Assembly: GCA_016290295.1 (NCBI GenBank) | Contig: JAEETJ010000009.1 | Coordinates: 27,794-91,793 of the forward strand | Length of the DNA: 64,000 nt | From: Bacteroidales bacterium | GTDB lineage: Bacteria; Bacteroidota; Bacteroidia; Bacteroidales; WCHB1-69 | Reading direction: 5' to 3' | Shown: piece by piece, positions 1 to 64,000 of the stretch | Layout of the letters: each line of letters starts with the position of its first letter | Numbering within the stretch: position 1 is the first letter of the stretch | The notes under the pieces: model-generated | Databases searched by the model: none | What the model was told of the DNA's origin: nothing | Seen by the model: the letters and a program-made list of their open reading frames with translations, nothing else | Translations under genes and position numbers: made by a program

Positions 1-2116
1 ATGCTTCTTCAATAACCAAATTTTTCTGATAATATTTGATGGCGTTTGCATAGTCTTTCTGAGTGGAATAAACGAAACAGATGTTTCTATAACTTTGGGC
101 CACTGCGGAGTGGTCTTTCCCGAAAACAGCTTTCCTGATTTCTAGCGCTTTTTCCTGACATGTCAAGGCTTGGGCATATTCTTTTTGTTTGGTGTAGGCC
201 AGTCCCATGTTGTTGTAACAGGTGGCGACCATGGGGTGATTCTCTCCGTAGGTAGCCAGGAATGTGGGCAGCGCTTTTTGATAGTATTCCAATGCTTGTG
301 CATAGTCCTTTTGGAGATATTGTATGTAGCCGATGTTATTGTAACAAGCCGCCAAATCAGAATGATTTTCCCCATAGATGGATTTGTTGATGTTTAAGGC
401 TTCTTGATAAAATTCCATTGCATGGGCATAGTCCCCTGTTTGCTCTAAGATACCGCCTACGTTGACATAAATGGTGGCTATGGCAGGGTGCTTTTCGTCA
501 AAAATCGGTTGCAATATGTCTAAGGCTTGCTGGAAGAACTCCATTGCTTTGGGATAATCTTTCTGATATTTGTATATCAAACCAATGTTGTTGTATGCTA
601 TGGCGATGTTGGGATGGGGTGTCTCTCCATAAAAAGATTTCAGTACGTCCACACAAGTCTGGTAATATTCCAATGCCTGAGCCAACTTCCACTGGTCGGC
701 ATAAACATTGGCGATATTGTTGTAGCTGCTGGCCAATTCGGGATTGCCTTCTTCGGAAATGTTCTTTCTGATGTTCAATGCTTTCTGAAAATAGTTCAAA
801 GCTTCGTCCAAGTGTCCCTGTCGTTTGTAAACGTCAGCGATATTGTTGTAGCAGGTCGCCACGTATGAATTGTTCTCTCCTAATTCTTTTACCCATATAT
901 CCAATGCTTTCTGATAGTTCTCCATGGCTTTTGCATGATTGCCCATGGCATTGTAAATGTACCCGATGTTATTGTATTCTCCCGCAGTCTGAGAATTTTG
1001 TTCTCCATATATGTTTTTGAAGATATTCAGAGACAGTTTGTAATATTCCAACGCTTTGGAATAGTCGCCTTTGGCCATGTAGATAGAGCCGATATTGTTG
1101 TAACTGCTTGATACTTTGGGATGATTCTTTCCGTATTGCGCCAACGATTGCCTCAATGCGCGCTGATAGTATGCCATGGCTTTGTCATATTGCGCCAGGT
1201 AATTGTCGAGCAGCTGGCCGGCTTCCATTTGCCATTCCACGTTGGTGGTGTCGAGGCTTGCCCGCAGCTCGAGATAGTAGGCGGCAGAGTCGTTCTGGTG
1301 TTTCAGCTTGAAGATTTCGGCTTTGCCAAAGCAGCGCATGGCGATATCCTCCATCAGCCATTGCGAATAGGAGATGCTGGAATCCAACTGGGCATGGCGA
1401 CGCTCCAACTCTTTCTGCTCCTGTGTATTGGCTTGTTTGATTTGGTGCAGCTCTTTGATGTCTGACGACAGATTGCCCTTGGTCTTCAGCATGGAGTCGG
1501 CTCGGGTCAGTTCCCCATTCAGAATAAAAACGCTGAGTTGTTGCTGGAATTGATCCATCAGGTCATAATCCAGCTCGGCATAGCGTTGCGACATTTGTTT
1601 GACCAAATTTTCATTGGCATCATCATCATATAATCGCTGTAAGGCGGCATAGTATTCCTCTTCATTTAATTTGTTCAGTGCCCGAAGAGAGTCCAGCTCT
1701 GCTTCCCGTATACGCAGTTGTTGCCGCAAGGTGTTTTCTATTTTCCGCTGGGCATTCAGCTGATCTTTTAATTGTTGCTGGGGTGTTTCCATGGAAATCA
1801 CCAGCGGATTGGTGGAATAGGCGTACTGCTTCTGCAACATCTCCGGGTCGGTAAGGACATATCCTTGCTTTTGAACTTTGTTCAGGTAGAAATTTTTGTC
1901 AGGAATGGTCAAACTGAAATTGCCGTTGGCATCGCTGACGGTGGAGTGCCCGTTCAGAAGTATGATGGATGCACCGCTTAGGCGTGTGCCGGGAATCAGC
2001 TGCCCATTTTGGCCTATTCGTCCCTTGGTTTTCACATGGCCTTTTTGGGTGCTTTGGGCAGAGGATAGGGTAGCGGTAAAAATGAAAATGGTTATAATGA
2101 GAATAAGTCTGTTCAT
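1..2116 (-). CDS. TPR-repeat protein: signal peptide, beta-sandwich-like N-domain, coiled coil, then at least 9 TPR units. The 3' end runs off the left window edge.
   Basis: Not in the ORF track because it is edge-truncated. My translation from the ATG at 2116-2114 reads MNRLILIITIFIFTATLSSAQSTQKGHVKTKGRIGQNGQLIPGTRLSGASIILLNGHSTVSDANGNFSL..., then a Q/E/L-rich coiled-coil stretch, then repeated units of the type A.(S/C)YNNIG.(I/V)Y......A(L/M)E(Y/F)(Y/F)QKAL.I. The frame stays open to position 2. Confidence 0.8.
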   Translation of the reverse strand, partial: MNRLILIITIFIFTATLSSAQSTQKGHVKTKGRIGQNGQLIPGTRLSGASIILLNGHSTVSDANGNFSLTIPDKNFYLNKVQKQGYVLTDPEMLQKQYAYSTNPLVISMETPQQQLKDQLNAQRKIENTLRQQLRIREAELDSLRALNKLNEEEYYAALQRLYDDDANENLVKQMSQRYAELDYDLMDQFQQQLSVFILNGELTRADSMLKTKGNLSSDIKELHQIKQANTQEQKELERRHAQLDSSISYSQWLMEDIAMRCFGKAEIFKLKHQNDSAAYYLELRASLDTTNVEWQMEAGQLLDNYLAQYDKAMAYYQRALRQSLAQYGKNHPKVSSSYNNIGSIYMAKGDYSKALEYYKLSLNIFKNIYGEQNSQTAGEYNNIGYIYNAMGNHAKAMENYQKALDIWVKELGENNSYVATCYNNIADVYKRQGHLDEALNYFQKALNIRKNISEEGNPELASSYNNIANVYADQWKLAQALEYYQTCVDVLKSFYGETPHPNIAIAYNNIGLIYKYQKDYPKAMEFFQQALDILQPIFDEKHPAIATIYVNVGGILEQTGDYAHAMEFYQEALNINKSIYGENHSDLAACYNNIGYIQYLQKDYAQALEYYQKALPTFLATYGENHPMVATCYNNMGLAYTKQKEYAQALTCQEKALEIRKAVFGKDHSAVAQSYRNICFVYSTQKDYANAIKYYQKNLVIEEA

Positions 2117-2142
2117 AAAATATTGATTTACTTGATATTATG

Positions 2143-3276
2143 TTATTTTGTGAAAATATGATAGCTGTCACCGCAAGGCATATAAATGCTGTCCTCGTGC
2201 AAGGGTATGCTGGCGGAAACAGGATAGGTTTTCTTTTGTGATTCTAAGGGAATACTGAAACTGACAAGACCGGTTTCATCGGAAATGACAGTATGTCCAT
2301 CAATCATCACTTCAATATTTGAAAGGTATTGTTCTGTATTGGGATTATAAATTCTGAATTTGATTTGACCAAATACCATTGGGTCGCGGGCAATGTGAAC
2401 AGTCATGTTTTTTGTCAAAATCATGCTGGTATCGGTCGTCTGGAAATTAGGACAGGTCACTGTCAGGTGGACTTTCTTGTTGAGGAATTTATGGGGAATA
2501 TTCTTGAAAATGAGTTGTTCATCCATCGTATGGAGGGTGTCCGTTTCTGTTTTGTTGTCAAGTTCCAGAGTTACCACTGCGTCTTTCAATGGTGGCAGAT
2601 TATTGTTGTGAGTGGAAGTCTCATGTAACGAGACACAGGCGTCTATGGGTTGGTTGTTGACTTTTACGGCGATCAATGCTGCTACAACAAGCATAATTCC
2701 CGCTGTCCAGGCTATGATTTTGCGTATAAGCTGTCTTTTGTGTCGCTTCCAAATGGTGTCGAATTCCACATTCAGCAGTTTGGAGATGAGTTGCACATAG
2801 GCACGTTCTCTGTTCAGCCAAGGGAAAGGATAAATTTTCTCATGGATGTTGGCCCCGAGTATTTCGGGTAGCCCGAGTGTGTTTACTACAGGGTTGAAGC
2901 ATTCCGTGTCTGGATTTCCACTATGAGGTTCTCCCTCCACAATGAAGAAGTGGATGTCTTTCGTTCTGCCCAGCTGGTGGAAGAATTCTATTTCTTTTCC
3001 CACCCAATCCGATTTTGCTGAATTGGGCGAGCATATCACAATCAGGTTCCGAGAGGCTGTCAGTCTTTCTTGTAGTTCTTGCGAAAGGCCACCGGGCTGA
3101 ATGTCGGTGGGCGCAAAAAACACAGGTTTAATAGGAATTCGCTCCCATCCGTGCTCACTACAGAGGGTGGATGGCATGCGGTAATGCTCCAGTTTCCGTT
3201 GTAGTCGTTTTCCCCATTCAATGTCTTTGGAATTATAACTGATAAAGGCAAAATACTTGAATTCCTGTGCTTTCAT
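2143..3276 (-). CDS. TIR-domain protein with one transmembrane helix and a C-terminal extracytoplasmic beta-sandwich-like region
   Basis: The N-terminus FKYFAFISYNSKDIEWGKRL...NLIVICSPNSAKSDWVGKEIEFF fits the TIR (TIR_2-like) pattern, including the S.W...E glutamate. KRHKRQLIRK is followed by the hydrophobic helix IIAWTAGIMLVVAALIAV. The C-terminus contains IEVMIDGHTVISDETGLVSFSIP, which resembles a carboxypeptidase-regulatory-like domain. A 26-nt gap separates it from the downstream TPR gene. Confidence 0.75.
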   Translation of the reverse strand: MKAQEFKYFAFISYNSKDIEWGKRLQRKLEHYRMPSTLCSEHGWERIPIKPVFFAPTDIQPGGLSQELQERLTASRNLIVICSPNSAKSDWVGKEIEFFHQLGRTKDIHFFIVEGEPHSGNPDTECFNPVVNTLGLPEILGANIHEKIYPFPWLNRERAYVQLISKLLNVEFDTIWKRHKRQLIRKIIAWTAGIMLVVAALIAVKVNNQPIDACVSLHETSTHNNNLPPLKDAVVTLELDNKTETDTLHTMDEQLIFKNIPHKFLNKKVHLTVTCPNFQTTDTSMILTKNMTVHIARDPMVFGQIKFRIYNPNTEQYLSNIEVMIDGHTVISDETGLVSFSIPLESQKKTYPVSASIPLHEDSIYMPCGDSYHIFTK

Positions 3277-3484
3277 TAAGCCGAATATTTGCAGGTGAAT
3301 ACTGTTTTTTTAGGAAAAAACTTTGATTAATACAGAATAAGCATGCAAAGATAATCATTTTTTTCAAATTGAAGAATGAAATGCAGGGACTTTTGGAGCG
3401 ATGTGATATGGATGTATTTCCCCTGGTAGCACAATATATGACATGAAAATCCCGTTTGATGACAACGCTTATCAAAAAAAATTG

Positions 3485-3492
3485 TAATTTTG
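3485..3492 (+). promoter_or_regulatory. Bacteroidota -7 box (TAnnTTTG)
   Basis: TAATTTTG, 19 nt before ATG 3511. Confidence 0.45.
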
Positions 3493-3510
3493 CAGTTTAT
3501 TAGCATCGGA

Positions 3511-4473
3511 ATGCGTAGATATTTTTTCGTCATCGGCCTGATACTCTGTTGTTTCGCCTCCTTGGGGCAGAAGCAGAAGAAGGGTTTTGACTTCCGTTTG
3601 TGGGAGGATTCGCTGATCAATCTGCGCGAACAGGTGATGAATGGAGCCTCCGAAACCGAGCGTCTGAGCCGCAATGAGGATTTTATGTATCTGTTAGAGA
3701 ATGTTTTGCAAGAAGAAGGCTCGTTTAAGTTTACCTGGGATTCGGTGAAGAATTTCTCTGTGGTGACTTCTCCCGACAAATTATTCAAGCTGTTCACCTG
3801 GTACATCATCAAGGATGATTACAGTTATGAGAATTTTGGCCTTATGCAGGTGTATAGCTCCACCCGTAAGCATTATATGGTCATTCCTCTATATGACAAA
3901 CGTTATTCCATAGACTATCCCAAAACGTATGTGGGGAATCACAATCGTTGGTATGGGGCTGTGTATTATAAGGTGATTCCGGTGGAGAGTGGCGAAAAGA
4001 CCTATTACACATTGCTGGGTTGGAATGGCAATGATTTGTTTACCAATGAGAAAATTATAGAAGTACTTCATTTTAAGAACGATATGACACCTGTCTTCGG
4101 GGCTAACATCTTCAAAAAATATACTGAAAAATGCAGTCGTGTCATCATCAGCTATTCAAAGGATGCTTCCATGAGCCTGAATTATGAGTATCAGTCATAT
4201 AATGTGGGCACAGGCAAGCGTGATCCCAAAACCAAACAGGTGATTTATGACAAGGTGTATGCAAAGATGATTGTTTTTGATGAGTTGGTGCCATTGAGTG
4301 AGGGAGTGCCGAATTTGCCATCGTTTATGGTGCCGGAATCTAGTCTGAATCAGGGTTTTGTCATTGAGAAAGGCAAGTGGCTGTTTGTCAAGAGTGTTAA
4401 TCGACGTAATCCCGACAAGCCTATGCCGAATCATGAGCTGAAAAATAGAAAAATATACGTCCCCAATAACTAA
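3511..4473 (+). CDS. Hypothetical secreted protein
   Basis: ORF 3490..4473. The first ATG at 3511 gives the signal-like N-terminus MRRYFFVIGLILCCFASLGQ. A -7 box lies at 3485. No family recognised. Confidence 0.55.
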   Translation: MRRYFFVIGLILCCFASLGQKQKKGFDFRLWEDSLINLREQVMNGASETERLSRNEDFMYLLENVLQEEGSFKFTWDSVKNFSVVTSPDKLFKLFTWYIIKDDYSYENFGLMQVYSSTRKHYMVIPLYDKRYSIDYPKTYVGNHNRWYGAVYYKVIPVESGEKTYYTLLGWNGNDLFTNEKIIEVLHFKNDMTPVFGANIFKKYTEKCSRVIISYSKDASMSLNYEYQSYNVGTGKRDPKTKQVIYDKVYAKMIVFDELVPLSEGVPNLPSFMVPESSLNQGFVIEKGKWLFVKSVNRRNPDKPMPNHELKNRKIYVPNN

Positions 4474-4476
4474 ACT

Positions 4477-5544
4477 ATGCTATATCCGTTAAAATTCAAG
4501 CCTTTCTTTAAGGATAAAATATGGGGTGGTGACAAGATTAAGAAGATTTTGCATCGCCCTGTTGCTGATATGAAAAACTGTGGCGAAAGCTGGGAAATCT
4601 CTGCCATCGAGGACAATGTGTCGGTGGTCGCCAATGGTTTTTTCGCAGATGATAATGATTTAAATGAGCTGATAGAGGTGTATATGGGTGAGCTGTTGGG
4701 AGATAAGGTGTATGATAAATATGGGTTAGGTTTTCCGCTGTTAATCAAGTATATAGATGCTACAGATGACTTGTCGGTGCAAGTGCATCCGGATGACAAG
4801 TTGGCCCAGGAACGCTATGGTATGAATGGTAAGACGGAGATGTGGTATGTGATTCAAGCGGATGAAGGAGCGGGTTTGTATGTCGGCTTCCAAGATGGAG
4901 TTACCCGTGACCAATATTGGGATGCTGTGGAGTCTGGTACCATTGACCAGTTGCTGTGTTTCTACCCGGTGAAAAAAGGTGATTTGTTCTTTATCCCCGC
5001 AGGCACGGTTCATGCCATTGGCAAGGGTGTGCTGTTGGCTGAAATCCAGCAGCCATCGGATGTGACTTATCGTATTTTTGACTGGAATAGGGTAGATGAG
5101 CAGGGCAACAGCCGCGAACTGCACGTGGACGAAGCATTTGATGCTATTCATTTTGAGGGTGAACCTATTCAGAATGAATCAGATGCTTCTAATGCCGAGA
5201 CGTCGCATGAATCGTCTTCCACAACCCCAGCGGATGATACTGTGAAAAACACACTTCCTGCTGGCAAAATCAATTACGAAGAGAAATTTAACACTACCAG
5301 CAAATTGTTGCGTTCGGATTTTTTCAACCTGAATGAGATATATTTTGAAAAACCGTTGAAGAAGACCTACACGGAAATCGACTCCTTCATCATATACATG
5401 TGTATTGAAGGCCATGTTCACACTTTCACCGACGACGAGCAGTTTGAGCTCCGCACTGGCGAGGTGTTGCTGGTACCCGCCTGCATCTCCGAGTTGAATC
5501 TCATTCCCGAAGGAAAGAGCAGGTTGCTGGAGGTGTACCTTTAG
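4477..5544 (+). CDS. manA: Class I mannose-6-phosphate isomerase (PMI type I)
   Basis: MLYPLKFKPFFKDKIWGG...GESWEIS...LSVQVHPDD...GKTEMWYV...AGTVHAIG are typical type I PMI cupin motifs. Confidence 0.8.
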   Translation: MLYPLKFKPFFKDKIWGGDKIKKILHRPVADMKNCGESWEISAIEDNVSVVANGFFADDNDLNELIEVYMGELLGDKVYDKYGLGFPLLIKYIDATDDLSVQVHPDDKLAQERYGMNGKTEMWYVIQADEGAGLYVGFQDGVTRDQYWDAVESGTIDQLLCFYPVKKGDLFFIPAGTVHAIGKGVLLAEIQQPSDVTYRIFDWNRVDEQGNSRELHVDEAFDAIHFEGEPIQNESDASNAETSHESSSTTPADDTVKNTLPAGKINYEEKFNTTSKLLRSDFFNLNEIYFEKPLKKTYTEIDSFIIYMCIEGHVHTFTDDEQFELRTGEVLLVPACISELNLIPEGKSRLLEVYL

Positions 5545-5578
5545 GTTGCAGGTTGCAGAAGTCAGATAGCTAAGTCAA
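5544..5578. repeat. 7-bp array (GGTTGCA x2 plus 3 degenerate units) filling the whole gap between two convergent stop codons
   Basis: GGTTGCA GGTTGCA GAAGTCA GATAGCT AAGTCAA. Confidence 0.5.
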
Positions 5579-6394
5579 TTAATCTTTCACGCAGCGTACG
5601 GAATAGCCATATCCATACATGAAACTATCGAAGCTTTCCACGCTAGTATTTTGTGCACTGATATATCGGTAGTACACATTATTTCCGGAACTTTTGGTAG
5701 CTGTCCAGAAGTATGCGATATTGCCGAATCCGTCGAAACTCTCGGAAAAATTTCTGCCGACGGGGAATGCCGAAAAACCAGTGGCGTTGTTTGTGCTCTG
5801 GTCATAACATACAGCACATTCATTGCCACCAGACATTTGCCACCCATGATCCGACGCCAACGCTTTCGCAATACTATTGCTTGAACTGTTGCACACAAAC
5901 TCGCTTTGGTTTCCCACGTAGTCGGTCATTTGTGTCCATTCCGCATCACTCGGCACATGCCAACCTGTGGGGCAAACTCCTTGCACTCCGCTAGGATTGG
6001 CCGCACTGCCATTTGAACCATATACCACAGCTGGCCAATTATAGAGATAACCGTAGGTATTTGCATCTCCATTAGGTGGTGTGCATCTGGATGGAGAGTA
6101 ATCAGACGGACCTACCGGAATGGCAGCACCATTGGCAAAATGAGTAGTATGCAAGTTCTCAGCCATCCATATTTGGTTGCCGAGTTGTACTGCATCGTAA
6201 CTGTTTCCGTCATAATCAGTAACAGCATTATGAATAATCACTGCAGTGGAAGGATTCTGTTGGTTGCCACCGCCACCTCCAGGATTCTCTGTGTTTCCGT
6301 TATAGTTATCTGGCTTTATATCGTTTTTTTTGCATGAAACCAGTGCGATGCAGCATAAAAATGCTGTCATAACAATTAAATTTCTTCTTCTCAT
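5579..6394 (-). CDS. FISUMP-domain lipoprotein (Fibrobacter succinogenes major paralogous domain)
   Basis: Lipobox LVSC. Motifs DGNSYDAVQLGNQIWMAENL, YGYLYNW, CPTGWHVPSDAEW, GFSAFPVG, AYFWTAT and a GYSVRCVKD end. Confidence 0.8.
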   Translation of the reverse strand: MRRRNLIVMTAFLCCIALVSCKKNDIKPDNYNGNTENPGGGGGNQQNPSTAVIIHNAVTDYDGNSYDAVQLGNQIWMAENLHTTHFANGAAIPVGPSDYSPSRCTPPNGDANTYGYLYNWPAVVYGSNGSAANPSGVQGVCPTGWHVPSDAEWTQMTDYVGNQSEFVCNSSSNSIAKALASDHGWQMSGGNECAVCYDQSTNNATGFSAFPVGRNFSESFDGFGNIAYFWTATKSSGNNVYYRYISAQNTSVESFDSFMYGYGYSVRCVKD

Positions 6395-6420
6395 GTTATT
6401 GGGGCTTAATTATTTTGGTG

Positions 6421-6428
6421 CAAAAATA
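6421..6428 (-). promoter_or_regulatory. Bacteroidota -7 box
   Basis: CAAAAATA on the plus strand (TATTTTTG on minus), 27 nt upstream of start 6394. Confidence 0.45.
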
Positions 6429-6461
6429 TAAAAAAAACAATTAATTACGCTAAGTCTAAAG

Positions 6462-6490
6462 AAAAAAACGCCCTCATCGAGCGTTTTTTT
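6462..6490 (-). terminator. Putative intrinsic terminator downstream of the 6551..7297 gene
   Basis: AAAAAAACGC-cctcatcga-GCGTTTTTTT hairpin, with A/T runs on both sides. Confidence 0.45.
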
Positions 6491-6550
6491 CTTTCTTTGA
6501 AAGAAGAAGTCTAAAACCGCAACGCAAACTTTTTTTGCTCCGGCTCATCC

Positions 6551-7297
6551 TCAAGATTCCATCTCCTCATATTTCGCCCGCAGTTTCTCCCGCAGCGATT
6601 TCGACACAGGTTTGGTGGGACGGAACACCATGGGCGATTCGGGATGGAAGTGTGTGTCGCCCTCGCCAAGTGAATACATCAAATAGCTATCATCGCTGTA
6701 ATCCCACTGGAAGACGCAGTTTCCCTCCTTGTATTCAGCGCTTTTGTCTCGGCACGGTGCTTTTGAGCATGAAGAATCGTCTGAACAGCGTTTCCAACAA
6801 CGCTTGCGGTAGTTGGCATGGTCCTCCGTTGTGGGTTGTGCGTGCCCCACCACGCAGAGTTCCGCTCTCCATTCGTCAATTACCTCCACGATGTCACCTG
6901 GCTGGAATCGGATTTTGTCGGGTGTGCGACCTTTGAAATGGCGTTCGCACTTGTAGTCGAGCAGGCACTCGTCGTTAGGCTGTCCGTCAGCGGTGTAGGT
7001 GCGCATCGACTGGACACCCCACCATTTCGTCACATCCAGTTCGTATTCTGTGATTCTGTATGCCAATACAATGTTGTGCCCGTACCGTTTCTCGTCGTCG
7101 CGGTATTCTTCGTTCTCGGCAATGTATTTCAACCGTTCCCTCTCATACTCTTGGCACTCTTTCACATCTTTGCGCATCTGCGTCTCCGCCTTTGTCAAGG
7201 TGGAGAACAGTCCCAGGTCGTATGTTTGGGTTTCCCTAAGCGGATAATGCCCTTTGTTATGGGTGTAAATCCTGATTAATTCAAAAATGGTTTTCAT
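6551..7297 (-). CDS. Hypothetical cytoplasmic Cys-rich protein
   Basis: ORF 6551..7336. I prefer the start MKTIFELIRIY (ATG at 7297). No signal peptide and no family recognised. Confidence 0.5.
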   Translation of the reverse strand: MKTIFELIRIYTHNKGHYPLRETQTYDLGLFSTLTKAETQMRKDVKECQEYERERLKYIAENEEYRDDEKRYGHNIVLAYRITEYELDVTKWWGVQSMRTYTADGQPNDECLLDYKCERHFKGRTPDKIRFQPGDIVEVIDEWRAELCVVGHAQPTTEDHANYRKRCWKRCSDDSSCSKAPCRDKSAEYKEGNCVFQWDYSDDSYLMYSLGEGDTHFHPESPMVFRPTKPVSKSLREKLRAKYEEMES

Positions 7298-7357
7298 AAT
7301 ATTAAAATTGCTTTTTCCTTCAATACCGATTCTCAAGCCGGATTCTATTTAATATTG

Positions 7358-7714
7358 TCAATGCCTCTTGTACATCAGATGTTTTTTCTCGTTCTTCTTC
7401 CATCCCGCATCCGATTTGTATTTTGAGAAATAGATGACGATGTCTGCGTCTGACTTATACTGGCAGAAGTAGATTTTGACATCAGCGTCTGATTTGTACT
7501 CGCAAAAGTACCAAATCCCTGAATTGTCGCTGGCTTCCGATTTGTACTTGGTCTCATACACTACCAGGTCGGCATCCGATTTATACTGACACACATATAC
7601 TTTCACATCGGCATCGGACTTGTACTGGCATGAATATACTTTCTGGGCGAAGACACCTGTTGATATTACGGCGGTTGCGATAAACAATACGAAAAGGCTG
7701 ATTAATTTCTTCAT
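7358..7714 (-). CDS. Small secreted protein built from six YKSDAD-type repeats
   Basis: Signal peptide MKKLISLFVLFIATAVISTGVFAQ, then a repeated (C/K)(Q/E)YKS(D/E)A(D/S)-x-x-(V/I)Y unit, ending YKSDAGWKKNEKKHLMY. Confidence 0.7.
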   Translation of the reverse strand: MKKLISLFVLFIATAVISTGVFAQKVYSCQYKSDADVKVYVCQYKSDADLVVYETKYKSEASDNSGIWYFCEYKSDADVKIYFCQYKSDADIVIYFSKYKSDAGWKKNEKKHLMYKRH

Positions 7715-7734
7715 AAGACTTGTTTTTACGAGTG

Positions 7735-7742
7735 CAAAGATA
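7735..7742 (-). promoter_or_regulatory. Bacteroidota -7 box
   Basis: Reverse complement TATCTTTG, 21 nt upstream of start 7714. Confidence 0.45.
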
Positions 7743-7758
7743 CTTATTTTTCTCGAAT

Positions 7759-7794
7759 AAAAAAAGACCGCCCTTGTGGAGCGGTCTTTTTTTT
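7759..7794 (-). terminator. Intrinsic terminator after rpsA (bidirectional shape)
   Basis: A7-GACCGC-ccttgtgga-GCGGTC-T8, about 18 nt downstream of the rpsA stop. Confidence 0.7.
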
Positions 7795-7811
7795 CAAAGA
7801 GAAATCAACGA

Positions 7812-9758
7812 TTATTGTTCGTTTTTCTCTAAGTCTTCTTTCAGAGACTGAAGAATGTTCAAGTCACCCAAAGTGGTCTTTTCAGCATTGCTTTCGTTCA
7901 CTTTGTTGATGTCTTTTTGTTTCTTCTTTTCTTCAGCCTTGATGCGTTTCTCTTCGTCTTCCTTGGTCTCCTGCCATACTTTTGTATGAGACAGGGTGAT
8001 CTTCTTGGCTTCCTTAGAGAATTCGATAACTCTGAAAGGCAGAACTTCGTCAACCTTAGCGTTTGACTTGTCTTCCTTCATCAGGCCACGGTTGAAAGCG
8101 AAACCTTCGATACCGTAAGGCAGAGCAACGATAGCACCCTTGTCGGTCATGCTGGTGATGGTACCTTCGTGGATAGAACCAACGGTGAATACGGTTTCGA
8201 AAACATCCCAAGGATTCTCTTCGAGCTGTTTGTGACCCAAGCTCAGACGGCGGTTTTCAGTGTCCACTTCAAGAACAACAACCTCGATGGGTTCGCCGAT
8301 CTTGGTGAATTCAGCCGGATGTTTGATTTTCTTGGACCATGACAGGTCGGAGATGTGAATTAGACCGTCAACACCTTCTTCGAGTTCAACAAAGATACCG
8401 AAGTTAGTGAAGTTGCGAACGGTAGCGGTATGTTTTGAGCCAACAGGATATTTGGTCAGAATGTCTGCCCAAGGATCCGGAATCAGCTGTTTGATACCGA
8501 GAGACATCTTTCTTTCTTCGCGGTCGAGAGTCAATACAACAGCTTCCACTTCGTCACCAACTTTCAGGAAGTCGTGAGCGGTACGCAGGTGCTGTGACCA
8601 TGACATTTCAGAAACGTGGATCAAACCTTCAACGCCGGGCAGAATCTCAACGAATGCGCCGTAGTCAGCGATAACCACCACTTTACCTTTAACCTTGTCA
8701 CCCACTTTGAGGTTGGGATCAAGAGCGTCCCAAGGATGCGGAGTCAGCTGTTTCAAGCCGAGAGCGATACGTTTCTTGTTTTCGTCGAAGTCGAGGATAA
8801 CCACGTTGATCTTCTGGTCGAGCTGAACGATTTCTTCGGGATGGATAATACGTCCCCATGACAGGTCGGTGATGTGGATCAAACCGTCTACGCCACCGAG
8901 GTCGATGAACACACCGTAAGAGGTGATGTTCTTGACAGTACCTTCCAGAATCTGACCTTTTTCGAGACCAGCGATAATCTGAGCTTTCTGGGCTTCGATA
9001 ACGTCTTCGATAAGGGCTTTGTGAGAAACAACCACATTTTTGTACTCGTGGTTGATCTTGACAACCTTGAATTCCATGGTTTTGTCAACAAATACGTCGT
9101 AGTCGCGGATGGGCTTAACGTCGATTTGTGAACCGGGCAAGAAGGCTTCGATGCCGAATACGTCAACGATCAAGCCACCTTTGGTTCTGCTTTTAACATA
9201 ACCGGTGATGATTTCCTGGTTGTCGTAAGCTTCGTTAACACGCTGCCATGATTTGAGGATGCGGGCTTTCTTGTGAGAAAGCTGCAACTGACCATTGGCA
9301 TCTTCTTGGCTTTCTACGTAAACTTCGATTTTGTCACCGATTTTGAGGTCGGGGTTGTAACGAAGTTCGGAAGCGGCGATAACACCATCAGATTTGAAAC
9401 CGATGTTCACCACGATTTCGCGGCTGTTGATAGATACTACAGTACCTTCGATAACAGCTTGTTCGTCGATGGATTTGAAAGACTTGGTGTAAGCTTCTTC
9501 CAGTTTTTCTTTTTCTTGGTCATCATACTTGTGACCTTTTTTGTCCAAAGAGGACCAATCAAAATTGTCCAGTGAGCCGTATTCGTTCTGGATAGTGGGC
9601 ATGGTGCGAGGTTTCTTTTCCACTTCGGGAAGTTCCTCTGCAACGGGTGCAGCCTTCTCCTGAGCTTCTGCAACGGGAGCTTGTTCAACTTGATTTTCTT
9701 CAGCAGCAGGAGCTTGTTCTGCTACGGGTTCCTGGTTTTCTAATAATTCTTCTGACAT
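7812..9758 (-). CDS. rpsA: 30S ribosomal protein S1
   Basis: Multiple S1 domains (GTVVSINSREIVVNIGFKSDG, GYVKSRTKGGLIVDVFGIEAFLPGSQ, GTVKNITSYGVFIDLGGVDGLIHITD and others). I prefer the start MSEELLENQ (ATG at 9758) over the GTG at 9830. Confidence 0.93.
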   Translation of the reverse strand: MSEELLENQEPVAEQAPAAEENQVEQAPVAEAQEKAAPVAEELPEVEKKPRTMPTIQNEYGSLDNFDWSSLDKKGHKYDDQEKEKLEEAYTKSFKSIDEQAVIEGTVVSINSREIVVNIGFKSDGVIAASELRYNPDLKIGDKIEVYVESQEDANGQLQLSHKKARILKSWQRVNEAYDNQEIITGYVKSRTKGGLIVDVFGIEAFLPGSQIDVKPIRDYDVFVDKTMEFKVVKINHEYKNVVVSHKALIEDVIEAQKAQIIAGLEKGQILEGTVKNITSYGVFIDLGGVDGLIHITDLSWGRIIHPEEIVQLDQKINVVILDFDENKKRIALGLKQLTPHPWDALDPNLKVGDKVKGKVVVIADYGAFVEILPGVEGLIHVSEMSWSQHLRTAHDFLKVGDEVEAVVLTLDREERKMSLGIKQLIPDPWADILTKYPVGSKHTATVRNFTNFGIFVELEEGVDGLIHISDLSWSKKIKHPAEFTKIGEPIEVVVLEVDTENRRLSLGHKQLEENPWDVFETVFTVGSIHEGTITSMTDKGAIVALPYGIEGFAFNRGLMKEDKSNAKVDEVLPFRVIEFSKEAKKITLSHTKVWQETKEDEEKRIKAEEKKKQKDINKVNESNAEKTTLGDLNILQSLKEDLEKNEQ

Positions 9759-9860
9759 TTTGTTTTTTAACGACCTGAATGTTGCAGGTCTTTTTTTAGG
9801 TTTTACAATGAGGTTAACTGTCTGTAACACAATTTAAAGAGCCTCTTTCAAATTGGGCTG

Positions 9861-9868
9861 CAAAAATA
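9861..9868 (-). promoter_or_regulatory. Bacteroidota -7 box upstream of rpsA
   Basis: Reverse complement TATTTTTG, about 100 nt upstream of ATG 9758. Confidence 0.4.
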
Positions 9869-9928
9869 CGAAAATTTTTTGAGATACAGCTGCTTAAATT
9901 TAAATTTATTTAGCCAATGATAATTAGG

Positions 9929-10000
9929 GGGGAGTTTCGCACTTCGTGCTCAAGGGGAGTGCTTCGCAGGGGAGTCTCACGCTGTACGTTCGAGGGGAGT
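9929..10000. repeat. Four GGGGAGT boxes, each followed by a mini-hairpin
   Basis: GGGGAGT occurs at 9929, 9954, 9969 and 9994. The hairpins are GCAC-TTC-GTGC, TGC-TTC-GCA and ACG-CTGT-ACGT-like. The block is flanked by the 11-bp direct repeat GCCAATGATAA (9913 and 10009). Confidence 0.7.
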
Positions 10001-10020
10001 TTTAATGTGCCAATGATAAA

Positions 10021-10052
10021 AGTTGAAAGTTGAAAGTTGAAAACTGAAAGTT
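10021..10052. repeat. 7-bp array AGTTGAA x3 plus AACTGAA plus a partial unit
   Basis: Read directly from the sequence. Confidence 0.85.
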
Positions 10053-10065
10053 ATATTTTAAAATT

Positions 10066-10104
10066 CCTGACCCCTGACCCCTGACCCCTGATTCCTGATC
10101 ACTG
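10066..10104. repeat. 7-bp array CCTGACC x3, CCTGATT, CCTGATC; overlaps the rsmE stop
   Basis: Read directly. The rsmE stop (10099-10101) lies in the last degenerate units. Confidence 0.85.
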
Positions 10105-10797
10105 CATGCCCGCATAAACACAAACCCCATACAGTCCGGCGGTTTCGGTGCGCAAACGCCTTGAACCCAACTTGATGGCTTTGTAGCCGTTCTGTTCCGC
10201 CAAAGTTATTTCCTCGGGACTGAAATCCCCCTCGGGACCTATCAGCAAAATAACATCCTTGTCTTTGAGCTCCTGTTGGGCAAACTCTTCATGGTTATGT
10301 TCGTCGCACCAGGCAATATAGCGATGCTCTATGGTATTGTTGTTGATTATAAAATCTTTGTAATCAATTATTTGCATCAAAGGAATAAGGCTTGTGTTCG
10401 ATTGCTTGATGGCGGAGATGGCTATGCGTTGCAGTCGATCCAAGTCTATTTTTGTCCTTTCAGAGTGCTCACACCTGATGAAGCTCAGTTGTTCGATGCC
10501 TATTTCAATGCTTTTCTCCACCAGCCATTCTATACGGTCGGCATTTTTGGTGGGGGCAATGGCCAGATGGAAGCAATGCTTCCTCATGGCATATTGCTCT
10601 TCAATCTCGAGAATTTGCACGGTACAATGGCCCGGGGAGGTATCCATGATTTGCACCGTTGCTCTTCGGCCTTGACCGTCGGTAACATAGATTTTGTCAC
10701 CTGTTTTTTTGCGAAGGGCTTTCACGCAATGTTTTGCTTCCTCGGGGAGTAGTTCGAAAACGGGATGTGACAGATCCGGATGATAGAAAAACTGCAT
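10099..10797 (-). CDS. rsmE: 16S rRNA (uracil1498-N3)-methyltransferase RsmE family
   Basis: MQFFYHPDL...EEAKHCVKALRKKTGDKIYVTDGQG...LLIGPEGDFSPEE shows RsmE-type PUA plus SPOUT motifs. Confidence 0.8.
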   Translation of the reverse strand: MQFFYHPDLSHPVFELLPEEAKHCVKALRKKTGDKIYVTDGQGRRATVQIMDTSPGHCTVQILEIEEQYAMRKHCFHLAIAPTKNADRIEWLVEKSIEIGIEQLSFIRCEHSERTKIDLDRLQRIAISAIKQSNTSLIPLMQIIDYKDFIINNNTIEHRYIAWCDEHNHEEFAQQELKDKDVILLIGPEGDFSPEEITLAEQNGYKAIKLGSRRLRTETAGLYGVCVYAGMQ

Positions 10798-10809
10798 AAT
10801 CGCTGTAGA

Positions 10810-12114
10810 TTATTGGGGCTTGCCAAGCAGGCGGAACATGTTTTTCTTGTAGGCTTCCACACCAGGTTGGTCGAAGGGGTTGATGTCCAGCAGATAGCCA
10901 CCCAAAGCGCAGCTGAATTCAAAGAAATAGATGAGTTGTCCTAAGTTGTTTTCGTCCACTTTGGGAACTATCAGTCGCAGGTTGGGAACCTTGCCGTCCA
11001 CATGGGCCATACGAGTTCCTTCTTCAGCCGTGAGGTTGATTTCCTGAATGGATTTGCCTAAGAGATAGTTGAGCTTGTCAAGGTTCTCTGCATCTTCTGG
11101 AATGGGTACCTGGAAGCGTGATTGCTGGATGGAAAGCACGGTTTCAAACAGGTGACGCTCACCTTCCTGGATATACTGACCCAAAGAGTGCAGGTCGGTG
11201 GAAAAAGTGGCTCCTGTGGGGAAGATGCCCTTGCCTTCTTTGCCTTCGCTTTCGCCGAAAAGTTGCTTGTACCATTCGATAAAGAAAGCCAGCTTTGGAT
11301 TGTAGGCCACCATTAATTCTATTTTCTTGCCGCTTTGATATAGCAGGTAGCGTATCAGGGCGTATTGTTGGGCGATATTGTCGTTCAGATTGGTTTGTGA
11401 CAGCAATTCATGACGCATGGCGCGAGCACCGGCAATCAGCTGGCGAATGTCGAAGCCTGCCACAGCGATAGGCAGTAAGCCGACGGGGGTAAGCACAGAA
11501 TAACGGCCACCTACGTCATCAGGGATCACGAAAGTCTCGTAACCATTGGCGTCTGCCATCTGTTTCAGGGCTCCACGGGTTTTGTCGGTGATGGCCACAA
11601 TACGCTGTTTGGCCCATTCTTTGCCATACTTGTCCTCGCAATGTTTTTTCAAAATTCTGAAGGCTATGGCCGGCTCGGTGGTGGTGCCAGATTTGGAGAT
11701 GACAATCAGGGAATAATCCTTATGGTCGAGCACTTCCAGCAATTCGCAAAGGTTGTCTTCGCTGATATTGTTACCTGCGTATGTGACGTATGGGGCATGG
11801 TTGTCGCTGAAGGGACTGAAGCCTTTGTAGCTGTGTTGCAAGGCTTCAATTACGGCACGGGCACCAAGATATGAGCCGCCGATGCCAATGACCACGACAA
11901 TCTCTGATTGGCGTTCCAGGCGGTTGGCACAGCTCTGGATTTGATTGAGCAAAACTTCGTCAGTTTCTTCCGGCAAATCAAGCCAACCAAGGAAATCGTT
12001 GCCTTTACCACTTTTTGTGGTCAGTTGTTGGTAGACTTTCGAGATTTCTTCCTGATGTTGTTGCATGTCAGCATCAGAAAACAATAGATTTTGACTGTAA
12101 TTGAATTGTATCAT
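10810..12114 (-). CDS. pgi: Glucose-6-phosphate isomerase
   Basis: GIGGSYLGARA, ISKSGTTTEP, DDVGGRYSVL and FGESEGKEGKGIFP are PGI signatures. Confidence 0.9.
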   Translation of the reverse strand: MIQFNYSQNLLFSDADMQQHQEEISKVYQQLTTKSGKGNDFLGWLDLPEETDEVLLNQIQSCANRLERQSEIVVVIGIGGSYLGARAVIEALQHSYKGFSPFSDNHAPYVTYAGNNISEDNLCELLEVLDHKDYSLIVISKSGTTTEPAIAFRILKKHCEDKYGKEWAKQRIVAITDKTRGALKQMADANGYETFVIPDDVGGRYSVLTPVGLLPIAVAGFDIRQLIAGARAMRHELLSQTNLNDNIAQQYALIRYLLYQSGKKIELMVAYNPKLAFFIEWYKQLFGESEGKEGKGIFPTGATFSTDLHSLGQYIQEGERHLFETVLSIQQSRFQVPIPEDAENLDKLNYLLGKSIQEINLTAEEGTRMAHVDGKVPNLRLIVPKVDENNLGQLIYFFEFSCALGGYLLDINPFDQPGVEAYKKNMFRLLGKPQ

Positions 12115-12139
12115 AGCTTTTGTTTTTTGATTATCGCGA

Positions 12140-13603
12140 TTATTCGGGTATTACTTCGAAGTTGCGTCTGGTTTTCCTTTCTATTCTTTTCTCTTGGGTC
12201 TGGCCCCAGTCGAAGACTAAACCTACTTGTACGTTGGCATTGTTGGCGTTAAGGATAGCGCGTTGTATGCTTTTGCTATTAATGAAGCCGAATATATTGT
12301 CGGTAACGACATACAAGTGGAATATTTTCAAGTTGAATCCCACACCCAAGCCGAGGTTGGTGTAACTTCTTTTGGCCACCGTATAGCTTACACAAAGGTC
12401 GAAATAGTTAAGGAAATTACCATTCCATGCCACAGTGAAAGAGGGTATGAATTGCTTGTTGACGATTCTGCCTTGGAACAGGGCGGAGAGACGGTGATGC
12501 TTGCCCAGGTTGCAGTAGCCCTCCACCAAAAAACGGGCGGCAAGAACACTTGTATAAGATTTTATGTTAGTTTTTTCAATAGGAAAAAACTTATGGACCA
12601 CGTCGAGCACTGATTCGGATTCGCCCGAATATTGTTCCATTACATCCTGGAGAATGCCGTTGAAAACGAGATTGCCATCATGATAATTGGGATTTGCCTC
12701 ATTAACAGTACCGTAAGTTCTCTTGCAATTGTGATTCCATCGGATAAAGCCTAAATCCAATACGGAAGCGGCAACTCCAAACATGTTGTTGATACGGTAG
12801 GTCATGCCAAAATCAAGGGCAGCTCCCATATTTTTAAAGGATTTGCCCAGGTTATTCATGATGTTTTCTGTTTCGAAATTGAAATTCAGATCTCCATTTG
12901 GACTCATTCCAATGCTATATGGAATGGCCGTTGAAGTATAGTATTCAATACCATAGTTCATGGTCAAGGTATAGTCTTCCGGGTCTGTATAGAGTGTGGC
13001 ATTTGCTTTCCTTGTTTTGATGTTGGCAATGCCAAAAAGCAGCTTAGGTCGGAAACCGAGATAAAGGCAGGAATTGATATCCACTTGCATTCCTAATGCA
13101 AATTCCTGATAGGCGTTCATACTTAATCTGAGTTCGGGACGTGCCGGATTCTTTGGCCCGAGATAACTCATATTGCCATGTACGGGAAGTGCGATAAGGT
13201 CTTTGTTGTAGCTGCAGTACTCGTCCATACGGATACGATAACTGAAAGAAAAACGTATGGGCTTGGTTCTGAAACCAAAATCAATAATATTGACAGCCAC
13301 GTTGGTATTCAACATGTTTTTTTTATTCGACAGCTTACTGACAAAATTATTGAGATTGATGTTGATATTCCCGTTGTTGTTGGAAACATAAATGTTTTTG
13401 TACCGTGCACTGGTATTGGTTAAGGCTGCATTGACATGGCTGATGCCAGGAATGCCTACATAACCATTGTATTGCAGATGCATTGAGGGGTTATAGTAGT
13501 CAGAATAGGGATTCAAACGCATAAAATGGAGCGTGATTCCATCTTGGGCCGCTAAAGTCCATGCCAAAGTGCTGACAATTATAAGTAGAATGTATTTTTT
13601 CAT
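12140..13603 (-). CDS. Outer-membrane beta-barrel-like protein, possibly PorP/SprF-related
   Basis: Signal peptide. The N-terminal ...FMRLNPYSDYYNPS resembles the PorP/SprF N-motif, and the sequence has an alternating beta-strand-like character. It is the last gene of the cluster headed by a type-B-CTD T9SS cargo gene. The family call is tentative. Confidence 0.45.
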   Translation of the reverse strand: MKKYILLIIVSTLAWTLAAQDGITLHFMRLNPYSDYYNPSMHLQYNGYVGIPGISHVNAALTNTSARYKNIYVSNNNGNININLNNFVSKLSNKKNMLNTNVAVNIIDFGFRTKPIRFSFSYRIRMDEYCSYNKDLIALPVHGNMSYLGPKNPARPELRLSMNAYQEFALGMQVDINSCLYLGFRPKLLFGIANIKTRKANATLYTDPEDYTLTMNYGIEYYTSTAIPYSIGMSPNGDLNFNFETENIMNNLGKSFKNMGAALDFGMTYRINNMFGVAASVLDLGFIRWNHNCKRTYGTVNEANPNYHDGNLVFNGILQDVMEQYSGESESVLDVVHKFFPIEKTNIKSYTSVLAARFLVEGYCNLGKHHRLSALFQGRIVNKQFIPSFTVAWNGNFLNYFDLCVSYTVAKRSYTNLGLGVGFNLKIFHLYVVTDNIFGFINSKSIQRAILNANNANVQVGLVFDWGQTQEKRIERKTRRNFEVIPE

Positions 13604-13606
13604 CTT

Positions 13607-15118
13607 TTAAAAATTAATTGTTGAATAGGATACTTTAGCACCCATTGCGATATTAACATATTGCGAATCAGTGATTTCAACAGTATTTCCATTGGTGGTG
13701 ATGTGGAAATTGAAAATCACTTTGTCCGACTGGATGATTTTTTGTGCATTCTCATTTGTGAATTCAATATAAATGGGTTCGTTTACGTATGGAACACCGT
13801 TGTAGGAACCATGTATCTGAACGTTATTCAAATTCAATTGATATTTTTCACCATTTTTGGTATTCAGGAATTCGATGGTGGGTGTCAAGTCAAAAGGAAA
13901 TGCATTAGTCAGCGCAATCCTGATAGTGATTTTCTCTATAGACTGGGAGGCGATCACATTGAAAGCTTCATACAGTGAGCTTTCCAAAGTGTCGTGATAT
14001 ACCGCATTGTCAACAGACAAATTGGTGGGGATTTCGGTCTTGATTTTCAAACTTAAGGATGAATTCTCATCCACGTTAATATCTCCGGCAGCGAAGCCAT
14101 CAGGGTTGACATTGAGGTCGCCTCGTAATTTCAGCGCGTTAATGTCGCGATTGAATGTGATGGGCTGCAGATTGGTTTCTGCCACTTGCACATACTGGTT
14201 GGCGGAGAGGGGAGAGAATAAGGAAACAGGACTGGAAATCAATGGGTGAGTGCCACTTTGTTCTCCCTGCAAGCTGAGTTCATTGAGGGAACCTCCAATA
14301 GTACATAAACTATTTTTGCTAAACAGGCTTGCTTTGGCATTATTGAATTGGATGTGGTCGAATTGGAATTTGTTAAGTGGCAGTGAGAATCCCATGGTTT
14401 GGTCTAATTCCACTTCAACAGGACTAAATTGTGCGGTAAGACTTTGAATGACAAAATTGGTTAAGGAGCTGTGGCATTCGTAGCTGATTTGATAAACCGG
14501 AACATCGGCGCTGACCGTAATAGTGGCACCGATGATGAGTGTTCCCATCGCATTGGGCATTATTTTGTGGTTACTGAGGTTTATGCTTTGTTGATGTTGT
14601 GTATTGCTAAAATTCAATTGGATGGGATTGCCGCTCATATCAGTGATATTTTCGCTTGTCAGAATGGCTGTATAATCGAAATTGGCGGATGTGATATTGA
14701 AGGACAGGGTCAGAATACCTGATTTGATGGTGGCGGATTTGACTAACACATCTTCGCTGCTCAGGTTGATGGGTAGCAATTCTGTAACTTGGAAAGTGGG
14801 AAGTGTGTCAATATACACCACACCTGTCGAGTCATAGGTCTTGTCTTGGATTTCAAAAATGTGTCTCATGGATACAAGTTCATTGGCCTCACGCTCAATG
14901 ATAATTTTGAAGACCCCATTTTCTCCTGCTTGCAAATATTGCACACTGTCCATCCTGTCTAACAGCTGATCCAAGCCGATTTTCTTATTGATAATGGGAA
15001 TTCCCCATTCTCCATCAGCATCAATATGGTCATGAGTGAAAAGATTATCATGACAAGATGATAGAGAAAAAACTGAAAACATCAGTATAAAGTAAAAGAG
15101 AAGATGATGACGTTTCAT
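13607..15118 (-). CDS. Hypothetical lipoprotein
   Basis: I prefer the start MKRHHLLFYFILMFSVFSLSSC (lipobox, ATG at 15118). No family recognised. Confidence 0.55.
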   Translation of the reverse strand: MKRHHLLFYFILMFSVFSLSSCHDNLFTHDHIDADGEWGIPIINKKIGLDQLLDRMDSVQYLQAGENGVFKIIIEREANELVSMRHIFEIQDKTYDSTGVVYIDTLPTFQVTELLPINLSSEDVLVKSATIKSGILTLSFNITSANFDYTAILTSENITDMSGNPIQLNFSNTQHQQSINLSNHKIMPNAMGTLIIGATITVSADVPVYQISYECHSSLTNFVIQSLTAQFSPVEVELDQTMGFSLPLNKFQFDHIQFNNAKASLFSKNSLCTIGGSLNELSLQGEQSGTHPLISSPVSLFSPLSANQYVQVAETNLQPITFNRDINALKLRGDLNVNPDGFAAGDINVDENSSLSLKIKTEIPTNLSVDNAVYHDTLESSLYEAFNVIASQSIEKITIRIALTNAFPFDLTPTIEFLNTKNGEKYQLNLNNVQIHGSYNGVPYVNEPIYIEFTNENAQKIIQSDKVIFNFHITTNGNTVEITDSQYVNIAMGAKVSYSTINF

Positions 15119-15181
15119 TGTGGTAATTTTTTGCAATAATAGTGAATTATCTTTTATTATCAAAAGGTTTTCTGAAAAAAA

Positions 15182-18100
15182 TTAATAGATGAGGCTGATA
15201 TTTCCTTTTTTGATAATAGTCTCATCATTAATACAGGTTCCTTTCAGATAGTAATCATAAACGCCCTGTTCACAATGCATTCCTCTGAAGGTCCCATCCC
15301 ATCCTTTGTCTAAGCTGCTGCTTTCAAAGATGAGCTCGCCCCAACGGTTGTATATACGAAGAGTGAATTCTTTGAGTATGCTGCTCCGCACGTATAAAAC
15401 ATCGTTCTTGCCATCTCCGTTAGGAGTAAAAGTGTTGGGTACAAATACCAGCGGCTCATCACATTCGAGAGGCAGTACCTCGATGGTTACTTTTTTTGAC
15501 AGAGTGCAGCCGTATTCGTCGGTGACAGTGACAGTGTAGGTTGTGGTTTCGAGAGGTGTCGCATTGGTCTCGGAATTGTTAGGGTTTGAGAGTCCTGTTG
15601 TGGGTGTCCATTGGTAGCTGTAGTTGCCGCTGTAACTGGTGGACTGCAACTGGGTGACAGTATTGGCAATGATGCTGCATTCGGAGCACCAGGCTTCCAA
15701 ACCTTCGGCGAAAGTTCCAATGCGTTTGGTGACGGGAATGGAAGCTGTGGCAGTGCATCCATATTCATTGGTAACGGTGACTGTGTATGTGATTGAATAA
15801 GCGGGGTGAATCCAGGGACTGTTGCTGTTACTTCCGCTCCCAATTCCGTCTAAAGGCTGCCATTGGTATTGCAAATTGTTGCCGCCGGTAGCATGAATCA
15901 TGAGTTGGATGCTGTCTTCGAAACAGATTCTTGCGGGCTGTGTTTCTTCAATGTTTACAGCGGAAATATGAACAGTGATGTCTTTTTCGATGGTACAAAG
16001 CAGGCCTTCCACTTTGAGATAATAGTGCGTGTCTTCTGTAGGGCTAACGTTGATTTGTTGCTGGTTTTCGGAAAAGGGATTGCTGTAATCGGGATGCAGT
16101 GACCAGACGATATGTGTTGGGCTTCCTGATGTGACGTTGAATTGGAGGTCGATATTGCTTCCAAGGCAGAGTGTGGTATCTGAGATGGGGCTGATTTGCA
16201 AATTCTCGACGTTGACACTTTGGTAGAGTGTGTCAGAGCAGAAGGGAGTGCTGATAATCAGTTGATAGGTTGTGGTGGTGGTAGGAGTTGCTATGGGGTT
16301 AGAGATTTGAGGGTTGCTGAGTGTGTTTTCTGGTGTCCAATGATATTGGATGTCTGTGCCTCCAGAGGGGGCTATTCCGATTTGGACAAATTCTCCGTTA
16401 CAAATACCTTTGGGAGCCAAGGTCTGCGAGCTGCCCGTTAATACCAGGATGTTTTTGCTGATGGAATCCAATATGTTACAGCTGCTATTATCACTGATGG
16501 TGAGGGTTACTTGATAAATGCCTCCCTGGGTGTATTGGTGCCACGGCGTCCTCTCTTCTGATGTAGTACCATCGCCAAAATCCCAGTGGAATTGTGTCCA
16601 CTGGCTATGTGTTTGTGAATTGTTGACGAAGAAGACCGTGTCAGGGTAACAGACAATGGAGGGGGCTACGAAATCGGCGATGATGAGTGGTAGGTTGAAG
16701 TCCATTTTGACAACGCCCAGGTTGCAGTTGGTGCTGCCGTTGACTTCACTCCAAGCACCAGGGGTGGTGGGGAAGTTGTCATCACCACCACAACCGGCGC
16801 AGATGGCCTGGTAAATCTTGCCTTTCTTGTCGAAGCGGCTGGTGCCGCCGTCCACGTGCTCACGAGAGTGCGGGCTGCCGAAGAATGTCGCATAAACCGG
16901 TGTGTTGCCGTCCTCGCGCAGACAGATAAAGTAATAGTCGCTGCCATCGGTGGTGACTTGGTGGGCGTCAGGGGTGATGGGCAATCCTTGGGTGCCACCG
17001 AAACCGTTGAGCTGGTGACTGCCCCAGCCGGACATATAGACCGTGTTGCAAAGGTCAACCAGCAGAGCTGTAGGGGATATGTCGGGACCGCTGCCACCTC
17101 CCACACCGTAGGCTGTGGACCAAATGATGCTGTCAAGGGTAGGGGTGAAGTGTGTGATAAACTGTCCTCCCCCTGCTTGTCCGTATAGTGTGTTCTGCAT
17201 CCAGCTGTTGCCTGCAGCCTTGGTCTGTCCGAAAATGTAAGGGTGGTTGTTGCGGTTGAGTTTCAGCAGATAGCTTTGGTCGTAGTCGCCTTTGCCGATG
17301 TAGGTGCAGTGCAGCAATTGGTCGCCATTTTCGCTGATGTGAGCTACAAAACCATCGCAGATGCCCCCTCCGTATGTGCCTTGGACGGCTGTGGCTGATA
17401 CGGGCAGGTCAGCAGTGTTGGTGCCCCCGCATAGATAAATGCTGTTGTCGCTGGCTAAGTCCATACTATAGCAGGCCTCGTCACCGACACCGCCAATATA
17501 GGAAGACCATATCAGATGAGAAAGAGATTGGTCCATTTTTAAGACGACCCCGTCTTTGTTGCCATTATTCTGGGTTTGGAAACTGCCTGCAGTGACGGGA
17601 AAGTCGGTTGAGTAGGTGCAACTGACCACATACACGTTGCTCTGCTCATCCACAATGATTTCACCTCTGGATTCGTCGGCATAGTTTTTTCTGAGTGGAC
17701 TACCGGTATTCAGACCGTCATTGCTGCTTCCACCAATAAAAGTGGATGCTAATAGACTGTCGCCATCGGCACTGAATTTGGTTATGAAAATGTCGGTTCC
17801 ATTGGGGAATTGGACGGAATTGTTCACATTGACGGGAACACCACCATTGAAGCTGTTGTCGTATGCTTGCGCTGTGGTGGGAAAAGTGTAGGAGCCTGTG
17901 GTTCCAAAGACATACAATTCGTCATTCTCATTGACAAACATGCTATGGGGACACTCTGCCGCGGTGCCTCCCAAGTAGGTGGAGTAATACAGCTGGCTAC
18001 CAGTGGAGTCAAATTTGGAAATGGCCACATCACAGGATCCACCCGCATAATCCACCTGGTAGTGATGTCCCACTTGGGTTGGATAGCCGACTCCGAAGGC

Positions 18101-18952
18101 GATACCTCCTCCATACAGGTTGCCGTGTTTGTCGTAAGTTGCGGTAAAACCCCAGTTGTCGGCTGATGAACCACTATAGGATGAAAAAATCAGCACGGGG
18201 TCAATAACCAATTCTTTGCTTCTGTCGTAATTTCCCAGTTGAAAGGAAATGGTGTTTTTGCGTAGTACAAATCTGCATTCCACCTCCTGCACTTTGCCGT
18301 TTTTGTCCATCTGATAGGTATAAGGTGCCAACTCTATGGTCTGGCCGATATCCGTATGGATAATCAGATTACCGTTGCTGATACTCAGGTTATTCACACC
18401 TGCATATTCGATTTGGATGTCGTTGGGATTGGCACCGGCAGATAGGTGAAACTCGTATTTCAATTGTTGCTCATGCTGGTATAAGACAAGCTTGATGCCT
18501 TGGTAGAGTTGTTGATATGTTAATTCTTGATATAAAGGTACTTGTGCTACCCATTTGCCTTTTTGCTTGCCTAAAAAATAATTGTGATGATAGCTTTTTT
18601 GTTTGTTGCCTATGACTTCAGTATTGTTCTGGCAACCTTTGAAAATCATCTGATAAGCGGCGGCGTTGATGTGGCCGTCGGCATGCAAAGTAGGATCCAG
18701 TTTGGCTTCGTTAAAGCGTGACAGCTGTGTGGGGTCCAAAAAAACGAAGGTGAGTCGGTCATTTTCGGCAAACAAGGCTCCGCCATTCAGTTTGGCCTTG
18801 TAGAGAACCTGCTGCTCCCATTGCCCTTTGTTGGCGACAAACTCTAAATTCCGTGCCGCCACGGTATCCCGTTTATGGCAATATCCATTTACAATGCAAG
18901 CTATTGTAAGTATGCACAAAAGGAGGGTTTGTCTGAAATAAGAGCACCTCAT
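15182..18952 (-). CDS. Large T9SS-secreted surface protein: beta-propeller-like repeats, PKD-like domain, type-B (gliding-motility-associated) C-terminal domain
   Basis: Signal peptide. DFGDGTTSEE is a PKD-like motif. The C-terminus reads FTPNGDGKNDVLYV...RIYNRWGELIFES...GWDGTFRG...GVYDYYL. Confidence 0.8.
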   Translation of the reverse strand: MRCSYFRQTLLLCILTIACIVNGYCHKRDTVAARNLEFVANKGQWEQQVLYKAKLNGGALFAENDRLTFVFLDPTQLSRFNEAKLDPTLHADGHINAAAYQMIFKGCQNNTEVIGNKQKSYHHNYFLGKQKGKWVAQVPLYQELTYQQLYQGIKLVLYQHEQQLKYEFHLSAGANPNDIQIEYAGVNNLSISNGNLIIHTDIGQTIELAPYTYQMDKNGKVQEVECRFVLRKNTISFQLGNYDRSKELVIDPVLIFSSYSGSSADNWGFTATYDKHGNLYGGGIAFGVGYPTQVGHHYQVDYAGGSCDVAISKFDSTGSQLYYSTYLGGTAAECPHSMFVNENDELYVFGTTGSYTFPTTAQAYDNSFNGGVPVNVNNSVQFPNGTDIFITKFSADGDSLLASTFIGGSSNDGLNTGSPLRKNYADESRGEIIVDEQSNVYVVSCTYSTDFPVTAGSFQTQNNGNKDGVVLKMDQSLSHLIWSSYIGGVGDEACYSMDLASDNSIYLCGGTNTADLPVSATAVQGTYGGGICDGFVAHISENGDQLLHCTYIGKGDYDQSYLLKLNRNNHPYIFGQTKAAGNSWMQNTLYGQAGGGQFITHFTPTLDSIIWSTAYGVGGGSGPDISPTALLVDLCNTVYMSGWGSHQLNGFGGTQGLPITPDAHQVTTDGSDYYFICLREDGNTPVYATFFGSPHSREHVDGGTSRFDKKGKIYQAICAGCGGDDNFPTTPGAWSEVNGSTNCNLGVVKMDFNLPLIIADFVAPSIVCYPDTVFFVNNSQTHSQWTQFHWDFGDGTTSEERTPWHQYTQGGIYQVTLTISDNSSCNILDSISKNILVLTGSSQTLAPKGICNGEFVQIGIAPSGGTDIQYHWTPENTLSNPQISNPIATPTTTTTYQLIISTPFCSDTLYQSVNVENLQISPISDTTLCLGSNIDLQFNVTSGSPTHIVWSLHPDYSNPFSENQQQINVSPTEDTHYYLKVEGLLCTIEKDITVHISAVNIEETQPARICFEDSIQLMIHATGGNNLQYQWQPLDGIGSGSNSNSPWIHPAYSITYTVTVTNEYGCTATASIPVTKRIGTFAEGLEAWCSECSIIANTVTQLQSTSYSGNYSYQWTPTTGLSNPNNSETNATPLETTTYTVTVTDEYGCTLSKKVTIEVLPLECDEPLVFVPNTFTPNGDGKNDVLYVRSSILKEFTLRIYNRWGELIFESSSLDKGWDGTFRGMHCEQGVYDYYLKGTCINDETIIKKGNISLIY

Positions 18953-18970
18953 TTAGGATTATTTAAAGTG

Positions 18971-18978
18971 CAAATATA
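18971..18978 (-). promoter_or_regulatory. Bacteroidota -7 box for the T9SS cargo cluster
   Basis: Reverse complement TATATTTG, 19 nt upstream of start 18952. Confidence 0.45.
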
Positions 18979-19009
18979 CAAAAATCTATTGAATCAATAA
19001 AATATATTG

Positions 19010-19017
19010 TATTTTTG
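19010..19017 (+). promoter_or_regulatory. Bacteroidota -7 box
   Basis: TATTTTTG, 50 nt before ATG 19067. Confidence 0.45.
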
Positions 19018-19066
19018 CAGTTGGAAAAATAAATGGATGATTGTGTATGTCTGAACCATTTTTGCT

Positions 19067-19648
19067 ATGACTACTGCCGACACTTTTTTTGATGTTAAAC
19101 CTACGGAATTCTCGCTGACTGCTGGCCGAATCCTGATATCGGTACCGTTTTACAACGATCCGTTCTTCAATAGAACGGTGGTGCTGCTGACGGATTATGA
19201 CGAAAAGTCATGTGCGGGGCTGGTGCTCAACAAGTCGTCAAAATTGTCGGTGCGAAAGGTGATTAGTGAAATTAAGGTGGATGACAAATTGCACATTGGC
19301 GGACCCGTGATGCCTGATGGTATCTTCTGTATTCATAATTTTGAAAATTCCAAGGCGGCCTCTAAGCTGCTGCCTGGCATATATGTCGGCTCGGATGAGG
19401 TGCTGATATCGCTGATAGAGCACAAGGCTATTCCAACCATGAAATACCGCTTCTTTGTAGGATATTCTGGCTGGTCTCCAGGACAGTTGGAGGGAGAACT
19501 GAACAAGAATATGTGGGTGATTGGTGCTGCTACCCCCGAGTTGGTCTTCGACACGCCGATTTCTAAAATCTGGGAGACTGCAGTGCGTAATCTTGGCGAT
19601 GACTACCTCCACTGGCTGAAACTCCCCAAAGTCATTGCTAGTAATTAG
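19067..19648 (+). CDS. YqgE/AlgH family (UPF0301) protein
   Basis: GRILISVPFYNDPFFNRTVVLLTDYDEKSCAGLVLNK...GGPV...FVGYSGWSPGQLEGEL. Confidence 0.8.
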   Translation: MTTADTFFDVKPTEFSLTAGRILISVPFYNDPFFNRTVVLLTDYDEKSCAGLVLNKSSKLSVRKVISEIKVDDKLHIGGPVMPDGIFCIHNFENSKAASKLLPGIYVGSDEVLISLIEHKAIPTMKYRFFVGYSGWSPGQLEGELNKNMWVIGAATPELVFDTPISKIWETAVRNLGDDYLHWLKLPKVIASN

Positions 19649-19706
19649 GTGGTAGGTGGTAGGTGGTAGGTAGTAGGTAGTAGGTAGTAGGTAGTAGGTA
19701 GTAGGG
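19646..19706. repeat. 7-bp array TAGGTGG x3 plus TAGGTAG x5 plus a degenerate unit; the first TAG is the stop codon of the YqgE-like gene
   Basis: Read directly. Confidence 0.9.
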
Positions 19707-19747
19707 ATTTTTGTAGGTCTGTCATATCATGGCAGCCGGAGAGGATA

Positions 19748-19803
19748 TAGGTTACAGGTAGTAGGTAGTAGGTAGTAGGTAGTAGGGGATAGGAATTAGG
19801 GAA
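19748..19803. repeat. Second TAGGTAG-type 7-bp array (8 units, degenerate at the ends)
   Basis: TAGGTTA CAGGTAG TAGGTAG x3 TAGGGGA TAGGAAT TAGGGAA. Confidence 0.8.
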
Positions 19804-19811
19804 TTGTGTTT

Positions 19812-19846
19812 AGTTTTCAGTTTTCAGTTTTCCGTTTTCCGTTTTC
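19812..19846. repeat. 7-bp array AGTTTTC x3 plus CGTTTTC x2; encodes the C-terminal ENGKRKTEN and the stop of the radical SAM gene on the minus strand
   Basis: Read directly. Confidence 0.85.
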
Positions 19847-20734
19847 AATTTTTTTCCGTATTTTCTGCAAAATGATGTCGTATCGTTGTAGCTTCCAGGG
19901 GCTGGTACTCAGGTATTTGGGTGGTACTTCGGAGGCAAAGCGCTCTATCACAATGTCTTTGCGCAAACGCTTGACTGTCTCCACCATGAGGTCGATATAT
20001 TCGTCCATGCTGAAGCGGTAGAAATCTTCGGGATGCTCCTGAAACTCTTGCTCCATAGCCGTTCCTTTGATGATTTGCAGCTGGTGGAATTTGATGCTGT
20101 TGAGGGGCATTTGGTTGATGAGTGGAATGCCGTTCAGCCAGTCTTCTGGGGTTTCTCCAGGCAAACCGATGATAAAATGTGCACCGGTGTGAATGCCTCG
20201 TGAAGCGGTTTGTGCTACGGCCCGTTGTGCGGTGGCGAAGTCATGGCCGCGGTTGATGCGTCGCAGAGTACGGTCATAGCAGCTTTCAATGCCGTATTCA
20301 ATGCTGATGAAGGCTTGTTGTTTTAGACTGGCAATATAGTTCAGTTTTTCCTCGTCAACGCAGTCGGGGCGGGTGCCAATGATGAGCCCTTTTATTTTTG
20401 GGTGTGACAGGGCTGTCTCATATAATTTCTGTAGTTGTGCTAAAGGTGCATGGGTGTTTGAAAACGCTTGGAAATAAGCTAAATATCCTTGGCTTTCACG
20501 GCCTCGCTGCCGATGGAATTCAATGCCGTCGTTAATCTGTTGGAGGATATCTTTTTCGGATGAACAGTAGCGTGGCACGAAGGCGTTGTTGAGACAGTAG
20601 GTGCAGCCGCCAATACATACAGTACCGTCACGGTTGGGACAGCTGAATCCCGCGTCAATTGGCAGTTTCAGCACAGGTTCGCCGAAACGGTCAATGAGGA
20701 ATTGTTTGTAAGTATAGTAGTGGTCTGACATCAT
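19817..20734 (-). CDS. TIGR01212-family radical SAM protein
   Basis: DAGFSCPNRDGTVCIGGCTYC. I prefer the start MMSDHYYTYKQF (ATG at 20734), which lies 33 nt downstream of a -7 box. The last 9 codons and the stop lie in a 7-bp repeat array. Confidence 0.8.
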   Translation of the reverse strand: MMSDHYYTYKQFLIDRFGEPVLKLPIDAGFSCPNRDGTVCIGGCTYCLNNAFVPRYCSSEKDILQQINDGIEFHRQRGRESQGYLAYFQAFSNTHAPLAQLQKLYETALSHPKIKGLIIGTRPDCVDEEKLNYIASLKQQAFISIEYGIESCYDRTLRRINRGHDFATAQRAVAQTASRGIHTGAHFIIGLPGETPEDWLNGIPLINQMPLNSIKFHQLQIIKGTAMEQEFQEHPEDFYRFSMDEYIDLMVETVKRLRKDIVIERFASEVPPKYLSTSPWKLQRYDIILQKIRKKIENGKRKTEN

Positions 20735-20766
20735 GAAAGGTGTTAATGAACACAATAATTTTATGG

Positions 20767-20774
20767 CAAAAATA
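20767..20774 (-). promoter_or_regulatory. Bacteroidota -7 box
   Basis: Reverse complement TATTTTTG, 33 nt upstream of ATG 20734. This supports the shorter start. Confidence 0.45.
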
Positions 20775-20852
20775 CGGAAAAAATAAATTCGTTGAAATCG
20801 CATTTGCCACATTCGCTGCATACCCTCACACGGGACGACGAATTAACATGTG

Positions 20853-20887
20853 GCATAGCTACATTCGCCGCATAGCATGAATGACGT
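20853..20887. repeat. Left flank palindromic/inverted-repeat segment of the Y1 transposase gene
   Basis: GCATAGC at 20853 and CCGCATAGCATGAATGA at 20868. The reverse complement of this motif recurs at 21526..21545. Confidence 0.5.
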
Positions 20888-21006
20888 AGCCCCACACCAT
20901 TTTGTCCCAGGGAAAAATCCATTGTCGATTTGATTTTTATTTATTGAACAATAATTTGTATAATATATCGTTATAAATTTAATATTAATCAAAAAAAATA
21001 AACACT

Positions 21007-21489
21007 ATGAAAGAAAATAAGACAACACCAAACACCTTTGCTCGCATATATATTCATACGGTATTTACTGTGAAAAACAGAGACTCATTAATATCTGATT
21101 TATGGCGTGATAGATTATATTCGTACATGAGCTCAATTATTTCCAATAATGGTAATAATGTTATAGCTATAGGTGGAATGCCGGATCATTTGCATATTTT
21201 GCTTAGCATGCATAACACCACAATACCATTGTCAGATTTGATGCGTTTGGTCAAGGGTGATAGCTCCCGATGGATTAACGAAAATAAATTGTCTGTACGT
21301 AGATTTGGTTGGCAACCAGGGTATGGCGCATTTTCTTGTGGACCTAAAGATATTGATGTTATTGCGAATTATATCAGAAATCAGGAGAAACATCATGCCA
21401 ACAAAAAATTTGTTGACGAATATAAACAATTGTTGATTCGAGAGGGTGTGAAATTTGATGAAAAATTTATTTTCTATTCGATTGAATAA
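21007..21489 (+). CDS. IS200/IS605-type Y1 (HUH) transposase-like protein, RAYT-like
   Basis: ARIYIHTVFTVKNR, HUH motif MPDHLHILLS, WQPGYGAFS, NQEKHH. The gene is flanked by inverted CCGCATAGC / GCTATGCGG copies and by GC hairpins. Confidence 0.75.
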   Translation: MKENKTTPNTFARIYIHTVFTVKNRDSLISDLWRDRLYSYMSSIISNNGNNVIAIGGMPDHLHILLSMHNTTIPLSDLMRLVKGDSSRWINENKLSVRRFGWQPGYGAFSCGPKDIDVIANYIRNQEKHHANKKFVDEYKQLLIREGVKFDEKFIFYSIE

Positions 21490-21494
21490 TGGTG

Positions 21495-21573
21495 GCGTAC
21501 CTACGGCACGCTGTAATATCCCACATATCATCGTTTGCTATGCGGGGGTTGCGGTTTTGCCGCAGGAATGCGG
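21495..21573. repeat. Right flank hairpins and inverted repeat of the Y1 transposase gene
   Basis: GCGTACCTACGGCACGC hairpin (21495..21511), GCTATGCGG (21537..21545) and CCGCA-GGAA-TGCGG hairpin (21560..21573). Confidence 0.5.
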
Positions 21574-21591
21574 GATTGTTGTTTGTGTCCG

Positions 21592-22185
21592 TTATTTATG
21601 GGTGATTTTCCCTAACATTTCCCACAATAATTTGGTGGGGAGGCCCATCACGTTGTAGAACGAACCATCGATGGCTTCGATGCCGATATAGCCGATCCAT
21701 TCCTGCACGCCGTAGGCACCGGCCTTGTCAAAAGGCTTGTATTGCTGCACGTAATGGTTGATTTCTTCGTCGCTGAGCTGGCTGAAACGGACCTCGGTTT
21801 TGCGATGCGAGGTAATGCTGCGCTTCGGTGTGGCCACCGTCAAACCACTGATGACCGTGTGAGTCTTGCCCGACAATTCCTGCAACATAGCTACTGCATC
21901 AGCTTCATCTTTCGGCTTCTCCAAGATTTCATGACCTAACACCACAATGGTGTCGCAGGCAATGAAAATCGTGTTAGAGGCATAATCGCTCATTTTTATA
22001 GGAGACAGCTTGAGCTTCGACAGGTATTCCGCCACCTCCACAGGATTGTCGGTGTCAGGGTGCTTCTCAACCACATTGGTGGGCAGGTACTCGAAGTTAA
22101 TGCCCATGCCCGCCAGCAGTTCGTGCCGGCGGGGCGATTTCGAGCAGAGATATACTTTATATTTCTTCAGTTCGTCTAATAACAT
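21592..22185 (-). CDS. maf: Maf-like nucleoside triphosphate pyrophosphatase
   Basis: YLCSKSPRRHELL...IACDTIV...GKP...H.V.SG...KAGAYGVQE. Confidence 0.85.
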   Translation of the reverse strand: MLLDELKKYKVYLCSKSPRRHELLAGMGINFEYLPTNVVEKHPDTDNPVEVAEYLSKLKLSPIKMSDYASNTIFIACDTIVVLGHEILEKPKDEADAVAMLQELSGKTHTVISGLTVATPKRSITSHRKTEVRFSQLSDEEINHYVQQYKPFDKAGAYGVQEWIGYIGIEAIDGSFYNVMGLPTKLLWEMLGKITHK

Positions 22186-22217
22186 AATAGCATTACAGCT
22201 GTTTTATAGCCATAATA

Positions 22218-25200
22218 TTACAGCCATTTTACAAGATTGAAGTCCATATCGTGCGGCAACATCGGGTTGGCGGGGATGATACGGATGGAGTAGTCCATCA
22301 TGCCTGCGTCCTTGGGTTCAATCGTACACGTGAAAGTGGCGATACCATGCTGATTGTCAGTGCATTCGAATGGTACCTTCTGATAAAATACCCGTTTGTC
22401 GTTTTCGAGTTTGGAGCATACCAACTCTACTTTCAGGTCTTCAGCATGCAATGAACCCATTCTCAGTCGTACAGTGGTGACAATCTTGTCGCCCAAGGTG
22501 AAACTTGCCTCTCTTGGCTCCGACTGTGTGGCTTCTATCACTTCAATGCCATCCCAGCCAGTGATGACCTTCTCTTTCCATCTTACCAAATTGAAAGTGT
22601 TTTCTAAATTATTATCTGTTAATAATTTATGCTGTTTTTCCAATTTGTGGTAGTATTTTTCGTAATAGTCATCCAGCTGGCGTTTCATGGTGAAATGCGG
22701 AGAAATCTTATAGAAGCAGTTCTTCATCATTTTCACCCAGTCGTATGGAATATTCTTTTCATCACGGCGATAGAAGCAAGGCGCAATCTGGTCTTCAATC
22801 ATCGAATAGATGGTGGTAGCGTCCAATTGGTCTTGCAGGCCGTTGTCGGTATAGGTAATCTGTTCGTTGATAGCCCAGCCGGCGCCTTCTTTGTATCCTT
22901 CTGCCCACCAGCCATCGAGTACGCTGAAGTTGAGCACACCGTTCATAATGGCCTTTTCGCCGCTGGTGCCAGATGCTTCCAGGGGACGAGTCGGGGTATT
23001 CAACCAGACATCGCAGCCAGAGATGAGTTTCTTGGCCAGAATGATGTCGTAGTTTTCCAGGATGATGATTTTGCCGATGAAATCGGGCTTACGTGAGAAT
23101 TCCAAGATGCGCTTAATGAGGTCCTGACCGGCTTTGTCGTGCGGGTGCGCTTTGCCAGCGAAAACAAACTGGACGGGCTGCTCAGGGTTGTTGAGCAGTC
23201 TTCTCAGTCGCTCCTCGTTGGTGAAGAGCAGGTGGGCACGCTTGTAGGTGGCGAAACGACGGGCGAAACCTATGGTCAGGGCATCTTTGCGGATGGCCTT
23301 CAAGGTATTCATTATCAGGTCAGGCGACTCGTTGCGGCGGCGCATCTGTGTTTCTAACGATACCTTGATATTGTCTATCAGTTCTTCACGGAGATCGTCT
23401 TTGATTTTCCAGATTTCAGCATCATCAACCTCATAAATTTTCTTCCAGATCTGGTCGTTAGATTGGTCTTTAATAAACTGGTTATTAAATAATTGCTTGT
23501 GGAATAACTGCCATTTTTTGTGGGCCCATGTAGGATAATGTACACCATTGGTAACATGACCGATGTGCAGTTCTTCGGGCAGATGGCCTTCGTACAGGAA
23601 GCTGAACATCTCGCGGCTGACACGGCCGTGGATGGCGCTCACACCATTGACTTCCTGTGACAGCTTGCAGGCTAAAATGCTCATGGAGAACTTGCTATAG
23701 ATATCGTCAATGTTCTTGCGTCCCAAGCACATGAAGGCTGGCCAGTCGATGTTGCATTTTTCTGCGTAATAGGAAAAGTAGCGGCGCATCAGGTCTTCGC
23801 TGAAGCTGTCGTGGCCAGCGGGAACTGGTGTGTGCGTGGTGAACAAGGAGGAGCAACGAACTAATTCGATGGCTGTGCCGAAAGGTATCTGCTCTTCTTG
23901 CATGAAGGTGCGCAGACGTTCCAGGTTCAGGAAGGCCGCATGACCTTCGTTCAAATGGAAAATGGTGGGACGGATATTGAGTTTCTCCAGCACTCTCATA
24001 CCGCCGATGCCTAAGAGAATCTCTTGTTTGAGACGGTTCTCAACATCGCCGCCATAGAGGGAGTTGGTTGTTCTTCTGTCTTCTTCAGTATTGTCGTTGA
24101 AATCTGTATCTAAGAGGAACAAGGGCACACGACCAACATCCACACGCCAAATACGGGCATATAGCATTCTGCCCGGAAGTGCCAAGCTGATGGTAATCCA
24201 TTTGCCATCCTCGTCTTTGTATGGTTGGATGGGCAGTTTGGAGAAGCTCTGCGGCGGATACAAATTGATCTGGTCACCGATGGAGGATATCTGCTGGGTG
24301 AAGTAGCCGTAGCGGTACAGCAAGCCGATACCGACCATGTTGACATTGCAGTCGCTGGCCTCTTTGAGGTAATCGCCGGCCAACATGCCCAAACCGCCAG
24401 AGAAAATCTTGAGTTCGTTGCTGATACCAAATTCCATGCTGAAATAAGCCACCTGCTCCTCTTGGCGAGTGCGAGGCTCGTTCATATAGCGTTCAAAATC
24501 AGCATAAACGAAGTCCAATTTGGCGAGGTAGTCGCTGTCGTTCATCAGCTTTTCGATGCAGCTGTATGGCAATTCCTGCAGCAGATATACGGGGTTTTCT
24601 TCGTATTGCTGCCAGCGTTCTTTGCCAGCGGCTTCCTCGAACAGCTCGCGGGCTTCATAATTCCAGCTCCACCAGAGGTTCTGTGACAGTTTTTCCAGTT
24701 TCTTGAGCTGTTCCGGCAGTTTTGACTTGACGGAAATATGATGCCAAACTGGTTCGGGTTTCTGGAATTTCTCAACCAAAAGTCCCACTTTTGAGGTCTT
24801 GTTCCGGTATAAATCCGAACGGTCAAAGCTCTTGGAAAGAGCAATGTTATAGCAGTCTAAATAATTGTTATACAGATTTTCCCATAATGCTTGTTGGGCG
24901 ATTTCGGTGGCTTTGGCACGGTTCTGTTCGGTTTCCTCGTTGTTGCAAGCAGTATGGTATAAAATGGCTTTGGCGATGCCATCGGTTACCTGTTCGTCGT
25001 TGTTATCGGTACGATGAATGACCGTTACGGCCTTCTGACCGGGGAAGTTGGCGGCAGCCCACTGGCCGAAACCGGCGTTGGTGGTAGTGATGGTGGGAAT
25101 ACCGAAGGCCACGCTTTCTAGTGGTGTATAACCCCATGGTTCATAGTATGATGGGAATACAGACAGGTCGATACCCGGAAGCATCTCGTAGTAGGTCATG

Positions 25201-26444
25201 TCGAAAATGCCATCTTCACCATTCAGATATACTGGAATGAAGAAAACCTTGACTTTCTGATCTGGTGCGTTATGCAAATTGTTGGCTATCAAATTTTTGA
25301 CAACGGGGTCGTTGTAGCTGTCGTAGAGTGGGTGAGTGGTGAAATCATCCATGACGGGCTTGTCGCCGATGGGCTGGTTGAGTTTCGTCATCAGGTCGGT
25401 GCGCTTGCCGCTGGTGCCGGCGGGTACGGCGATGAAAGCCACCACCTCACGTTGCAGTTGCTTGTCCTCATTCAATTTGGCCAAGCCCTTGATGAACATG
25501 TCGATACCCTTGTTGTGAAACTCGTAGCGGCCGCTGTTGATGACCAGCAGGGCGTCGTCGCTGATGGTTTGCTGACACAGGGTAGAGGCCACTTTTAGCA
25601 GTTTCTGGCGGGCAGCGGAGCGCAAACGTTGGTACTCCTCATCTTGCGGCACGAAGTTGTTCTCGAAACCGTTGATGGTGACGGTATCCACGGGCTTGCC
25701 CAAGAATGCCTTGCATTCGATATTGGTGATGTCGCTCACTGTCGTGAAAGCGTCAGCGGTTTGGGCGGACAGGTATTCCAGTGAGAACTTGGACTGCACG
25801 CCAAAGCGGTTAGCGGACTCTTGCGGTTGGTATTGCTCGATATTGCCATAGAGGGGTAGTCCGTTGCCGGCGATGCAGCGACCCAAAACGGTGGCGTGGG
25901 TGGTGAACACGGTGGCCACTTGCGGGGCTTTCTGGCGCAGGTACAGGATGCCGGTGCCGGTCATCCATTCGTGGAACTGGGCCACGATTTTGTCCATGGA
26001 GGTGCAGTAGAACTGATAGAAGCTTTCGACGACTCTTCCGGCAGCATAGCCGAAGAGGGCGGGCTCGATATAGTCCCATTGTCCAGAGATGGAGTCCAGT
26101 TTATAGGTAAGCCATAATTGTGTCAGAATATCATTTTTCTTTTCAAAATAGGGCGTAAAATCCACTAATATGACTACGGGGTGACCGCTGACATTCCACC
26201 GGCCCACACGTATGCGGAGACCTTCCGCCTGGGCACTTTCGCGCCAGTTTTTGAATAAGCCGGGGTCCTCGATGAACTCCTGTCTTTTGTCATCCTCGCG
26301 CGACAGGTCGGGGCCGATGCAGATATAGTTGTTTTGGAATTGATTAACGGCTGTGAATGCTTTGGTGGAGAGAACGGTGTAAATACCACCGACTTTATTA
26401 CAAATCTCCCAGCTGGTTTCAAATAGATAGTCAGGTTTGCTCAT
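22218..26444 (-). CDS. Fused glycogen synthase (GT3-like) / alpha-glucan phosphorylase (GT35-like), about 1408 aa
   Basis: The N-terminal half reads SKPDYLFETSWEICNKVGGIYTVLSTKA..., a eukaryote-type glycogen synthase. The C-terminal half reads VAYFSMEFG...FSGGLGMLAGDYLKEASD...ARRFATYKRAHL...EASGTSGEKAIMNG, an alpha-glucan phosphorylase. It is one uninterrupted frame. I prefer the start at ATG 26444, 29 nt downstream of a -7 box. Confidence 0.8.
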   Translation of the reverse strand: MSKPDYLFETSWEICNKVGGIYTVLSTKAFTAVNQFQNNYICIGPDLSREDDKRQEFIEDPGLFKNWRESAQAEGLRIRVGRWNVSGHPVVILVDFTPYFEKKNDILTQLWLTYKLDSISGQWDYIEPALFGYAAGRVVESFYQFYCTSMDKIVAQFHEWMTGTGILYLRQKAPQVATVFTTHATVLGRCIAGNGLPLYGNIEQYQPQESANRFGVQSKFSLEYLSAQTADAFTTVSDITNIECKAFLGKPVDTVTINGFENNFVPQDEEYQRLRSAARQKLLKVASTLCQQTISDDALLVINSGRYEFHNKGIDMFIKGLAKLNEDKQLQREVVAFIAVPAGTSGKRTDLMTKLNQPIGDKPVMDDFTTHPLYDSYNDPVVKNLIANNLHNAPDQKVKVFFIPVYLNGEDGIFDMTYYEMLPGIDLSVFPSYYEPWGYTPLESVAFGIPTITTTNAGFGQWAAANFPGQKAVTVIHRTDNNDEQVTDGIAKAILYHTACNNEETEQNRAKATEIAQQALWENLYNNYLDCYNIALSKSFDRSDLYRNKTSKVGLLVEKFQKPEPVWHHISVKSKLPEQLKKLEKLSQNLWWSWNYEARELFEEAAGKERWQQYEENPVYLLQELPYSCIEKLMNDSDYLAKLDFVYADFERYMNEPRTRQEEQVAYFSMEFGISNELKIFSGGLGMLAGDYLKEASDCNVNMVGIGLLYRYGYFTQQISSIGDQINLYPPQSFSKLPIQPYKDEDGKWITISLALPGRMLYARIWRVDVGRVPLFLLDTDFNDNTEEDRRTTNSLYGGDVENRLKQEILLGIGGMRVLEKLNIRPTIFHLNEGHAAFLNLERLRTFMQEEQIPFGTAIELVRCSSLFTTHTPVPAGHDSFSEDLMRRYFSYYAEKCNIDWPAFMCLGRKNIDDIYSKFSMSILACKLSQEVNGVSAIHGRVSREMFSFLYEGHLPEELHIGHVTNGVHYPTWAHKKWQLFHKQLFNNQFIKDQSNDQIWKKIYEVDDAEIWKIKDDLREELIDNIKVSLETQMRRRNESPDLIMNTLKAIRKDALTIGFARRFATYKRAHLLFTNEERLRRLLNNPEQPVQFVFAGKAHPHDKAGQDLIKRILEFSRKPDFIGKIIILENYDIILAKKLISGCDVWLNTPTRPLEASGTSGEKAIMNGVLNFSVLDGWWAEGYKEGAGWAINEQITYTDNGLQDQLDATTIYSMIEDQIAPCFYRRDEKNIPYDWVKMMKNCFYKISPHFTMKRQLDDYYEKYYHKLEKQHKLLTDNNLENTFNLVRWKEKVITGWDGIEVIEATQSEPREASFTLGDKIVTTVRLRMGSLHAEDLKVELVCSKLENDKRVFYQKVPFECTDNQHGIATFTCTIEPKDAGMMDYSIRIIPANPMLPHDMDFNLVKWL

Positions 26445-26472
26445 TATATATAGTATAGGTAAATTAAAACGG

Positions 26473-26480
26473 CAAAAATA
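26473..26480 (-). promoter_or_regulatory. Bacteroidota -7 box
   Basis: Reverse complement TATTTTTG, 29 nt upstream of ATG 26444. Confidence 0.45.
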
Positions 26481-26568
26481 CAAAATTTTTTAATGTGCTA
26501 ATGAGACAATTTAATTAGCACATTGGTTAAACAGTGAATTAGTAAATGGTTTTGATGTGCCAATTAAA

Positions 26569-26603
26569 AATTGTCAATTATCAATTGTTAATTGTTAACT
26601 GCA
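26569..26603. repeat. 7-bp array AATTGTC, AATTATC, AATTGTT x2, AACTGCA; overlaps the yggS stop and last codons
   Basis: Read directly. Confidence 0.8.
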
Positions 26604-27265
26604 TAGTTTCTCGCCCCAAAAATCGCACTGCCCACGCGGATCAGCGTGCTGCCTTCCTCAATGGCGATGGGGTAGTCCTCGCTCATGCCCATCGACAATT
26701 CCTTGAAGTCGGGATTGTTGCTGAAATATTTGGTTTTCAGTAGATTGAAGTATTCGTGCAGGGTGTGGAACTCGCGGTGGATTTGCTCTTGGTTATCGGT
26801 CAAGCTGGCCATGCCCATCACGCCACAAATTTTGATGTTTTGCAAATCGGCGAAGCCGGGGTCGTTGAGCATGGCCTCGCATTCGTCCAGCAGAAAGCCG
26901 AACTTGGTCTCTTCCTGTGCGATGTGGAATTGCAGGAGGCAGTTCAGTACCCGTTCATGCTTGATGGCGTGTTTGTTCACTTCCTTCAGCAGCTCGTAGC
27001 TGTCAATGCTGTGAATCAGGCTGACAAAAGGTGCGATATATTTGATTTTGTTGGTTTGCAGGTGACCGATGAGATGCCATTCAATATCTTTGGGCAGGTG
27101 CTCGTATTTGCCTTTCAGCTCTTGTGCCTTGTTCTCCCCGAAAATCCGTTGTCCCTCGTTGTACAGGGTCATGATGTCCTCTTCGGGCTTGGTCTTGGAG
27201 ACCGCCACCAGTCGCACGCCTTCCGGCAGGTTATCTTTGATGTTGTGATATGCTTGTAAGTTCAT
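26588..27265 (-). CDS. yggS: YggS-family pyridoxal-phosphate homeostasis protein
   Basis: RLVAVSKTKP, IGHLQTNK, GLMGMA-type motif (VMGMAS) and ELSMGMSEDY. Confidence 0.88.
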   Translation of the reverse strand: MNLQAYHNIKDNLPEGVRLVAVSKTKPEEDIMTLYNEGQRIFGENKAQELKGKYEHLPKDIEWHLIGHLQTNKIKYIAPFVSLIHSIDSYELLKEVNKHAIKHERVLNCLLQFHIAQEETKFGFLLDECEAMLNDPGFADLQNIKICGVMGMASLTDNQEQIHREFHTLHEYFNLLKTKYFSNNPDFKELSMGMSEDYPIAIEEGSTLIRVGSAIFGARNYAVNN

Positions 27266-27268
27266 TTT

Positions 27269-27298
27269 AGGTTACAGGTTACAGGTTACAGGGGTCAG
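27269..27298. repeat. 7-bp array AGGTTAC x3 plus AGGGGTC, filling the yggS / four-helix-bundle gene gap
   Basis: Read directly. It is inverted relative to the array at 27702..27757. Confidence 0.85.
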
Positions 27299-27302
27299 AT
27301 TA

Positions 27303-27677
27303 TTAATTTGACGTGTTAGAGTTTAATTTTTTTGTTATTGTCATTATTATTTTTCCAATTTCAGATAAAAGATTCATTATAGGCTGTATTTCTGCCTCAG
27401 ACAAATAGTTGATGTTGACGCATAGTATCAATTGTGTCTCCAATTCACATACAGAACCATTGGCAATATATAAGAATTGAAGATATTCTTTCTTTGAATT
27501 TCTACCAAAACCTTCGGCAATGTTAGAGGGAATGGATATTGCGGCTCTTCGCATCTGGTCACTCAGGGTGTAGGTTTCCTCTTTTGGTAATTTTTTGATT
27601 ATTTTGTATAGAAATGTGGTCATCTTCATTGCCTTTTGCCAAACAATCAAATCCTTGTATGTATTAACTTTTATCAT
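27303..27677 (-). CDS. Four-helix-bundle protein (23S rRNA intervening-sequence protein / Avd-like family)
   Basis: LIVWQKAMKM...LPKEETYTLSDQMRRAAISIPSNIAEGFGR.SKKEYLQFLYIANGSVCELETQL. Confidence 0.88.
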   Translation of the reverse strand: MIKVNTYKDLIVWQKAMKMTTFLYKIIKKLPKEETYTLSDQMRRAAISIPSNIAEGFGRNSKKEYLQFLYIANGSVCELETQLILCVNINYLSEAEIQPIMNLLSEIGKIIMTITKKLNSNTSN

Positions 27678-27701
27678 TAAGTATAAATCTTAAATTACTA
27701 A

Positions 27702-27757
27702 TTTCTGAAACCTGTTCCCTGAAACCTATTTTCTGTCACCTGTCACCTGTAACCTGA
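27702..27757. repeat. 7-bp array of NNNCTGW units (…TTTCTGT CACCTGT CACCTGT AACCTGA); inverted partner of 27269..27298
   Basis: The reverse complement GGTCAGGTTACAGGTGACAGGTGACAG matches the left array at 19 of 22 positions in the best register. It encodes RLQVTGDRK and the stop of the metallophosphoesterase. Confidence 0.8.
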
Positions 27758-28562
27758 CCACTCCAATCCTCTGTCCCTTCTTCCCCGTCTGCAAGATATA
27801 GGTTCCATTGACGATTTTAGGCTCTTTCAGTACGGTGTGTGTATGGCCGCCCACGATAACATCAATACCTTTCACCTGACTGGCCAACATCATGTCATCG
27901 GGATTATCCTCGGTTCCGCAATCTAAACCTAAATGGGACAGGCAGATAACATAGTCGCATTTTTCCGTTTCACGGAGTTCTTTCACCATGCAGTCGGCCA
28001 CGTCAATGGCGTTGAGATATTTGATGTCTTTGTAATTTTGGGGCGAAGTCAGTGCTTTGATGTCGGTGAGCAAACCAAAAATGCCAATTCGTTTGCCATC
28101 CATTTCAATGATGACATATTTTTTGACAATATTCTTCAGCTTTTTATTGAAAAACAAATAGTTGGCGCAGACAATGGGAAATTTGGCCTTGGCCAACTGC
28201 TTGGCTAACATTTTGCTACCATTGTCAAATTCGTGATTGCCTAATGCGGCTGCTTGATAGCCCAGCAGATTCATGAATTTGATTTCAGTGGCACCTTTGA
28301 AGAAGTTGAAATAGGGTGTGCCCTGAAAATAATCTCCCGCATCCAACAGAAGCACATTCTTGTTTTCTTGTCGCACCTGGTCGATGATGGCGGCACGACC
28401 ATAAATGCCCCCTACCATAGAGCCGTCTTTGTCTTGCAGGGGCTCGATTTGACTGTGGGTATCATTGGTATGCAAAATCACAAGAGGCGTTTGTGCCGAC
28501 ACCTGGAATGCCACAAGTGCCCATATCAAGCATAGCGTGAAAAGTGCGAGTGTCTTTTTCAT
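27726..28562 (-). CDS. Metallophosphoesterase, 5'-nucleotidase N-terminal-type
   Basis: Signal peptide. ILHTNDTHS, LLLDAGDYFQGTPYFN, LGNHEFDNG and GGHTH motifs. Confidence 0.8.
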   Translation of the reverse strand: MKKTLALFTLCLIWALVAFQVSAQTPLVILHTNDTHSQIEPLQDKDGSMVGGIYGRAAIIDQVRQENKNVLLLDAGDYFQGTPYFNFFKGATEIKFMNLLGYQAAALGNHEFDNGSKMLAKQLAKAKFPIVCANYLFFNKKLKNIVKKYVIIEMDGKRIGIFGLLTDIKALTSPQNYKDIKYLNAIDVADCMVKELRETEKCDYVICLSHLGLDCGTEDNPDDMMLASQVKGIDVIVGGHTHTVLKEPKIVNGTYILQTGKKGQRIGVVRLQVTGDRK

Positions 28563-28564
28563 GA

Positions 28565-29335
28565 TTATCTGGGTTGAGGAATAATGCTCATTCGATTGTC
28601 GTTTTTGCCGGTGACATTTTTGCCTTCAGCGGTCATCTTCTTGATGTGGTTGATGTAGGCGTCGCGTAGCACAATACCTGTATTTTCGACATGGCTGATT
28701 TCAATGTCTTTGAGTATGTCGTCACCACCAGTCACAATGAAATCCAGGGTGATCATACGGTAAATTTTGTTATTGTCGATTTCTTGGCCGTTAATGAGTG
28801 CCTTGTAGAAATAGTCGCCGGCATATTGTATGCTCACTTGCTGTGAATAAGGCTCGCATTTTTTTACTTTGAAGCGTTGGAAGATCTTCCTGACTTCGCT
28901 GCCTTTGATGTCGGCGATGACCAGGTTGTTCTCGAAGGGGGCAATCTCAAAGATGTTGCCAATAGTGATGTTTCCTGCCTGGAGCGAAGAGCGGATGCCG
29001 CCGAAGTTCAACAGTGAGAAATCCACGGCTTCTTTGTGTTTTTTCTGGCAGTACTCGTTACCAATTTCCACGAGAATGTCGGTCAGGAAGTTGGAAAGCG
29101 GGCTCTGGGGCCTCTCGCTTACCATGGTTTCGGGACAGTAGCCGATGACCACATTGGTTTTCTTTTCCAATTTTTTCTTTGATTTTTTCAATTCTTTCTG
29201 CAACTGGGGATTTTTGTATGTGCTGCAGTTGCCGTTGACGTTTTTCAGTTCATAGCCAACGACCTTGCTTTGCGCCGGGCAGAGCAAGGTCGTCATGCTG
29301 ATGATCAGTATGAATGATAATATTTTACGCATCAT
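28565..29335 (-). CDS. 5'-nucleotidase C-terminal-domain protein
   Basis: Signal peptide. SPLSNFLTDIL...LLNFGGIRSSL...GNIFEIAPFEN. The gene starts 3 nt before the partner metallophosphoesterase gene. Confidence 0.7.
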   Translation of the reverse strand: MMRKILSFILIISMTTLLCPAQSKVVGYELKNVNGNCSTYKNPQLQKELKKSKKKLEKKTNVVIGYCPETMVSERPQSPLSNFLTDILVEIGNEYCQKKHKEAVDFSLLNFGGIRSSLQAGNITIGNIFEIAPFENNLVIADIKGSEVRKIFQRFKVKKCEPYSQQVSIQYAGDYFYKALINGQEIDNNKIYRMITLDFIVTGGDDILKDIEISHVENTGIVLRDAYINHIKKMTAEGKNVTGKNDNRMSIIPQPR

Positions 29336-29341
29336 TACTGA

Positions 29342-30322
29342 TTATTTTTTTTCGTTTTTGTTGGGGTTGGCGGGTTTGACAATGTTTTCACGCATTTGTG
29401 TGTCTGCCTTGATGTTTTGCAGACGGTAGTAATCCATCACGCCTAAATTTCCATTTCTGAATGCGTCGGCGAGGGCGAGAGGCACTTCAGCTTCTGCCAA
29501 AATTACCTTGGCGCGGGCATCCTGGGCTTTGGCTTTGTTTTCTTGCTCCAAGGCCACAGCCATAGCACGGCGTTCCTCGGCCTTGGCTTGTGCGATGTTC
29601 TTGTCGGCATTGGCCTGGTCCATCTGCAGGATAGCACCGATGTTCTTACCTACATCGATATCAGCGATATCAATAGACAAGATCTCAAAAGCGGTACCTG
29701 AGTCCAAACCTTTGGATAACACTACTTTGGAGATGGAGTCGGGGTTCTCAAGCACTTCCTTGTGGTTGTCGGCGGAGCCGATGGCGGTAACAATACCTTC
29801 ACCTACACGGGCGATGATGGTCTCTTCGCCGGCACCACCCACTAACTGCTTGATGTTGGTACGTACGGTCACTCTTGCTTTGGCAATCAGCTGGATACCA
29901 TTCTTGGCCACGGCTGCCACAGGAGGAGTGTTGATGACTTTCGGGTTGACGGAAGTCTGGATAGCTTCCAGGATGTTACGTCCTGCCAAGTCGATGGCGG
30001 TAGCGGCTTTGAAATCCAGTGGAATGTTGGCTTTTTCAGCTGAAATTAGGGCGTTGACCACAGGAGTGATATGTCCACCTGCCAAATAGTGGGCCTCCAA
30101 TTGGTCGCGGTTCAGCTTGATACCTGCCTTGGTGCCGGTAATCAGTGCGTTAACGATGGTTCCAGGTGGGACTTTTCTCCAGCGCATCAGGATTAATTGG
30201 ACTAATGACACGTGTACGCCGTTGACTAAAGCGGTGAACCACAAGCGGATAGGTACCATCCACAAGAGGAAAATCAACAGGATGATACAGGCGATAATGA
30301 TAATAATGGTAAAGGGTTCCAT
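29342..30322 (-). CDS. floA: Flotillin-like protein FloA (UPF0365/YqfA family)
   Basis: N-terminal TM helix, [15 protein letters not shown]...[32 protein letters not shown] and an [14 protein letters not shown] tail. Confidence 0.85.
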
Positions 30323-30331
30323 GGTGAATAA

Positions 30332-30793
30332 TTATTTGAGTTTAACGGTTATTTTGTTGCCTTCTATTTTTAAAACAATGATTTCCTGATTTTCATCGAT
30401 GAATTCATGGGCGGAGAACACCTCGGCAATCTCTCCATCGAAATTGGCTTTGCCGCCAGGTGCCAATCGTGATACGGTTACACCTTCGCTGCCAACCTTG
30501 ATTTTGGCTTCATTCACTTCATTCATTTTGCTGTCTATCTGAGTATTAAGCATCAGCTTTTTCCATGTGCGTGAGCGTAGCATGAAATAGATACCAATGA
30601 GAATGCCGATAACGGTGACAATCAATGTGATATTGCCTGCCAGCACACCGTATTTGTAATAGGCTATGCCGATGCCTCCGGCGATGACCAAGGCACTGAC
30701 GATGCCGACGATACCTCCGGGAATAACCAGAAATTCCAGCACCAAACCAAGGATGCCAATGAGAATGAGGGTGATGATGACTGCCCAGTTCAT
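30332..30793 (-). CDS. NfeD-family membrane protein
   Basis: Three N-terminal TM helices plus a C-terminal OB-like segment GSEGVTVSRLAPGGKANFDGEIAEV. It lies directly upstream of floA. Confidence 0.75.
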   Translation of the reverse strand: MNWAVIITLILIGILGLVLEFLVIPGGIVGIVSALVIAGGIGIAYYKYGVLAGNITLIVTVIGILIGIYFMLRSRTWKKLMLNTQIDSKMNEVNEAKIKVGSEGVTVSRLAPGGKANFDGEIAEVFSAHEFIDENQEIIVLKIEGNKITVKLK

Positions 30794-30805
30794 AACGCTT
30801 GGTGT

Positions 30806-32095
30806 TTAGTTGACTTTGACAATGAAGTAGTTCTTCTTGCCCTTCTGAACCAGAATGTATTTGTCGTTCAGCAGCATGTCGCTATTGACGGTGCAGCTGT
30901 CATTGACTTTGTTTTTGTTGATGCTTACGCCGTTGTCTTTCAGCATGCGGCGAGTTTCACCTTTGGAGGGGAAGATATTGGTGTTGTCAGCCAAGAAATC
31001 CACAATGCCGACACCATTGGTGATAAGGTCACGGGGAACTTCTACTTGCGGAACGCCATCAAAAACAGCCAAAAACATTTTTTCGGACAGGTTGGCCAGT
31101 CCTTCGGCGGTACCTTTGCCGAACAAAATTTCGGAGGCACTGACAGCAGCATCATAGTCGGCCTGTGAGTGAACCCGAACTGTCAGGTCTTTTGCCAGAG
31201 CTTTCTGCAATATGCGCAAGTGTGGTGCGGCCTCGTGCTCTTTCTCCATGGCTTCAATTTCTTCTTTGCTGTACAGCGTGAAAATACGGATGTATTTCTT
31301 GCTGTCCTCGTCGCTGCAATTGAACCAGAACTGATAGAAGGTATAGGGAGAGGTCTTTTCGGGGTCGAGCCAGATGTTGCCTTTTTCCGTCTTGCCGAAT
31401 TTGCCACCGTCAGCTTTGGTGATAAGCGGGCAGGTGAGGGCGAAGGCCTCGCCATTGGTCTTGCGGCGGATCAGCTCGGTGCCGGTGGTGATATTGCCCC
31501 ACTGGTCGCTGCCACCCATCTGCAATTTGCAGTCATAGTGCTGGTTCAGGTACAGGAAGTCGTAGCCTTGTACCAGCTGATACGAGAATTCGGTGAAGGA
31601 CATGCCATCGCCTTCGCCGTTGAAGCGCTTCTTCACGGAATCCTTGGCCATCATGTAGTTGACAGTGATATGCTTGCCGATATCACGGATGAAATCCAAG
31701 AAGGAGAACTGGCTCATCCAGTCGTAGTTGTTGACAAGAATAGCAGCGTTGCCTCCTGTCTTGTTAAAGTCAAGGAATTTTTCCAGCTGTTTTCTGATAC
31801 AAGCTTGGTTGTGACGTAAAGTGTCGGCATCCAGCAGGTTACGCTCTTGTGATTTGCCGGAGGGGTCTCCAATCATGCCAGTGGCGCCGCCGAGCAGCAC
31901 GATGGGACGGTGACCACATTCCTGGAAATGCTTGAGCAGCATCACTCCCACAAGGTGACCGATATGCAGTGAATCCGCTGTCGGGTCAATGCCAACGTAA
32001 GCGGTAGTCATTTTTTTTGCTAATTGTTCTTCAGTGCCGGGCATCATGTCATGAATCATCCCGCGCCATTTCATCTCTTCAATAAAATTTCCCAT
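30806..32095 (-). CDS. tyrS: Tyrosine--tRNA ligase
   Basis: HIGH motif (SLHIGHLV), KFGKT (KMSKS-type) and a C-terminal S4-like domain. Confidence 0.95.
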
Positions 32096-32120
32096 TTTCT
32101 ATTTTTTTTCAGTTTGTTTC

Positions 32121-32176
32121 AATAGTTAACTTTTAGAAGTTAATAGTTAATAGTTAATAGTTAATAGTTAATAGTT
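32121..32176. repeat. 7-bp array AATAGTT (1 unit, 2 degenerate units, then 5 perfect units)
   Basis: Read directly. It lies upstream of tyrS. Confidence 0.9.
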
Positions 32177-32239
32177 GCGGAGTGAATATTACTTTCAGTT
32201 TTCCGTTTTCTATACTGACCCCTGATCACTATATGAAAA

Positions 32240-32288
32240 ACTATCAACTATTAATTATTAATTGTCAATTGTCAATTGTCAATTGTCT
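32240..32288. repeat. 7-bp array ACTATCA ACTATTA ATTATTA ATTGTCA x3 ATTGTCT; its left part is the inverted complement of the AATAGTT array
   Basis: Read directly. It overlaps the stop and last 8 codons of the 32265..32684 gene. Confidence 0.85.
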
Positions 32289-32684
32289 CTCTCCCTCCTT
32301 CGCCTGTCTCAACGATACATACCACTTCCCGTCACGCTTCAGCACATTGGTGGATTCGTTGCCGGTCTTGCCATTGCACAGGTGGACGATGCATTTGCAT
32401 AGTGCGGTGGAGTCGGTGAGCTGCTTTACCGTGATTTCATCCAGGGTGATATGGTCACAACCTTCAAACTTTTCGGGAGGGAAGGCATGTTGGAAGAAAT
32501 TGATGACAGGCACGGATTCGGGAGTCACATATTTTTTTGCCTCATCAAAATGTCCGGTATATAAGCTCTCGGAGAATGCTTTGGTAATACTTTTCGGGGA
32601 ATGATACGGATTTTTTGCGGTGTCACAGGAAATCCCTGCCAGCAAAATAATCAGTCCAACGAAAAAAATATTCAATCTTTTCAT
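32265..32684 (-). CDS. Small hypothetical lipoprotein
   Basis: MKRLNIFFVGLIILLAGISC lipobox. The last 8 codons and the stop lie in the AATTGTC array. Confidence 0.55.
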   Translation of the reverse strand: MKRLNIFFVGLIILLAGISCDTAKNPYHSPKSITKAFSESLYTGHFDEAKKYVTPESVPVINFFQHAFPPEKFEGCDHITLDEITVKQLTDSTALCKCIVHLCNGKTGNESTNVLKRDGKWYVSLRQAKEGERQLTIDN

Positions 32685-32713
32685 GAGTTATATATTAATA
32701 GTGTTATAGCTTG

Positions 32714-32721
32714 CAAAAATA
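32714..32721 (-). promoter_or_regulatory. Bacteroidota -7 box
   Basis: Reverse complement TATTTTTG, 30 nt upstream of start 32684. Confidence 0.45.
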
Positions 32722-32938
32722 ATAATTTTTGTTGAATTGTGGAAGTGTCAGAAGGAGGTTTTTTAGTTTTTTTTGGTGCTTTAATCTTGCTGAATTGCTC
32801 TTTGAGGATACTGGGTTTCTGTTTTGTGAAGGTGCTGTTTGACTGAAATTTTAATCCGAATAACTCGGATTGTGTTAAAAAATCAAATTTAAATTAGTTG
32901 GATTGTATTATTTTGTGTAATCCGATTAATTTATTTTG

Positions 32939-32946
32939 TACTTTTG
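32939..32946 (+). promoter_or_regulatory. Bacteroidota -7 box
   Basis: TACTTTTG, 31 nt before ATG 32977. Confidence 0.45.
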
Positions 32947-32976
32947 CCGCTGGTAATTATAAAAATCAATTTCAAG

Positions 32977-34422
32977 ATGAGAACAAAGTACATTGATCTG
33001 ATTTCACAGACTTACGAATTTCCGCAAGAAGAATTTAAAGTGGAAGATAATGAATTGATATTCAATACTGTTCCATTGATGGATATTATCAAGCAATACG
33101 GAACACCATTGAAAATTACCTATTTGCCGAAGATTTCGCAGAATATCCAGAAGGCCAGAAGATGGTTTAATGTGGCTATTGCAAAATCCGATTATCAGGG
33201 TGATTATCACTATTGCTATTGTACAAAAAGTTCCCATTTTGAGTTTATGTTGTCCGAAGTGCTGAAAAATGATGTGCATTTGGAGACTTCATCCGCATTT
33301 GATTTGAATCTGGTGGAGACTTTGCACGATATGGGTCAGTTCGAGAAAGACAATTATATTATATGTAATGGCTGCAAGAAGATGCAGTATATCGATAATA
33401 TTGCGATGATGCTAGATAAGGGCTTTACCAATATAATCCCAGTTCTGGATAACAAACATGAGTTTACTTTATTGGATGCGACTTTGAACTCCAAATGTAA
33501 GGTGGGTATCAGAATCGCAGCTGAAGAGGAACCGAGATTTGAGTTTTATACTTCACGCTTGGGTATCCGATACAATGATATTATTCCTTTCTATGAGAGT
33601 AAGATTAAGAAGAATCCGAAGTTTGAATTGAAGATGTTGCACTTCTTTATCAATACCGGTATCCAGGATACAGCTTATTATTGGAATGAGTTGACTAAGT
33701 GCGTGAACTTGTATTGTGATTTGAAAAAGATTTGTCCTGAATTGGATTCCCTGAACATCGGTGGTGGTTTCCCGATTAAAAACTCTCTCGGTTTTGAATA
33801 TGATTATGAGTACATGGCCGAAGAGATTGTGTCACAGATTAAACAGATTTGTGATCGTGAGGGAGTACGTGAACCGGATATATTTACGGAATTCGGTTCA
33901 TATACCGTTGGTGAATCCAGTGCGGTTCTGTTCTCTATCTTGCAACAGAAAAGACAAAACGATCGTGAGTTGTGGAATATGATTGACAGTTCTTTCATGA
34001 CTACTCTTCCGGATACTTGGGCTATCAATCAGCAGTTTATTATTCTTGCTATTAATCATTGGGATCGTGAGTATGAACGTGTTTTCTTGGGCGGTTTGAC
34101 TTGCGACAGTCACGATTACTACAATTCTGAGGCTCATTTGAATGCGGTGTTCTTGCCAAAAATCCACCAGTCAGCTGACACAAATTTCGAAGGAACGGGC
34201 AAACCGACAGAAATCAATTATGATGAAGACCCCCAATATATCGGTTTGTTCCATACGGGTGCTTATCAGGAGGCGGTCGGTGGTTATGGCGGCATCCAGC
34301 ATTGTATGTTGCCGGCTCCTAAACATATTATTATATATAGGGATGAGGATGGTGAGTTGTGCACCAAACTTTTCGCCAAGGAGCAGAGTTATAAATCCAT
34401 GTTGAAGATTTTAGGGTACTAA
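32977..34422 (+). CDS. Arginine-decarboxylase-like fold-type III PLP enzyme (Orn/DAP/Arg decarboxylase family)
   Basis: MRTKYIDLISQTYEFPQEEF...YGTPLKITYLPKIS...YCYCTKSSHF...ETSSAFD...LNIGGGFP. I prefer the start at ATG 32977 over the TTG at 32944. Confidence 0.7.
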   Translation: MRTKYIDLISQTYEFPQEEFKVEDNELIFNTVPLMDIIKQYGTPLKITYLPKISQNIQKARRWFNVAIAKSDYQGDYHYCYCTKSSHFEFMLSEVLKNDVHLETSSAFDLNLVETLHDMGQFEKDNYIICNGCKKMQYIDNIAMMLDKGFTNIIPVLDNKHEFTLLDATLNSKCKVGIRIAAEEEPRFEFYTSRLGIRYNDIIPFYESKIKKNPKFELKMLHFFINTGIQDTAYYWNELTKCVNLYCDLKKICPELDSLNIGGGFPIKNSLGFEYDYEYMAEEIVSQIKQICDREGVREPDIFTEFGSYTVGESSAVLFSILQQKRQNDRELWNMIDSSFMTTLPDTWAINQQFIILAINHWDREYERVFLGGLTCDSHDYYNSEAHLNAVFLPKIHQSADTNFEGTGKPTEINYDEDPQYIGLFHTGAYQEAVGGYGGIQHCMLPAPKHIIIYRDEDGELCTKLFAKEQSYKSMLKILGY

Positions 34423-34539
34423 TCCGTATCGTTGGTGTCTTTTCCTCATACTATACGTCTTTCGCATACGAATTAATATTAAACCATCTTCGAGGGTAAT
34501 TCGAAAATATGGAATATCTTGTATTCTATTGATATTGAT

Positions 34540-34625
34540 TCCCCTGACGGGGAAAAGGATATCCCGCAGGGATTCAATCTCAATAGAACAAAGCACCACA
34601 ACACATTTCCTATCCCGCAAGGGAT
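34540..34625. repeat. Three short GC hairpins between convergent genes
   Basis: TCCCC-TGAC-GGGGA (34540..34553), ATCCC-GCA-GGGAT (34561..34573) and ATCCC-GCAA-GGGAT (34612..34625). Confidence 0.7.
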
Positions 34626-34646
34626 TTAATATCAAAAAAATTATTT

Positions 34647-35999
34647 TTAGCGGTAAAATTCCCAAGTGTCGGTGTGACCATCGCGGTAGGTGAAGCTCCA
34701 TTGCAGCTTATGCGAGGTCAGCGTGTCGAGATGGAACTTGTACTCGTAGTCGATGCTGCCGCCAACGGCCTTGATAATCTCTTTCGCTAACTCGTCGGCA
34801 CGAGTTTTGTCGCAGCCTTTGCAGGATGTCTCCGCTACTTCCATGCTGAAACTCTCCTTGATGCCGGAGAAGTAAAAGTCTTTCTTGTTTAAGCGCCAGC
34901 GGCTGGGACTCACATAGTTGAACACATATGTAGCTGTGCCGCCATCTTTGAGTGTCGCCACATATACCTGACGGGCCGAGTCGATGGCCGTGCCGTTGGC
35001 TTGAAAATCCATCGTGCCGGTCTCATACACTTCAAGATGGTTGCCATGCAGGTCATAGTGAAAGCAGTGCGCATAGCTATAGCTTCCCGGCACTTTAGGC
35101 GTTTTTTTATGCGATTCCTCCTCAGTGATTTTCCACCAATCTTCATCAATATGGCTTAAAAACAAATAATACTCATGGGCAGGATCAGCTACCCAAGCAT
35201 GCCTTTCTAAGTCAATGTATGATTTCCAGCCGAAATCATAGTATTCTTCAATGGGTAAAAAACCTCCACAGCCGCCATCCAAATCACGGGATTCAGGAAT
35301 TCTGAAATCGCCCCAATTGCAGGTGAGCGTATCATTCGTGGCAAGATAAACCCATTTGCCGCTGTATTGGTTGTTCTCATATCCGTCGGCAACAATCTCC
35401 ATGGCATCATAATAGATGCTGTCGTTATGCACTAAGTATGAATAGCTTGAGTGACCGAATAGGCGGGCGATAGGTTTGGCATTAATATAGGCCTTCATTT
35501 CGTAATGGGCATGGATAGTCCCGTAATCTGTGACATTCACAAGAAAATCATCATACCAGTTATTCTCGCTGTTCTCGTTGGAGTTGTATGTCACTACAGA
35601 ATCAATGATAATCTGGCCTTTGATGTGGCAATACTCGTCTTTGCAACGTGAGCGTGCTTCTACCTGGTACACGGTAGGCGAGAATTTGGATACCTTGTCG
35701 AAGTGGATATAAAAGCGTTGAAAATTGTTGCCTCTGAAGCCCAATGGTTCAGGACGATACAGCCATTCGTCAGCCTTAGGCTCGTTTCCATAATCGTCCC
35801 ATTCTTTTTTTGTGGACTCCGTCCACCAGGAATAGATGCCGTCGGTCGGTGCGGTGTCGGGGTTGATCACCGTGGTGGAAAGGTCGTAACGCTCCAGGAA
35901 AGTCTTTGTCGTTTTTTGCGCATAACTTGCTGGGAAACATAGCAGAATTGTCACCATTGCTGCCAGACTCAATGTTTTTCTGAAATGCCCTTTATTCAT
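34647..35999 (-). CDS. Hypothetical secreted protein
   Basis: Signal-like N-terminus LSLAAMVTILLCFPASYAQ. No family recognised. Confidence 0.5.
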   Translation of the reverse strand: MNKGHFRKTLSLAAMVTILLCFPASYAQKTTKTFLERYDLSTTVINPDTAPTDGIYSWWTESTKKEWDDYGNEPKADEWLYRPEPLGFRGNNFQRFYIHFDKVSKFSPTVYQVEARSRCKDEYCHIKGQIIIDSVVTYNSNENSENNWYDDFLVNVTDYGTIHAHYEMKAYINAKPIARLFGHSSYSYLVHNDSIYYDAMEIVADGYENNQYSGKWVYLATNDTLTCNWGDFRIPESRDLDGGCGGFLPIEEYYDFGWKSYIDLERHAWVADPAHEYYLFLSHIDEDWWKITEEESHKKTPKVPGSYSYAHCFHYDLHGNHLEVYETGTMDFQANGTAIDSARQVYVATLKDGGTATYVFNYVSPSRWRLNKKDFYFSGIKESFSMEVAETSCKGCDKTRADELAKEIIKAVGGSIDYEYKFHLDTLTSHKLQWSFTYRDGHTDTWEFYR

Positions 36000-36071
36000 A
36001 CATTAGATACTTTTTTTGCTATTGTTTCAAACGATGAACAGCTTTTTATACCCTTTGAAATTAACAACGGG

Positions 36072-36079
36072 CAAAGATA
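36072..36079 (-). promoter_or_regulatory. Bacteroidota -7 box
   Basis: Reverse complement TATCTTTG, 73 nt upstream of start 35999. Confidence 0.4.
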
Positions 36080-36109
36080 CAATATTATTTTATGGATTGT
36101 TTTTTTAAC

Positions 36110-36117
36110 TATTTTTG
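36110..36117 (+). promoter_or_regulatory. Bacteroidota -7 box
   Basis: TATTTTTG, 59 nt before ATG 36176. Confidence 0.4.
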
Positions 36118-36175
36118 CATTTGCAAACCCAAAAATTGCATTCAGAATAACATTTATTACTAAAAGAAAGATAAG

Positions 36176-37381
36176 ATGAGCTCAATAAAAGACAGAAAAG
36201 AACGCAGGTCGTGGTGGATGCAGTTCCTGATTAGTGTTGTTGGTACTGCTATTGGTGTGGGCTTGACCTTTGCCGGTAGCAAGATGGTGGAGAATAACAA
36301 GAAGGAAGAATTGCAGCGGATGATGGCCATCATGGTGATTCATGACATTGATGAATCGATCAACAGCTTGAAAACCTTGAAGGAGAATATGGAAACGGAG
36401 TATAATGCGACGGTATATGTCAGGGAGCATCTCAACCAGTTGGATTCCGTGCCGAATGACACTCTGAGTATGGCGCTTTCATTCATTGTTGAAGATGGAG
36501 AAGAATTCCGTTTCGACAATTCAAAAGAAAAAATCTTCCATAGCAGCCCCGACACATGGCAAAACTTAGGATGCATGAAGTTTATCGACAATGTGCAGTC
36601 TTGTTATTATTACCGTCAGACGTTTCAGGACATGTTTAACAAAGCAAGCACTTGGCAAAAACCGATATCTGTAAAAGTGTATGAAGAACTGAATAATGGT
36701 GACAGTAACTTGAGTCTGGAAGAAGTTCTGGATCAATACTATGCAAAAATGCGGAAGCTGTTGAAGGAAAATTTGGAGGATGAGCATGTGAAATATTTTA
36801 TAGACTGTACACCCAGAAAGTTAGGTAGTATAGCTGGTTTATTAAAATACTGGACTCAGGTGAACGACGAGAATAAATTTCTGATGAGCATCACCGATGA
36901 AGAGATAGAAGAATATGTAAACAATATCAACACAAATGGTATCGCCGTAACAGTAAAGAGTCTGACAGGAACATGGAACTCGTCACCAATGGACGAATCG
37001 AACCAATTTGAATTCCGAAAGGACCATACTTACTCTTATGTGTCCATTGTTACATCACCGGCGAATATCAATTTTTCACAAGGAAAGCTAAAAAAGATTT
37101 ATAAAGAAACTGGGACATGGGAGCTGAAAGGGGATTCGTTAATCACAAACCCTGACAGCGTTGATTTTGAAGTGGATGCCAGCAAGATGATCGTCCAGCC
37201 GGAAAAACAAGAGATGTTGGACAGTTGGGTTCAAATTTATAAGGAAGAGTCTTTAACACACTATCAGAATTGGATCAAGGAGGGTGACGCTCGGAGATCG
37301 TGGAGTGTCCGTCTCGACGCATCGCGCGACAAGCTGGAACTGAAGAATTACAGAAGTGTATATTATAAGCGGAGTAAATAA
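36176..37381 (+). CDS. Hypothetical N-terminally membrane-anchored protein
   Basis: RKERRSWWMQFLISVVGTAIGVGLTFAG TM helix. No family recognised. Confidence 0.5.
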   Translation: MSSIKDRKERRSWWMQFLISVVGTAIGVGLTFAGSKMVENNKKEELQRMMAIMVIHDIDESINSLKTLKENMETEYNATVYVREHLNQLDSVPNDTLSMALSFIVEDGEEFRFDNSKEKIFHSSPDTWQNLGCMKFIDNVQSCYYYRQTFQDMFNKASTWQKPISVKVYEELNNGDSNLSLEEVLDQYYAKMRKLLKENLEDEHVKYFIDCTPRKLGSIAGLLKYWTQVNDENKFLMSITDEEIEEYVNNINTNGIAVTVKSLTGTWNSSPMDESNQFEFRKDHTYSYVSIVTSPANINFSQGKLKKIYKETGTWELKGDSLITNPDSVDFEVDASKMIVQPEKQEMLDSWVQIYKEESLTHYQNWIKEGDARRSWSVRLDASRDKLELKNYRSVYYKRSK

Positions 37382-37406
37382 TTTCTCTCCGTATCAATAA
37401 AATTTG

Positions 37407-37414
37407 TAAGTTTG
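37407..37414 (+). promoter_or_regulatory. Bacteroidota -7 box
   Basis: TAAGTTTG, 23 nt before ATG 37437. Confidence 0.45.
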
Positions 37415-37436
37415 CAGAAATTTTAAAACTACTATT

Positions 37437-38294
37437 ATGGATTTAACTGGAAGAAGAGAAAGTTCGAATGTGGACGACCGTCGTCGCTTGAGCGGCAAAG
37501 CCATCGGTGGTATGGGTATCGGTGGTATGATTGTTATGGGATTGATTGTCTGGATTATGGGCGGCAATCCTTTGAGTGTAATACAAAACAGTAATTTGGG
37601 CAGTTCTTCTGGCCAGACCGAAGCATACGAACCTTCCGCTGAAGAAGAAGAACTGGCGACGTTCGCCAAGCAGATTCTGGCAGGTACCGAGGATGTGTGG
37701 ACTGCTGAGTTCAAGAAGTTGGGCAAGACCTACGTTCCTCCGAAATTGGTGCTGTTTACAGGTAGTGTGCAGTCGGGCTGCGGTGGTGCCACTTCAGCTA
37801 CAGGTCCGTTCTATTGCTCGGCTGACCAGTGCGTTTATTTGGACTTGTCCTTCTTTATGAATATGAAAAAACAGTTGGGTGCTGATGGCGATTTTGCATA
37901 CGCATACGTTATTGCCCATGAGGTGGGACACCATGTGCAGTATTTGTTGGGCACCCTGAATGCCGCTCATCAGCAAATGAGTCGTGTGAGCAAGACGGAA
38001 AGCAACCAGATCAGTGTGCGACTGGAGCTGCAGGCCGACTTCTATGCTGGCATTTGGGCATACCACGATAACAAAATGTTTGGCTCCTTGCAGGATGGCG
38101 ACATTGAGGAAGGTTTGAATGTGGCTTCCAAAATTGGCGACGATTACTTGCAGAAGAAAGCCCAGGGCTACGAAGTTCCCGATTCCTTTAACCATGGTCG
38201 GTCTGAACAGCGTGTGAAATGGCTGAAGAAAGGTCTCACCACCGGTGATATCAGAAATGGCGACACCTTCTCACCGGCATACTCACAGTTATAG
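37437..38294 (+). CDS. Neutral zinc metallopeptidase (YpfJ-like)
   Basis: GRRESSNVDDRR N-terminus, a TM helix and HExxH in YVIAHEVGHHVQ. Confidence 0.85.
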   Translation: MDLTGRRESSNVDDRRRLSGKAIGGMGIGGMIVMGLIVWIMGGNPLSVIQNSNLGSSSGQTEAYEPSAEEEELATFAKQILAGTEDVWTAEFKKLGKTYVPPKLVLFTGSVQSGCGGATSATGPFYCSADQCVYLDLSFFMNMKKQLGADGDFAYAYVIAHEVGHHVQYLLGTLNAAHQQMSRVSKTESNQISVRLELQADFYAGIWAYHDNKMFGSLQDGDIEEGLNVASKIGDDYLQKKAQGYEVPDSFNHGRSEQRVKWLKKGLTTGDIRNGDTFSPAYSQL

Positions 38295-38384
38295 TCCAAC
38301 GTTTGGGCTCTCCTGTGCGTGCTTGCTTTGTTTATCGTCTACCTTTGCTTGGTACCTTACAGGCAATAGACCATCACTAATACT

Positions 38385-38409
38385 GGGGCTTACGCAAGTC
38401 CCCTTTTTT
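38385..38409 (+). terminator. Possible terminator after the metallopeptidase gene
   Basis: GGGGCTTACGCAAGTCCCC followed by TTTTTT. The stem is imperfect. Confidence 0.4.
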
Positions 38410-39343
38410 ATTCCATCCAGGTATATTTAACCTCTACGATACCCCATTCGTTATTTTGTTTTTCAAGGAGAACTTCTCCGCCTTCGTACTTGAAACGGAA
38501 GTACACAAGTGCACGGCTCATGTCGGGATTGAAGATGATATGGTTGGCTTCTGGATAGGTTTCGTATTGCCAGTAACCTCCCCAATGTCCATAGAAAATG
38601 GTGGCGGCATTATTAATGAACCCCATTTTGTCAAAACTCTTTATTGTAGCGTGTGCAGGTTGCACGATTTTCTTTTCACCTATACCCATATGTTCTTCCC
38701 CTAAAAAGTTGTCTAAAAGTTTCTTATAATTCTCTGTTAGATACACGATTTTCTTGTCAGGGAAAAATACTGCTGGACGGAAATCAATGGCGGAATCCAG
38801 TGTGATAATGGGTATGTTGGTAAAAAGAGGCCAGCAAAAACCGTCACCATAACAAGGGCGTTTTCTTTTGTCTTTTAAAACCAATTGTATTGTTTCATTT
38901 TGATAAACAGTATCGTTGGGAGATGATTGGCGGATGCGGGCTACAAAGAAGGAGTCTCTTTCATGGGGCAGGATGATGCACTCCGCTTCGGAAATCTTCC
39001 ATAAGGAGCCTTGGACAATATAATAAGGCTTGTCTTTGTAGTATGATACTCCTTTGTAATCAGACAGGAGAGGCTGGTAAAAAGCTCTGAACACTTTGTA
39101 TGCTTCGGTGAGGTAAGGCGAGTCTTCTGTCGTTTCGGTAGACTCTACGTCGTTGGCCCAGTTCTCGAAGAACTGGTATAGCTCCTCGACGGATTGGTTT
39201 TCGTAGGCGTGCTGTAGCAGAGACTCTTGCTTTGAACTTTGTCCAGAAACCTTCACTACAACAGCAATTAATGCACAAAATAATGCTAATCTTAAAAGAA
39301 GTCTTTGGTGCAAGGGTTTACTGTTGGTACCTTTGGTTTCCAT
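38408..39343 (-). CDS. Hypothetical secreted/anchored protein
   Basis: Hydrophobic N-terminus LLLRLALFCALIAVVV. No family recognised. Confidence 0.5.
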   Translation of the reverse strand: METKGTNSKPLHQRLLLRLALFCALIAVVVKVSGQSSKQESLLQHAYENQSVEELYQFFENWANDVESTETTEDSPYLTEAYKVFRAFYQPLLSDYKGVSYYKDKPYYIVQGSLWKISEAECIILPHERDSFFVARIRQSSPNDTVYQNETIQLVLKDKRKRPCYGDGFCWPLFTNIPIITLDSAIDFRPAVFFPDKKIVYLTENYKKLLDNFLGEEHMGIGEKKIVQPAHATIKSFDKMGFINNAATIFYGHWGGYWQYETYPEANHIIFNPDMSRALVYFRFKYEGGEVLLEKQNNEWGIVEVKYTWME

Positions 39344-39369
39344 GGGGTGCTGTTGATGAATCGGAAGTG

Positions 39370-39377
39370 CAAATATA
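39370..39377 (-). promoter_or_regulatory. Bacteroidota -7 box
   Basis: Reverse complement TATATTTG, 27 nt upstream of start 39343. Confidence 0.45.
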
Positions 39378-39678
39378 CAAAATGTTTCGGGATAATGTGT
39401 TTCTTATCCTGATATTTGTTGCAGCCGCAGGCAAGCTGTCAGGAGTATAGCCCAGGCAAGTTGCGAGGAATGAGAGTTATCAGTAGAAAATATTCCTTAT
39501 TTATAGTTAAAAATTCTTTATAAAATTGTTTTTACGTTTGAATTTTTTGTATCTTTGCAGGTGTGAAAAAGGAAATGTTATGACTAAAACTAATAAAAAA
39601 GAATTTACCACTAAAGTTCCGGAGTCATCTGTTTTATTTTTTTTAATCAAAATCTGTAAACAGTATTAAAATTAATAC

Positions 39679-39686
39679 TATATTTG
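39679..39686 (+). promoter_or_regulatory. Bacteroidota -7 box for hicAB
   Basis: TATATTTG, 22 nt before ATG 39708. Confidence 0.45.
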
Positions 39687-39707
39687 CACCACGAAAAAAA
39701 GGTAGTC

Positions 39708-39902
39708 ATGAAGACCGGGAAAGTACGGGAGATTATTAAGATGCTGAAGGAGGATGGTTGGTACCTTGCCTATACCAAAGGTGATCACCGTCAATTCAGG
39801 CATCCAACCAAGAAGGGCAAAGTGACCGTAAACCAAAAGTTATCCGATGATCTTGATGCATACCTGATAGAAAGTATTTTCAAACAAGCAGGATGGAAAT
39901 AA
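39708..39902 (+). CDS. hicA: HicA-family mRNA interferase toxin
   Basis: VREIIKMLKEDGWYLAYTKGDHRQFRHPTKKGKVTV...IFKQAGW. ATG at 39708, 22 nt after a -7 box. Confidence 0.8.
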   Translation: MKTGKVREIIKMLKEDGWYLAYTKGDHRQFRHPTKKGKVTVNQKLSDDLDAYLIESIFKQAGWK

Positions 39903-39929
39903 TTCCAAAATTGCCTAAAAAACAAGAGC

Positions 39930-40346
39930 ATGGAGCAAATAAAAGTACAAGTGGACTGGTGCGGCAAAAATTACGCATCCTATATTAATGACCCTCGCAT
40001 TTGTGGTGTGGTGCTTTCAACGGCTAAAACGTTCGAAAAGCTTAAACAAGAAACAGAGGAAGGTGTTAAATTCCATATTGAGGCTTGCGTCGCAGATGGT
40101 GACTCTATTCCGGAAACTATTTGCAAAGGCGAGTATGAACTGGTGTATGAAAAACGGGTAAGTGCCATTCTTCATGAGGCTCAACAATATACAACACTTA
40201 CTGCCCTTAGCCGTGTGACCGGCATACGGCATGCCCAGCTGTCACATTATGCCAACGCTGTGTCGCAACCCCGTCCAGAACAGAAAGCCCGTATATTTGA
40301 AGGACTTCACCGAATAGGAGAATCCTGTCTTGCCTTGCTGTCATAA
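39930..40346 (+). CDS. hicB: HicB-family antitoxin with C-terminal HTH
   Basis: It lies immediately downstream of hicA. The N-terminal half is HicB-like (YASYINDPRICGVVLSTAKTFEKLK...FHIE). The C-terminus LTALSRVTGIRHAQLSHYANAVSQP is HTH-like. Confidence 0.7.
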   Translation: MEQIKVQVDWCGKNYASYINDPRICGVVLSTAKTFEKLKQETEEGVKFHIEACVADGDSIPETICKGEYELVYEKRVSAILHEAQQYTTLTALSRVTGIRHAQLSHYANAVSQPRPEQKARIFEGLHRIGESCLALLS

Positions 40347-40402
40347 CGTATCAAAAATCATTTCTCATACGCACGTTTCCATGCAGTTGGTGGAAAATTG
40401 TG

Positions 40403-40410
40403 TATATTTG
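40403..40410 (+). promoter_or_regulatory. Bacteroidota -7 box
   Basis: TATATTTG, 30 nt before ATG 40440. Confidence 0.45.
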
Positions 40411-40439
40411 CATTTTAAACCATAATTAAATTTCGCGTC

Positions 40440-43551
<3,112 letters not shown>

Positions 43552-43557
43552 TTTTGT

Positions 43558-43597
43558 CTGTAGAGACGCAATGAATTGCGTCTCTACAGCTGTTTTT
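43558..43597 (+). terminator. Intrinsic terminator after ligA
   Basis: Perfect palindrome CTGTAGAGACGCAAT-GA-ATTGCGTCTCTACAG followed by CTGTTTTT. Confidence 0.75.
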
Positions 43598-43649
43598 GAC
43601 GATATTTTAGATATAGAAGCCAAAGTCCTTAACAGAGGGACCTCTTTCT

Positions 43650-46600
43650 TTATTCTTTTTTGATGCATCTTACGCTATAGCCGTTGCAGCCGGATAGGTT
43701 TTGACATTCTTGCAGGCAGTCTCCGAAAAGCTGTATGGCTATGACTTGAAGATCGGGCTTGGGAGTCGACCAGTAGTAGGTTTCGCCTAACAGATTGCTG
43801 TAGCGGTGCATGAAAGCATCATAGAAGCCTGCTGGTAGAGATGTGAAGCCGCTCTCATTAGTGCCTGGCTCATAAAGCCAGTATAGAGGTGAGCGTAGCT
43901 GTTTGACCGTGAAAGTATGGAGCTCCGCAAAATCTTCTGCCGTTGGTAAAAGCCAACCATCCGGGCAAATGCCTTGCACGTTGCCATTGGCATCGGGTGT
44001 GGAATGCGAGCCTGTGTCTATGGCGGCAAACCAGTCGTATAGTCGGCCGAAAATGTTCACATTCTCTGCTGTGTTGGGGAATTCGTAGGCATGGTATTCA
44101 TAAATCTGTTCAATGGGACGTCCATCGCTGTAATTCGTTGATTTTAAGTTTTCTATTGTCCAGCAATACTTGTTGATACGTATGGCGGGATAAGTGTTGC
44201 CGTTATAGTCAACCGCATCGGGACAAGGCAGGTATTTGGTGAACATAAGATGCAGATACACTATGCTGTCACAGCCGCAGGCAGTTTTTAGTTTGATTTC
44301 ATATAAGCCTGTGTCTGTCAGGGTTAAGCCGGCATAGTGATACTCATCAAAGGGAGTGATGACACTGTCGGGGTGCAATTGTCGATATACAGGCAGGATG
44401 GTGAGCTTGAGAAAGGTGCTGTCGTCCATTAGTGAAACCAAGGTGTCATAGTAGATTCGCCTTTCTTCACTGGGCGAGGATGTGATGTGAAAACCGTGCT
44501 TGTCGTAATCTTGACCACTGCAAATGCTGTCCTCAATCCATATCAATTCCGGAACATAGCTTTTGGTAATTACTTTCAGCATAAGACTGTCTTTTATTAA
44601 TCCACACACTGAATCTTGTATTGAAAGGTAATATTTGCCTGACATGTTGCTGTCAACGGGAATGAAAAACTGCGGATTTTGTTCATTTGAAGAAAAATCA
44701 TGGGGGCCATCCCAGTGGTAGTCAATCTCATCAAGTGTGATGGCAAAAAGTTGGCACCAGCTGCTGTCTGCGAGTGTTTTGTAAGCGCTTCCATCATCAA
44801 ACCAGACTTTTTTAATCAGTTGTTGTTCAATGACTTGTCCTTTGTAAATAAAGCTTGTACCACATTGGTCTGTCACTTTGAGATATACTGTGTCATGATG
44901 GGGTAGAGGAAGCTGGTAAAAATCTCCTACATGATTGGAATCCAGTAGGTTCCCATATTTGTCATGAATGGTGTAGAGGTAAGGCGGAATGCCGCCTTTG
45001 GCTCGGGTTCTCACAGTTGAGGCTGTGTCACCAATCTGACAGCAATAACTATAGAAATAATCGTATTGAAGCGGCTGTTTGAGAACTTTTACAATGGTGT
45101 CGCGGAAATGGCATAAGTGCTCTGCGTTGGTGTAGTTGTATTCGTCACACATTTCAATACGAATGTTACCTTCCAATGATATGTCAATGGTGTCACCGAG
45201 TTGATAATAGCCAGTGATTTTGTTGGGTAAACTGGGATTACCATAAACCCTGAAAACAGCCCTCGCAGTGGTGATGGTTGGCTCATTGGTGTATTGATTA
45301 AAACCATGTTGTTTATAATATCCTGCGAGAGGTATGATGCGTAACCCAGTGCAAGTTGGCTCTATTTGGTAAACAGCGGGTTCCGGTACATAATATTTGC
45401 CAATACCATAGTTGTTATTTCTGAAATTTTGATTCTTTTCAGTAGTATAACATCCAGAAACGTAGCGAAATGTGAATTTACCCATGGCAAGCATGTTTTC
45501 TATGGCAAGGTCTCCATGGTGATTGCTGATGGAAATATTGTTGTTGCTGTCCAGTCTGATCCATTGGTGTAGGTCTTCCTTGTAAACCATGGATATATTG
45601 CTGAATTGTCCAGGACTTTCTGTTATTTGAAATGTGTCTAAATCAGACAAGCCCGTGGAAAATGTATAATATTGGGTGAATTTGGAATAACCACAGTAAT
45701 TTGCAGTTTCAACCAAACCATATATGTTGAAGGTTGAATTGCTTATGGTCTCTATAGGTTCCGAAGACACCGTGATGTCTTTTTCGTCGATGATACAATT
45801 CATGGCGTCCAATACTTTGAATTTGGCAGTTTTCCCATGGTAAATGCTGTCAAATTCAAAGCTGTATTGGTAGGATAAATCCCCACTGTAGGTGCCTGTA
45901 ATACCTTGACTGATAATAGTATCCTCTGCGACATCTATGATGAAGTAGCGTACGTTTCTATTGCCGTCAATTCGACTGGTGAATAATCTGTTGTAATCAT
46001 TATAGGGATAGAAATCATTGTCATAATATGTTTTTTTTACATCGAGGATGTGTCTTCCACACGAATCAGTATAGCTATAACTTAACTCCGGATAATTTTT
46101 GGTCCTTGTATTGTAATGAAAGGTGGTGTTGGGCTTTTGTAAGGTGACTGTATAACTTATTTGCCCATGACATTTTGTATCAAGTATTTGCAGTTTCAGT
46201 TCATGTCCCCATAAGTCGCAGTATTTTTCGGCCGCATTGATGCTGTGCTCTGTTCTTCCAAAGATAACATTCTTCCATTCGCTGGTATCTGCCTCATGGC
46301 CATTGAGGGCGGGGTCGATCCACCGGTATTGCCAGTATACTTTGCCGCTATCCTGTTGTTGTAATATATAATAAGCTGCGTTTCGGGCAAAATGACTATT
46401 TGCATTGCTGATTGTCAAATGATTGACATAAATATTATTGTGGTTATTGCCATTGTCATTATTGGCATAATCAGTTAAAGAACCAGTGCTTTCAATGTTT
46501 GGAGTACTCAATATTTGTACTTCGTAATCGGGCAGGGTATAGCCACAAGCATCTGAAAAAGTTAGCCGGTAATTGCCAGCAGCAAGGCTGTCAACATTAT

Positions 46601-47225
46601 AATATTCATGAAAATCCATTTCGGCGGGATTGCTGCCGTTATGTTGCTGGTTGTCAAATATTTCTGTTTTGTAGGGCACGTAATGACTGCCATCATATTT
46701 CATGACTTTTACTGTATAAGGCATCTTGCCTCCTGTGATTCTCATTTGCACAATCCCTGTTGCTATGCAGGGTAAGCTGCGTACGATGCCAAATCTGTTT
46801 TCAAGCGTGAATTCTTGATTTAAAATACCCACATTGGGTTCGGTGTAGGAAGTGTTAATGTTTAATTCAAGTGTATCATATACAATAATATTAGCTCCGA
46901 CACCAGGCTCCCCGGTATGATGCAATGCACTGACTATTCCTGTGTAATGTCCAGGAGGTAAGTTGCTGAAAACAGGAGAGATAGAATTCTCATTGCTGAT
47001 GCTGTTTAGGGGTGAGAATAAGGTATACCGAATGTTAAACGTGTCCAGTTGACAATCCGCGGATTTTGTTAATTTAAATGTAATTTTTCCGTCGTTAAGA
47101 CAAGTACAGTGTTGTATGTCCGCACTAAGCTGAATTTCACAATTATTTTGCGAAAAACCTACTGAAATCATTCCTATCAGGAATACCAAAAACAATGCAA
47201 TAGCGTAATGAATGTTTGCCTTCAT
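43650..47225 (-). CDS. Large (1191 aa) secreted protein with a C-terminal FISUMP domain
   Basis: Signal/anchor N-terminus. The C-terminus contains YNGNTYPAIRINKYCWTIENL, GRLYDW, CPDGWLLPTAEDF, GFTSLPAG and a GYSVRCIKKE end. Confidence 0.7.
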   Translation of the reverse strand: MKANIHYAIALFLVFLIGMISVGFSQNNCEIQLSADIQHCTCLNDGKITFKLTKSADCQLDTFNIRYTLFSPLNSISNENSISPVFSNLPPGHYTGIVSALHHTGEPGVGANIIVYDTLELNINTSYTEPNVGILNQEFTLENRFGIVRSLPCIATGIVQMRITGGKMPYTVKVMKYDGSHYVPYKTEIFDNQQHNGSNPAEMDFHEYYNVDSLAAGNYRLTFSDACGYTLPDYEVQILSTPNIESTGSLTDYANNDNGNNHNNIYVNHLTISNANSHFARNAAYYILQQQDSGKVYWQYRWIDPALNGHEADTSEWKNVIFGRTEHSINAAEKYCDLWGHELKLQILDTKCHGQISYTVTLQKPNTTFHYNTRTKNYPELSYSYTDSCGRHILDVKKTYYDNDFYPYNDYNRLFTSRIDGNRNVRYFIIDVAEDTIISQGITGTYSGDLSYQYSFEFDSIYHGKTAKFKVLDAMNCIIDEKDITVSSEPIETISNSTFNIYGLVETANYCGYSKFTQYYTFSTGLSDLDTFQITESPGQFSNISMVYKEDLHQWIRLDSNNNISISNHHGDLAIENMLAMGKFTFRYVSGCYTTEKNQNFRNNNYGIGKYYVPEPAVYQIEPTCTGLRIIPLAGYYKQHGFNQYTNEPTITTARAVFRVYGNPSLPNKITGYYQLGDTIDISLEGNIRIEMCDEYNYTNAEHLCHFRDTIVKVLKQPLQYDYFYSYCCQIGDTASTVRTRAKGGIPPYLYTIHDKYGNLLDSNHVGDFYQLPLPHHDTVYLKVTDQCGTSFIYKGQVIEQQLIKKVWFDDGSAYKTLADSSWCQLFAITLDEIDYHWDGPHDFSSNEQNPQFFIPVDSNMSGKYYLSIQDSVCGLIKDSLMLKVITKSYVPELIWIEDSICSGQDYDKHGFHITSSPSEERRIYYDTLVSLMDDSTFLKLTILPVYRQLHPDSVITPFDEYHYAGLTLTDTGLYEIKLKTACGCDSIVYLHLMFTKYLPCPDAVDYNGNTYPAIRINKYCWTIENLKSTNYSDGRPIEQIYEYHAYEFPNTAENVNIFGRLYDWFAAIDTGSHSTPDANGNVQGICPDGWLLPTAEDFAELHTFTVKQLRSPLYWLYEPGTNESGFTSLPAGFYDAFMHRYSNLLGETYYWSTPKPDLQVIAIQLFGDCLQECQNLSGCNGYSVRCIKKE

Positions 47226-47269
47226 AATTTTTTACTTTTTATTTCGTTTAATCTAAAACCGTACGTTGG

Positions 47270-47277
47270 CAAAAATA
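47270..47277 (-). promoter_or_regulatory. Bacteroidota -7 box
   Basis: Reverse complement TATTTTTG, 45 nt upstream of start 47225. Confidence 0.45.
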
Positions 47278-47448
47278 CAAATAGTTTTGAAAATAACAAT
47301 AAAAAAATAAATATGTATTTACATTAACTTTTATTTTTGTTAACAGAATTTGTAAGGTGTGATAGGTCAGGATTTTTTGATAGTATTATTCACAAATCCC
47401 TGTTAGCTAATAAAATGAATTTAAGAATTTTTACGATAGGATATTCAT

Positions 47449-47456
47449 TAAATTTG
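47449..47456 (+). promoter_or_regulatory. Bacteroidota -7 box
   Basis: TAAATTTG, 20 nt before ATG 47476. Confidence 0.45.
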
Positions 47457-47475
47457 CAATTCGTATTATGTTAAT

Positions 47476-48984
47476 ATGGAAAAAATAATCATTGTCATTG
47501 CATTTATCGTTATTTTTCTGCTGCCGTTTGGCTATGCACAGGAAAACATTGACCCCAATGGCTATAATGTATTCTACTATCCGAATGGACAGAAGTCGAG
47601 TGAGGGTTTGCTCAAAGACGGGCAACCTGAAGGCTGGTGGAAATCCTATAACGAACAAGGTGTTTTGGTGTCGGAAGGAAACCGAAAGAACCATCAGCTG
47701 GACAGCACTTGGACATTTTACAACGACAAAGGTGATAAAACGCTGGTTGTCAATTTTAAGAATGGTATCAAGGATGGAGATAAAATTCAATATTTTGATA
47801 ATGAATATGTGGTTGAACACTGGCAATCCGATACCATAAAGGGCGATGTGATTACTTATCATGTAGATGGTTGGCTGAAGAAAAAAACTCCTTATGAGGC
47901 GGGTGTGCCTCATGGCATGGAGAAAGAGTTCAATGACACGGGACTTGTGGTGGCCGTAGCCAATTATTACAGGGGTGTCCTTACCCGTCGCGAGAGGATT
48001 AACAGAACGGATAATTTCGGCTATAAACAAGGCAATTGGAAGTATTTCTGGCCGAATGGCAACTTGCAAATGGAGGTGACCTACCTGAATGGGAAAATAC
48101 ATGGTTTTCTTAAACGCTATGATGAGAATGGCAATTTTTTGTCTGTCGAGAAATATAATCATGACCAGTTGGTGGCAGATGCCAAGGAAACCAAGCAATT
48201 AGACAGAAAAGTGGCCTATCATTCCAATGGTCAGCCCTCGATTATCGCCACTTATTACAAGGGCGTTCCGGAAGGCTTCCGCCGTGAGTTTGACGAGGAC
48301 GGTAAGGTGGTTAGAAGTTACGGCTATGAAGAAGGCTGGATGCGTTATGAGGGAGTGCTGGATATGAACGGCTTGCGCCAGGGTGTGTGGAAGGAATATT
48401 ACAAGACTGGAGAACTTAGGTCACAAGGGAAATATGTGAATTCCAATCCTGTGGGACAGTGGAAATACTATTTCACGGATAAAACCGTTGAAATAGAAGG
48501 CGGCTACGATCAGAAAGGAAGAAAAACCGGTGATTGGTTGTGGTATTACGCCAATGGGGATACCATGATTTCGGCTCATTATGAGGCGGGTGAACTGGAT
48601 GGCGAATACGTGGAATACGATGAACAGGGCAGGGTGGTGTCAAAAGGCAATTATTTGGAAGGCACCGAGGATGGACAATGGACTTATTACAATGGCGATT
48701 ATTCGGAAAAAGGCAGCTACTATGACGGTATGCGTACAGGGGAATGGGTTACCCGTTATCCGAATGGTAAAGCCGCTTTTGTGATTCATTATGAACAAGA
48801 TGTGATGCATGGAAAATATACTTCTTACTGGGAAAACGGAAGAGTGAAATTGACAGGCCGCTATGTGAGTGGTCTGCGTGACGGGGCCTGGTTCAAGTAT
48901 AACGAGGAAGGAGAACTTTTTTTAACTACATTGTACAAAGATGGTAAAGAAATTAAATGGAATACTTACGAGATTAAAGATTGA
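47476..48984 (+). CDS. MORN-repeat-variant / YwqK-like repeat protein
   Basis: Signal peptide and about 15 or more repeats of the type Y(Y/F)xNG.....G....G...G.W..Y. Confidence 0.75.
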   Translation: MEKIIIVIAFIVIFLLPFGYAQENIDPNGYNVFYYPNGQKSSEGLLKDGQPEGWWKSYNEQGVLVSEGNRKNHQLDSTWTFYNDKGDKTLVVNFKNGIKDGDKIQYFDNEYVVEHWQSDTIKGDVITYHVDGWLKKKTPYEAGVPHGMEKEFNDTGLVVAVANYYRGVLTRRERINRTDNFGYKQGNWKYFWPNGNLQMEVTYLNGKIHGFLKRYDENGNFLSVEKYNHDQLVADAKETKQLDRKVAYHSNGQPSIIATYYKGVPEGFRREFDEDGKVVRSYGYEEGWMRYEGVLDMNGLRQGVWKEYYKTGELRSQGKYVNSNPVGQWKYYFTDKTVEIEGGYDQKGRKTGDWLWYYANGDTMISAHYEAGELDGEYVEYDEQGRVVSKGNYLEGTEDGQWTYYNGDYSEKGSYYDGMRTGEWVTRYPNGKAAFVIHYEQDVMHGKYTSYWENGRVKLTGRYVSGLRDGAWFKYNEEGELFLTTLYKDGKEIKWNTYEIKD

Positions 48985-50542
48985 TAATCAATATTATATC
49001 CTTTCCTTGGCCCTGCTGTTGACGCTGGGCTTGTGGCTGTGTGGACTGCCATTGGCGGCACAGGAAAATGAGCCGATGGACAGCTTAACAGAAGTTGCTG
49101 TAAAAAACAGTCTGGATGAACAGAGTGCCAAGATGGATGAGATGCTCCACCTGTGGTATGTGCAGCGCGAGATTATTAGCGCTAACAGCGTGTTGGCAGA
49201 GCTGACGGATGATACAACAAACTTCTGCCACAATGATTCCTTGATGGCTGACAGATTGTCGAAGATTGTGACCGTTGTCCCCTTGGCATACAATGACAAA
49301 GTGGGCAGCTTTATTGAGCTGTATTCTATTCGCAGAAAGAAATCTTCGGCAGCTATGCTGGGTTTGGCACAGTATTATTTTCCTTGGATGCAGGCCATTT
49401 TTGACAAATATAATGTGCCGGAAGAACTGATTTATCTGACGATTATTGAATCGGGCTTGAATCCGTTAGCGGTTTCCAAAGCAGGTGCTACAGGCATCTG
49501 GCAGTTTATGTACCAGACGGGCAAATTGTATGGTTTGGAGGTGAACACTTTTGTAGATGATCGTCGCGACCCCTACAAGGCTACGGATGCAGCAGCAAGG
49601 CATTTAAGGGACTTGTATAATATGTTCGGCGACTGGGGTTTGGCCATCTCGGCTTACAATTGTGGGGCTGGCAATGTGCGAAAGGCTATCGCACGTTCGG
49701 GAGGCAAGCAGACTTTCTGGCAGGTAAGTCCATATCTACCACGCGAGACGCAAAATTATTTTCCGCTGTATATCGGTGCTTTATACCTGATGAAATACCA
49801 TAATGATTATGGCATTCAGGCAGCGAAAATTGCCATTCCCAGTGCGGTAGATACTGTCATGGTTAACAAGGAAATGCATCTGGAACAGGTTTCAAGAGTG
49901 TTGAATATCGATTTGGATGAGCTGAAAATCCTGAATCCGCAATACAAACGACTGATTATTCCGGCTTATTCAAAACCTTATCCCATCAGACTGAGGGTGA
50001 CGGATATGCTGCGTTTTATTGAATTGCAGGATTCAATCCATAATTATCACTATGATGAATATTTCACTCCGATGAAAGTTTATACCAGCCAATTTACTGG
50101 CAAGCCGTTGGCCGAGGGTGAAAGCAAAAAGATTTATTATTATGTGAAAAGTGGTGATAACCTTTCGAAGATTGCCGCTAAATACCATTTGTCAGTTGCG
50201 GAATTGAAGAAAATGAACAAGTTGAGTAGCAATAGTGTCAAGGTAAAACAGCGTCTGTTGGTGGGTTACGAGTATGTGGCCCCAGCAAAACCTGCGGTAC
50301 AAGTGGAGCTGCCTCTTGTGTCGGATACATTGGTGGCACAGGATTCCACGGCCAACATGCTTCAAGCCCCGGAAATCAAGGAAGAACCCTCCACACCAGT
50401 GGTCTATTATGTAAAAAAAGGTGACACGATGACATCCATTGCCAATCGTTATCATACTACAGCTCGAAAAATTGCGGATTACAATAAAATCAGCAATATG
50501 AATGCCTTGAAGGTGGGGCAGAAATTGGTGATACCAAGGTGA
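48941..50542 (+). CDS. Lytic transglycosylase (SLT domain) with two C-terminal LysM domains (MltD-like)
   Basis: IIESGLNPLAVSKAGATGIWQFM and AYNCGAGNV, plus two LysM units (YYVKSGDNLSKIAAKYHLSVAELKKMN and YYVKKGDTMTSIANRYHTTARKIADYN). The annotated ATG overlaps the upstream gene by 44 nt, so the start is uncertain. Confidence 0.8.
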   Translation: MVKKLNGILTRLKIDNQYYILSLALLLTLGLWLCGLPLAAQENEPMDSLTEVAVKNSLDEQSAKMDEMLHLWYVQREIISANSVLAELTDDTTNFCHNDSLMADRLSKIVTVVPLAYNDKVGSFIELYSIRRKKSSAAMLGLAQYYFPWMQAIFDKYNVPEELIYLTIIESGLNPLAVSKAGATGIWQFMYQTGKLYGLEVNTFVDDRRDPYKATDAAARHLRDLYNMFGDWGLAISAYNCGAGNVRKAIARSGGKQTFWQVSPYLPRETQNYFPLYIGALYLMKYHNDYGIQAAKIAIPSAVDTVMVNKEMHLEQVSRVLNIDLDELKILNPQYKRLIIPAYSKPYPIRLRVTDMLRFIELQDSIHNYHYDEYFTPMKVYTSQFTGKPLAEGESKKIYYYVKSGDNLSKIAAKYHLSVAELKKMNKLSSNSVKVKQRLLVGYEYVAPAKPAVQVELPLVSDTLVAQDSTANMLQAPEIKEEPSTPVVYYVKKGDTMTSIANRYHTTARKIADYNKISNMNALKVGQKLVIPR

Positions 50543-50559
50543 TTTTTAAAATTTTATCG

Positions 50560-50567
50560 TATTTTTG
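50560..50567 (+). promoter_or_regulatory. Bacteroidota -7 box for the giant gene
   Basis: TATTTTTG, 33 nt before ATG 50600. Confidence 0.45.
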
Positions 50568-50599
50568 TCTTTTGTATTATTATACCTTAAAAAGGCGAA

Positions 50600-53500
50600 A
50601 TGCTGATGAGACGTGGTGTCATATTGCTGATATTCAGTTTGTTTCTGCTTCCAATTGCGTTGCAGGGACAAAGTTGCAATATGCAAAATGGCAGTACTGT
50701 AACGCTTCCGCTTTCATGTCCTCAAAGTGTGTTTTTTTATGATCCTCCCGATCCTCCTGGTGATTGTGATTTTCAGTTAACGGAGAATGATTCTTTGATA
50801 ACTCATGTTAGTTATAATGCTCCTTTGTGTGAAGGTGATACCATGGTATTAACTTGCACGAATCCAATTGATGGGGTTACATACCATTGGTGGGGACCAG
50901 AAAATTGGTCTGCTACTACCACGGTGCCAATTGTGATGATTCCCAATGTAAGCATGGCTAATGCAGGCCAATATTTCTTATCGTTGATGGGAGCAGGTAT
51001 TACTGTTGATACGGCACATGTCAATGTTTTTGTTGCTGCACTTCCTGTAGTTACGCTGACTTCCAATCATGACACCATTTGTAGTCAAACTTCGGTGATA
51101 CTTACTGCCAACGTGGCGAATAACACTTTTGTCAGATATTTATGGTTGTCAGGTAATGTAAGTGATACAACAAATTCAGAAGAAAATCCTTTAGAGGTAA
51201 GTCCACAAACTACCACGACTTATCGTGTGATTGCTACTAATGAATGGGAATGTACGAGTTCCACAAGCAAAACAATTACTGTACGTCCTTTGTCTGATGT
51301 ATCTATATTAGGAGATTCCCTAATGTGTCTTGGAGATAGCATATTGTTAACAGCTTTGTTTGACAACTTTGATTGCAGTTGTCATTGGAATACAGGTGAC
51401 ACTTCACATGTAATATGGGTGTATCCGACAGAAGATGCTGATTATGAAGTAAGTGTGACTAATAATTATGGGTGTACATCCTCAGATACGAAACATGTCG
51501 ATGTTCTTTATGGTACTCATAATGTGTTGACAGAAAGGGCCTGTGAGGTTTATATATGGCATGACCAGACCTATGACACAACAGGTGTTTATACATACGC
51601 TTATACCAATGATGAAGGCTGTGCCAGTGTAGATACGTTGTATTTGTCTGTAAATCAAAATTTTCAGATTGATGAGAATCCTGTTATGGAGGACTCATGT
51701 ATAAATGGTCAGCTTGCTTTGGAAGCTTGCAATGGCAATCAAGTAACTCTGTCTGCACCGGAGGGATATGACAGTTACCGGTGGAACAATGGCAGTGCCT
51801 CGGCAACGGCTACCTATACGGTGAATGGTACAACCACGGCAAGTTGTCTGGTTTCCACTACGGATTGCGAACTAACCCTTATGGCCACGCTATTGACACA
51901 GAGCGGACAACCTGCAGTCAATAGTGTGATTTATGATACCATCTGCGAGGGTGAATGCTACACTGACAATTTTTATAATCTGCCACCACAGAATGAGATA
52001 GGGACACATGTGTTCAGTAATACTTTCTACAATGTCAATACTTGTTCTGGAGGCTGCCTCACTACAACCTTATATCTTACGGTGCAACAACATTTATACC
52101 ATATTTATGATACAGCTTGCGTAGGACAGAATTACAATATCTTTGGACTGCAATTGTCGGACTTGACAGTAGGGGAGCGTTTGATAAGTCGGGATTTTCA
52201 TAGAAATAATGGTTGCGACTCCAGTGTTACGCTACATTTGAAAGTAGAACCTCCATTCACTATCTCCAATACCATTACAGGTGATACTGCTGTGTGCCGT
52301 AATGGTTATGATACTTATATCTTGCCGAATGCTAATAATTTTGCCTCTTTTCACTGGAATGTGCCGGAAGGCGTAAATGTTATTGGTGGTCAGGAGACTC
52401 CTGTTGTGAGCCTGTCCTTTACGGATGAGGCATTCACTCCTGCCCATATTACAGTGATAGGTACCCACCTTTGTGGCATAGATAGTGTTTCGTTGAGTGT
52501 GACGCATTTTCCAGTATATGACATTGTTATTCAGGATAGTATCTGTATTGGTGACGAATACCACCGCTATGGTTTTGACTTGGCACAGCAGGATAGTGCA
52601 GGCTTGTTCACCTATACGAATAGCGGTACTACCATACATGGTTGCGATAGTGTTGTGACTCTGCAATTGAAGGTGAATCCGACATACGCAGTGAATGATT
52701 CCCTGACTATCTGTGCCAGTGAATTGCCATACACATGGAATGGGGTTTTGTTTACGGAAGCAGGCATACAAACGACCACTTTGCAGACGGTGAATGGCTG
52801 TGACAGCATGGTGACGATGACCTTGATCGTGAACCCGATCTACGCGGTGCCCGATTCTATGACGATTTGTGCCAGCGAACTGCCATACACCTGGAATGAG
52901 GTTGAATTCACGGCTGCAGGCACTCAAAATGTTACTTTGCAGACGATAAATGGCTGCGACAGTGTGGTGACAAAGGTCTTGACCGTGAACCCGATTTACG
53001 CGGTGCCCGATTCCATGATGATTTGTGCCAGCGAACTGCCATACACCTGGAATGATGTTGTGTTCACGGCTGCCGGCTCTCAAAATGTTACTTATCAGAC
53101 GGTGAATGGCTGTGACAGTGTGGTGACGATGGTCTTGACTGTGAACCCGACCTATGCGGTGCCCGATTCCATGATTGTTTGTGACACTGAACTTCCATAC
53201 ACCTGGAATGGGGTTGAATTCACGGCTGCTGGCACTCAAACGGCCACTTTGCAGACGATAAATGGCTGTGACAGCGTGGTAACAATGGTCTTGACAGTGA
53301 ACCCGACCTACGCGGTGCCTGATTCCATGACGATATGTGCCAGTGAATTGCCATACACATGGAATGAGGTTGAGTTTACTGAAGCTGGCATTCAAACGGC
53401 CACTTTGCAGACCGTGAATGGCTGTGACTCTGTAGTGGCAATGGTTTTGACCGTAAACCCAACCTATGCTGTATCCGATTCCATGACGATTTGTGACAGC

Positions 53501-56500
53501 GAACTGCCATACATCTGGAATGAGATTGAATTCATTGATGCTGGCACTCAAAATGTTACTCTGCAGACGATAAATGGCTGTGACAGTGTGGTGACGATGG
53601 TCTTGACCGTGAACCCAACCTATGCGGTACCTGATTCCATGATTATTTGTGACACTGAACTGCCATACACTTGGAATGAAGTTGAATTCACGGAAGCTGG
53701 TACACAAAATGTTACTTTGCAGACTGTAAATGGCTGTGACTCTGTGGTGACAATGGTCTTGACTGTGAACCCGACCTATGCGGTGCCCGATTCCATGACG
53801 ATTTGTGATAGTGAACTGCCATACACATGGAATGGGGTTGAATTCACTGCTGAAGGCACACAAACAGCCACTTTGCAGACAGTAAATGGCTGCGATAGCG
53901 TGGTAACGATGTTCTTGACCGTAAACCCGACCTATGTGGTGCCCGATTCCATGACAATATGTGCCAGCGAACTACCATACACTTGGAATGGGGTTGAATT
54001 CACGACTGCAGGCACACAAACAGCCACTTTGCAGACAGTAAATGGCTGTGACTCTGTGGTGACAATGGTTTTGACCGTTAACCCGACCTATGCAGTGCCC
54101 GATTCCATGACGATTTGTGACAGTGAACTGCCATATACCTGGAATGAGATTGAATTCACTGAAGCTGGCACGCAAACTGTTACACTGCAGACCGTGAATG
54201 GCTGTGACTCTGTGGTAACAATGGTCTTGACTGTGAACCCGACCTACGCGGTGCCTGATTCCATGACAATATGTGCCAGTGAACTGCCATACACCTGGAA
54301 TGGGGTTGAATTCACGGAAGCTGGCACTCAAACGGCCACTTTGCAGACAGTAAATGGCTGTGACTCTGTGGTGACAATGGTTTTAACCGTGAACCCGACC
54401 TACGCGGTGCCTGATTCCATGACGATATGTGCCAGTGAATTGCCATACACATGGAATGAGGTTGAGTTTACTGAAGCAGGCATACAAACAGCCACTTTGC
54501 AGACAGTAAATGGCTGTGACTCTGTGGTGACAATGGTATTGACCGTGAACCCGACCTATGCAGTGCCCGATTCTATAATCATTTGTGACATTGAATTACC
54601 ATATGTTTGGAATGAGGTTGAGTTTACTGAGGCTGGCACGCAAACTGTTACACTGCAGACCGTGAATGGCTGTGACTCTGTGGTAACAATGGTCTTGACT
54701 GTGAACCCGACCTACGCGGTATCCGATACTATGACTATTTGTGCCAACGGATTGCCATACATGTGGAATAACGTTGAATTTACTGAAGCTGGCACGCAAA
54801 CTGTTACACTACAGACCGTGAATGGTTGCGATAGCATTGTGACAATGACTTTGGTGGTGACGACAACATACATTGTCTCTGATGAACGAGATATTTGTGA
54901 CAACGAGTTGCCCTACCTATGGAATGAGGTTGAATTTACGGCGGCAGGTACACAAAATGTTACTTTGCAGGCGGTGAATGGCTGTGACAGTGTGGTAATA
55001 ATGTTTTTGACGGTGAATCCAATATACACAGTGCCAGATTCCATGACGATTTGTGACAGTGAATTGCCTTATATTTGGAACGAGGTTGAATTCACTGAAG
55101 CTGGCTCTCAAACGGTCACATTGCAGACGCTGAATGGCTGTGACTCTGTGGTGACAATGTTCTTGACTGTAAACCCGACCTACGCGGTGCCTGATTCCAT
55201 GACGATTTGTGACAGTGAACTGCCATACATCTGGAATGAGATTGAATTCATTGAAGCAGGTATACAAACAGCCACTTTGCAGACCGTGAATGGCTGTGAC
55301 TCTGTGGTGACAATGGTCTTGACCGTGAACCCGACTTACGCGGTACCCGATTCCATGACGATTTGTGCCAGTGAACTGCCATACACCTGGAATGAGATTG
55401 AATTCACTGAAGCTGGCACTCAAACGGCCACTTTGCAGACAGTAAATGGCTGTGACTCTGTGGTGACGATGGTTTTGACAGTGAACCTAACTTATGCGGT
55501 GCATGATTCCACGACGATATGTGCCAGTGAATTGCCATACACATGGAATGAGGTTGAGTTTACTGAAGAATGCACACAAACAGCCACTTTGCAGACCGTG
55601 AATGGCTGTGACTCTGTGGTGGCAATGGTTTTGACCGTGAACCCAACCTATGCTGTATCCGATTCCATGACGATATGTGACAGTGAACTGCCATACATCT
55701 GGAATGAGATTGAATTCATTGAAGCAGGTATACAGACAGCTACTTTGCAGACCGTGAATGGCTGTGACAGTGTGGTGACGATGGTCTTGACCGTGAACCA
55801 AACGGTGACTAATTTTGATGAACAAATCGTTTGCGACAGCCTCACTTGGTTGGATGGCATAACATATTACGCCAGCACAAATATTCCAACTTATACCTAT
55901 GTCGGTGGTGCTGCAAACGGCTGTGACTCCATCGTGACCTTGCATCTTATTGTAAATCAATCTTATATTATTGAGGATACGCTCACAATTTGTGAAAATG
56001 AACTGCCTTATACTTACGGTGATACTGTTTTTGGAATAGAAACCACTTCAATGTCAGTTCATTATATTCATAATTCAACGGCTTTGGCATGTGATAGTAT
56101 TACTTTATTGACGATAGAGCTTGTTCCTTCTTCTTATAACACATTGGATACCATTGTTTTGGAAAACGATCTTCCGCTGTGGATGAATGGTGTGGCCTAT
56201 TCAACGGATACCACATTTGCTCTGACTTTTGCAGGAGCGAATGATGCTGGCTGCGACAGTGTCGTAACAGTCCATATAAATGTTCTTTATAACGATATGG
56301 TCTATGTGGATACTACCATTTGTGACAATGATTTCCCATTTACATGGAATGGAGTGGTTTTCACTACAGCGTGTACGCAAAGTGTCGTATATACCGCCAC
56401 AAATGGTGTGGATAGTGTTGTGACGATGACGGTGAATTATAATCCGACCACATACGGCTTCATGGATACCACAGTCTTGCAGAATGACCTGCCCTTTGTG

Positions 56501-59500
56501 TATTATGGAGAATCCTATTCGATACCGGGCATTTATACGCAAACTATTGAGAATGCTGCTGGTTGTGACAGTGTTGTGACCATCAATTTGGAGGAAATAT
56601 ACAATGTGGTAGCATTCGCTGACACTGTGGTGTGTGCTATTAATACGCCTTTCGAATGGAATGGTTACATCTTTACGCAAACCGCTACGCAGATGGTGAT
56701 ATTGCCTGCATCTACGGGTGCTGACAGTATGTTAGTGATGACGGTGACGGTGGTTTATACCACGTATGGTAGCATGGATACTACTGTGGTGGAGAATGAC
56801 TTGCCGTTTGTTTGGAATGGAGAGTCCTATACGACACCGGGTTATAAAATCCAGATGTTGTCTAATTATGCGGGCTGTGACAGTATCCTCACCATAAATC
56901 TGCATGTACTTTATAATGTTACATTGCCTGCTGATAGTACGGTGTGCGAGAGCGCATTGCCCGTGATATGGAACGGACAATCATTTGATGCTGAAGATAT
57001 TCAAGCTGCAACACATACTATCATCCATTCGGCTCTGTTGACTGCTTCAACAGGTGTGGACAGTACGGTGGTGATGACAGTAGTGGTTAATCCCACAACA
57101 TACGGTGTTGTTGATACTACAATCATCGAAAATGACTTGCCATTAGTGCTGAATGGAGAATCCTATCCTGTTGCGGGAACTCATACTCAAACTTTCAGTA
57201 ATTCAAATGTTTACGAATGTGATAGTGTGCTTACTATTCATCTCACTGTGTTGAATAATGTGACGGTTTATAGGGATTCGATTCTATGCCAAACTGAATT
57301 GCCATTGACTTGGAATGGAATCACTTTCGAATTAAATACTACTGAACCATTTGCTACACCAGTTATGCTCTTGGATTCGGCTGTTTTAACGGCTTCAACG
57401 GGTGTGGACAGTACGGTGGTAATGACGGTAGTGGTGAATCCAACGACATACGGTACTTTGGATACCACCATTTTGGAAAATGATTTGCCACTGTTGTTAA
57501 ATGGCCAGTCTTATATGACAGACAGCATTTTTAGCCAAACACTGGCTGGTGTCAATAGCAATGGCTGCGACAGCATGCTGACCGTCCACCTAACCGTTCG
57601 TTATAACGTAACAACATTTTTATATGACACTATTTGTGAGAGCCAGTTGCCTTTCACTTGGAATGGTATGACATTTGTGGCGGACTCTATAGCTGAAGGA
57701 AGCCATAGTTTCACGCAGTCAGCCATATTGACGGCCTCGACGGGAGTGGATAGTACCGTGGTGATGACGGTGCATGTCCTTTATGCCACAACAGGTATAG
57801 ATGAACAGGTTGCATGTGACAGCTATACCTGGATAGATGGACAAACCTATACGTCTAGTACAGAAACAGCAACTTACGTTTTGACCAATGAAGTTGGTTG
57901 TGACAGTGTGGTTACCCTGCATTTGACCGTGTATCACAGTGTGACAAGTCAAGATACTTTGGTATTGGTGGAAAACCAGTTGCCATATTATTTTGCTGCT
58001 GCGGATACTACCATAACTTTAGGAGCAGCTGTCGAGTCTCAGTTTAGTTACCATTTGTCCACCATCCATGGATGTGACTCATTGGTAGAACAGACGGTCA
58101 TAGTCCATTATAATACGAGTGCAACGCTTGACACGATGGTTTGTGCGGCATCATTGCCATACACTTGGCATGGCCATGTGTTTACTGAAGCTGGAGTATA
58201 TACAGACACACTGCTCAATAACAATGGAAGCAGCCATTATCTGACCTTGCATTTGACCGTGAGCAATCCAACGGTTACGATGCAAAACATTACACACATC
58301 AATTGTTATGGTGCCTCTACGGGTAGTGTAGGGGTGCTGGTAAGTGGCGGAGTGTCACCTTATACTCCTATTCATTGGGAGAACGAAGCAGGGACTACGG
58401 TTTCGACTACGGCCCAGCTGAATAACCAGCCGGCTGGAAAATATCGTCTGTTCGTGACGGATGCTTTAGGCTGTCAGGTGACGGATAGTGTTATACTGAC
58501 ACATCTGAACGACAGTATGGTGCCAGGTGTCATCGCTGCCAATCAGGGTGTGTGTGAAGGAACTCATTTGCAGACCTTTACAGGAACTGCCGCATCGGGT
58601 GGGGCAGGTAGCGTTTACCAGTGGCAGATTTCCACTAACGGTACCACATGGAATCCCGCTCCAGCACCAAATAACAGTCAAAACTACAATTATGCTCAGG
58701 CGGTTAACTCTCCCTTCTCGCTCCGCAGGGCATGGATTAGCGCGGCCTGTGGTACTGTATATAGCAATGTGGTCAATGTCATTGTCTATCATAATGTAGC
58801 GGACACTATCTACGATGTAGTTTGTCAGGGTTATCCGTATCAAGACAATGCTTTTGACATCTCCGCTACCGCCACGTCAACACCAGGTGTGTTGCCATGT
58901 TCCATTCATCTGCAAAGCGCCCACGGCTGCGACAGTATGGTGACACTGCTCCTGAGCATTACCCCTTCGTCATACGCAGAGGAGAGCTTGACAATATGCC
59001 AGAGCGAATTGCCATACACGTATAACGACACCACTTTCATGCCAGGTACGCCTCATCTTTCAACTTTCATCTTTCATCTTTCAACTTCAGAAGGTTGTGA
59101 TAGCATCCATACCCTGCATTTAACGGTAAATCCAGTGTATGAACTGAACTTTGAGGATGTGGTTTGCGAAGGCGATGCGTATGACAACCACGGCTTTGTG
59201 GTGCCATCAACCCAGACTGTCGGCGTGCCGGAACTGAACTTGACCCAGCAATTGCAAAGCCAGCTGGATTGCGACAGCATCGTGAACTTACATCTGACTG
59301 TGGTGGATACTTCTATCGCCATAGTATCGTTGACATCTGATTTCTGTGAAGAATATTCTGCAGAACTGTCTGTTGAGACCAACATGACAAACTATCTATG
59401 GAGTACAGGCGAGACTTCCCCGACCATTACCGTGACACAGCCCGGCACCTATACCGTGACCGCCACTCAGGATCATTGTTCAGTTTCTACATGGTATCAG

Positions 59501-59794
59501 ATAGAAACCTGTGAACTTAACGTATACTTGCCGAATGCCATCACACCCAATGACGATGGTATTAACGATTACTTCTGTCTCCACGAAAGATACTTGCCTA
59601 TGATCGCTGACTTCGAAATACGTATCTATACTCGTTGGGGCGAGTTGATATACTATTCCGATGACAAAAATTTCAAGTGGAATGGTGAGTATCGTGGCCG
59701 CATTAATCGCAATATTATATACACTTATCTGATTAATTTCACCGATAACCGAGGCATCCCGTATCAGCTCACAGGAACCATTACCGTGCTGTAA
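50600..59794 (+). CDS. Giant (3064 aa) T9SS-secreted repeat protein with a type-B C-terminal domain
   Basis: Signal peptide MLMRRGVILLIFSLFLLPIALQGQ. About 34 Cys-containing modules end in GCDS-x-V-T-x-x-L-x-V. There is one SprB-like repeat (INCYGASTGSVGVLVSGGVSPY). The C-terminus reads LPNAITPNDDGINDYF...IRIYTRWGELIYYS...WNGEYRG. Confidence 0.85.
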   Translation: MLMRRGVILLIFSLFLLPIALQGQSCNMQNGSTVTLPLSCPQSVFFYDPPDPPGDCDFQLTENDSLITHVSYNAPLCEGDTMVLTCTNPIDGVTYHWWGPENWSATTTVPIVMIPNVSMANAGQYFLSLMGAGITVDTAHVNVFVAALPVVTLTSNHDTICSQTSVILTANVANNTFVRYLWLSGNVSDTTNSEENPLEVSPQTTTTYRVIATNEWECTSSTSKTITVRPLSDVSILGDSLMCLGDSILLTALFDNFDCSCHWNTGDTSHVIWVYPTEDADYEVSVTNNYGCTSSDTKHVDVLYGTHNVLTERACEVYIWHDQTYDTTGVYTYAYTNDEGCASVDTLYLSVNQNFQIDENPVMEDSCINGQLALEACNGNQVTLSAPEGYDSYRWNNGSASATATYTVNGTTTASCLVSTTDCELTLMATLLTQSGQPAVNSVIYDTICEGECYTDNFYNLPPQNEIGTHVFSNTFYNVNTCSGGCLTTTLYLTVQQHLYHIYDTACVGQNYNIFGLQLSDLTVGERLISRDFHRNNGCDSSVTLHLKVEPPFTISNTITGDTAVCRNGYDTYILPNANNFASFHWNVPEGVNVIGGQETPVVSLSFTDEAFTPAHITVIGTHLCGIDSVSLSVTHFPVYDIVIQDSICIGDEYHRYGFDLAQQDSAGLFTYTNSGTTIHGCDSVVTLQLKVNPTYAVNDSLTICASELPYTWNGVLFTEAGIQTTTLQTVNGCDSMVTMTLIVNPIYAVPDSMTICASELPYTWNEVEFTAAGTQNVTLQTINGCDSVVTKVLTVNPIYAVPDSMMICASELPYTWNDVVFTAAGSQNVTYQTVNGCDSVVTMVLTVNPTYAVPDSMIVCDTELPYTWNGVEFTAAGTQTATLQTINGCDSVVTMVLTVNPTYAVPDSMTICASELPYTWNEVEFTEAGIQTATLQTVNGCDSVVAMVLTVNPTYAVSDSMTICDSELPYIWNEIEFIDAGTQNVTLQTINGCDSVVTMVLTVNPTYAVPDSMIICDTELPYTWNEVEFTEAGTQNVTLQTVNGCDSVVTMVLTVNPTYAVPDSMTICDSELPYTWNGVEFTAEGTQTATLQTVNGCDSVVTMFLTVNPTYVVPDSMTICASELPYTWNGVEFTTAGTQTATLQTVNGCDSVVTMVLTVNPTYAVPDSMTICDSELPYTWNEIEFTEAGTQTVTLQTVNGCDSVVTMVLTVNPTYAVPDSMTICASELPYTWNGVEFTEAGTQTATLQTVNGCDSVVTMVLTVNPTYAVPDSMTICASELPYTWNEVEFTEAGIQTATLQTVNGCDSVVTMVLTVNPTYAVPDSIIICDIELPYVWNEVEFTEAGTQTVTLQTVNGCDSVVTMVLTVNPTYAVSDTMTICANGLPYMWNNVEFTEAGTQTVTLQTVNGCDSIVTMTLVVTTTYIVSDERDICDNELPYLWNEVEFTAAGTQNVTLQAVNGCDSVVIMFLTVNPIYTVPDSMTICDSELPYIWNEVEFTEAGSQTVTLQTLNGCDSVVTMFLTVNPTYAVPDSMTICDSELPYIWNEIEFIEAGIQTATLQTVNGCDSVVTMVLTVNPTYAVPDSMTICASELPYTWNEIEFTEAGTQTATLQTVNGCDSVVTMVLTVNLTYAVHDSTTICASELPYTWNEVEFTEECTQTATLQTVNGCDSVVAMVLTVNPTYAVSDSMTICDSELPYIWNEIEFIEAGIQTATLQTVNGCDSVVTMVLTVNQTVTNFDEQIVCDSLTWLDGITYYASTNIPTYTYVGGAANGCDSIVTLHLIVNQSYIIEDTLTICENELPYTYGDTVFGIETTSMSVHYIHNSTALACDSITLLTIELVPSSYNTLDTIVLENDLPLWMNGVAYSTDTTFALTFAGANDAGCDSVVTVHINVLYNDMVYVDTTICDNDFPFTWNGVVFTTACTQSVVYTATNGVDSVVTMTVNYNPTTYGFMDTTVLQNDLPFVYYGESYSIPGIYTQTIENAAGCDSVVTINLEEIYNVVAFADTVVCAINTPFEWNGYIFTQTATQMVILPASTGADSMLVMTVTVVYTTYGSMDTTVVENDLPFVWNGESYTTPGYKIQMLSNYAGCDSILTINLHVLYNVTLPADSTVCESALPVIWNGQSFDAEDIQAATHTIIHSALLTASTGVDSTVVMTVVVNPTTYGVVDTTIIENDLPLVLNGESYPVAGTHTQTFSNSNVYECDSVLTIHLTVLNNVTVYRDSILCQTELPLTWNGITFELNTTEPFATPVMLLDSAVLTASTGVDSTVVMTVVVNPTTYGTLDTTILENDLPLLLNGQSYMTDSIFSQTLAGVNSNGCDSMLTVHLTVRYNVTTFLYDTICESQLPFTWNGMTFVADSIAEGSHSFTQSAILTASTGVDSTVVMTVHVLYATTGIDEQVACDSYTWIDGQTYTSSTETATYVLTNEVGCDSVVTLHLTVYHSVTSQDTLVLVENQLPYYFAAADTTITLGAAVESQFSYHLSTIHGCDSLVEQTVIVHYNTSATLDTMVCAASLPYTWHGHVFTEAGVYTDTLLNNNGSSHYLTLHLTVSNPTVTMQNITHINCYGASTGSVGVLVSGGVSPYTPIHWENEAGTTVSTTAQLNNQPAGKYRLFVTDALGCQVTDSVILTHLNDSMVPGVIAANQGVCEGTHLQTFTGTAASGGAGSVYQWQISTNGTTWNPAPAPNNSQNYNYAQAVNSPFSLRRAWISAACGTVYSNVVNVIVYHNVADTIYDVVCQGYPYQDNAFDISATATSTPGVLPCSIHLQSAHGCDSMVTLLLSITPSSYAEESLTICQSELPYTYNDTTFMPGTPHLSTFIFHLSTSEGCDSIHTLHLTVNPVYELNFEDVVCEGDAYDNHGFVVPSTQTVGVPELNLTQQLQSQLDCDSIVNLHLTVVDTSIAIVSLTSDFCEEYSAELSVETNMTNYLWSTGETSPTITVTQPGTYTVTATQDHCSVSTWYQIETCELNVYLPNAITPNDDGINDYFCLHERYLPMIADFEIRIYTRWGELIYYSDDKNFKWNGEYRGRINRNIIYTYLINFTDNRGIPYQLTGTITVL
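52673..55792 (+). repeat. 20 tandem in-frame copies of a 156-bp (52-aa) unit inside the giant gene
   Basis: Consensus unit: VNPTYAVPDSMTICASELPYTWNEVEFTEAGTQTATLQTVNGCDSVVTMVLT. Unit starts at 52673 and 52829 confirm the 156-bp period. The last unit ends at 55792. Confidence 0.95.
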
Positions 59795-59825
59795 TCAGGG
59801 GACAGGATACAGGTAGCAGGTGGTA
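59795..59825. repeat. 7-bp array TCAGGGG ACAGGAT ACAGGTA GCAGGTG immediately after the stop of the giant gene
   Basis: Read directly. The units are degenerate. Confidence 0.6.
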
Positions 59826-59856
59826 ACGTGTTAACCTATTTTGGAGAGTCTGATTT

Positions 59857-60223
59857 TTATAGATACGATACAATCCCTGCAACTTTATGATCATTTAAGC
59901 ATTCTATTGCTTCCTTAAACTTTTGTCGAAATTCAGGCGAAGTCTCTTTTGCAATTTAAGTGTGTCTCCTTTAGGATCCATCAACATTATCGGACTGTCA
60001 TTGTGCAAAACACAAATGGACTAACACTCGGATACTCATTCCACTTCGGGTCAACGCTCCACCATCGGGCTAAACGGCTGTCGTATTGCCTGAATTCATA
60101 GCCAAAATTTGCCAATTCTCCAAACATCTTATTATCACCCTCTTGACCGTTAAAAAAGTACCGATATTCCCCAATATTGGTACTTTGGGAAAATTGTTGA
60201 TTATAAATGATTTGCATTGACAT
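59857..60223 (-). pseudogene. Degraded orphan RHS C-terminal module (RHS core-end homology, then 2 frameshifts and an early stop)
   Basis: Frame 1 reads ...STNIGEYRYFFNGQEGDNKMFGELANFGYEFRQYDSRLARWWSVDPKWNEYPSVSPFVFC then a stop. Frame 2 continues HNDSPIMLMDPKGDTLK. Frame 3 continues IAKETSPEFRQKFKEAIECLNDHKVAGIVSYL then a stop. Confidence 0.55.
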
Positions 60224-60239
60224 GGCAAACTACTGCATG

Positions 60240-60584
60240 CTACATTTTTTTCAGATATTCCTCAACTTGAAGTTTTAATGGTAATACATCTTCTGTTGCG
60301 GTAATCCATAGAGTCCTATCAGAAATATTGCTATACCCATGCACTAACACATGTCTCATTGCAATGATTTCATTCCAAGGAAGCTCAGAGTGGGTGTCTT
60401 TGAATGGAATGCTTAACATATATGCAGCTTCTCCAATAATCTCCACATTTTTCAACACCGCAAAATATAATAGTTTGTCAGATATGAATTCCTCAAATGT
60501 CTTCCCTTGTACAAAAGAGAGAACATTTTCGGCATAACATACAATATCTTCCAATCGTCCTTTATCTCTACTAGGCTCTCTCAT
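60240..60584 (-). CDS. hepT: HepT-like (DUF86/HEPN) RNase toxin
   Basis: Rx4HxY motif in AMRHVLVHGY. It overlaps the upstream MNT gene by 14 nt. Confidence 0.8.
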   Translation of the reverse strand: MREPSRDKGRLEDIVCYAENVLSFVQGKTFEEFISDKLLYFAVLKNVEIIGEAAYMLSIPFKDTHSELPWNEIIAMRHVLVHGYSNISDRTLWITATEDVLPLKLQVEEYLKKM

Positions 60585-60867
60585 AAATCAATTTTTTGTC
60601 TTTATTGGCAGTAATTGCAGCGTATGGGCGCAATGTTCCTTCCTCAACCAAATCCACTTCCTTGTTAAGTAGTTTTTTTAAGTCCAGATACATACTGGCA
60701 AACTTTAGCAACCCCACTTTTTGTGAATAATCCAAGGTCACCAGTACATCGACATCGCTTTCAGGCGTTTCCTCTCCCCGAGCGTAAGAGCCAAACAGCC
60801 ATGCCTTCAAAACAGGTTGGGTTTTGAAGTATTCGGCTAATACTTTTTGAATTTCAAGAGTGCTCAT
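60571..60867 (-). CDS. mntA: MNT-type nucleotidyltransferase antitoxin
   Basis: The GSxxRG...DxD motif is present in LFGSYARGEETPESDVDVLV. Confidence 0.8.
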   Translation of the reverse strand: MSTLEIQKVLAEYFKTQPVLKAWLFGSYARGEETPESDVDVLVTLDYSQKVGLLKFASMYLDLKKLLNKEVDLVEEGTLRPYAAITANKDKKLIYERA

Positions 60868-60889
60868 AAGCGATGTCTTTTTATTGCCG

Positions 60890-60897
60890 CAAAGTTA
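60890..60897 (-). promoter_or_regulatory. Bacteroidota -7 box for the MNT/HepT pair
   Basis: Reverse complement TAACTTTG, 23 nt upstream of ATG 60867. Confidence 0.45.
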
Positions 60898-60936
60898 CAT
60901 ATTTTTCTCGAAACAAATAGGGTCAAGTATATTTTA

Positions 60937-61017
60937 TTATTTTTTGGAATGCGAGGTGTAAGTTTCCCCAATGTTGGTACCAGGTGATTTTGGGCGGTAT
61001 GTGAGGGTGAGGTCCAT
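60937..61017 (-). pseudogene. 5' fragment of an orphan RHS module (27 codons)
   Basis: My translation is MDLTLTYRPKSPGTNIGETYTSHSKK then a stop. It is homologous to the start of the 61494..62396 gene (MKPPLTYSPKSTSSNIGGYRY) and breaks right after NIGE. Confidence 0.5.
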
Positions 61018-61083
61018 GAGATGAAATAACAGATATTTATATCGTATTTAATTCAAATTATAATTATTTATAATATGAAGATT

Positions 61084-61497
61084 TCACGGAGTCTCTCTCC
61101 ACCATTTGTCTATAGAATCTTCCCTCATATCCATGATTCGTAATAAATCTTTTTTCACACTATCAATATTTTCCCCTTTCCTCTTGCTTTTTTTCACATA
61201 TTCTTTATAATATGAAAAAAAGTCTTCTGACAATGCGAAGTAATCGCATTCAGAGTATATATTAAACAGAGAATCTTCCCCTTTATAATCAATACCAGAA
61301 CCTGTATCTGTCATTTTAATGTCATTGTCTATTATTTCATCACATGCCATCGTGTCGATATTTCTCCTAATAACATTAGAATCAACATTTTCATTAAGCC
61401 TTACTTGCGTAACCATATCCGAGTCTTTATGTACATTCTTACATGTGGAACAGAATATCATGATACAGAAAGAGATGCATAATATTATCATTTTCAT
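61084..61497 (-). CDS. Putative immunity lipoprotein for the upstream orphan toxin
   Basis: MKMIILCISFCIMIFCSTC lipobox. 4-nt overlap with the toxin gene. AT-rich. No family recognised. Confidence 0.55.
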   Translation of the reverse strand: MKMIILCISFCIMIFCSTCKNVHKDSDMVTQVRLNENVDSNVIRRNIDTMACDEIIDNDIKMTDTGSGIDYKGEDSLFNIYSECDYFALSEDFFSYYKEYVKKSKRKGENIDSVKKDLLRIMDMREDSIDKWWRETP

Positions 61498-62396
61498 TTT
61501 CCTAATTTATCCATTTCATTTTTAATAATTTCCATATATCTTTGAGCCTTTTCAGGATTATTTTTTTCAAATCTTTTCCATGATGTGGTTTCTCGCAGGC
61601 CACCCCATGAAACGGCCTCATACCATTCATCCGAATGTGTAGTGCCCATTTGTGAATCGAATTCTTTCATTCCCTTAACAAGATCCCGTCTATTATAAGA
61701 TCCCATTTGATTATGATGCCATCCATCTTGAGGTCGACTCAAAAAATCTTTATATCCCGGATAATTATTAAAGGTTGGATCATCTTGTCGTATGTCGAAC
61801 ATTCTGGCATGAAATGCTTCATGCAATAATACTCCAAATACAAATGTCAAATCACCAGAAATAGCTCCTTCTTTATCTAAAATTGCACTATTAATGACAA
61901 TCCTTTCTATCCCATATTTACCAACAGGGTTTTTAGGATTTTGGGCAGATTGTGTTTGTGCTACTTTGTGTTTACCTACAACCTCCCCGTGCTCTATCAA
62001 TTTACCTAAATGAATGTATATATTGCTTTGATTTGAATAAAAACGTTTTAACACATTTCGAAAAACATGATTCTTTTCCACTTTAGAGAAAAATGTATTT
62101 ACAGATTGATTAGCTTTTAATGCTGATGTTGGAATTACATCTTTACCTTCTAAATCCACCAGTACTACTGGGTTCCCATTACAGAAAACAAACGGACTGA
62201 CACTCGGGTACTCGTTCCACTTCGGATCCACACTCCACCACCTGCCCAATCGGCTGTCGTATTGCCGGAATTCGTAGCCAAAATTAGCTATTTCTCCAAA
62301 CACCTCATTATCACCCTCTTGTCCGTTAAAAAAGTACCGATATCCCCCGATATTGGAACTGGTGGATTTTGGGCTATATGTGAGAGGCGGTTTCAT
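61494..62396 (-). CDS. Orphan RHS C-terminal toxin module with HExxH (metallopeptidase-like) domain
   Basis: It starts inside the RHS core-end homology region (NIGGYRYFFNGQEGDNEVFG...YDSRLGRWWSVDP...GNPVVLVDLEGKD). A unique domain with LLHEAFHARM follows. Confidence 0.7.
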   Translation of the reverse strand: MKPPLTYSPKSTSSNIGGYRYFFNGQEGDNEVFGEIANFGYEFRQYDSRLGRWWSVDPKWNEYPSVSPFVFCNGNPVVLVDLEGKDVIPTSALKANQSVNTFFSKVEKNHVFRNVLKRFYSNQSNIYIHLGKLIEHGEVVGKHKVAQTQSAQNPKNPVGKYGIERIVINSAILDKEGAISGDLTFVFGVLLHEAFHARMFDIRQDDPTFNNYPGYKDFLSRPQDGWHHNQMGSYNRRDLVKGMKEFDSQMGTTHSDEWYEAVSWGGLRETTSWKRFEKNNPEKAQRYMEIIKNEMDKLGK

Positions 62397-62468
62397 GGGG
62401 CAAAGATAGGATTTTTTCAGGTTGGGGAAAACAAAATATCACATGAATAGTATCTATAAATTGAGAAG

Positions 62469-62933
62469 CTACCAAATAATTAAAGTTGGTTTATTCTCAG
62501 GACTAATCTTATTGATAGTTTTAAAAAGATTTGTTATTTCATTAACTTCCATATTTCCAACGACAATTTTTCGGCATAGTTTACCTAAAGAATAATCAAT
62601 TTCCCAGTAAATTCCGTCTATCCATTTATCATCGGTGTAATGGGATTTCAGATTCTCCATTTTTTTTAATGCAGATACAATATCAAGCATCTCCTCTTTT
62701 GTTAATTTCTTTTTTATAAGTTTCTTTTTTATCGTCTCGTGTTCTTTCGTCTTTAAATCATAGATTAGCAGATACCCATTCGTAATCACAAACGAATAAT
62801 CATTAGAATATGGTAATACTATCTGCTTTATCTCCAAATGACAACAAGGAACAAAATCGTTCTTGATGATTTTTTTTTGCGGAACACAGGAAGTCAACAA
62901 AAAAAGCAATGGGAGGATGGCGATTGTTCTCAT
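62469..62933 (-). CDS. Putative immunity lipoprotein for the RHS toxin
   Basis: I prefer the start MRTIAILPLLFLLTSC (lipobox, ATG at 62933), 7 nt after the RHS stop. Confidence 0.55.
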   Translation of the reverse strand: MRTIAILPLLFLLTSCVPQKKIIKNDFVPCCHLEIKQIVLPYSNDYSFVITNGYLLIYDLKTKEHETIKKKLIKKKLTKEEMLDIVSALKKMENLKSHYTDDKWIDGIYWEIDYSLGKLCRKIVVGNMEVNEITNLFKTINKISPENKPTLIIW

Positions 62934-62940
62934 TTTATGC

Positions 62941-64000
62941 TTATTTTTCTGGGACACAATGTTGTTCAAATTCTTTGATTATGTGCATCTTATTTTGATA
63001 ATTATCTTCTATTATTTTTACAATCTCTTTTTTGCTTAGTCCCTCTCCTTTCAAAATTATTCTATCATAATAATTTGACAACATATATGCTTCAAATTCA
63101 TCTTGATAATCATAATATGATGGCGAATCTGTTTCTTTATTCCATCCCCATTCTCTCCATGAGAAACCGGCACCATGTCTTGTCTCATGAATCAATGATT
63201 TTGACAATCCTGAATAAAACCAAATAACTATTCTGTTATTTTCTTTGTCGTAAGATGTTCCACCTCCTGAAAGATACTTACCATTAGGATTGGATCTTGC
63301 TATATAATAAAACTTAACTGTTGAATTAATCACTTCATCAAAAGAAATTTTGATTTCATTCAATTTTGAACGTTTTAAATTAAGCTCTTTGATTTTACGC
63401 ACCATTTTCTTGTTAATCCGTTCATTATCATACCCTTTTTCCAACCACCTGTCTGATTGTCGTTCCATTTTAACATTTAATTTATTTATCTTATCGCACA
63501 CTCTCTTATAAATGTCATTAAATAGAATACGTGCTGAATTGTTTGCAAAACTAGTATCAAGACCCCTATCATCTGCGAACCATATCGGGTTTCCTGCAAA
63601 GCATGCATACGGACTCTCGTACTCCTTGAACACAGGATCTATATTCCATCGTCTTCCCAACCTGCTGTCATACTGCCAGAATTCAGCGGTCAAACTCACC
63701 CCGTCTCCAAACACCTCATTATCACCCTCTTGCCCGTTAAAAAAGTACCGATATCCCCCGATATTGGTACTTCGGTTGGGAATAGGATAGCCGAAGGGGT
63801 AATAATCGGTGGAACTTATGGTATATGGCTTGTAGGTGTTGTCCCCCGATGAATACGGCTGGCGGCGGTCAAGGATAGTGACCATTACATTGCCTAAGTG
63901 GTCAGTCAGCTCGTATTGCCTCATACCAATGGTGAAGGGCGGGATAGATGGATTTGCCGGGGTTGTCAGATTAATCTCCTGCCTCAGTTCTCCTAATCTC
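62941..64000 (-). CDS. RHS/YD-repeat polymorphic toxin, C-terminal part. The 5' end runs off the right window edge.
   Basis: The frame stays open upstream of the track start (…RLGELRQEINLTTPANPSIPPFTIGMRQYELTDHLGNV...). Core-end motifs are DYYPFG, GGYRYFFNGQEGDNEVFG, YDSRLGRRWNIDP and GNPIWFADDRGLD. A C-terminal domain with HETRHG (HExxH) follows. Confidence 0.75.
   Translation of the reverse strand, partial: RLGELRQEINLTTPANPSIPPFTIGMRQYELTDHLGNVMVTILDRRQPYSSGDNTYKPYTISSTDYYPFGYPIPNRSTNIGGYRYFFNGQEGDNEVFGDGVSLTAEFWQYDSRLGRRWNIDPVFKEYESPYACFAGNPIWFADDRGLDTSFANNSARILFNDIYKRVCDKINKLNVKMERQSDRWLEKGYDNERINKKMVRKIKELNLKRSKLNEIKISFDEVINSTVKFYYIARSNPNGKYLSGGGTSYDKENNRIVIWFYSGLSKSLIHETRHGAGFSWREWGWNKETDSPSYYDYQDEFEAYMLSNYYDRIILKGEGLSKKEIVKIIEDNYQNKMHIIKEFEQHCVPEK

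Follow-up and report, generated by a model that had tools for sequence, protein, structure and literature searches.

Period-7 tandem repeats in the spacers of a rumen Bacteroidales bacterium and their relation to S23p cassettes

What are the short tandem arrays with a 7-bp period that recur between the genes of an uncultured rumen Bacteroidales, and where do they come from? We addressed this question in a contig segment of 64,000 nucleotides (the window), in related Bacteroidales loci, and at S23p genes from many phyla. The arrays are genuine: they are rapidly changing repeats in spacers and belong to a bacterial kind that is already known. Our preferred reading, to which we assign a probability of roughly 0.55, is that they are heptanucleotide simple-sequence repeats with many unit variants, comparable to the STRR, GGGAATC and TAACTGA repeats, that some of them are the arms of S23p cassettes, and that the solo arrays are most likely orphan arms of this element family or slippage-expanded offshoots of it.

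Period-7 arrays in the window

We searched for arrays with Tandem Repeats Finder and with a separate scan of our own, using a score of at least 2 x period. The window contained 11 strong arrays of period 7. The other periods between 4 and 12 gave none, nor did dinucleotide-preserving shuffles of the window, so the arrays exceed chance. Both methods recovered the period-7 arrays at the places reported in the initial annotation, and the array near 59795 was read directly from the letters at 59792-59825. The array near 5544 is present, but it consists of only 2.3 perfect units and one degenerate unit. An assembly artefact is ruled out as the source of the arrays because independent assemblies agree: a JGI contig and Logan contigs match the window at every base that aligns, and an NCBI MAG contig shows 4 differences in 20,699 bases. 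The arrays outside the two inverted pairs described below are as follows.

5542..5565, + strand: TAG GTTGCAG GTTGCAG AAGTCAG, with a G-type sense strand, in a convergent spacer; the first letters are the stop codon of a mannose-6-phosphate-isomerase-like gene (4477..5544, assigned by gene call and Pfam).
10012..10052, - strand: about five units of AAAGTTG on the + strand; the transcribed strand is the - strand, with the C-type unit CAACTTT; the array follows rsmE and precedes the rpsA promoter.
10063..10103, - strand: AGTGATC AGGAATC (AGGGGTC)x3 on the - strand, with a G-type sense strand; includes the TGA stop of rsmE (10099-10101).
19646..19705, + strand: (TAGGTGG)3(TAGGTAG)5.6, opening with the TAG stop of a YqgE/AlgH (DUF179) gene (19067..19648).
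19756..19810, + strand: (AGGTAGT)4.4 followed by degenerate units (GGGGATAGGAATTAGGGAATTG).
19801..19852, + strand: about six units of AGTTTTC, spanning the final codons and the stop (19817-19819) of a radical-SAM gene, 19817..20821(-).
26569..26598, - strand: (AATTGTC/AATTATC/AATTGTT)x4, spanning the TAA stop (26588-26590) of a YggS-like gene, 26588..27265(-).
59053..59087, + strand: (TCATCTT/TCAACTT)x5, coding, about 700 nt inside a 3064-aa ORF and encoding ...HLSTFIFHLST...; missing from the initial list.
59792..59825, + strand: TAA TCAGGGG ACAGGAT ACAGGTA GCAGGTG GTAACG, with an opening stop codon that ends the 3064-aa PKD_6/CHU_C protein.

Rumen metatranscriptomes contained short high-depth RNA contigs made up purely of the unit type at 10012..10052, which are not specific to this locus. 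Contigs from RNA runs break at the arrays.

The units are diverse, with 74 unit classes in the 125 arrays of the Bacteroidales loci. The suggestion that they form a loose family held: an alignment of the 125 unit consensus sequences gave 4.48 bits, compared to a maximum of 3.89 bits across 20 letter-shuffled controls, so that the common pattern exceeds base composition. Of the substrings reported to recur between loci, two recur exactly, and AATTGTCAATTGT at 26569 differs by one mismatch (AATTGTCAATTAT).

The arrays resemble cyanobacterial STRR and other heptameric intergenic repeats, as had been proposed. Like STRR, they consist of heptamers in tandem, lie in non-coding DNA and come in several unit families within one genome. 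They differ from STRR in host phylum, and the window has no tandem copies of the canonical STRR units (CCCCAGT, TTGGTCA and CAACAGT). Heptamer repeats were described earlier in Bacteroidetes: TAACTGA direct repeats occur in Beggiatoaceae, Cyanobacteria and five Bacteroidetes, in spacers and often directly upstream of starts in a fixed orientation, and in Gramella and Aequorivita further heptamers share spacers with them (MacGregor 2015, PMC4679880). There is no TAACTGA tandem in the window, only related units such as AAACTGA and TAACTAT. Both kinds of array occupy spacers and sometimes directly precede starts, but most arrays here adjoin stop codons.

Placement and polarity relative to genes

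Array density per kb of intergenic DNA was 1.10 in co-directional spacers, 0.87 in convergent spacers and 0.44 in divergent spacers, and more arrays adjoined stops than starts (48 vs 27). The restriction to gene 3' ends proposed initially was not borne out, given the density in divergent spacers and the approximately 30% of arrays in co-directional spacers that adjoin the downstream start codon, ending 0-12 nt before it. In the window, where every array had been placed at a stop codon or in a short intercistronic gap, the array at 27265-27299 precedes a gene starting at 27265 and that at 32121-32176 precedes tyrS (32095). Nor does the claim hold strictly that no array lies mid-gene, given the one at 59053-59087 within the giant ORF.

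In co-directional spacers of Bacteroidales, G exceeded C in 27 of 34 stop-adjacent arrays and C exceeded G in 9 of 12 start-adjacent arrays (Fisher p = 0.0013). Immediately past stops the sense strand carries the G-rich version of the repeat, and immediately ahead of starts it carries the C/A-rich complement. Overall, the sense strand was A-rich in 46 arrays compared to 27. The start-adjacent polarity equals the ordinary G-poor leader composition of array-free spacers, and therefore may be a filter effect. Stop codons were not enriched on the sense strand of the arrays (31/34, and 30/34 on the antisense strand).

A similar placement was described for the GGGAATC repeats of Xanthomonas and the GGGGA(C/T)T repeats of Nostoc, which have 2-26 copies, are 89-93% intergenic, lie on average 28 nt from the end of the upstream ORF and 160 nt from the next ORF, and are found mainly between co-directional genes and rarely between divergent ones; their position is kept between species, and their length and sequence vary (Rehm et al. 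2015, PMC4692102). Inverted pairs account for 70-75 of about 185 arrays in Xanthomonas (PMC4692102). Xanthomonas genomes have one dominant G-rich unit each, unlike the window with its many families, half of them A/T-rich without G runs. For the Xanthomonas repeats, non-B structures such as G-quadruplexes and i-motifs of G-rich arrays were proposed. Here, some arrays do have regular G runs (GGGGTCAGGGGTCAGGGGTCAGG at 10066-10098; GG-N5 at 19646-19786), but about half (AGTTAAT, AATTGTC, AGTTGAA, AGTTTTC) have none and most G-type units contain only GG, which would give weak two-tetrad structures. We consider this explanation extremely unlikely for the window.

It is also very unlikely that the arrays are transcription terminators or stabilizers of RNA 3' ends, the role suggested in the initial annotation. 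Many arrays begin at or just past stop codons and paired arrays make strong predicted hairpins. However, none of the arrays coincides with a terminator-like site (a T run behind a GC-rich stem), and solo arrays lack a stem. Arrays are located within operons in several cases, several occupy short co-directional spacers right before the next start (27265-27299, 32121-32176), and arrays are present in divergent spacers too.

Alternatively, the arrays could be cis-acting sites at which a host protein that binds RNA or single strands (ribosomal protein S1, for instance, or a cold-shock protein) tunes translation of the neighboring cistron, the role that MacGregor proposed for TAACTGA repeats. The C/A-rich, G-poor arrays just before starts, the frequently A-rich sense strand, and the resemblance of units containing AAC or AACT to TAACTGA are consistent with this. 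Against it, stops are adjoined more often than starts, the units are very diverse, the window has no tandem of TAACTGA itself, and units change between strains that are 97% identical, a poor fit to a sequence-specific regulator. This too seems unlikely.

Turnover of arrays between samples and relatives

Extending the scan to relatives, we found the same period bias: in 80 related loci (1.49 Mb) there were 87 arrays of period 7 and at most 12 of any other period. Approximately 82% of the array bases fell within the approximately 8% of these loci that is non-coding, with genes called by a longest-ORF heuristic. Close relatives had from 0 to 12 arrays per 24 kb. TAACTGA repeats are likewise missing in close relatives with equal gene order (PMC4679880).

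The arrays gain and lose whole units between samples. The array at 19646..19705 was 35 bp (5 units) shorter in two other samples (joint 19651->19687; runs X7 and X9), and the arm at 27698..27759 had a 14-bp deletion at 27705 in one other sample (run X5). Slippage, posed initially as an alternative to spreading, is no such alternative, and it demonstrably occurs. In a strain that is about 97% identical (L005), the same sites hold arrays with different units; at 19804..19852, for example, there are AATTATT/AATTGTT units. At 26569..26598, this strain has one extra unit as well as substitutions. The orthologous spacer behind a glgA/glgP fusion gene contains arrays in about 14 related species, with units including TAGTTAG, TAATTAG, CAATTAA, GATTAGA, GTGATTA and GTTTCAG. 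Along long arrays, the unit sequence drifts gradually.

REP/BIME elements and MITEs are short intergenic repeats that are hairpin-capable, dispersed in many copies and often near gene 3' ends, and the arrays share these properties. The arrays differ in being direct repeats in tandem instead of single imperfect palindromes, and in having no conserved sequence and no target-site duplication. The sole Y1 transposase in the window is of the IS200/IS605 type (70.6 bits, cut-off 55); as a REP-associated transposase it scored 39.9 bits, below the cut-off of 80.

The arrays might be a pure mutational by-product. On this explanation, replication in this lineage tends to slip in 7-nt steps (Mrazek et al. 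2007, cited by PMC4679880 and PMC4692102), making and lengthening arrays at any place, and selection clears genes and promoters. The arrays would then have neither a function nor a tie to S23p, and S23p genes would land in pre-existing hairpins. Indels in multiples of 7, gradual unit drift, the one array within a coding region, a density in divergent spacers that is reduced yet above zero, unenriched sense-strand stop codons, the ordinary leader composition next to starts, and the 85% of arrays that are solo all fit this explanation. We regard it as possible but doubtful because of the evidence from S23p loci described below, and because it leaves the range of array numbers among close relatives unexplained.

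S23p genes between inverted period-7 arms

Two pairs of inverted arrays in the window differ in what they enclose. The first pair is a cassette with an S23p gene (27265-27759), and the second is a hairpin without a gene (32140-32275).

27265..27299, - strand: 3' arm of the S23p cassette, (AGGTTAC)3.4 on the + strand (AGGGGTCAG), C-type on the sense strand (CCCCTGTAACCTGTAACCTGTAACC); its end lies 4 nt ahead of the YggS-like gene's ATG.
27303..27677, - strand: S23p / four-helix-bundle gene, 124 aa, located in the loop that the inverted arms enclose.
27698..27759, - strand: 5' arm of the S23p cassette, sense strand GGTCAGGTTACAGGTGACAGGTGACAG AAAATAG GTTTCAG GGAACAG GTTTCAG, G-type; the final ~10 codons of a metallophosphoesterase gene and its TAG stop (27726-27728) lie within it.
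32121..32176, - strand: 3' arm of the hairpin, built of (AGTTAAT)n as read on the + strand; the sense strand reads AACTATT and is C-type; tyrS starts ~25 nt beyond its end, at 32095.
32177..32238, - strand: hairpin loop of 62 nt, with fragments of other unit types (TTCAGTTTTCCGTTTTC and CTGACCCCTGATCACT).
32236..32287, - strand: 5' arm of the hairpin, AACTATC, AATTATT, (AATTGTC)x4 on the + strand; spans the TGA stop (32265-32267) of the ORF 32265..32684(-).

The S23p gene matched PF05635 and bAvd, and TIGR02436 at 132 bits, and its best match in the PDB was 2GSC (XCC0516; E 1.4e-19). The cassette arms are 88% complementary over 25 nt and pair with each other in predicted folds. In the gene-less hairpin, the 5' arm is 78-91% complementary to 32140-32176, and the predicted fold has a minimum free energy of -37.7 kcal/mol compared to -20.8 ± 3.2 for shuffles (z = -5.35). 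The same repeats form the inverted arms of the S23p cassette and also gene-less hairpins. The strain L005 has an unrelated 102-aa ORF in place of the S23p gene, and one array hairpin holds an unrelated DUF1801-like gene rather than S23p.

S23p genes from many phyla are bracketed by period-7 arms of the same polarity. In a metagenomic set of 74 S23p loci, 7 was the best period in 57 upstream flanks and in 44 downstream flanks, compared to 15 of 107 control windows. Arm complementarity scores of at least 15 were found for 34 S23p loci and for 4 mismatched flank pairs. The 5' arm had G>C in 41/44 and the 3' arm C>G in 42/47 (p = 1e-16). S23p protein clusters share arm unit families, and one such cluster was found in at least 8 unrelated genomic contexts. 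At one locus (L089), an 82%-identical S23p lies between nrdD and nrdG with a 5' arm of (AGGTAGN)x12; AGGTAGT is also the unit of the array at 19756..19810. Similarly, the unit AGGGGAC of the array at 59792..59825 recurs in an S23p arm (L090). Contigs picked solely for S23p had a further ~100 period-7 arrays per Mb away from the gene, many with unit families identical to those of S23p arms. The idea of a related, spreading element thus gains support, in that array units build cassette arms and the cassette occurs in unrelated contexts.

The mutational by-product explanation does not account for the period-7 arms at S23p genes of many phyla, the strict arm polarity, or arm unit families that track S23p protein clusters across unrelated contexts. 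Two published cases fit the S23p pattern as well. In Xanthomonas, XCC0516, the S23p of PDB 2GSC, has a GGGAATC x4 array that overlaps its start (PMC4692102); the repeats there and here share 7-nt units, intergenic location, inverted pairs and an array at an S23p gene, and that study, on hosts other than rumen Bacteroidales, draws no S23p link. In Coxiella, the 23S rRNA intervening sequence consists of an S23p ORF and a 28-bp terminal stem cut by RNase III, with 2-3 GACAGAT heptamers whose number varies between strains, and this S23p-bearing element (Leptospira, Coxiella, Brucella) is considered selfish or perhaps mobile (Warrier et al. 2016, PMC4990558). Like it, the window cassette has S23p in a loop, an inverted-repeat stem of ~25-40 bp and heptamers adjoining the ORF whose copy number varies between strains; unlike it, the window cassette lies in an mRNA operon spacer between metallophosphoesterase and YggS-like genes, not in a 23S rRNA helix. 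The link between S23p and heptamers appears to be unreported, and may help explain the origin of heptamer repeats.

We infer that an array and its inverse on one transcript would zip into a 25-40-bp stem, with pairing possible in any 7-nt register. By analogy with the 23S rRNA intervening sequences, the stem would loop out the enclosed segment, so that the cassette could be tolerated in an operon spacer with little harm. S23p itself may recognize the repeats. Only two S23p genes were present in 1.57 Mb of Bacteroidales loci, both flanked by inverted arrays, compared to 125 arrays, of which 18 (~15%) had an inverted partner within 800 nt (control, 3). With ~85% unpartnered, it is shared units and polarity that connect the solo arrays to the cassette. 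Under our preferred reading, solo arrays would persist where spacer constraints allow, in the G-poor leader before starts and with early stops after genes. The reverse order might also apply, with S23p genes simply inserting into, or being kept in, pre-existing hairpins.

In a plasmid collection, S23p genes were mostly from Nostoc, Calothrix and Anabaena, and most of the cyanobacterial copies examined lie between heptamer arrays. Period 7 was best in both flanks at 7 of 8 plasmid loci examined, and at least 5 plasmid loci (Nostoc edaphicum, Calothrix, Anabaena sp. 90, Geminocystis and Riemerella) had clear inverted arms. The unit GTGACAG is common to the Anabaena sp. 90 S23p locus and the window.

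Period-7 arrays in the window and their placement

The window carries 11 period-7 arrays, head-to-tail tandem repeats of a 7-nt unit, that score at least twice the period. With one scoring applied to periods 4 to 12, no arrays of period 4-6 or 8-12 were found, and dinucleotide-preserving shuffles of the window gave no period-7 arrays at this score. Tandem 7-nt units are thus present above chance and above other periods, as in heptanucleotide long simple-sequence repeats (LSSR, STRR-like). The arrays named in the initial annotation are listed by Tandem Repeats Finder and visible directly in the sequence; the array at 5543 has just 2.3 perfect units. Assembly artefacts do not account for the window arrays: over the aligned stretches, a JGI contig and Logan contigs were identical to the window, and an NCBI MAG contig had 4 differences in 20,699 bases. 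Two Logan contigs stop exactly at arrays (10020 and 19695), which indicates that arrays break metagenome assemblies. The window presents this kind of repeat in dense form, in a lineage of uncultured rumen Bacteroidales.

We placed the arrays relative to genes defined by gene calls and Pfam matches. Several start with or include a stop codon, and two lie directly 5' of start codons and not at gene 3' ends.

Stop codons that begin or lie in arrays of the window, and arrays close to a start codon
5542, with stop codon, isomerase-like gene
10099, with stop codon, rsmE
19646, with stop codon, YqgE/AlgH gene
19817, with stop codon, radical-SAM gene
26588, with stop codon, YggS-like gene
27726, with stop codon, metallophosphoesterase gene
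ORF 32265..32684, with stop codon
59792, with stop codon, giant PKD_6/CHU_C gene
27265-27299, a few bases 5' of the start codon, YggS-like gene
32121-32176, a few bases 5' of the start codon, tyrS

The view that no array lies in mid-gene does not hold strictly: a five-unit array at 59053-59087 is inside a 3064-aa ORF and is translated in frame. Two of the three sub-string recurrences reported between loci were borne out, and the third has a mismatch. As regards phase-variable contingency repeats, most arrays fall past the stop or affect the last few codons alone. Arrays change the C-termini of annotated proteins. The 3064-aa PKD_6/CHU_C (type IX secretion) protein (50600..59794) also contains, at 52673-55799, 20 tandem copies of a 156-bp (52-aa) unit that are 82% alike.

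A terminator role had been put forward for the arrays. There were 51 terminator-like matches in 5000-44999, none of which overlapped an array, and we rejected intrinsic terminators (a GC-rich stem-loop followed by a T run) as an explanation. Metatranscriptome contigs at arrays were just 31-37-nt high-depth unitigs or contigs of other loci, and RNA contigs break there. The same metatranscriptomes confirmed high expression of rpsA. Its RNA contigs stop at 9843-9844, a short way 3' of TATTTTTG (9861-9868, minus strand), a TAnnTTTG motif of the Bacteroidetes type, which suggests a transcription start.

Several other features of the window were recorded. A 377-aa protein with ThsB_TIR/TIR_2 domains (2143-3276, minus strand) looks like a Thoeris-type defence component. 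There are also small toxin-antitoxin-like pairs (39708-40346, 60240-60867): in one a HicA toxin adjoins a 138-aa ORF, and in the other a HepT-like gene overlaps a 98-aa ORF.

Arrays in related Bacteroidales

For comparison, we used the neighbouring GlgA/GlgP fusion protein to scan species-representative genomes; the 80 loci obtained come from Bacteroidales MAGs of gut and rumen and total 1.49 Mb. The fusion itself, a 1421-aa glycogen synthase (GlgA-like) joined to glycogen phosphorylase (22218-26483, minus strand), is conserved in hundreds of Bacteroidales genomes. The expectation that further copies exist in relatives and that the period is not random was upheld, with 87 period-7 arrays compared to at most 12 of any other period. 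The load is uneven, reaching 12 arrays per 24 kb in some genomes and zero in many. Like LSSRs, the arrays are mainly intergenic: under a longest-ORF gene model, the approximately 8% of DNA that is non-coding holds 82% of array bases. Density was 1.10 arrays per kb in co-directional spacers, 0.87 in convergent spacers and 0.44 in divergent spacers. In co-directional spacers, 48 arrays were closer to the upstream stop and 27 to the downstream start (p = 0.02). When the count was restricted to spacers holding one array and at least 30 nt of free room, the numbers were 22 and 16, which is not significant, and a strict 3'-end preference was rejected on this basis. Together these counts indicate that the 3'-side preference is moderate and not exclusive.

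Alignment of 125 unit consensus sequences, free in rotation and strand, gave 4.48 bits. Letter-shuffled controls averaged 3.72 and reached 3.89 at most, which supports a loose common unit pattern. With all positions pooled, 43 arrays had the G-rich strand as the sense strand and 29 had the C-rich strand, a difference that is not significant, and a single orientation rule relative to transcription was rejected. Polarity became visible only after arrays near stops and near starts were separated: of 34 stop-abutting arrays, 27 had more G than C on the sense strand, and of 12 start-abutting arrays, 9 had more C than G (Fisher p = 0.0013). Near-start arrays are G-poor and A-rich, as are ordinary leaders of these genomes, and near-stop arrays are unusually C-poor (8% C, compared to 17-19%). 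Stop triplets are as frequent on the antisense strand of arrays as on the sense strand. The idea of a 'fail-safe stop' is therefore unsupported, and stop codons in all three frames were rejected as an orientation-specific, selected feature.

Array sites persist while their units turn over. Differences in whole units, the slipped-strand behavior of LSSRs, were seen as a 35-bp (5-unit) deletion at 19651-19687 in contigs of two other samples, a 14-bp (2-unit) deletion at 27705 in another sample, and one additional unit at 26569 in L005, the comparison locus of a strain approximately 97% identical to the window over the flanking genes. The BLAST alignment to L005 breaks exactly where arrays sit. 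The window's sites still carry arrays in L005, frequently built of other units; where the radical-SAM gene ends, for example, the unit is AGTTTTC in the window and AATTATT/AATTGTT in L005. In approximately 14 related species the spacer after the glgA/glgP fusion gene has an array that starts at the stop codon, with related yet different units (TAGTTAG, TAATTAG, CAATTAA, GATTAGA, GTGATTA, GTTTCAG). Conserved sites with changing units were also described in Xanthomonas by Rehm et al. (PMC4692102). Arrays can serve as strain-level markers.

A second family of short spacer motifs is present at 9926-10014 and 26493-26564, and at 12530-12760 in L005. ATGTGCYAAT occurs in 4 copies in the window, with 0.5 expected, and two of these form a hairpin at 26493-26523. 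GGGGAGT recurs every 15-25 nt at 9926-10003, and similar GGGGAGT-containing RNA contigs were found in rumen metatranscriptomes.

Inverted arrays and S23p genes

An inverted partner within 800 nt was found for 18 of the 125 arrays, compared to 3 in the control. In most cases the pair is a hairpin that holds no gene and has a loop of 2-82 nt. The window has one of these and one pair that encloses a gene.

Inverted array pairs of the window
32140-32176 and 32239-32275, gene-less hairpin with a 62-nt loop
27269-27299 and 27732-27756, arms of 25 nt, 88% complementary and 432 nt apart, enclosing a 124-aa gene

The predicted fold of the hairpin at 32140-32275 has a free energy of -37.7 kcal/mol, compared to -20.8 ± 3.2 for shuffles (z = -5.35). 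The arms around the 124-aa gene (cassette, 27265-27759) are predicted to pair in both the MFE and centroid folds. The enclosed gene belongs to S23p, a four-helix-bundle family known from 23S rRNA intervening sequences. It matches PF05635 and bAvd, scores 132 bits with TIGR02436 (cut-off 24), and has XCC0516 (PDB 2GSC, E = 1.4e-19) as its best solved relative. The cassette has the S23p ORF of an intervening sequence and terminal inverted repeats able to form a long stem; it is located between two protein-coding genes of an operon and not in a 23S rRNA helix, and no Rfam family, rRNA included, reached its gathering score in the window. A gene-less joined site in the run of another sample (X9; joint 27292->27730) was not used, as it has 21 nt on one side and may be another locus.

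L090, from a more distant relative, has the cassette at this site, and an unrelated ORF takes its place in L005. Only one other S23p gene was found in 1.57 Mb of Bacteroidales loci (L022); its 39-nt arms are 92% complementary and consist of AGTTAGC and AACTGCT units. Searching these loci with a more sensitive HMM method yielded no additional S23p copies near arrays. In another locus (L051, 24844-25421), inverted heptamer arrays surround a 134-aa DUF1801/YdhG-like ORF and no S23p gene, so such arms are not exclusive to S23p.

Used as a query against metagenomes, the S23p protein identified 80 loci (rumen, human gut, sediment and marine samples), 74 of which had at least 100 nt on both sides. 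In the 150 nt upstream of S23p, the best period was 7 in 57 of the 74 loci and 8 in 11; downstream, it was 7 in 44. Period 7 was best in only 15 of 107 control windows located 750-900 nt from S23p. Complementary flanks (score of at least 15) were present in 34 of the 74 loci and in 4 when flanks were paired at random. Arm polarity is nearly invariant over 83 loci, with G exceeding C in 41 of 44 upstream (5') arms and C exceeding G in 42 of 47 downstream (3') arms (p = 1e-16). This matches the polarity of Bacteroidales arrays near stops (5' arm) and near starts (3' arm).

S23p proteins that cluster at 70% identity or more have common families of arm units, and one cluster occurs in at least eight unrelated contexts. 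In L089, an S23p gene 82% identical to that of the window is between nrdD and nrdG; its 5' arm, (AGGTAGN)x12, begins at the nrdD stop, and its 3' arm ends approximately 10 nt before the nrdG start. In the window, the solo arrays (those without an inverted partner) at 19646-19786 likewise consist of AGGTAGT units. Contigs picked solely for S23p, 0.2 Mb in all, contained 20 more period-7 arrays at distances above 350 nt from the gene, compared to at most 4 of other periods, and many of these distant arrays have unit families as in the arms. Among eight S23p loci on plasmids, period 7 was best in both flanks in seven, and inverted arms are clear in at least five.

Arm units of S23p clusters and arms of individual S23p genes
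Cluster, GAGATTT with CTCAAAT
Cluster, TAGTCGT or TAGTATA with ACTAACG
Cluster of the window's own S23p, AGGTAGA, AGGTTAC or AGGGGAC
Nostoc edaphicum plasmid, TAGGGAG with CTCCCTA
Calothrix plasmid, AGGGTGT with CTACACC
Anabaena sp. 90 plasmid pANA02 (L173), (ACAGGTG)n and (CTGTCAC)n, the unit of the window cassette
Geminocystis and Riemerella plasmids, clear inverted period-7 arms
Stanieria plasmid, weaker arms
Nostoc PCC 7120, 3' arm alone, adjoining an ISL3 transposase gene

The cassette on pANA02 is located between cas6 and cas4 of a CRISPR-Cas locus. Period-8 arms, such as GGAGGGCA and its complement, were seen in L175 (a Gemmatirosa plasmid, Gemmatimonadota) and in L138, L150, L152 and L163.

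In the loci examined from Bacteroidota, cyanobacteria and metagenomes, S23p genes lie between inverted heptamer arrays, and as an association this link is statistically strong. Within the library searched, we found no literature that generalises it to the protein family. To our knowledge, the S23p family has no known function, though structures have been solved. The main value added here is that S23p emerges as a concrete candidate partner of the heptamer arrays; should the link prove causal, a long-standing descriptive problem could be put to the test.

Known repeat systems and a possible common origin

The arrays are a real and dense case of a known kind of heptamer repeat, in a new lineage. 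The canonical units of cyanobacterial STRRs are CCCCAGT, TTGGTCA and CAACAGT. None of these occurs in tandem in the window, the host of which belongs to the Bacteroidales, and the arrays are not STRRs in the strict sense. Nor do they belong to the TAACTGA family (MacGregor 2015), of which the window has 4 single copies and none in tandem; that study reported TAACTGA and other heptamers in five Bacteroidetes (PMC4679880). Heptamer repeats are a known and unexplained class, for which Mrazek et al. (2007), as summarized in PMC4679880 and PMC4692102, proposed polymerase slippage, and for whose function Mori et al. state that no clue exists (PMC6344855).

Two known systems, both from Proteobacteria, combine heptamers with S23p. 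The Xanthomonas GGGAATC arrays are intergenic and 3'-proximal with conserved positions, and 70-75 of approximately 185 form inverted pairs; a supplementary table lists one over the start of XCC0516, next to bccP (Rehm et al., PMC4692102). XCC0516 is the S23p protein of structure 2GSC. The Coxiella 23S rRNA intervening sequence has an S23p ORF and a 28-bp terminal stem that is cut by RNase III, and it contains 2-3 GACAGAT heptamers in strain-variable copy number (Warrier et al., PMC4990558).

Paired arrays may act as register-tolerant stems that loop out an inserted gene or a short loop. Like those of rRNA intervening sequences, such stems would be RNase III substrates. Looping out and cutting would make insertion into an operon spacer tolerable. 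Solo arrays could be arms left without a partner or offshoots of slippage, with spacer constraints acting as a filter, and S23p, which we take to be pentameric and a relative of the DGR accessory protein Avd, is a putative repeat-binding protein. In the broadest reading, to which we give a probability of roughly 0.3, heptamer arrays and S23p proteins would together make up a single, widespread system. Its mobile form would be an S23p gene with inverted-array arms, a cassette that enters operon spacers and rRNA helices alike; once folded, the arms would be register-tolerant stems for RNase III to cut or the protein to bind; the pentamer would recognize or propagate 7-nt repeats; and the unexplained heptamer periodicity seen between genes in many prokaryotes (STRR, GGGAATC, TAACTGA and the present arrays) would largely be the footprint of such elements. 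The S23p connection is given about the same probability of explaining heptamer arrays at large. Weighing against the proposed mechanism, 85% of arrays are solo, S23p genes are approximately 60 times rarer than arrays, and one hairpin holds an unrelated gene. The earlier proposal of a spreading element was right in part, in that the S23p cassette occurs in several contexts.

REP/BIME elements were rejected as an identity for the arrays, which are direct repeats and not imperfect palindromic units of 20-40 nt. A REP-associated transposase was rejected as well: the Y1 transposase at 21007..21489 scores 39.9 bits against a cut-off of 80, is above the IS200 cut-off, and shows no tie to the arrays. 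This lone IS200/IS605-type gene (21007-21489, plus strand) keeps its site in the strain approximately 97% identical to the window. Beside it, at 20849-20927, contigs of two samples have a rearrangement consisting of a joint that goes back 79 and 38 inserted letters.

Arrays with the unit GGTTTAG/TTTAGGG were found in L028 (1-25), L070 (8-63), L022 (649-707) and L020 (23746-23778). This unit is identical to the plant telomere repeat, and such telomere-like arrays could mislead contamination screens.

Follow-up and report, generated by a model that had tools for sequence, protein, structure and literature searches.

A four-helix-bundle protein gene between inverted heptamer arrays in a Bacteroidales operon, resembling rRNA intervening-sequence cassettes

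The locus described here lies in a 64,000-nucleotide stretch of Bacteroidales DNA (the window, meaning the whole stretch that was analysed) and centres on a gene for a 124-residue four-helix-bundle protein, set between a metallophosphoesterase gene (mpe) and yggS. Its features, in window coordinates, are as follows.

27303..27677, minus strand: four-helix-bundle protein gene, 124 aa (PF05635/TIGR02436, the S23p or '23S rRNA IVS protein' family)
27726..28562, minus strand: metallophosphoesterase gene (mpe; 5'-nucleotidase N-terminal half), upstream in the operon
26588..27265, minus strand: yggS (PLP-binding YggS family), downstream in the operon
27705..27760, minus strand: 5' arm, eight heptamer units (from repeat arrays, inverted repeat and fold)
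27726..27728, minus strand: mpe stop codon TAG, furnished by the array unit AAAATAG
27678..27704, minus strand: A/T-rich leader, from the array to the ATG of the four-helix-bundle gene
27269..27298, minus strand: 3' arm (from repeat arrays, inverted repeat and fold)
5543, 10019-10098, 19646-19852, 26561-26595, 32121-32287 and 59796-59822: arrays without a four-helix-bundle gene nearby

Among bacterial proteins of unknown function, those of PF05635/TIGR02436 are relatively common; they are known mainly from open reading frames (ORFs) of rRNA intervening sequences (IVS) and as relatives of Avd. The 124-aa ORF matches PF05635 with E 3e-41 (140.3 bits against a curated cut-off of 33.8) and TIGR02436 with 132.4 bits (cut-off 24). 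Its translation carries the RxxxSxxxNxxE motif given for the family (PMC3936711) at R44, S48, N52 and E55. The nearest solved structures are 2GSC (E 1.4e-19) and 2RLD, with five chains per entry in each, and the Xanthomonas family protein is described as a homopentameric toroid (PMC4990558). Values of dN/dS range from 0.02 to 0.10 in five homolog pairs, and the window gene differs from that of a closely related locus (L001) at 3 nucleotides in 375, all synonymous; judged from these substitutions, the protein is under purifying selection. No paralog was found when it was compared by phmmer with all window ORFs.

The host operon has the order nt5C-mpe-yggS, with four genes all on the minus strand and separated by gaps of at most 50 nt; the genes around the cassette encode FloA, the 5'-nucleotidase C-terminal half, the metallophosphoesterase and YggS. 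A promoter and terminator consensus scan gave none assignable to the cassette, the sigma-70 consensus not being appropriate for Bacteroidota, and an Rfam scan of 26000-29000 at E up to 1 returned zero family matches.

The initial annotation had placed the gene between inverted heptamer arrays in the interval from yggS to mpe, and such arrays do occupy 27269-27298 and 27705-27760. Read on the gene strand, the 5' arm comprises the units TGGTCAG GTTACAG GTGACAG GTGACAG AAAATAG GTTTCAG GGAACAG GTTTCAG, appearing on the plus strand as a right array of CTGAAAC CTGTTCC CTGAAAC CTATTTT CTGTCAC CTGTCAC CTGTAAC CTGACCA over 27705-27760. The 3' arm reads CTGACCC CTGTAAC CTGTAAC CTGTAAC CT, corresponding on the plus strand to a left array of 3.4 copies of AGGTTAC over 27269-27292, followed by AGGGGTCAG to 27298. 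The 3' arm begins 4 nt past the TAA stop, exactly as first described, and finishes 3 nt short of the yggS ATG. The core of the 5' arm ends 55 nt ahead of the ATG of the four-helix-bundle gene, and its degenerate inner units come within 27 nt of that codon; the initial annotation had given about 25 to 50 nt. The pattern CAGGTNACAGGTNACAG, allowing up to two mismatches, matches the window nine times against 0.09 expected, with six of the nine matches constituting the two arms.

The position of the 5' arm inside the end of mpe had been overlooked. Its outer units double as the last 10 codons of that gene, and among relatives the mpe C-terminal tails beyond the conserved ...GQRIG vary with array content; the window array supplies the mpe tail plus its TAG stop. 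Since seven is not a multiple of three, units containing a stop triplet end any upstream frame within a few units, and array length changes by whole units through slippage. Also missed were heptamer arrays at approximately seven other intergenic sites of the window without such a gene nearby, and a CAGGNNN array belonging to the same family as the arms sits after the stop of a giant ORF, at 59796. A reading of these other arrays as ORF-less inverted pairs was rejected, the units being, by eye, mostly direct or unrelated. Tandem arrays of period 7 outnumber those of any other period even in loci that were not gene-selected, at about 20 arrays per 100 kb, and heptamer arrays are a general intergenic feature in these genomes.

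The outer core of the 5' arm, 27732-27756, pairs with the 3' arm. Positions 27275-27299 and 27732-27756 are complementary over 25 nt at 88%, and 27269-27291 and 27733-27755 over 23 nt at 91%, slightly better than the 19 of 22 positions originally reported. The ungapped inverted-repeat score is 36, compared with an average of 13 and a top value of 17 for shuffled flanks (calculated on L001, whose arms are identical to those of the window) and a 99th percentile of 30 among 200 control ORFs. In minus-strand RNA of 27255-27775, both the minimum-energy and the centroid folds pair the two arrays, with a z-score of -3.05 and none of 100 shuffles as good, so the long-range stem proposed at the outset does form in the predicted fold. 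The arm-arm duplex energy is -41.8 kcal/mol. The stem so modelled is predicted to enclose only the four-helix-bundle ORF, and it would sequester the yggS start region.

Homologs were drawn from the best-scoring 80 loci of 486 relatives, including several related Flavobacterium loci, and the resulting counts are therefore not phylogenetically independent. Inverted-repeat scores were computed on 120-nt flanks, and controls were delineated by a simple longest-ORF caller rather than a gene finder. Within these best 80 of 486 loci, inverted heptamer arrays recur as the initial annotation had anticipated: in 61 of 85 homologs, spread over about ten phyla, flank complementarity lay beyond the 95th percentile for the 200 control ORFs (Mann-Whitney p 1.6e-26), and the inverted-repeat score beat all shuffles in 65 of 85. 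In about a quarter of homologs arm pairing was not significant. Minimum-energy folds contained 18 or more flank-flank pairs in 67 of 81 cassettes versus 23 of 84 short control ORFs; of those controls, at least one (L078 4711-5070) resembles, by eye, a divergent family member. Period-7 arrays lay within 150 nt of such genes in 107 of 188 cases, though these flanks make up 5.4% of the bases. Co-orientation with both neighbours was seen for 61 of 70 cassettes versus 70 of 112 in the background (Fisher p 3e-4), and the gaps between cassettes and their neighbours, with medians of 54 and 42 nt, are essentially the arrays alone.

Comparison of the mpe-yggS junction in related genomes yielded an empty site together with alternative fillings. 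The orthologous junction is empty in L086, contains arrays only in L084, arrays with an unrelated ORF in L081 and L082, and arrays with a four-helix-bundle gene 82% identical in L085. In the last, a 5' AGGTTTC unit stands opposite a 3' CTGAAAC unit, in register, and a metagenome variant of the locus (L166) lacks exactly one 3'-arm unit. Between the window and L001 the cassette shows 97-100% identity, whereas their mpe and nt5C proteins are only about 88% identical. Arms co-vary with the protein, and cross-phylum pairs at about 70% protein identity have arm 10-mers in common. From these comparisons, gene and arms appear to behave as a single heritable, horizontally transferable unit. The suggestion of a mobile cassette stands in part. 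The junction states among relatives agree with it, but the identical protein occurs at the same mpe-ORF-yggS locus in 10 of 10 places among the matches listed, so recent transposition is not indicated. Comparison of the empty site of L086 with the filled sites shows no target-site duplication, and no second copy occurs in the window, features that set the cassette apart from MITEs and insertion sequences, and no recombinase or transposase is associated with it; no mobility mechanism is evident.

The closest known counterpart is the helix-45 23S IVS of Coxiella burnetii. Its terminal stem spans 28 bp, and on the 5' side, ahead of an S23p ORF, stand three GACAGAT heptamers in tandem plus one GACAGAA. 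RNase III cleaves at the first of these repeats, the GACAGAT copy number is 2-3 among strains, and the ORF is reported as decaying and probably untranslated (PMC4990558). IVS with S23p ORFs are also cited there for Leptospira, Brucella and Xanthomonas. The window cassette shares with the Coxiella element the protein family, an ORF in sense within the host transcript, terminal inverted repeats around the ORF only, and a variable unit number (the 3' arm of L166 here, strains there). It also shares the tandem-heptamer 5' arm, with GACAGAT x2-3 plus GACAGAA in Coxiella and GACAGGT GACAGGT GACAGAA in the window, making the structural analogy with IVS stronger than originally drawn. Unlike 23S IVS, the window cassette lies in a protein-coding operon rather than in 23S helix 25 or 45, and its protein is conserved by selection whereas the Coxiella ORF is reported to be decaying. 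Its 5' arm, unlike that of Coxiella, extends into the translated end of mpe, and ribosomes translating this stretch would open the stem. In REP/RAYT systems, inverted copies of a short repeat stand on either side of a gene and further copies are dispersed through intergenic regions of the same genome, RAYT being a tyrosine transposase with a known DNA-hairpin substrate. The window locus resembles them in this arrangement, but its protein is a 124-aa helical bundle without a catalytic motif and its units differ between sites.

Because the Coxiella 23S IVS has the same build, the best explanation, held with slightly more confidence than doubt, is an IVS-type promoterless cassette whose arms would pair, within the operon transcript, into a stem of the RNase III type. 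On this account, a promoterless S23p/PF05635 gene would be carried between two inverted arrays of degenerate heptamers and would have entered the nt5C-mpe-yggS operon in the sense direction, at the extreme end of mpe, with transcription presumably taking place within the host polycistronic RNA. The arms are predicted to pair on the operon RNA as an imperfect duplex of about 25-30 bp enclosing only the ORF. By analogy with the rRNA-borne version, this duplex may serve as an RNase III substrate, and cleavage would excise the ORF segment from the operon transcript, uncoupling the ORF from mpe and yggS. RNase III cleavage is documented for the Coxiella IVS; for the operon stem it is extrapolated from the rRNA elements of other bacteria. 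Points that weigh against this account are the arm mismatches with their missing G:U excess, the equally good folding of the antisense strand, the location of the 5' arm in translated mpe sequence, the quarter or so of homologs with no significant arm pairing, and the frequency of gene-free heptamer arrays both in the window and in related loci.

Recognition by a ring-shaped protein would fit several properties of the arrays. The most economical candidate is the pentameric four-helix-bundle protein itself, each subunit of which would read one NAG-plus-four-base unit in single-stranded RNA or DNA, much as the HutP hexamer reads (NAG N4)x3. Beside these genes, array units on the gene strand share a core of T (.80), A (.85), G (.94) and T (.64), with an information content of 5.1 bits, shuffled units reaching no more than 3.5 bits. 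Of the arrays lying within 150 nt of the gene, 65% contain TAG, compared with 27% of those farther off, 12% at yggS-selected loci and 21% of random heptamers; a TAG core as a property of arrays in general was thus rejected, the core being specific to arrays beside these genes. If stop codons alone mattered, TAA and TGA should serve equally well. Polarity is fixed, with a C-poor 5' arm and a G-poor 3' arm, and for 18 of 55 genes with an upstream array no downstream array was detected by TRF, observations which favour protein binding, as do the five chains of 2GSC and 2RLD and the toroidal Xanthomonas homolog. A precedent exists in HutP, where tandem NAG + 4 nt units of period 7 flank a stem remodelled by a ring-shaped protein (PMC2425495); HutP and TRAP RNA sites have fixed-spacing NAG triplets as in the window, but the protein folds are unrelated and the likeness is one of analogy only. 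Binding to the 5' arm would compete with the stem and set the expression of the gene itself and of yggS, a regulatory layer compatible with the stem. Against this, the window's own units are of CAG type rather than TAG type, units differ widely among loci outside the NAG core, co-inheritance would account equally well for the way protein and arms co-vary, and arrays have a median length of about 4 units, 5 not being clearly favoured. Recognition by a ring protein is accordingly considered rather unlikely. More doubtful is an extended form of the idea, in which the pentamer would read one NAG-N4 unit per subunit, control the stem of its own gene and possibly promote the spread or maintenance of arrays, with PF05635 and TAG-type arrays forming a widespread self-regulating selfish module and the rRNA IVS a special case of it.

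Structure at the DNA level may instead be what matters, with arrays arising and turning over through replication slippage at the ends of genes, inverted arms acting as hairpin-forming, cruciform-forming or recombinogenic ends, the RNA stem a by-product, and the gene captured, exchanged or lost between array-bearing intergenic sites. Arm mismatches show no G:U excess (41 G:U vs 54 A:C), hence no signal of RNA-strand selection, and a DNA-level process could keep the complementarity; the antisense strand of cassettes also folds as well as the sense strand. Consistent with this reading are the empty, array-only or otherwise filled mpe-yggS junctions, the whole-unit changes in L166 and Coxiella strains, and the prevalence of period 7 outside gene-selected loci. 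Heptamers are over-represented in many bacteria, and 70-75 convergent array pairs are recorded in Xanthomonas (PMC4692102). A palindrome should, however, be orientation-blind, yet 87% of cassettes stand in sense with both neighbours, and neither the TAG core nor the gene-relative polarity is explained. With no associated recombinase, transposase or target duplication, and the identical protein at one locus only among the matches listed, this alternative is also viewed as improbable, though credible. The arrays at the six listed sites from 5543 to 59796-59822 and the same-family array after the giant ORF would suit a further account, generic intergenic filler flanking the gene oppositely by chance; the cross-phylum statistics, the gene-specific TAG core, the cassette kept as a unit in diverged backgrounds and the Coxiella precedent contradict it, rendering coincidence very improbable. 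A role as the Avd accessory protein of a diversity-generating retroelement (DGR) is scarcely plausible. PF05635 resembles Avd (PMC10053308), and the window protein, of the same four-helix-bundle fold family, shows weak similarity to bAvd PF22296 (38.2 bits) and NF033474 (50.6 bits), but both scores fall below the curated cut-offs of 40 and 80. Unlike a DGR, the locus has no reverse transcriptase or template/variable repeats, the called neighbours being FloA, nt5C, mpe and YggS, and a comparison with viral contigs yielded no close relatives, which argues against any phage or DGR link.

Over-representation of heptamer repeats in bacteria has been on record since 2007, and these repeats have no accepted role. 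Described examples include the TAACTGA repeats of Beggiatoaceae, cyanobacteria and Bacteroidetes (PMC4679880), GGGAATC of Xanthomonas and GGGGAYT of Nostoc (PMC4692102), and STRR of Calothrix, as cited in the latter paper. Like the window arrays, such repeats have period 7, lie at gene ends and often over the upstream stop, run head-to-tail, vary in unit number and carry stops in all three frames in one orientation; in Xanthomonas, convergent inverted pairs are common, a further likeness to the window arms. Generic heptamer arrays lack the TAG core found beside four-helix-bundle genes, and PMC4679880 and PMC4692102 draw no link to this gene family. A supplementary table of the second lists a four-unit array between bccP (XCC0517) and XCC0516, a crystallised family member, on which association its authors are silent. 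In a full-text literature search, no paper generalised the gene-array association; only the Coxiella description and the uncommented XCC0516 table row were retrieved.

The association ties together two puzzles, the purpose of the S23p protein and that of heptamer arrays. In line with the favoured IVS-type cassette, comparison of loci suggests that the gene is a fixed module across many phyla, with inverted (TAG-N4)n arms and a promoterless ORF, embedded in host operons. A scan of 20 homolog loci placed none in rRNA, which makes the rRNA version look exceptional in this sample. The family turns up again and again in annotation pipelines, operon predictions and CRISPR-association screens (PMC3936711, PMC10910872), which may reflect promiscuous insertion into operons rather than a functional link. 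Among the settings encountered, three cassette loci are tRNA-adjacent, and two Planctomycetota copies stand between co-oriented tRNA-Met and tRNA-Glu genes. Flavobacterium species include carriers whose cassette stands upstream of a gene beginning MKIGLYFGTFNPIHVGHL.

The region between yggS and the metallophosphoesterase gene (mpe) reads as the initial annotation had described it, with a 124-aa ORF on the strand of both neighbors. Because the intergenic gaps are tiny, nt5C, mpe, the four-helix-bundle gene and yggS look like one operon, laid out as follows with the arms named on the gene strand.

26588..27265, minus strand: yggS, downstream of the cassette
27269-27292, then AGGGGTCAG: 3' arm, AGGTTAC x3.4 as read on the plus strand (TRF and repeat finder)
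27303..27677, minus strand: four-helix-bundle protein gene, 124 aa; PF05635 (23S_rRNA_IVP), E 3e-41; TIGR02436 'four helix bundle protein'
27705-27760: 5' arm, eight CTGNNNC-type units as read on the plus strand (TRF and repeat finder)
27726..28562, minus strand: mpe, 5'-nucleotidase half, upstream
28565..29335, minus strand: nt5C, the other 5'-nucleotidase half, upstream

The nearest solved structures to the 124-aa protein are XCC0516 (2GSC, E 1e-19) and 2RLD. Avd identity was rejected, both Avd models scoring under their curated cut-offs, and a search of the window ORFs returned no second PF05635 gene.

The inverted heptamer arrays claimed on either side of the ORF are confirmed, with inverted matches over 25 nt (88%) and 23 nt (91%). 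The arrays pair with each other in the minimum-energy as well as the centroid structure of minus-strand RNA 27255-27775 (z-score -3.05, 0 of 100 shuffles as stable), and a long-range RNA duplex between the arms is predicted with a computed energy of -41.8 kcal/mol. The window has nine matches to the array pattern CAGGTNA, with 0.09 expected, six of them in the two arms. The outer 5' arm encodes the last ten mpe codons, the mpe TAG stop (27726-27728) being an array unit, and the yggS ATG lies 3 nt past the end of the 3' arm.

Period-7 arrays are general in the window, so local coincidence has to be excluded with outside data. They occur at about seven further intergenic sites (5543-5558, 10019-10098, 19646-19852, 26561-26595, 32121-32287, 59796-59822), with no four-helix-bundle gene near the first five of these. 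Units of the gene-less arrays include AAAGTTG, CCTGACC, TAGGTAG/TAGGTGG, AGTTTTC, AATTGTC and AGTTAAT, and several such arrays adjoin or provide the stop codon of a neighboring gene, the yggS tail ...AVNN* leading into 26561-26595. The array at 59796-59822 (CAGGGGA CAGGATA CAGGTAG CAGGTGG) belongs to the unit family of the cassette arms and begins 2 nt past the stop of a 3064-aa ORF (50600..59794); neither a partner arm nor a small ORF was seen for it. The product of this ORF looks like a surface protein, with 52-aa repeats encoded by a 156-nt unit in 20 tandem copies (52673-55799, 82% matches). A coding-region period-7 array within it (TCATCTT/TCAACTT x5, 59053-59087) may be a site of slippage or phase variation, since gain or loss of a unit would alter the frame.

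The outside data come from scanning a single genome for each species, using the best 80 of 486 relatives' loci (466 kb), which span Bacteroidota, Spirochaetota, Firmicutes, Campylobacterota, Planctomycetota, Omnitrophota, Atribacterota, Patescibacteria, Cloacimonadota and Proteobacteria. Period 7 dominates the tandem repeats of these loci (201 TRF rows vs 69 for the next period), and of 188 non-overlapping period-7 arrays, 107 are no more than 150 nt from a family gene, in flanks making up 5.4% of the sequence. The ungapped inverted-repeat score of the 120-nt flanks exceeds all 20 shuffles in 65 of 85 family genes, and in 61 it lies above the 95th percentile for 200 further ORFs of these loci (Mann-Whitney p 1.6e-26). 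At least 18 flank-flank pairs are found in the minimum-energy folds of 67 of 81 cassettes vs 23 of 84 short control ORFs, of which at least one high-scoring case with array flanks (L078 4711-5070) resembles a divergent family member by eye. Arm duplex energies are -46 to -80 kcal/mol in five example cassettes. Typically, the 5' arm ends 30 nt before the ATG and the 3' arm starts 9 nt past the stop.

The arms also share a unit and a polarity. TRF consensus units, phased without a prior, give an upstream logo on the gene strand of T (.80), A (.85), G (.94) and T (.64) followed by S, W, W, with an information content of 5.1 bits vs at most 3.5 for shuffled units, and the reverse-complemented downstream arm gives the same logo. 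The TAG triplet is present in 65% of the arrays up to 150 nt from family genes vs 27% of those farther off in these loci, 12% in 80 loci chosen by yggS and 21% of random heptamers. The 5' arm is depleted in C (12%), the 3' arm in G (13%), and three-frame stops are read inward in 29 of 61 5' arms vs 9 of 61 read the opposite way. The specificity of the TAG core goes beyond what supplying stop codons would call for. The window units CAGGTGA and CAGGTTA are a minority type with C at the first position, and NAGG units recur in the nearest relatives from other phyla (L003, L004 [Treponema], L005 [Eubacteriales] and L008 [Arcobacteraceae]).

Among the homologs sampled, the operon-embedded form is the norm. 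In 61 of 70 cases the cassette shares its orientation with both neighbors, vs 70 of 112 middle genes from the same loci (Fisher p 3e-4), with median gaps from the cassette gene to its neighbors of 54 and 42 nt, little beyond the arrays themselves. None of 20 homolog loci scanned lies in rRNA. Two Planctomycetota copies (L030 1878-2483, L043 2856-3458) sit between co-oriented tRNA-Met and tRNA-Glu genes, an RNase-processed transcript and thus a setting halfway from rRNA to mRNA; one Saccharibacteria cassette lies directly ahead of a tRNA-Pro gene. In published screens the family has turned up within cas operons, as between cmr3 and cmr2 (PMC3936711), which fits promiscuous operon insertion. Several Flavobacterium species (L023, L036, L058, L080) have one common cassette site, the 3' arm ending 3-4 nt ahead of the ATG of a downstream gene starting MKIGLYFGTFNPIHVGHL. 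We take this gene to be a putative nadD.

Alternative states of the mpe-yggS junction were taken from loci recovered via YggS. The junction is empty and array-free in L086, the mpe stop lying about 10 nt ahead of the yggS ATG; in L084 (2262-2500) it holds about 235 nt of heptamers only, without an ORF. In L081 (1930-2500) and L082, arrays at the same site as window 27266-27760 flank an unrelated hydrophobic ORF of about 100 aa (MLIIVNIVFFIIGVVG...), so other cargo can occupy an array-flanked site; two copies of a GC-rich 29-mer, CACTACCCCGCCCTTCGGGCACCCCTT, are also present. In L085, arrays surround an 82%-identical family member, a 5' AGGTTTC unit standing in register opposite a 3' CTGAAAC unit. 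In all filled junctions the array starts right behind the conserved ...GQ(R/K)IG and supplies an mpe tail and stop that differ from one state to the next. The L084 unit drifts stepwise (cagttga, caattga, taattga ... aaactga, aagttga ... taatcca ... cattgcc).

The window comes from another genome than rumen MAG RUG14804 (L001). Identity between them is 96.9% for YggS, 88.8% for the metallophosphoesterase and 87.9% for nt5C, yet the cassette, arms included, matches at 97-100% per 100 nt. The high-identity tract continues into yggS and is therefore not cassette-specific; the jump in identity at cassette and yggS suggests a recombination tract spanning both. Synteny is limited to ~29900 to ~26520, identity running from 69-92% in nt5C/mpe to 97-100% in the cassette and 89-98% in yggS. 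The exact 124-aa protein is found on at least 21 contigs, at the same locus in all looked up, and one variant (L166) is short of exactly one CTGTAAC unit. Pairs sharing arm 10-mers have higher protein identity (52.7% vs 47.5%, p 4e-21), and Atribacterota-Omnitrophota-Planctomycetota pairs combine ~70% protein identity with common TAGTGAA/TAGTCGT arms. A dN/dS of 0.02-0.10 in five homolog pairs indicates that the protein is maintained by selection.

These comparisons establish an ORF with inverted heptamer arms as a module of fixed polarity, embedded in operons and polymorphic for presence, with co-inheritance of arms and protein, slippage by whole units and purifying selection on the protein. 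The structural and comparative parts of the earlier proposal, an IVS-like cassette outside rRNA, are supported by the folding of the arms, the homolog flanks and the junction states. The cassette resembles the excised 23S rRNA intervening sequence (IVS) in every checkable feature; it is not a member of the strict class, which sits in rRNA. The IVS of Coxiella burnetii comprises 428 nt in helix 45 of 23S rRNA with a 28-bp terminal stem, and carries tandem GACAGAT x3 plus GACAGAA ahead of the S23p ATG, strains differing in two or three GACAGAT copies and RNase III making its 5' cut where the first repeat begins (Warrier et al. 2016, PMC4990558). Architecture is the same and the unit almost so; Warrier et al. 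do not generalize it. TAACTGA arrays at gene ends were described in Beggiatoaceae, cyanobacteria and Bacteroidetes, noting three-frame stops without linking them to PF05635 (MacGregor 2015, PMC4679880). In Xanthomonas, GGGAATC arrays form 70-75 convergent pairs (Rehm et al. 2015, PMC4692102), and a supplementary table there lists, uncommented, an array of four units between bccP (XCC0517) and XCC0516, overlapping the start of the latter, which is the crystallized family member. A full-text literature search found no statement of a general gene-array association.

By analogy with the rRNA IVS, RNase III may cleave the predicted arm duplex, which would free the ORF segment and thereby part the mpe and yggS messages. 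A purely RNA-level role for the arms is disfavored by the lack of G:U excess among arm mismatches (G:U 41 vs A:C 54), by both strands folding equally well and by translation of the 5' arm, whereas a purely DNA-level role conflicts with the strong orientation bias of the cassettes and the strand-fixed TAG core. HutP sites consist of NAG plus four bases with period 7, flanking a stem that HutP opens (PMC2425495), a format shared by the TAG core. Given this format and the pentameric rings of solved family members, the four-helix-bundle protein might conceivably read its own arms, although we regard this as unlikely.

ORF-less arrays also occur elsewhere. In a Saccharibacteria locus (L049), ssb lies between two direct copies of a ~85-nt element (2040-2150, 2620-2730), each a hairpin built from heptamer arrays in inverted orientation, (GATTTTG)n, loop, (CTATAAT/CCAAAAT)n. 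In many Bacteroidales loci (L102, L103, L107, L121, L141, L101) a heptamer array stands right behind the yggS stop (~3020-3260), with entirely different units between lineages, an array being retained there while its sequence changes rapidly; some of these arrays are ORF-less inverted pairs, such as (TGAATGC)n then (CATTCAG)n, or (ATGGCCT)n then (GCCATTG)n.
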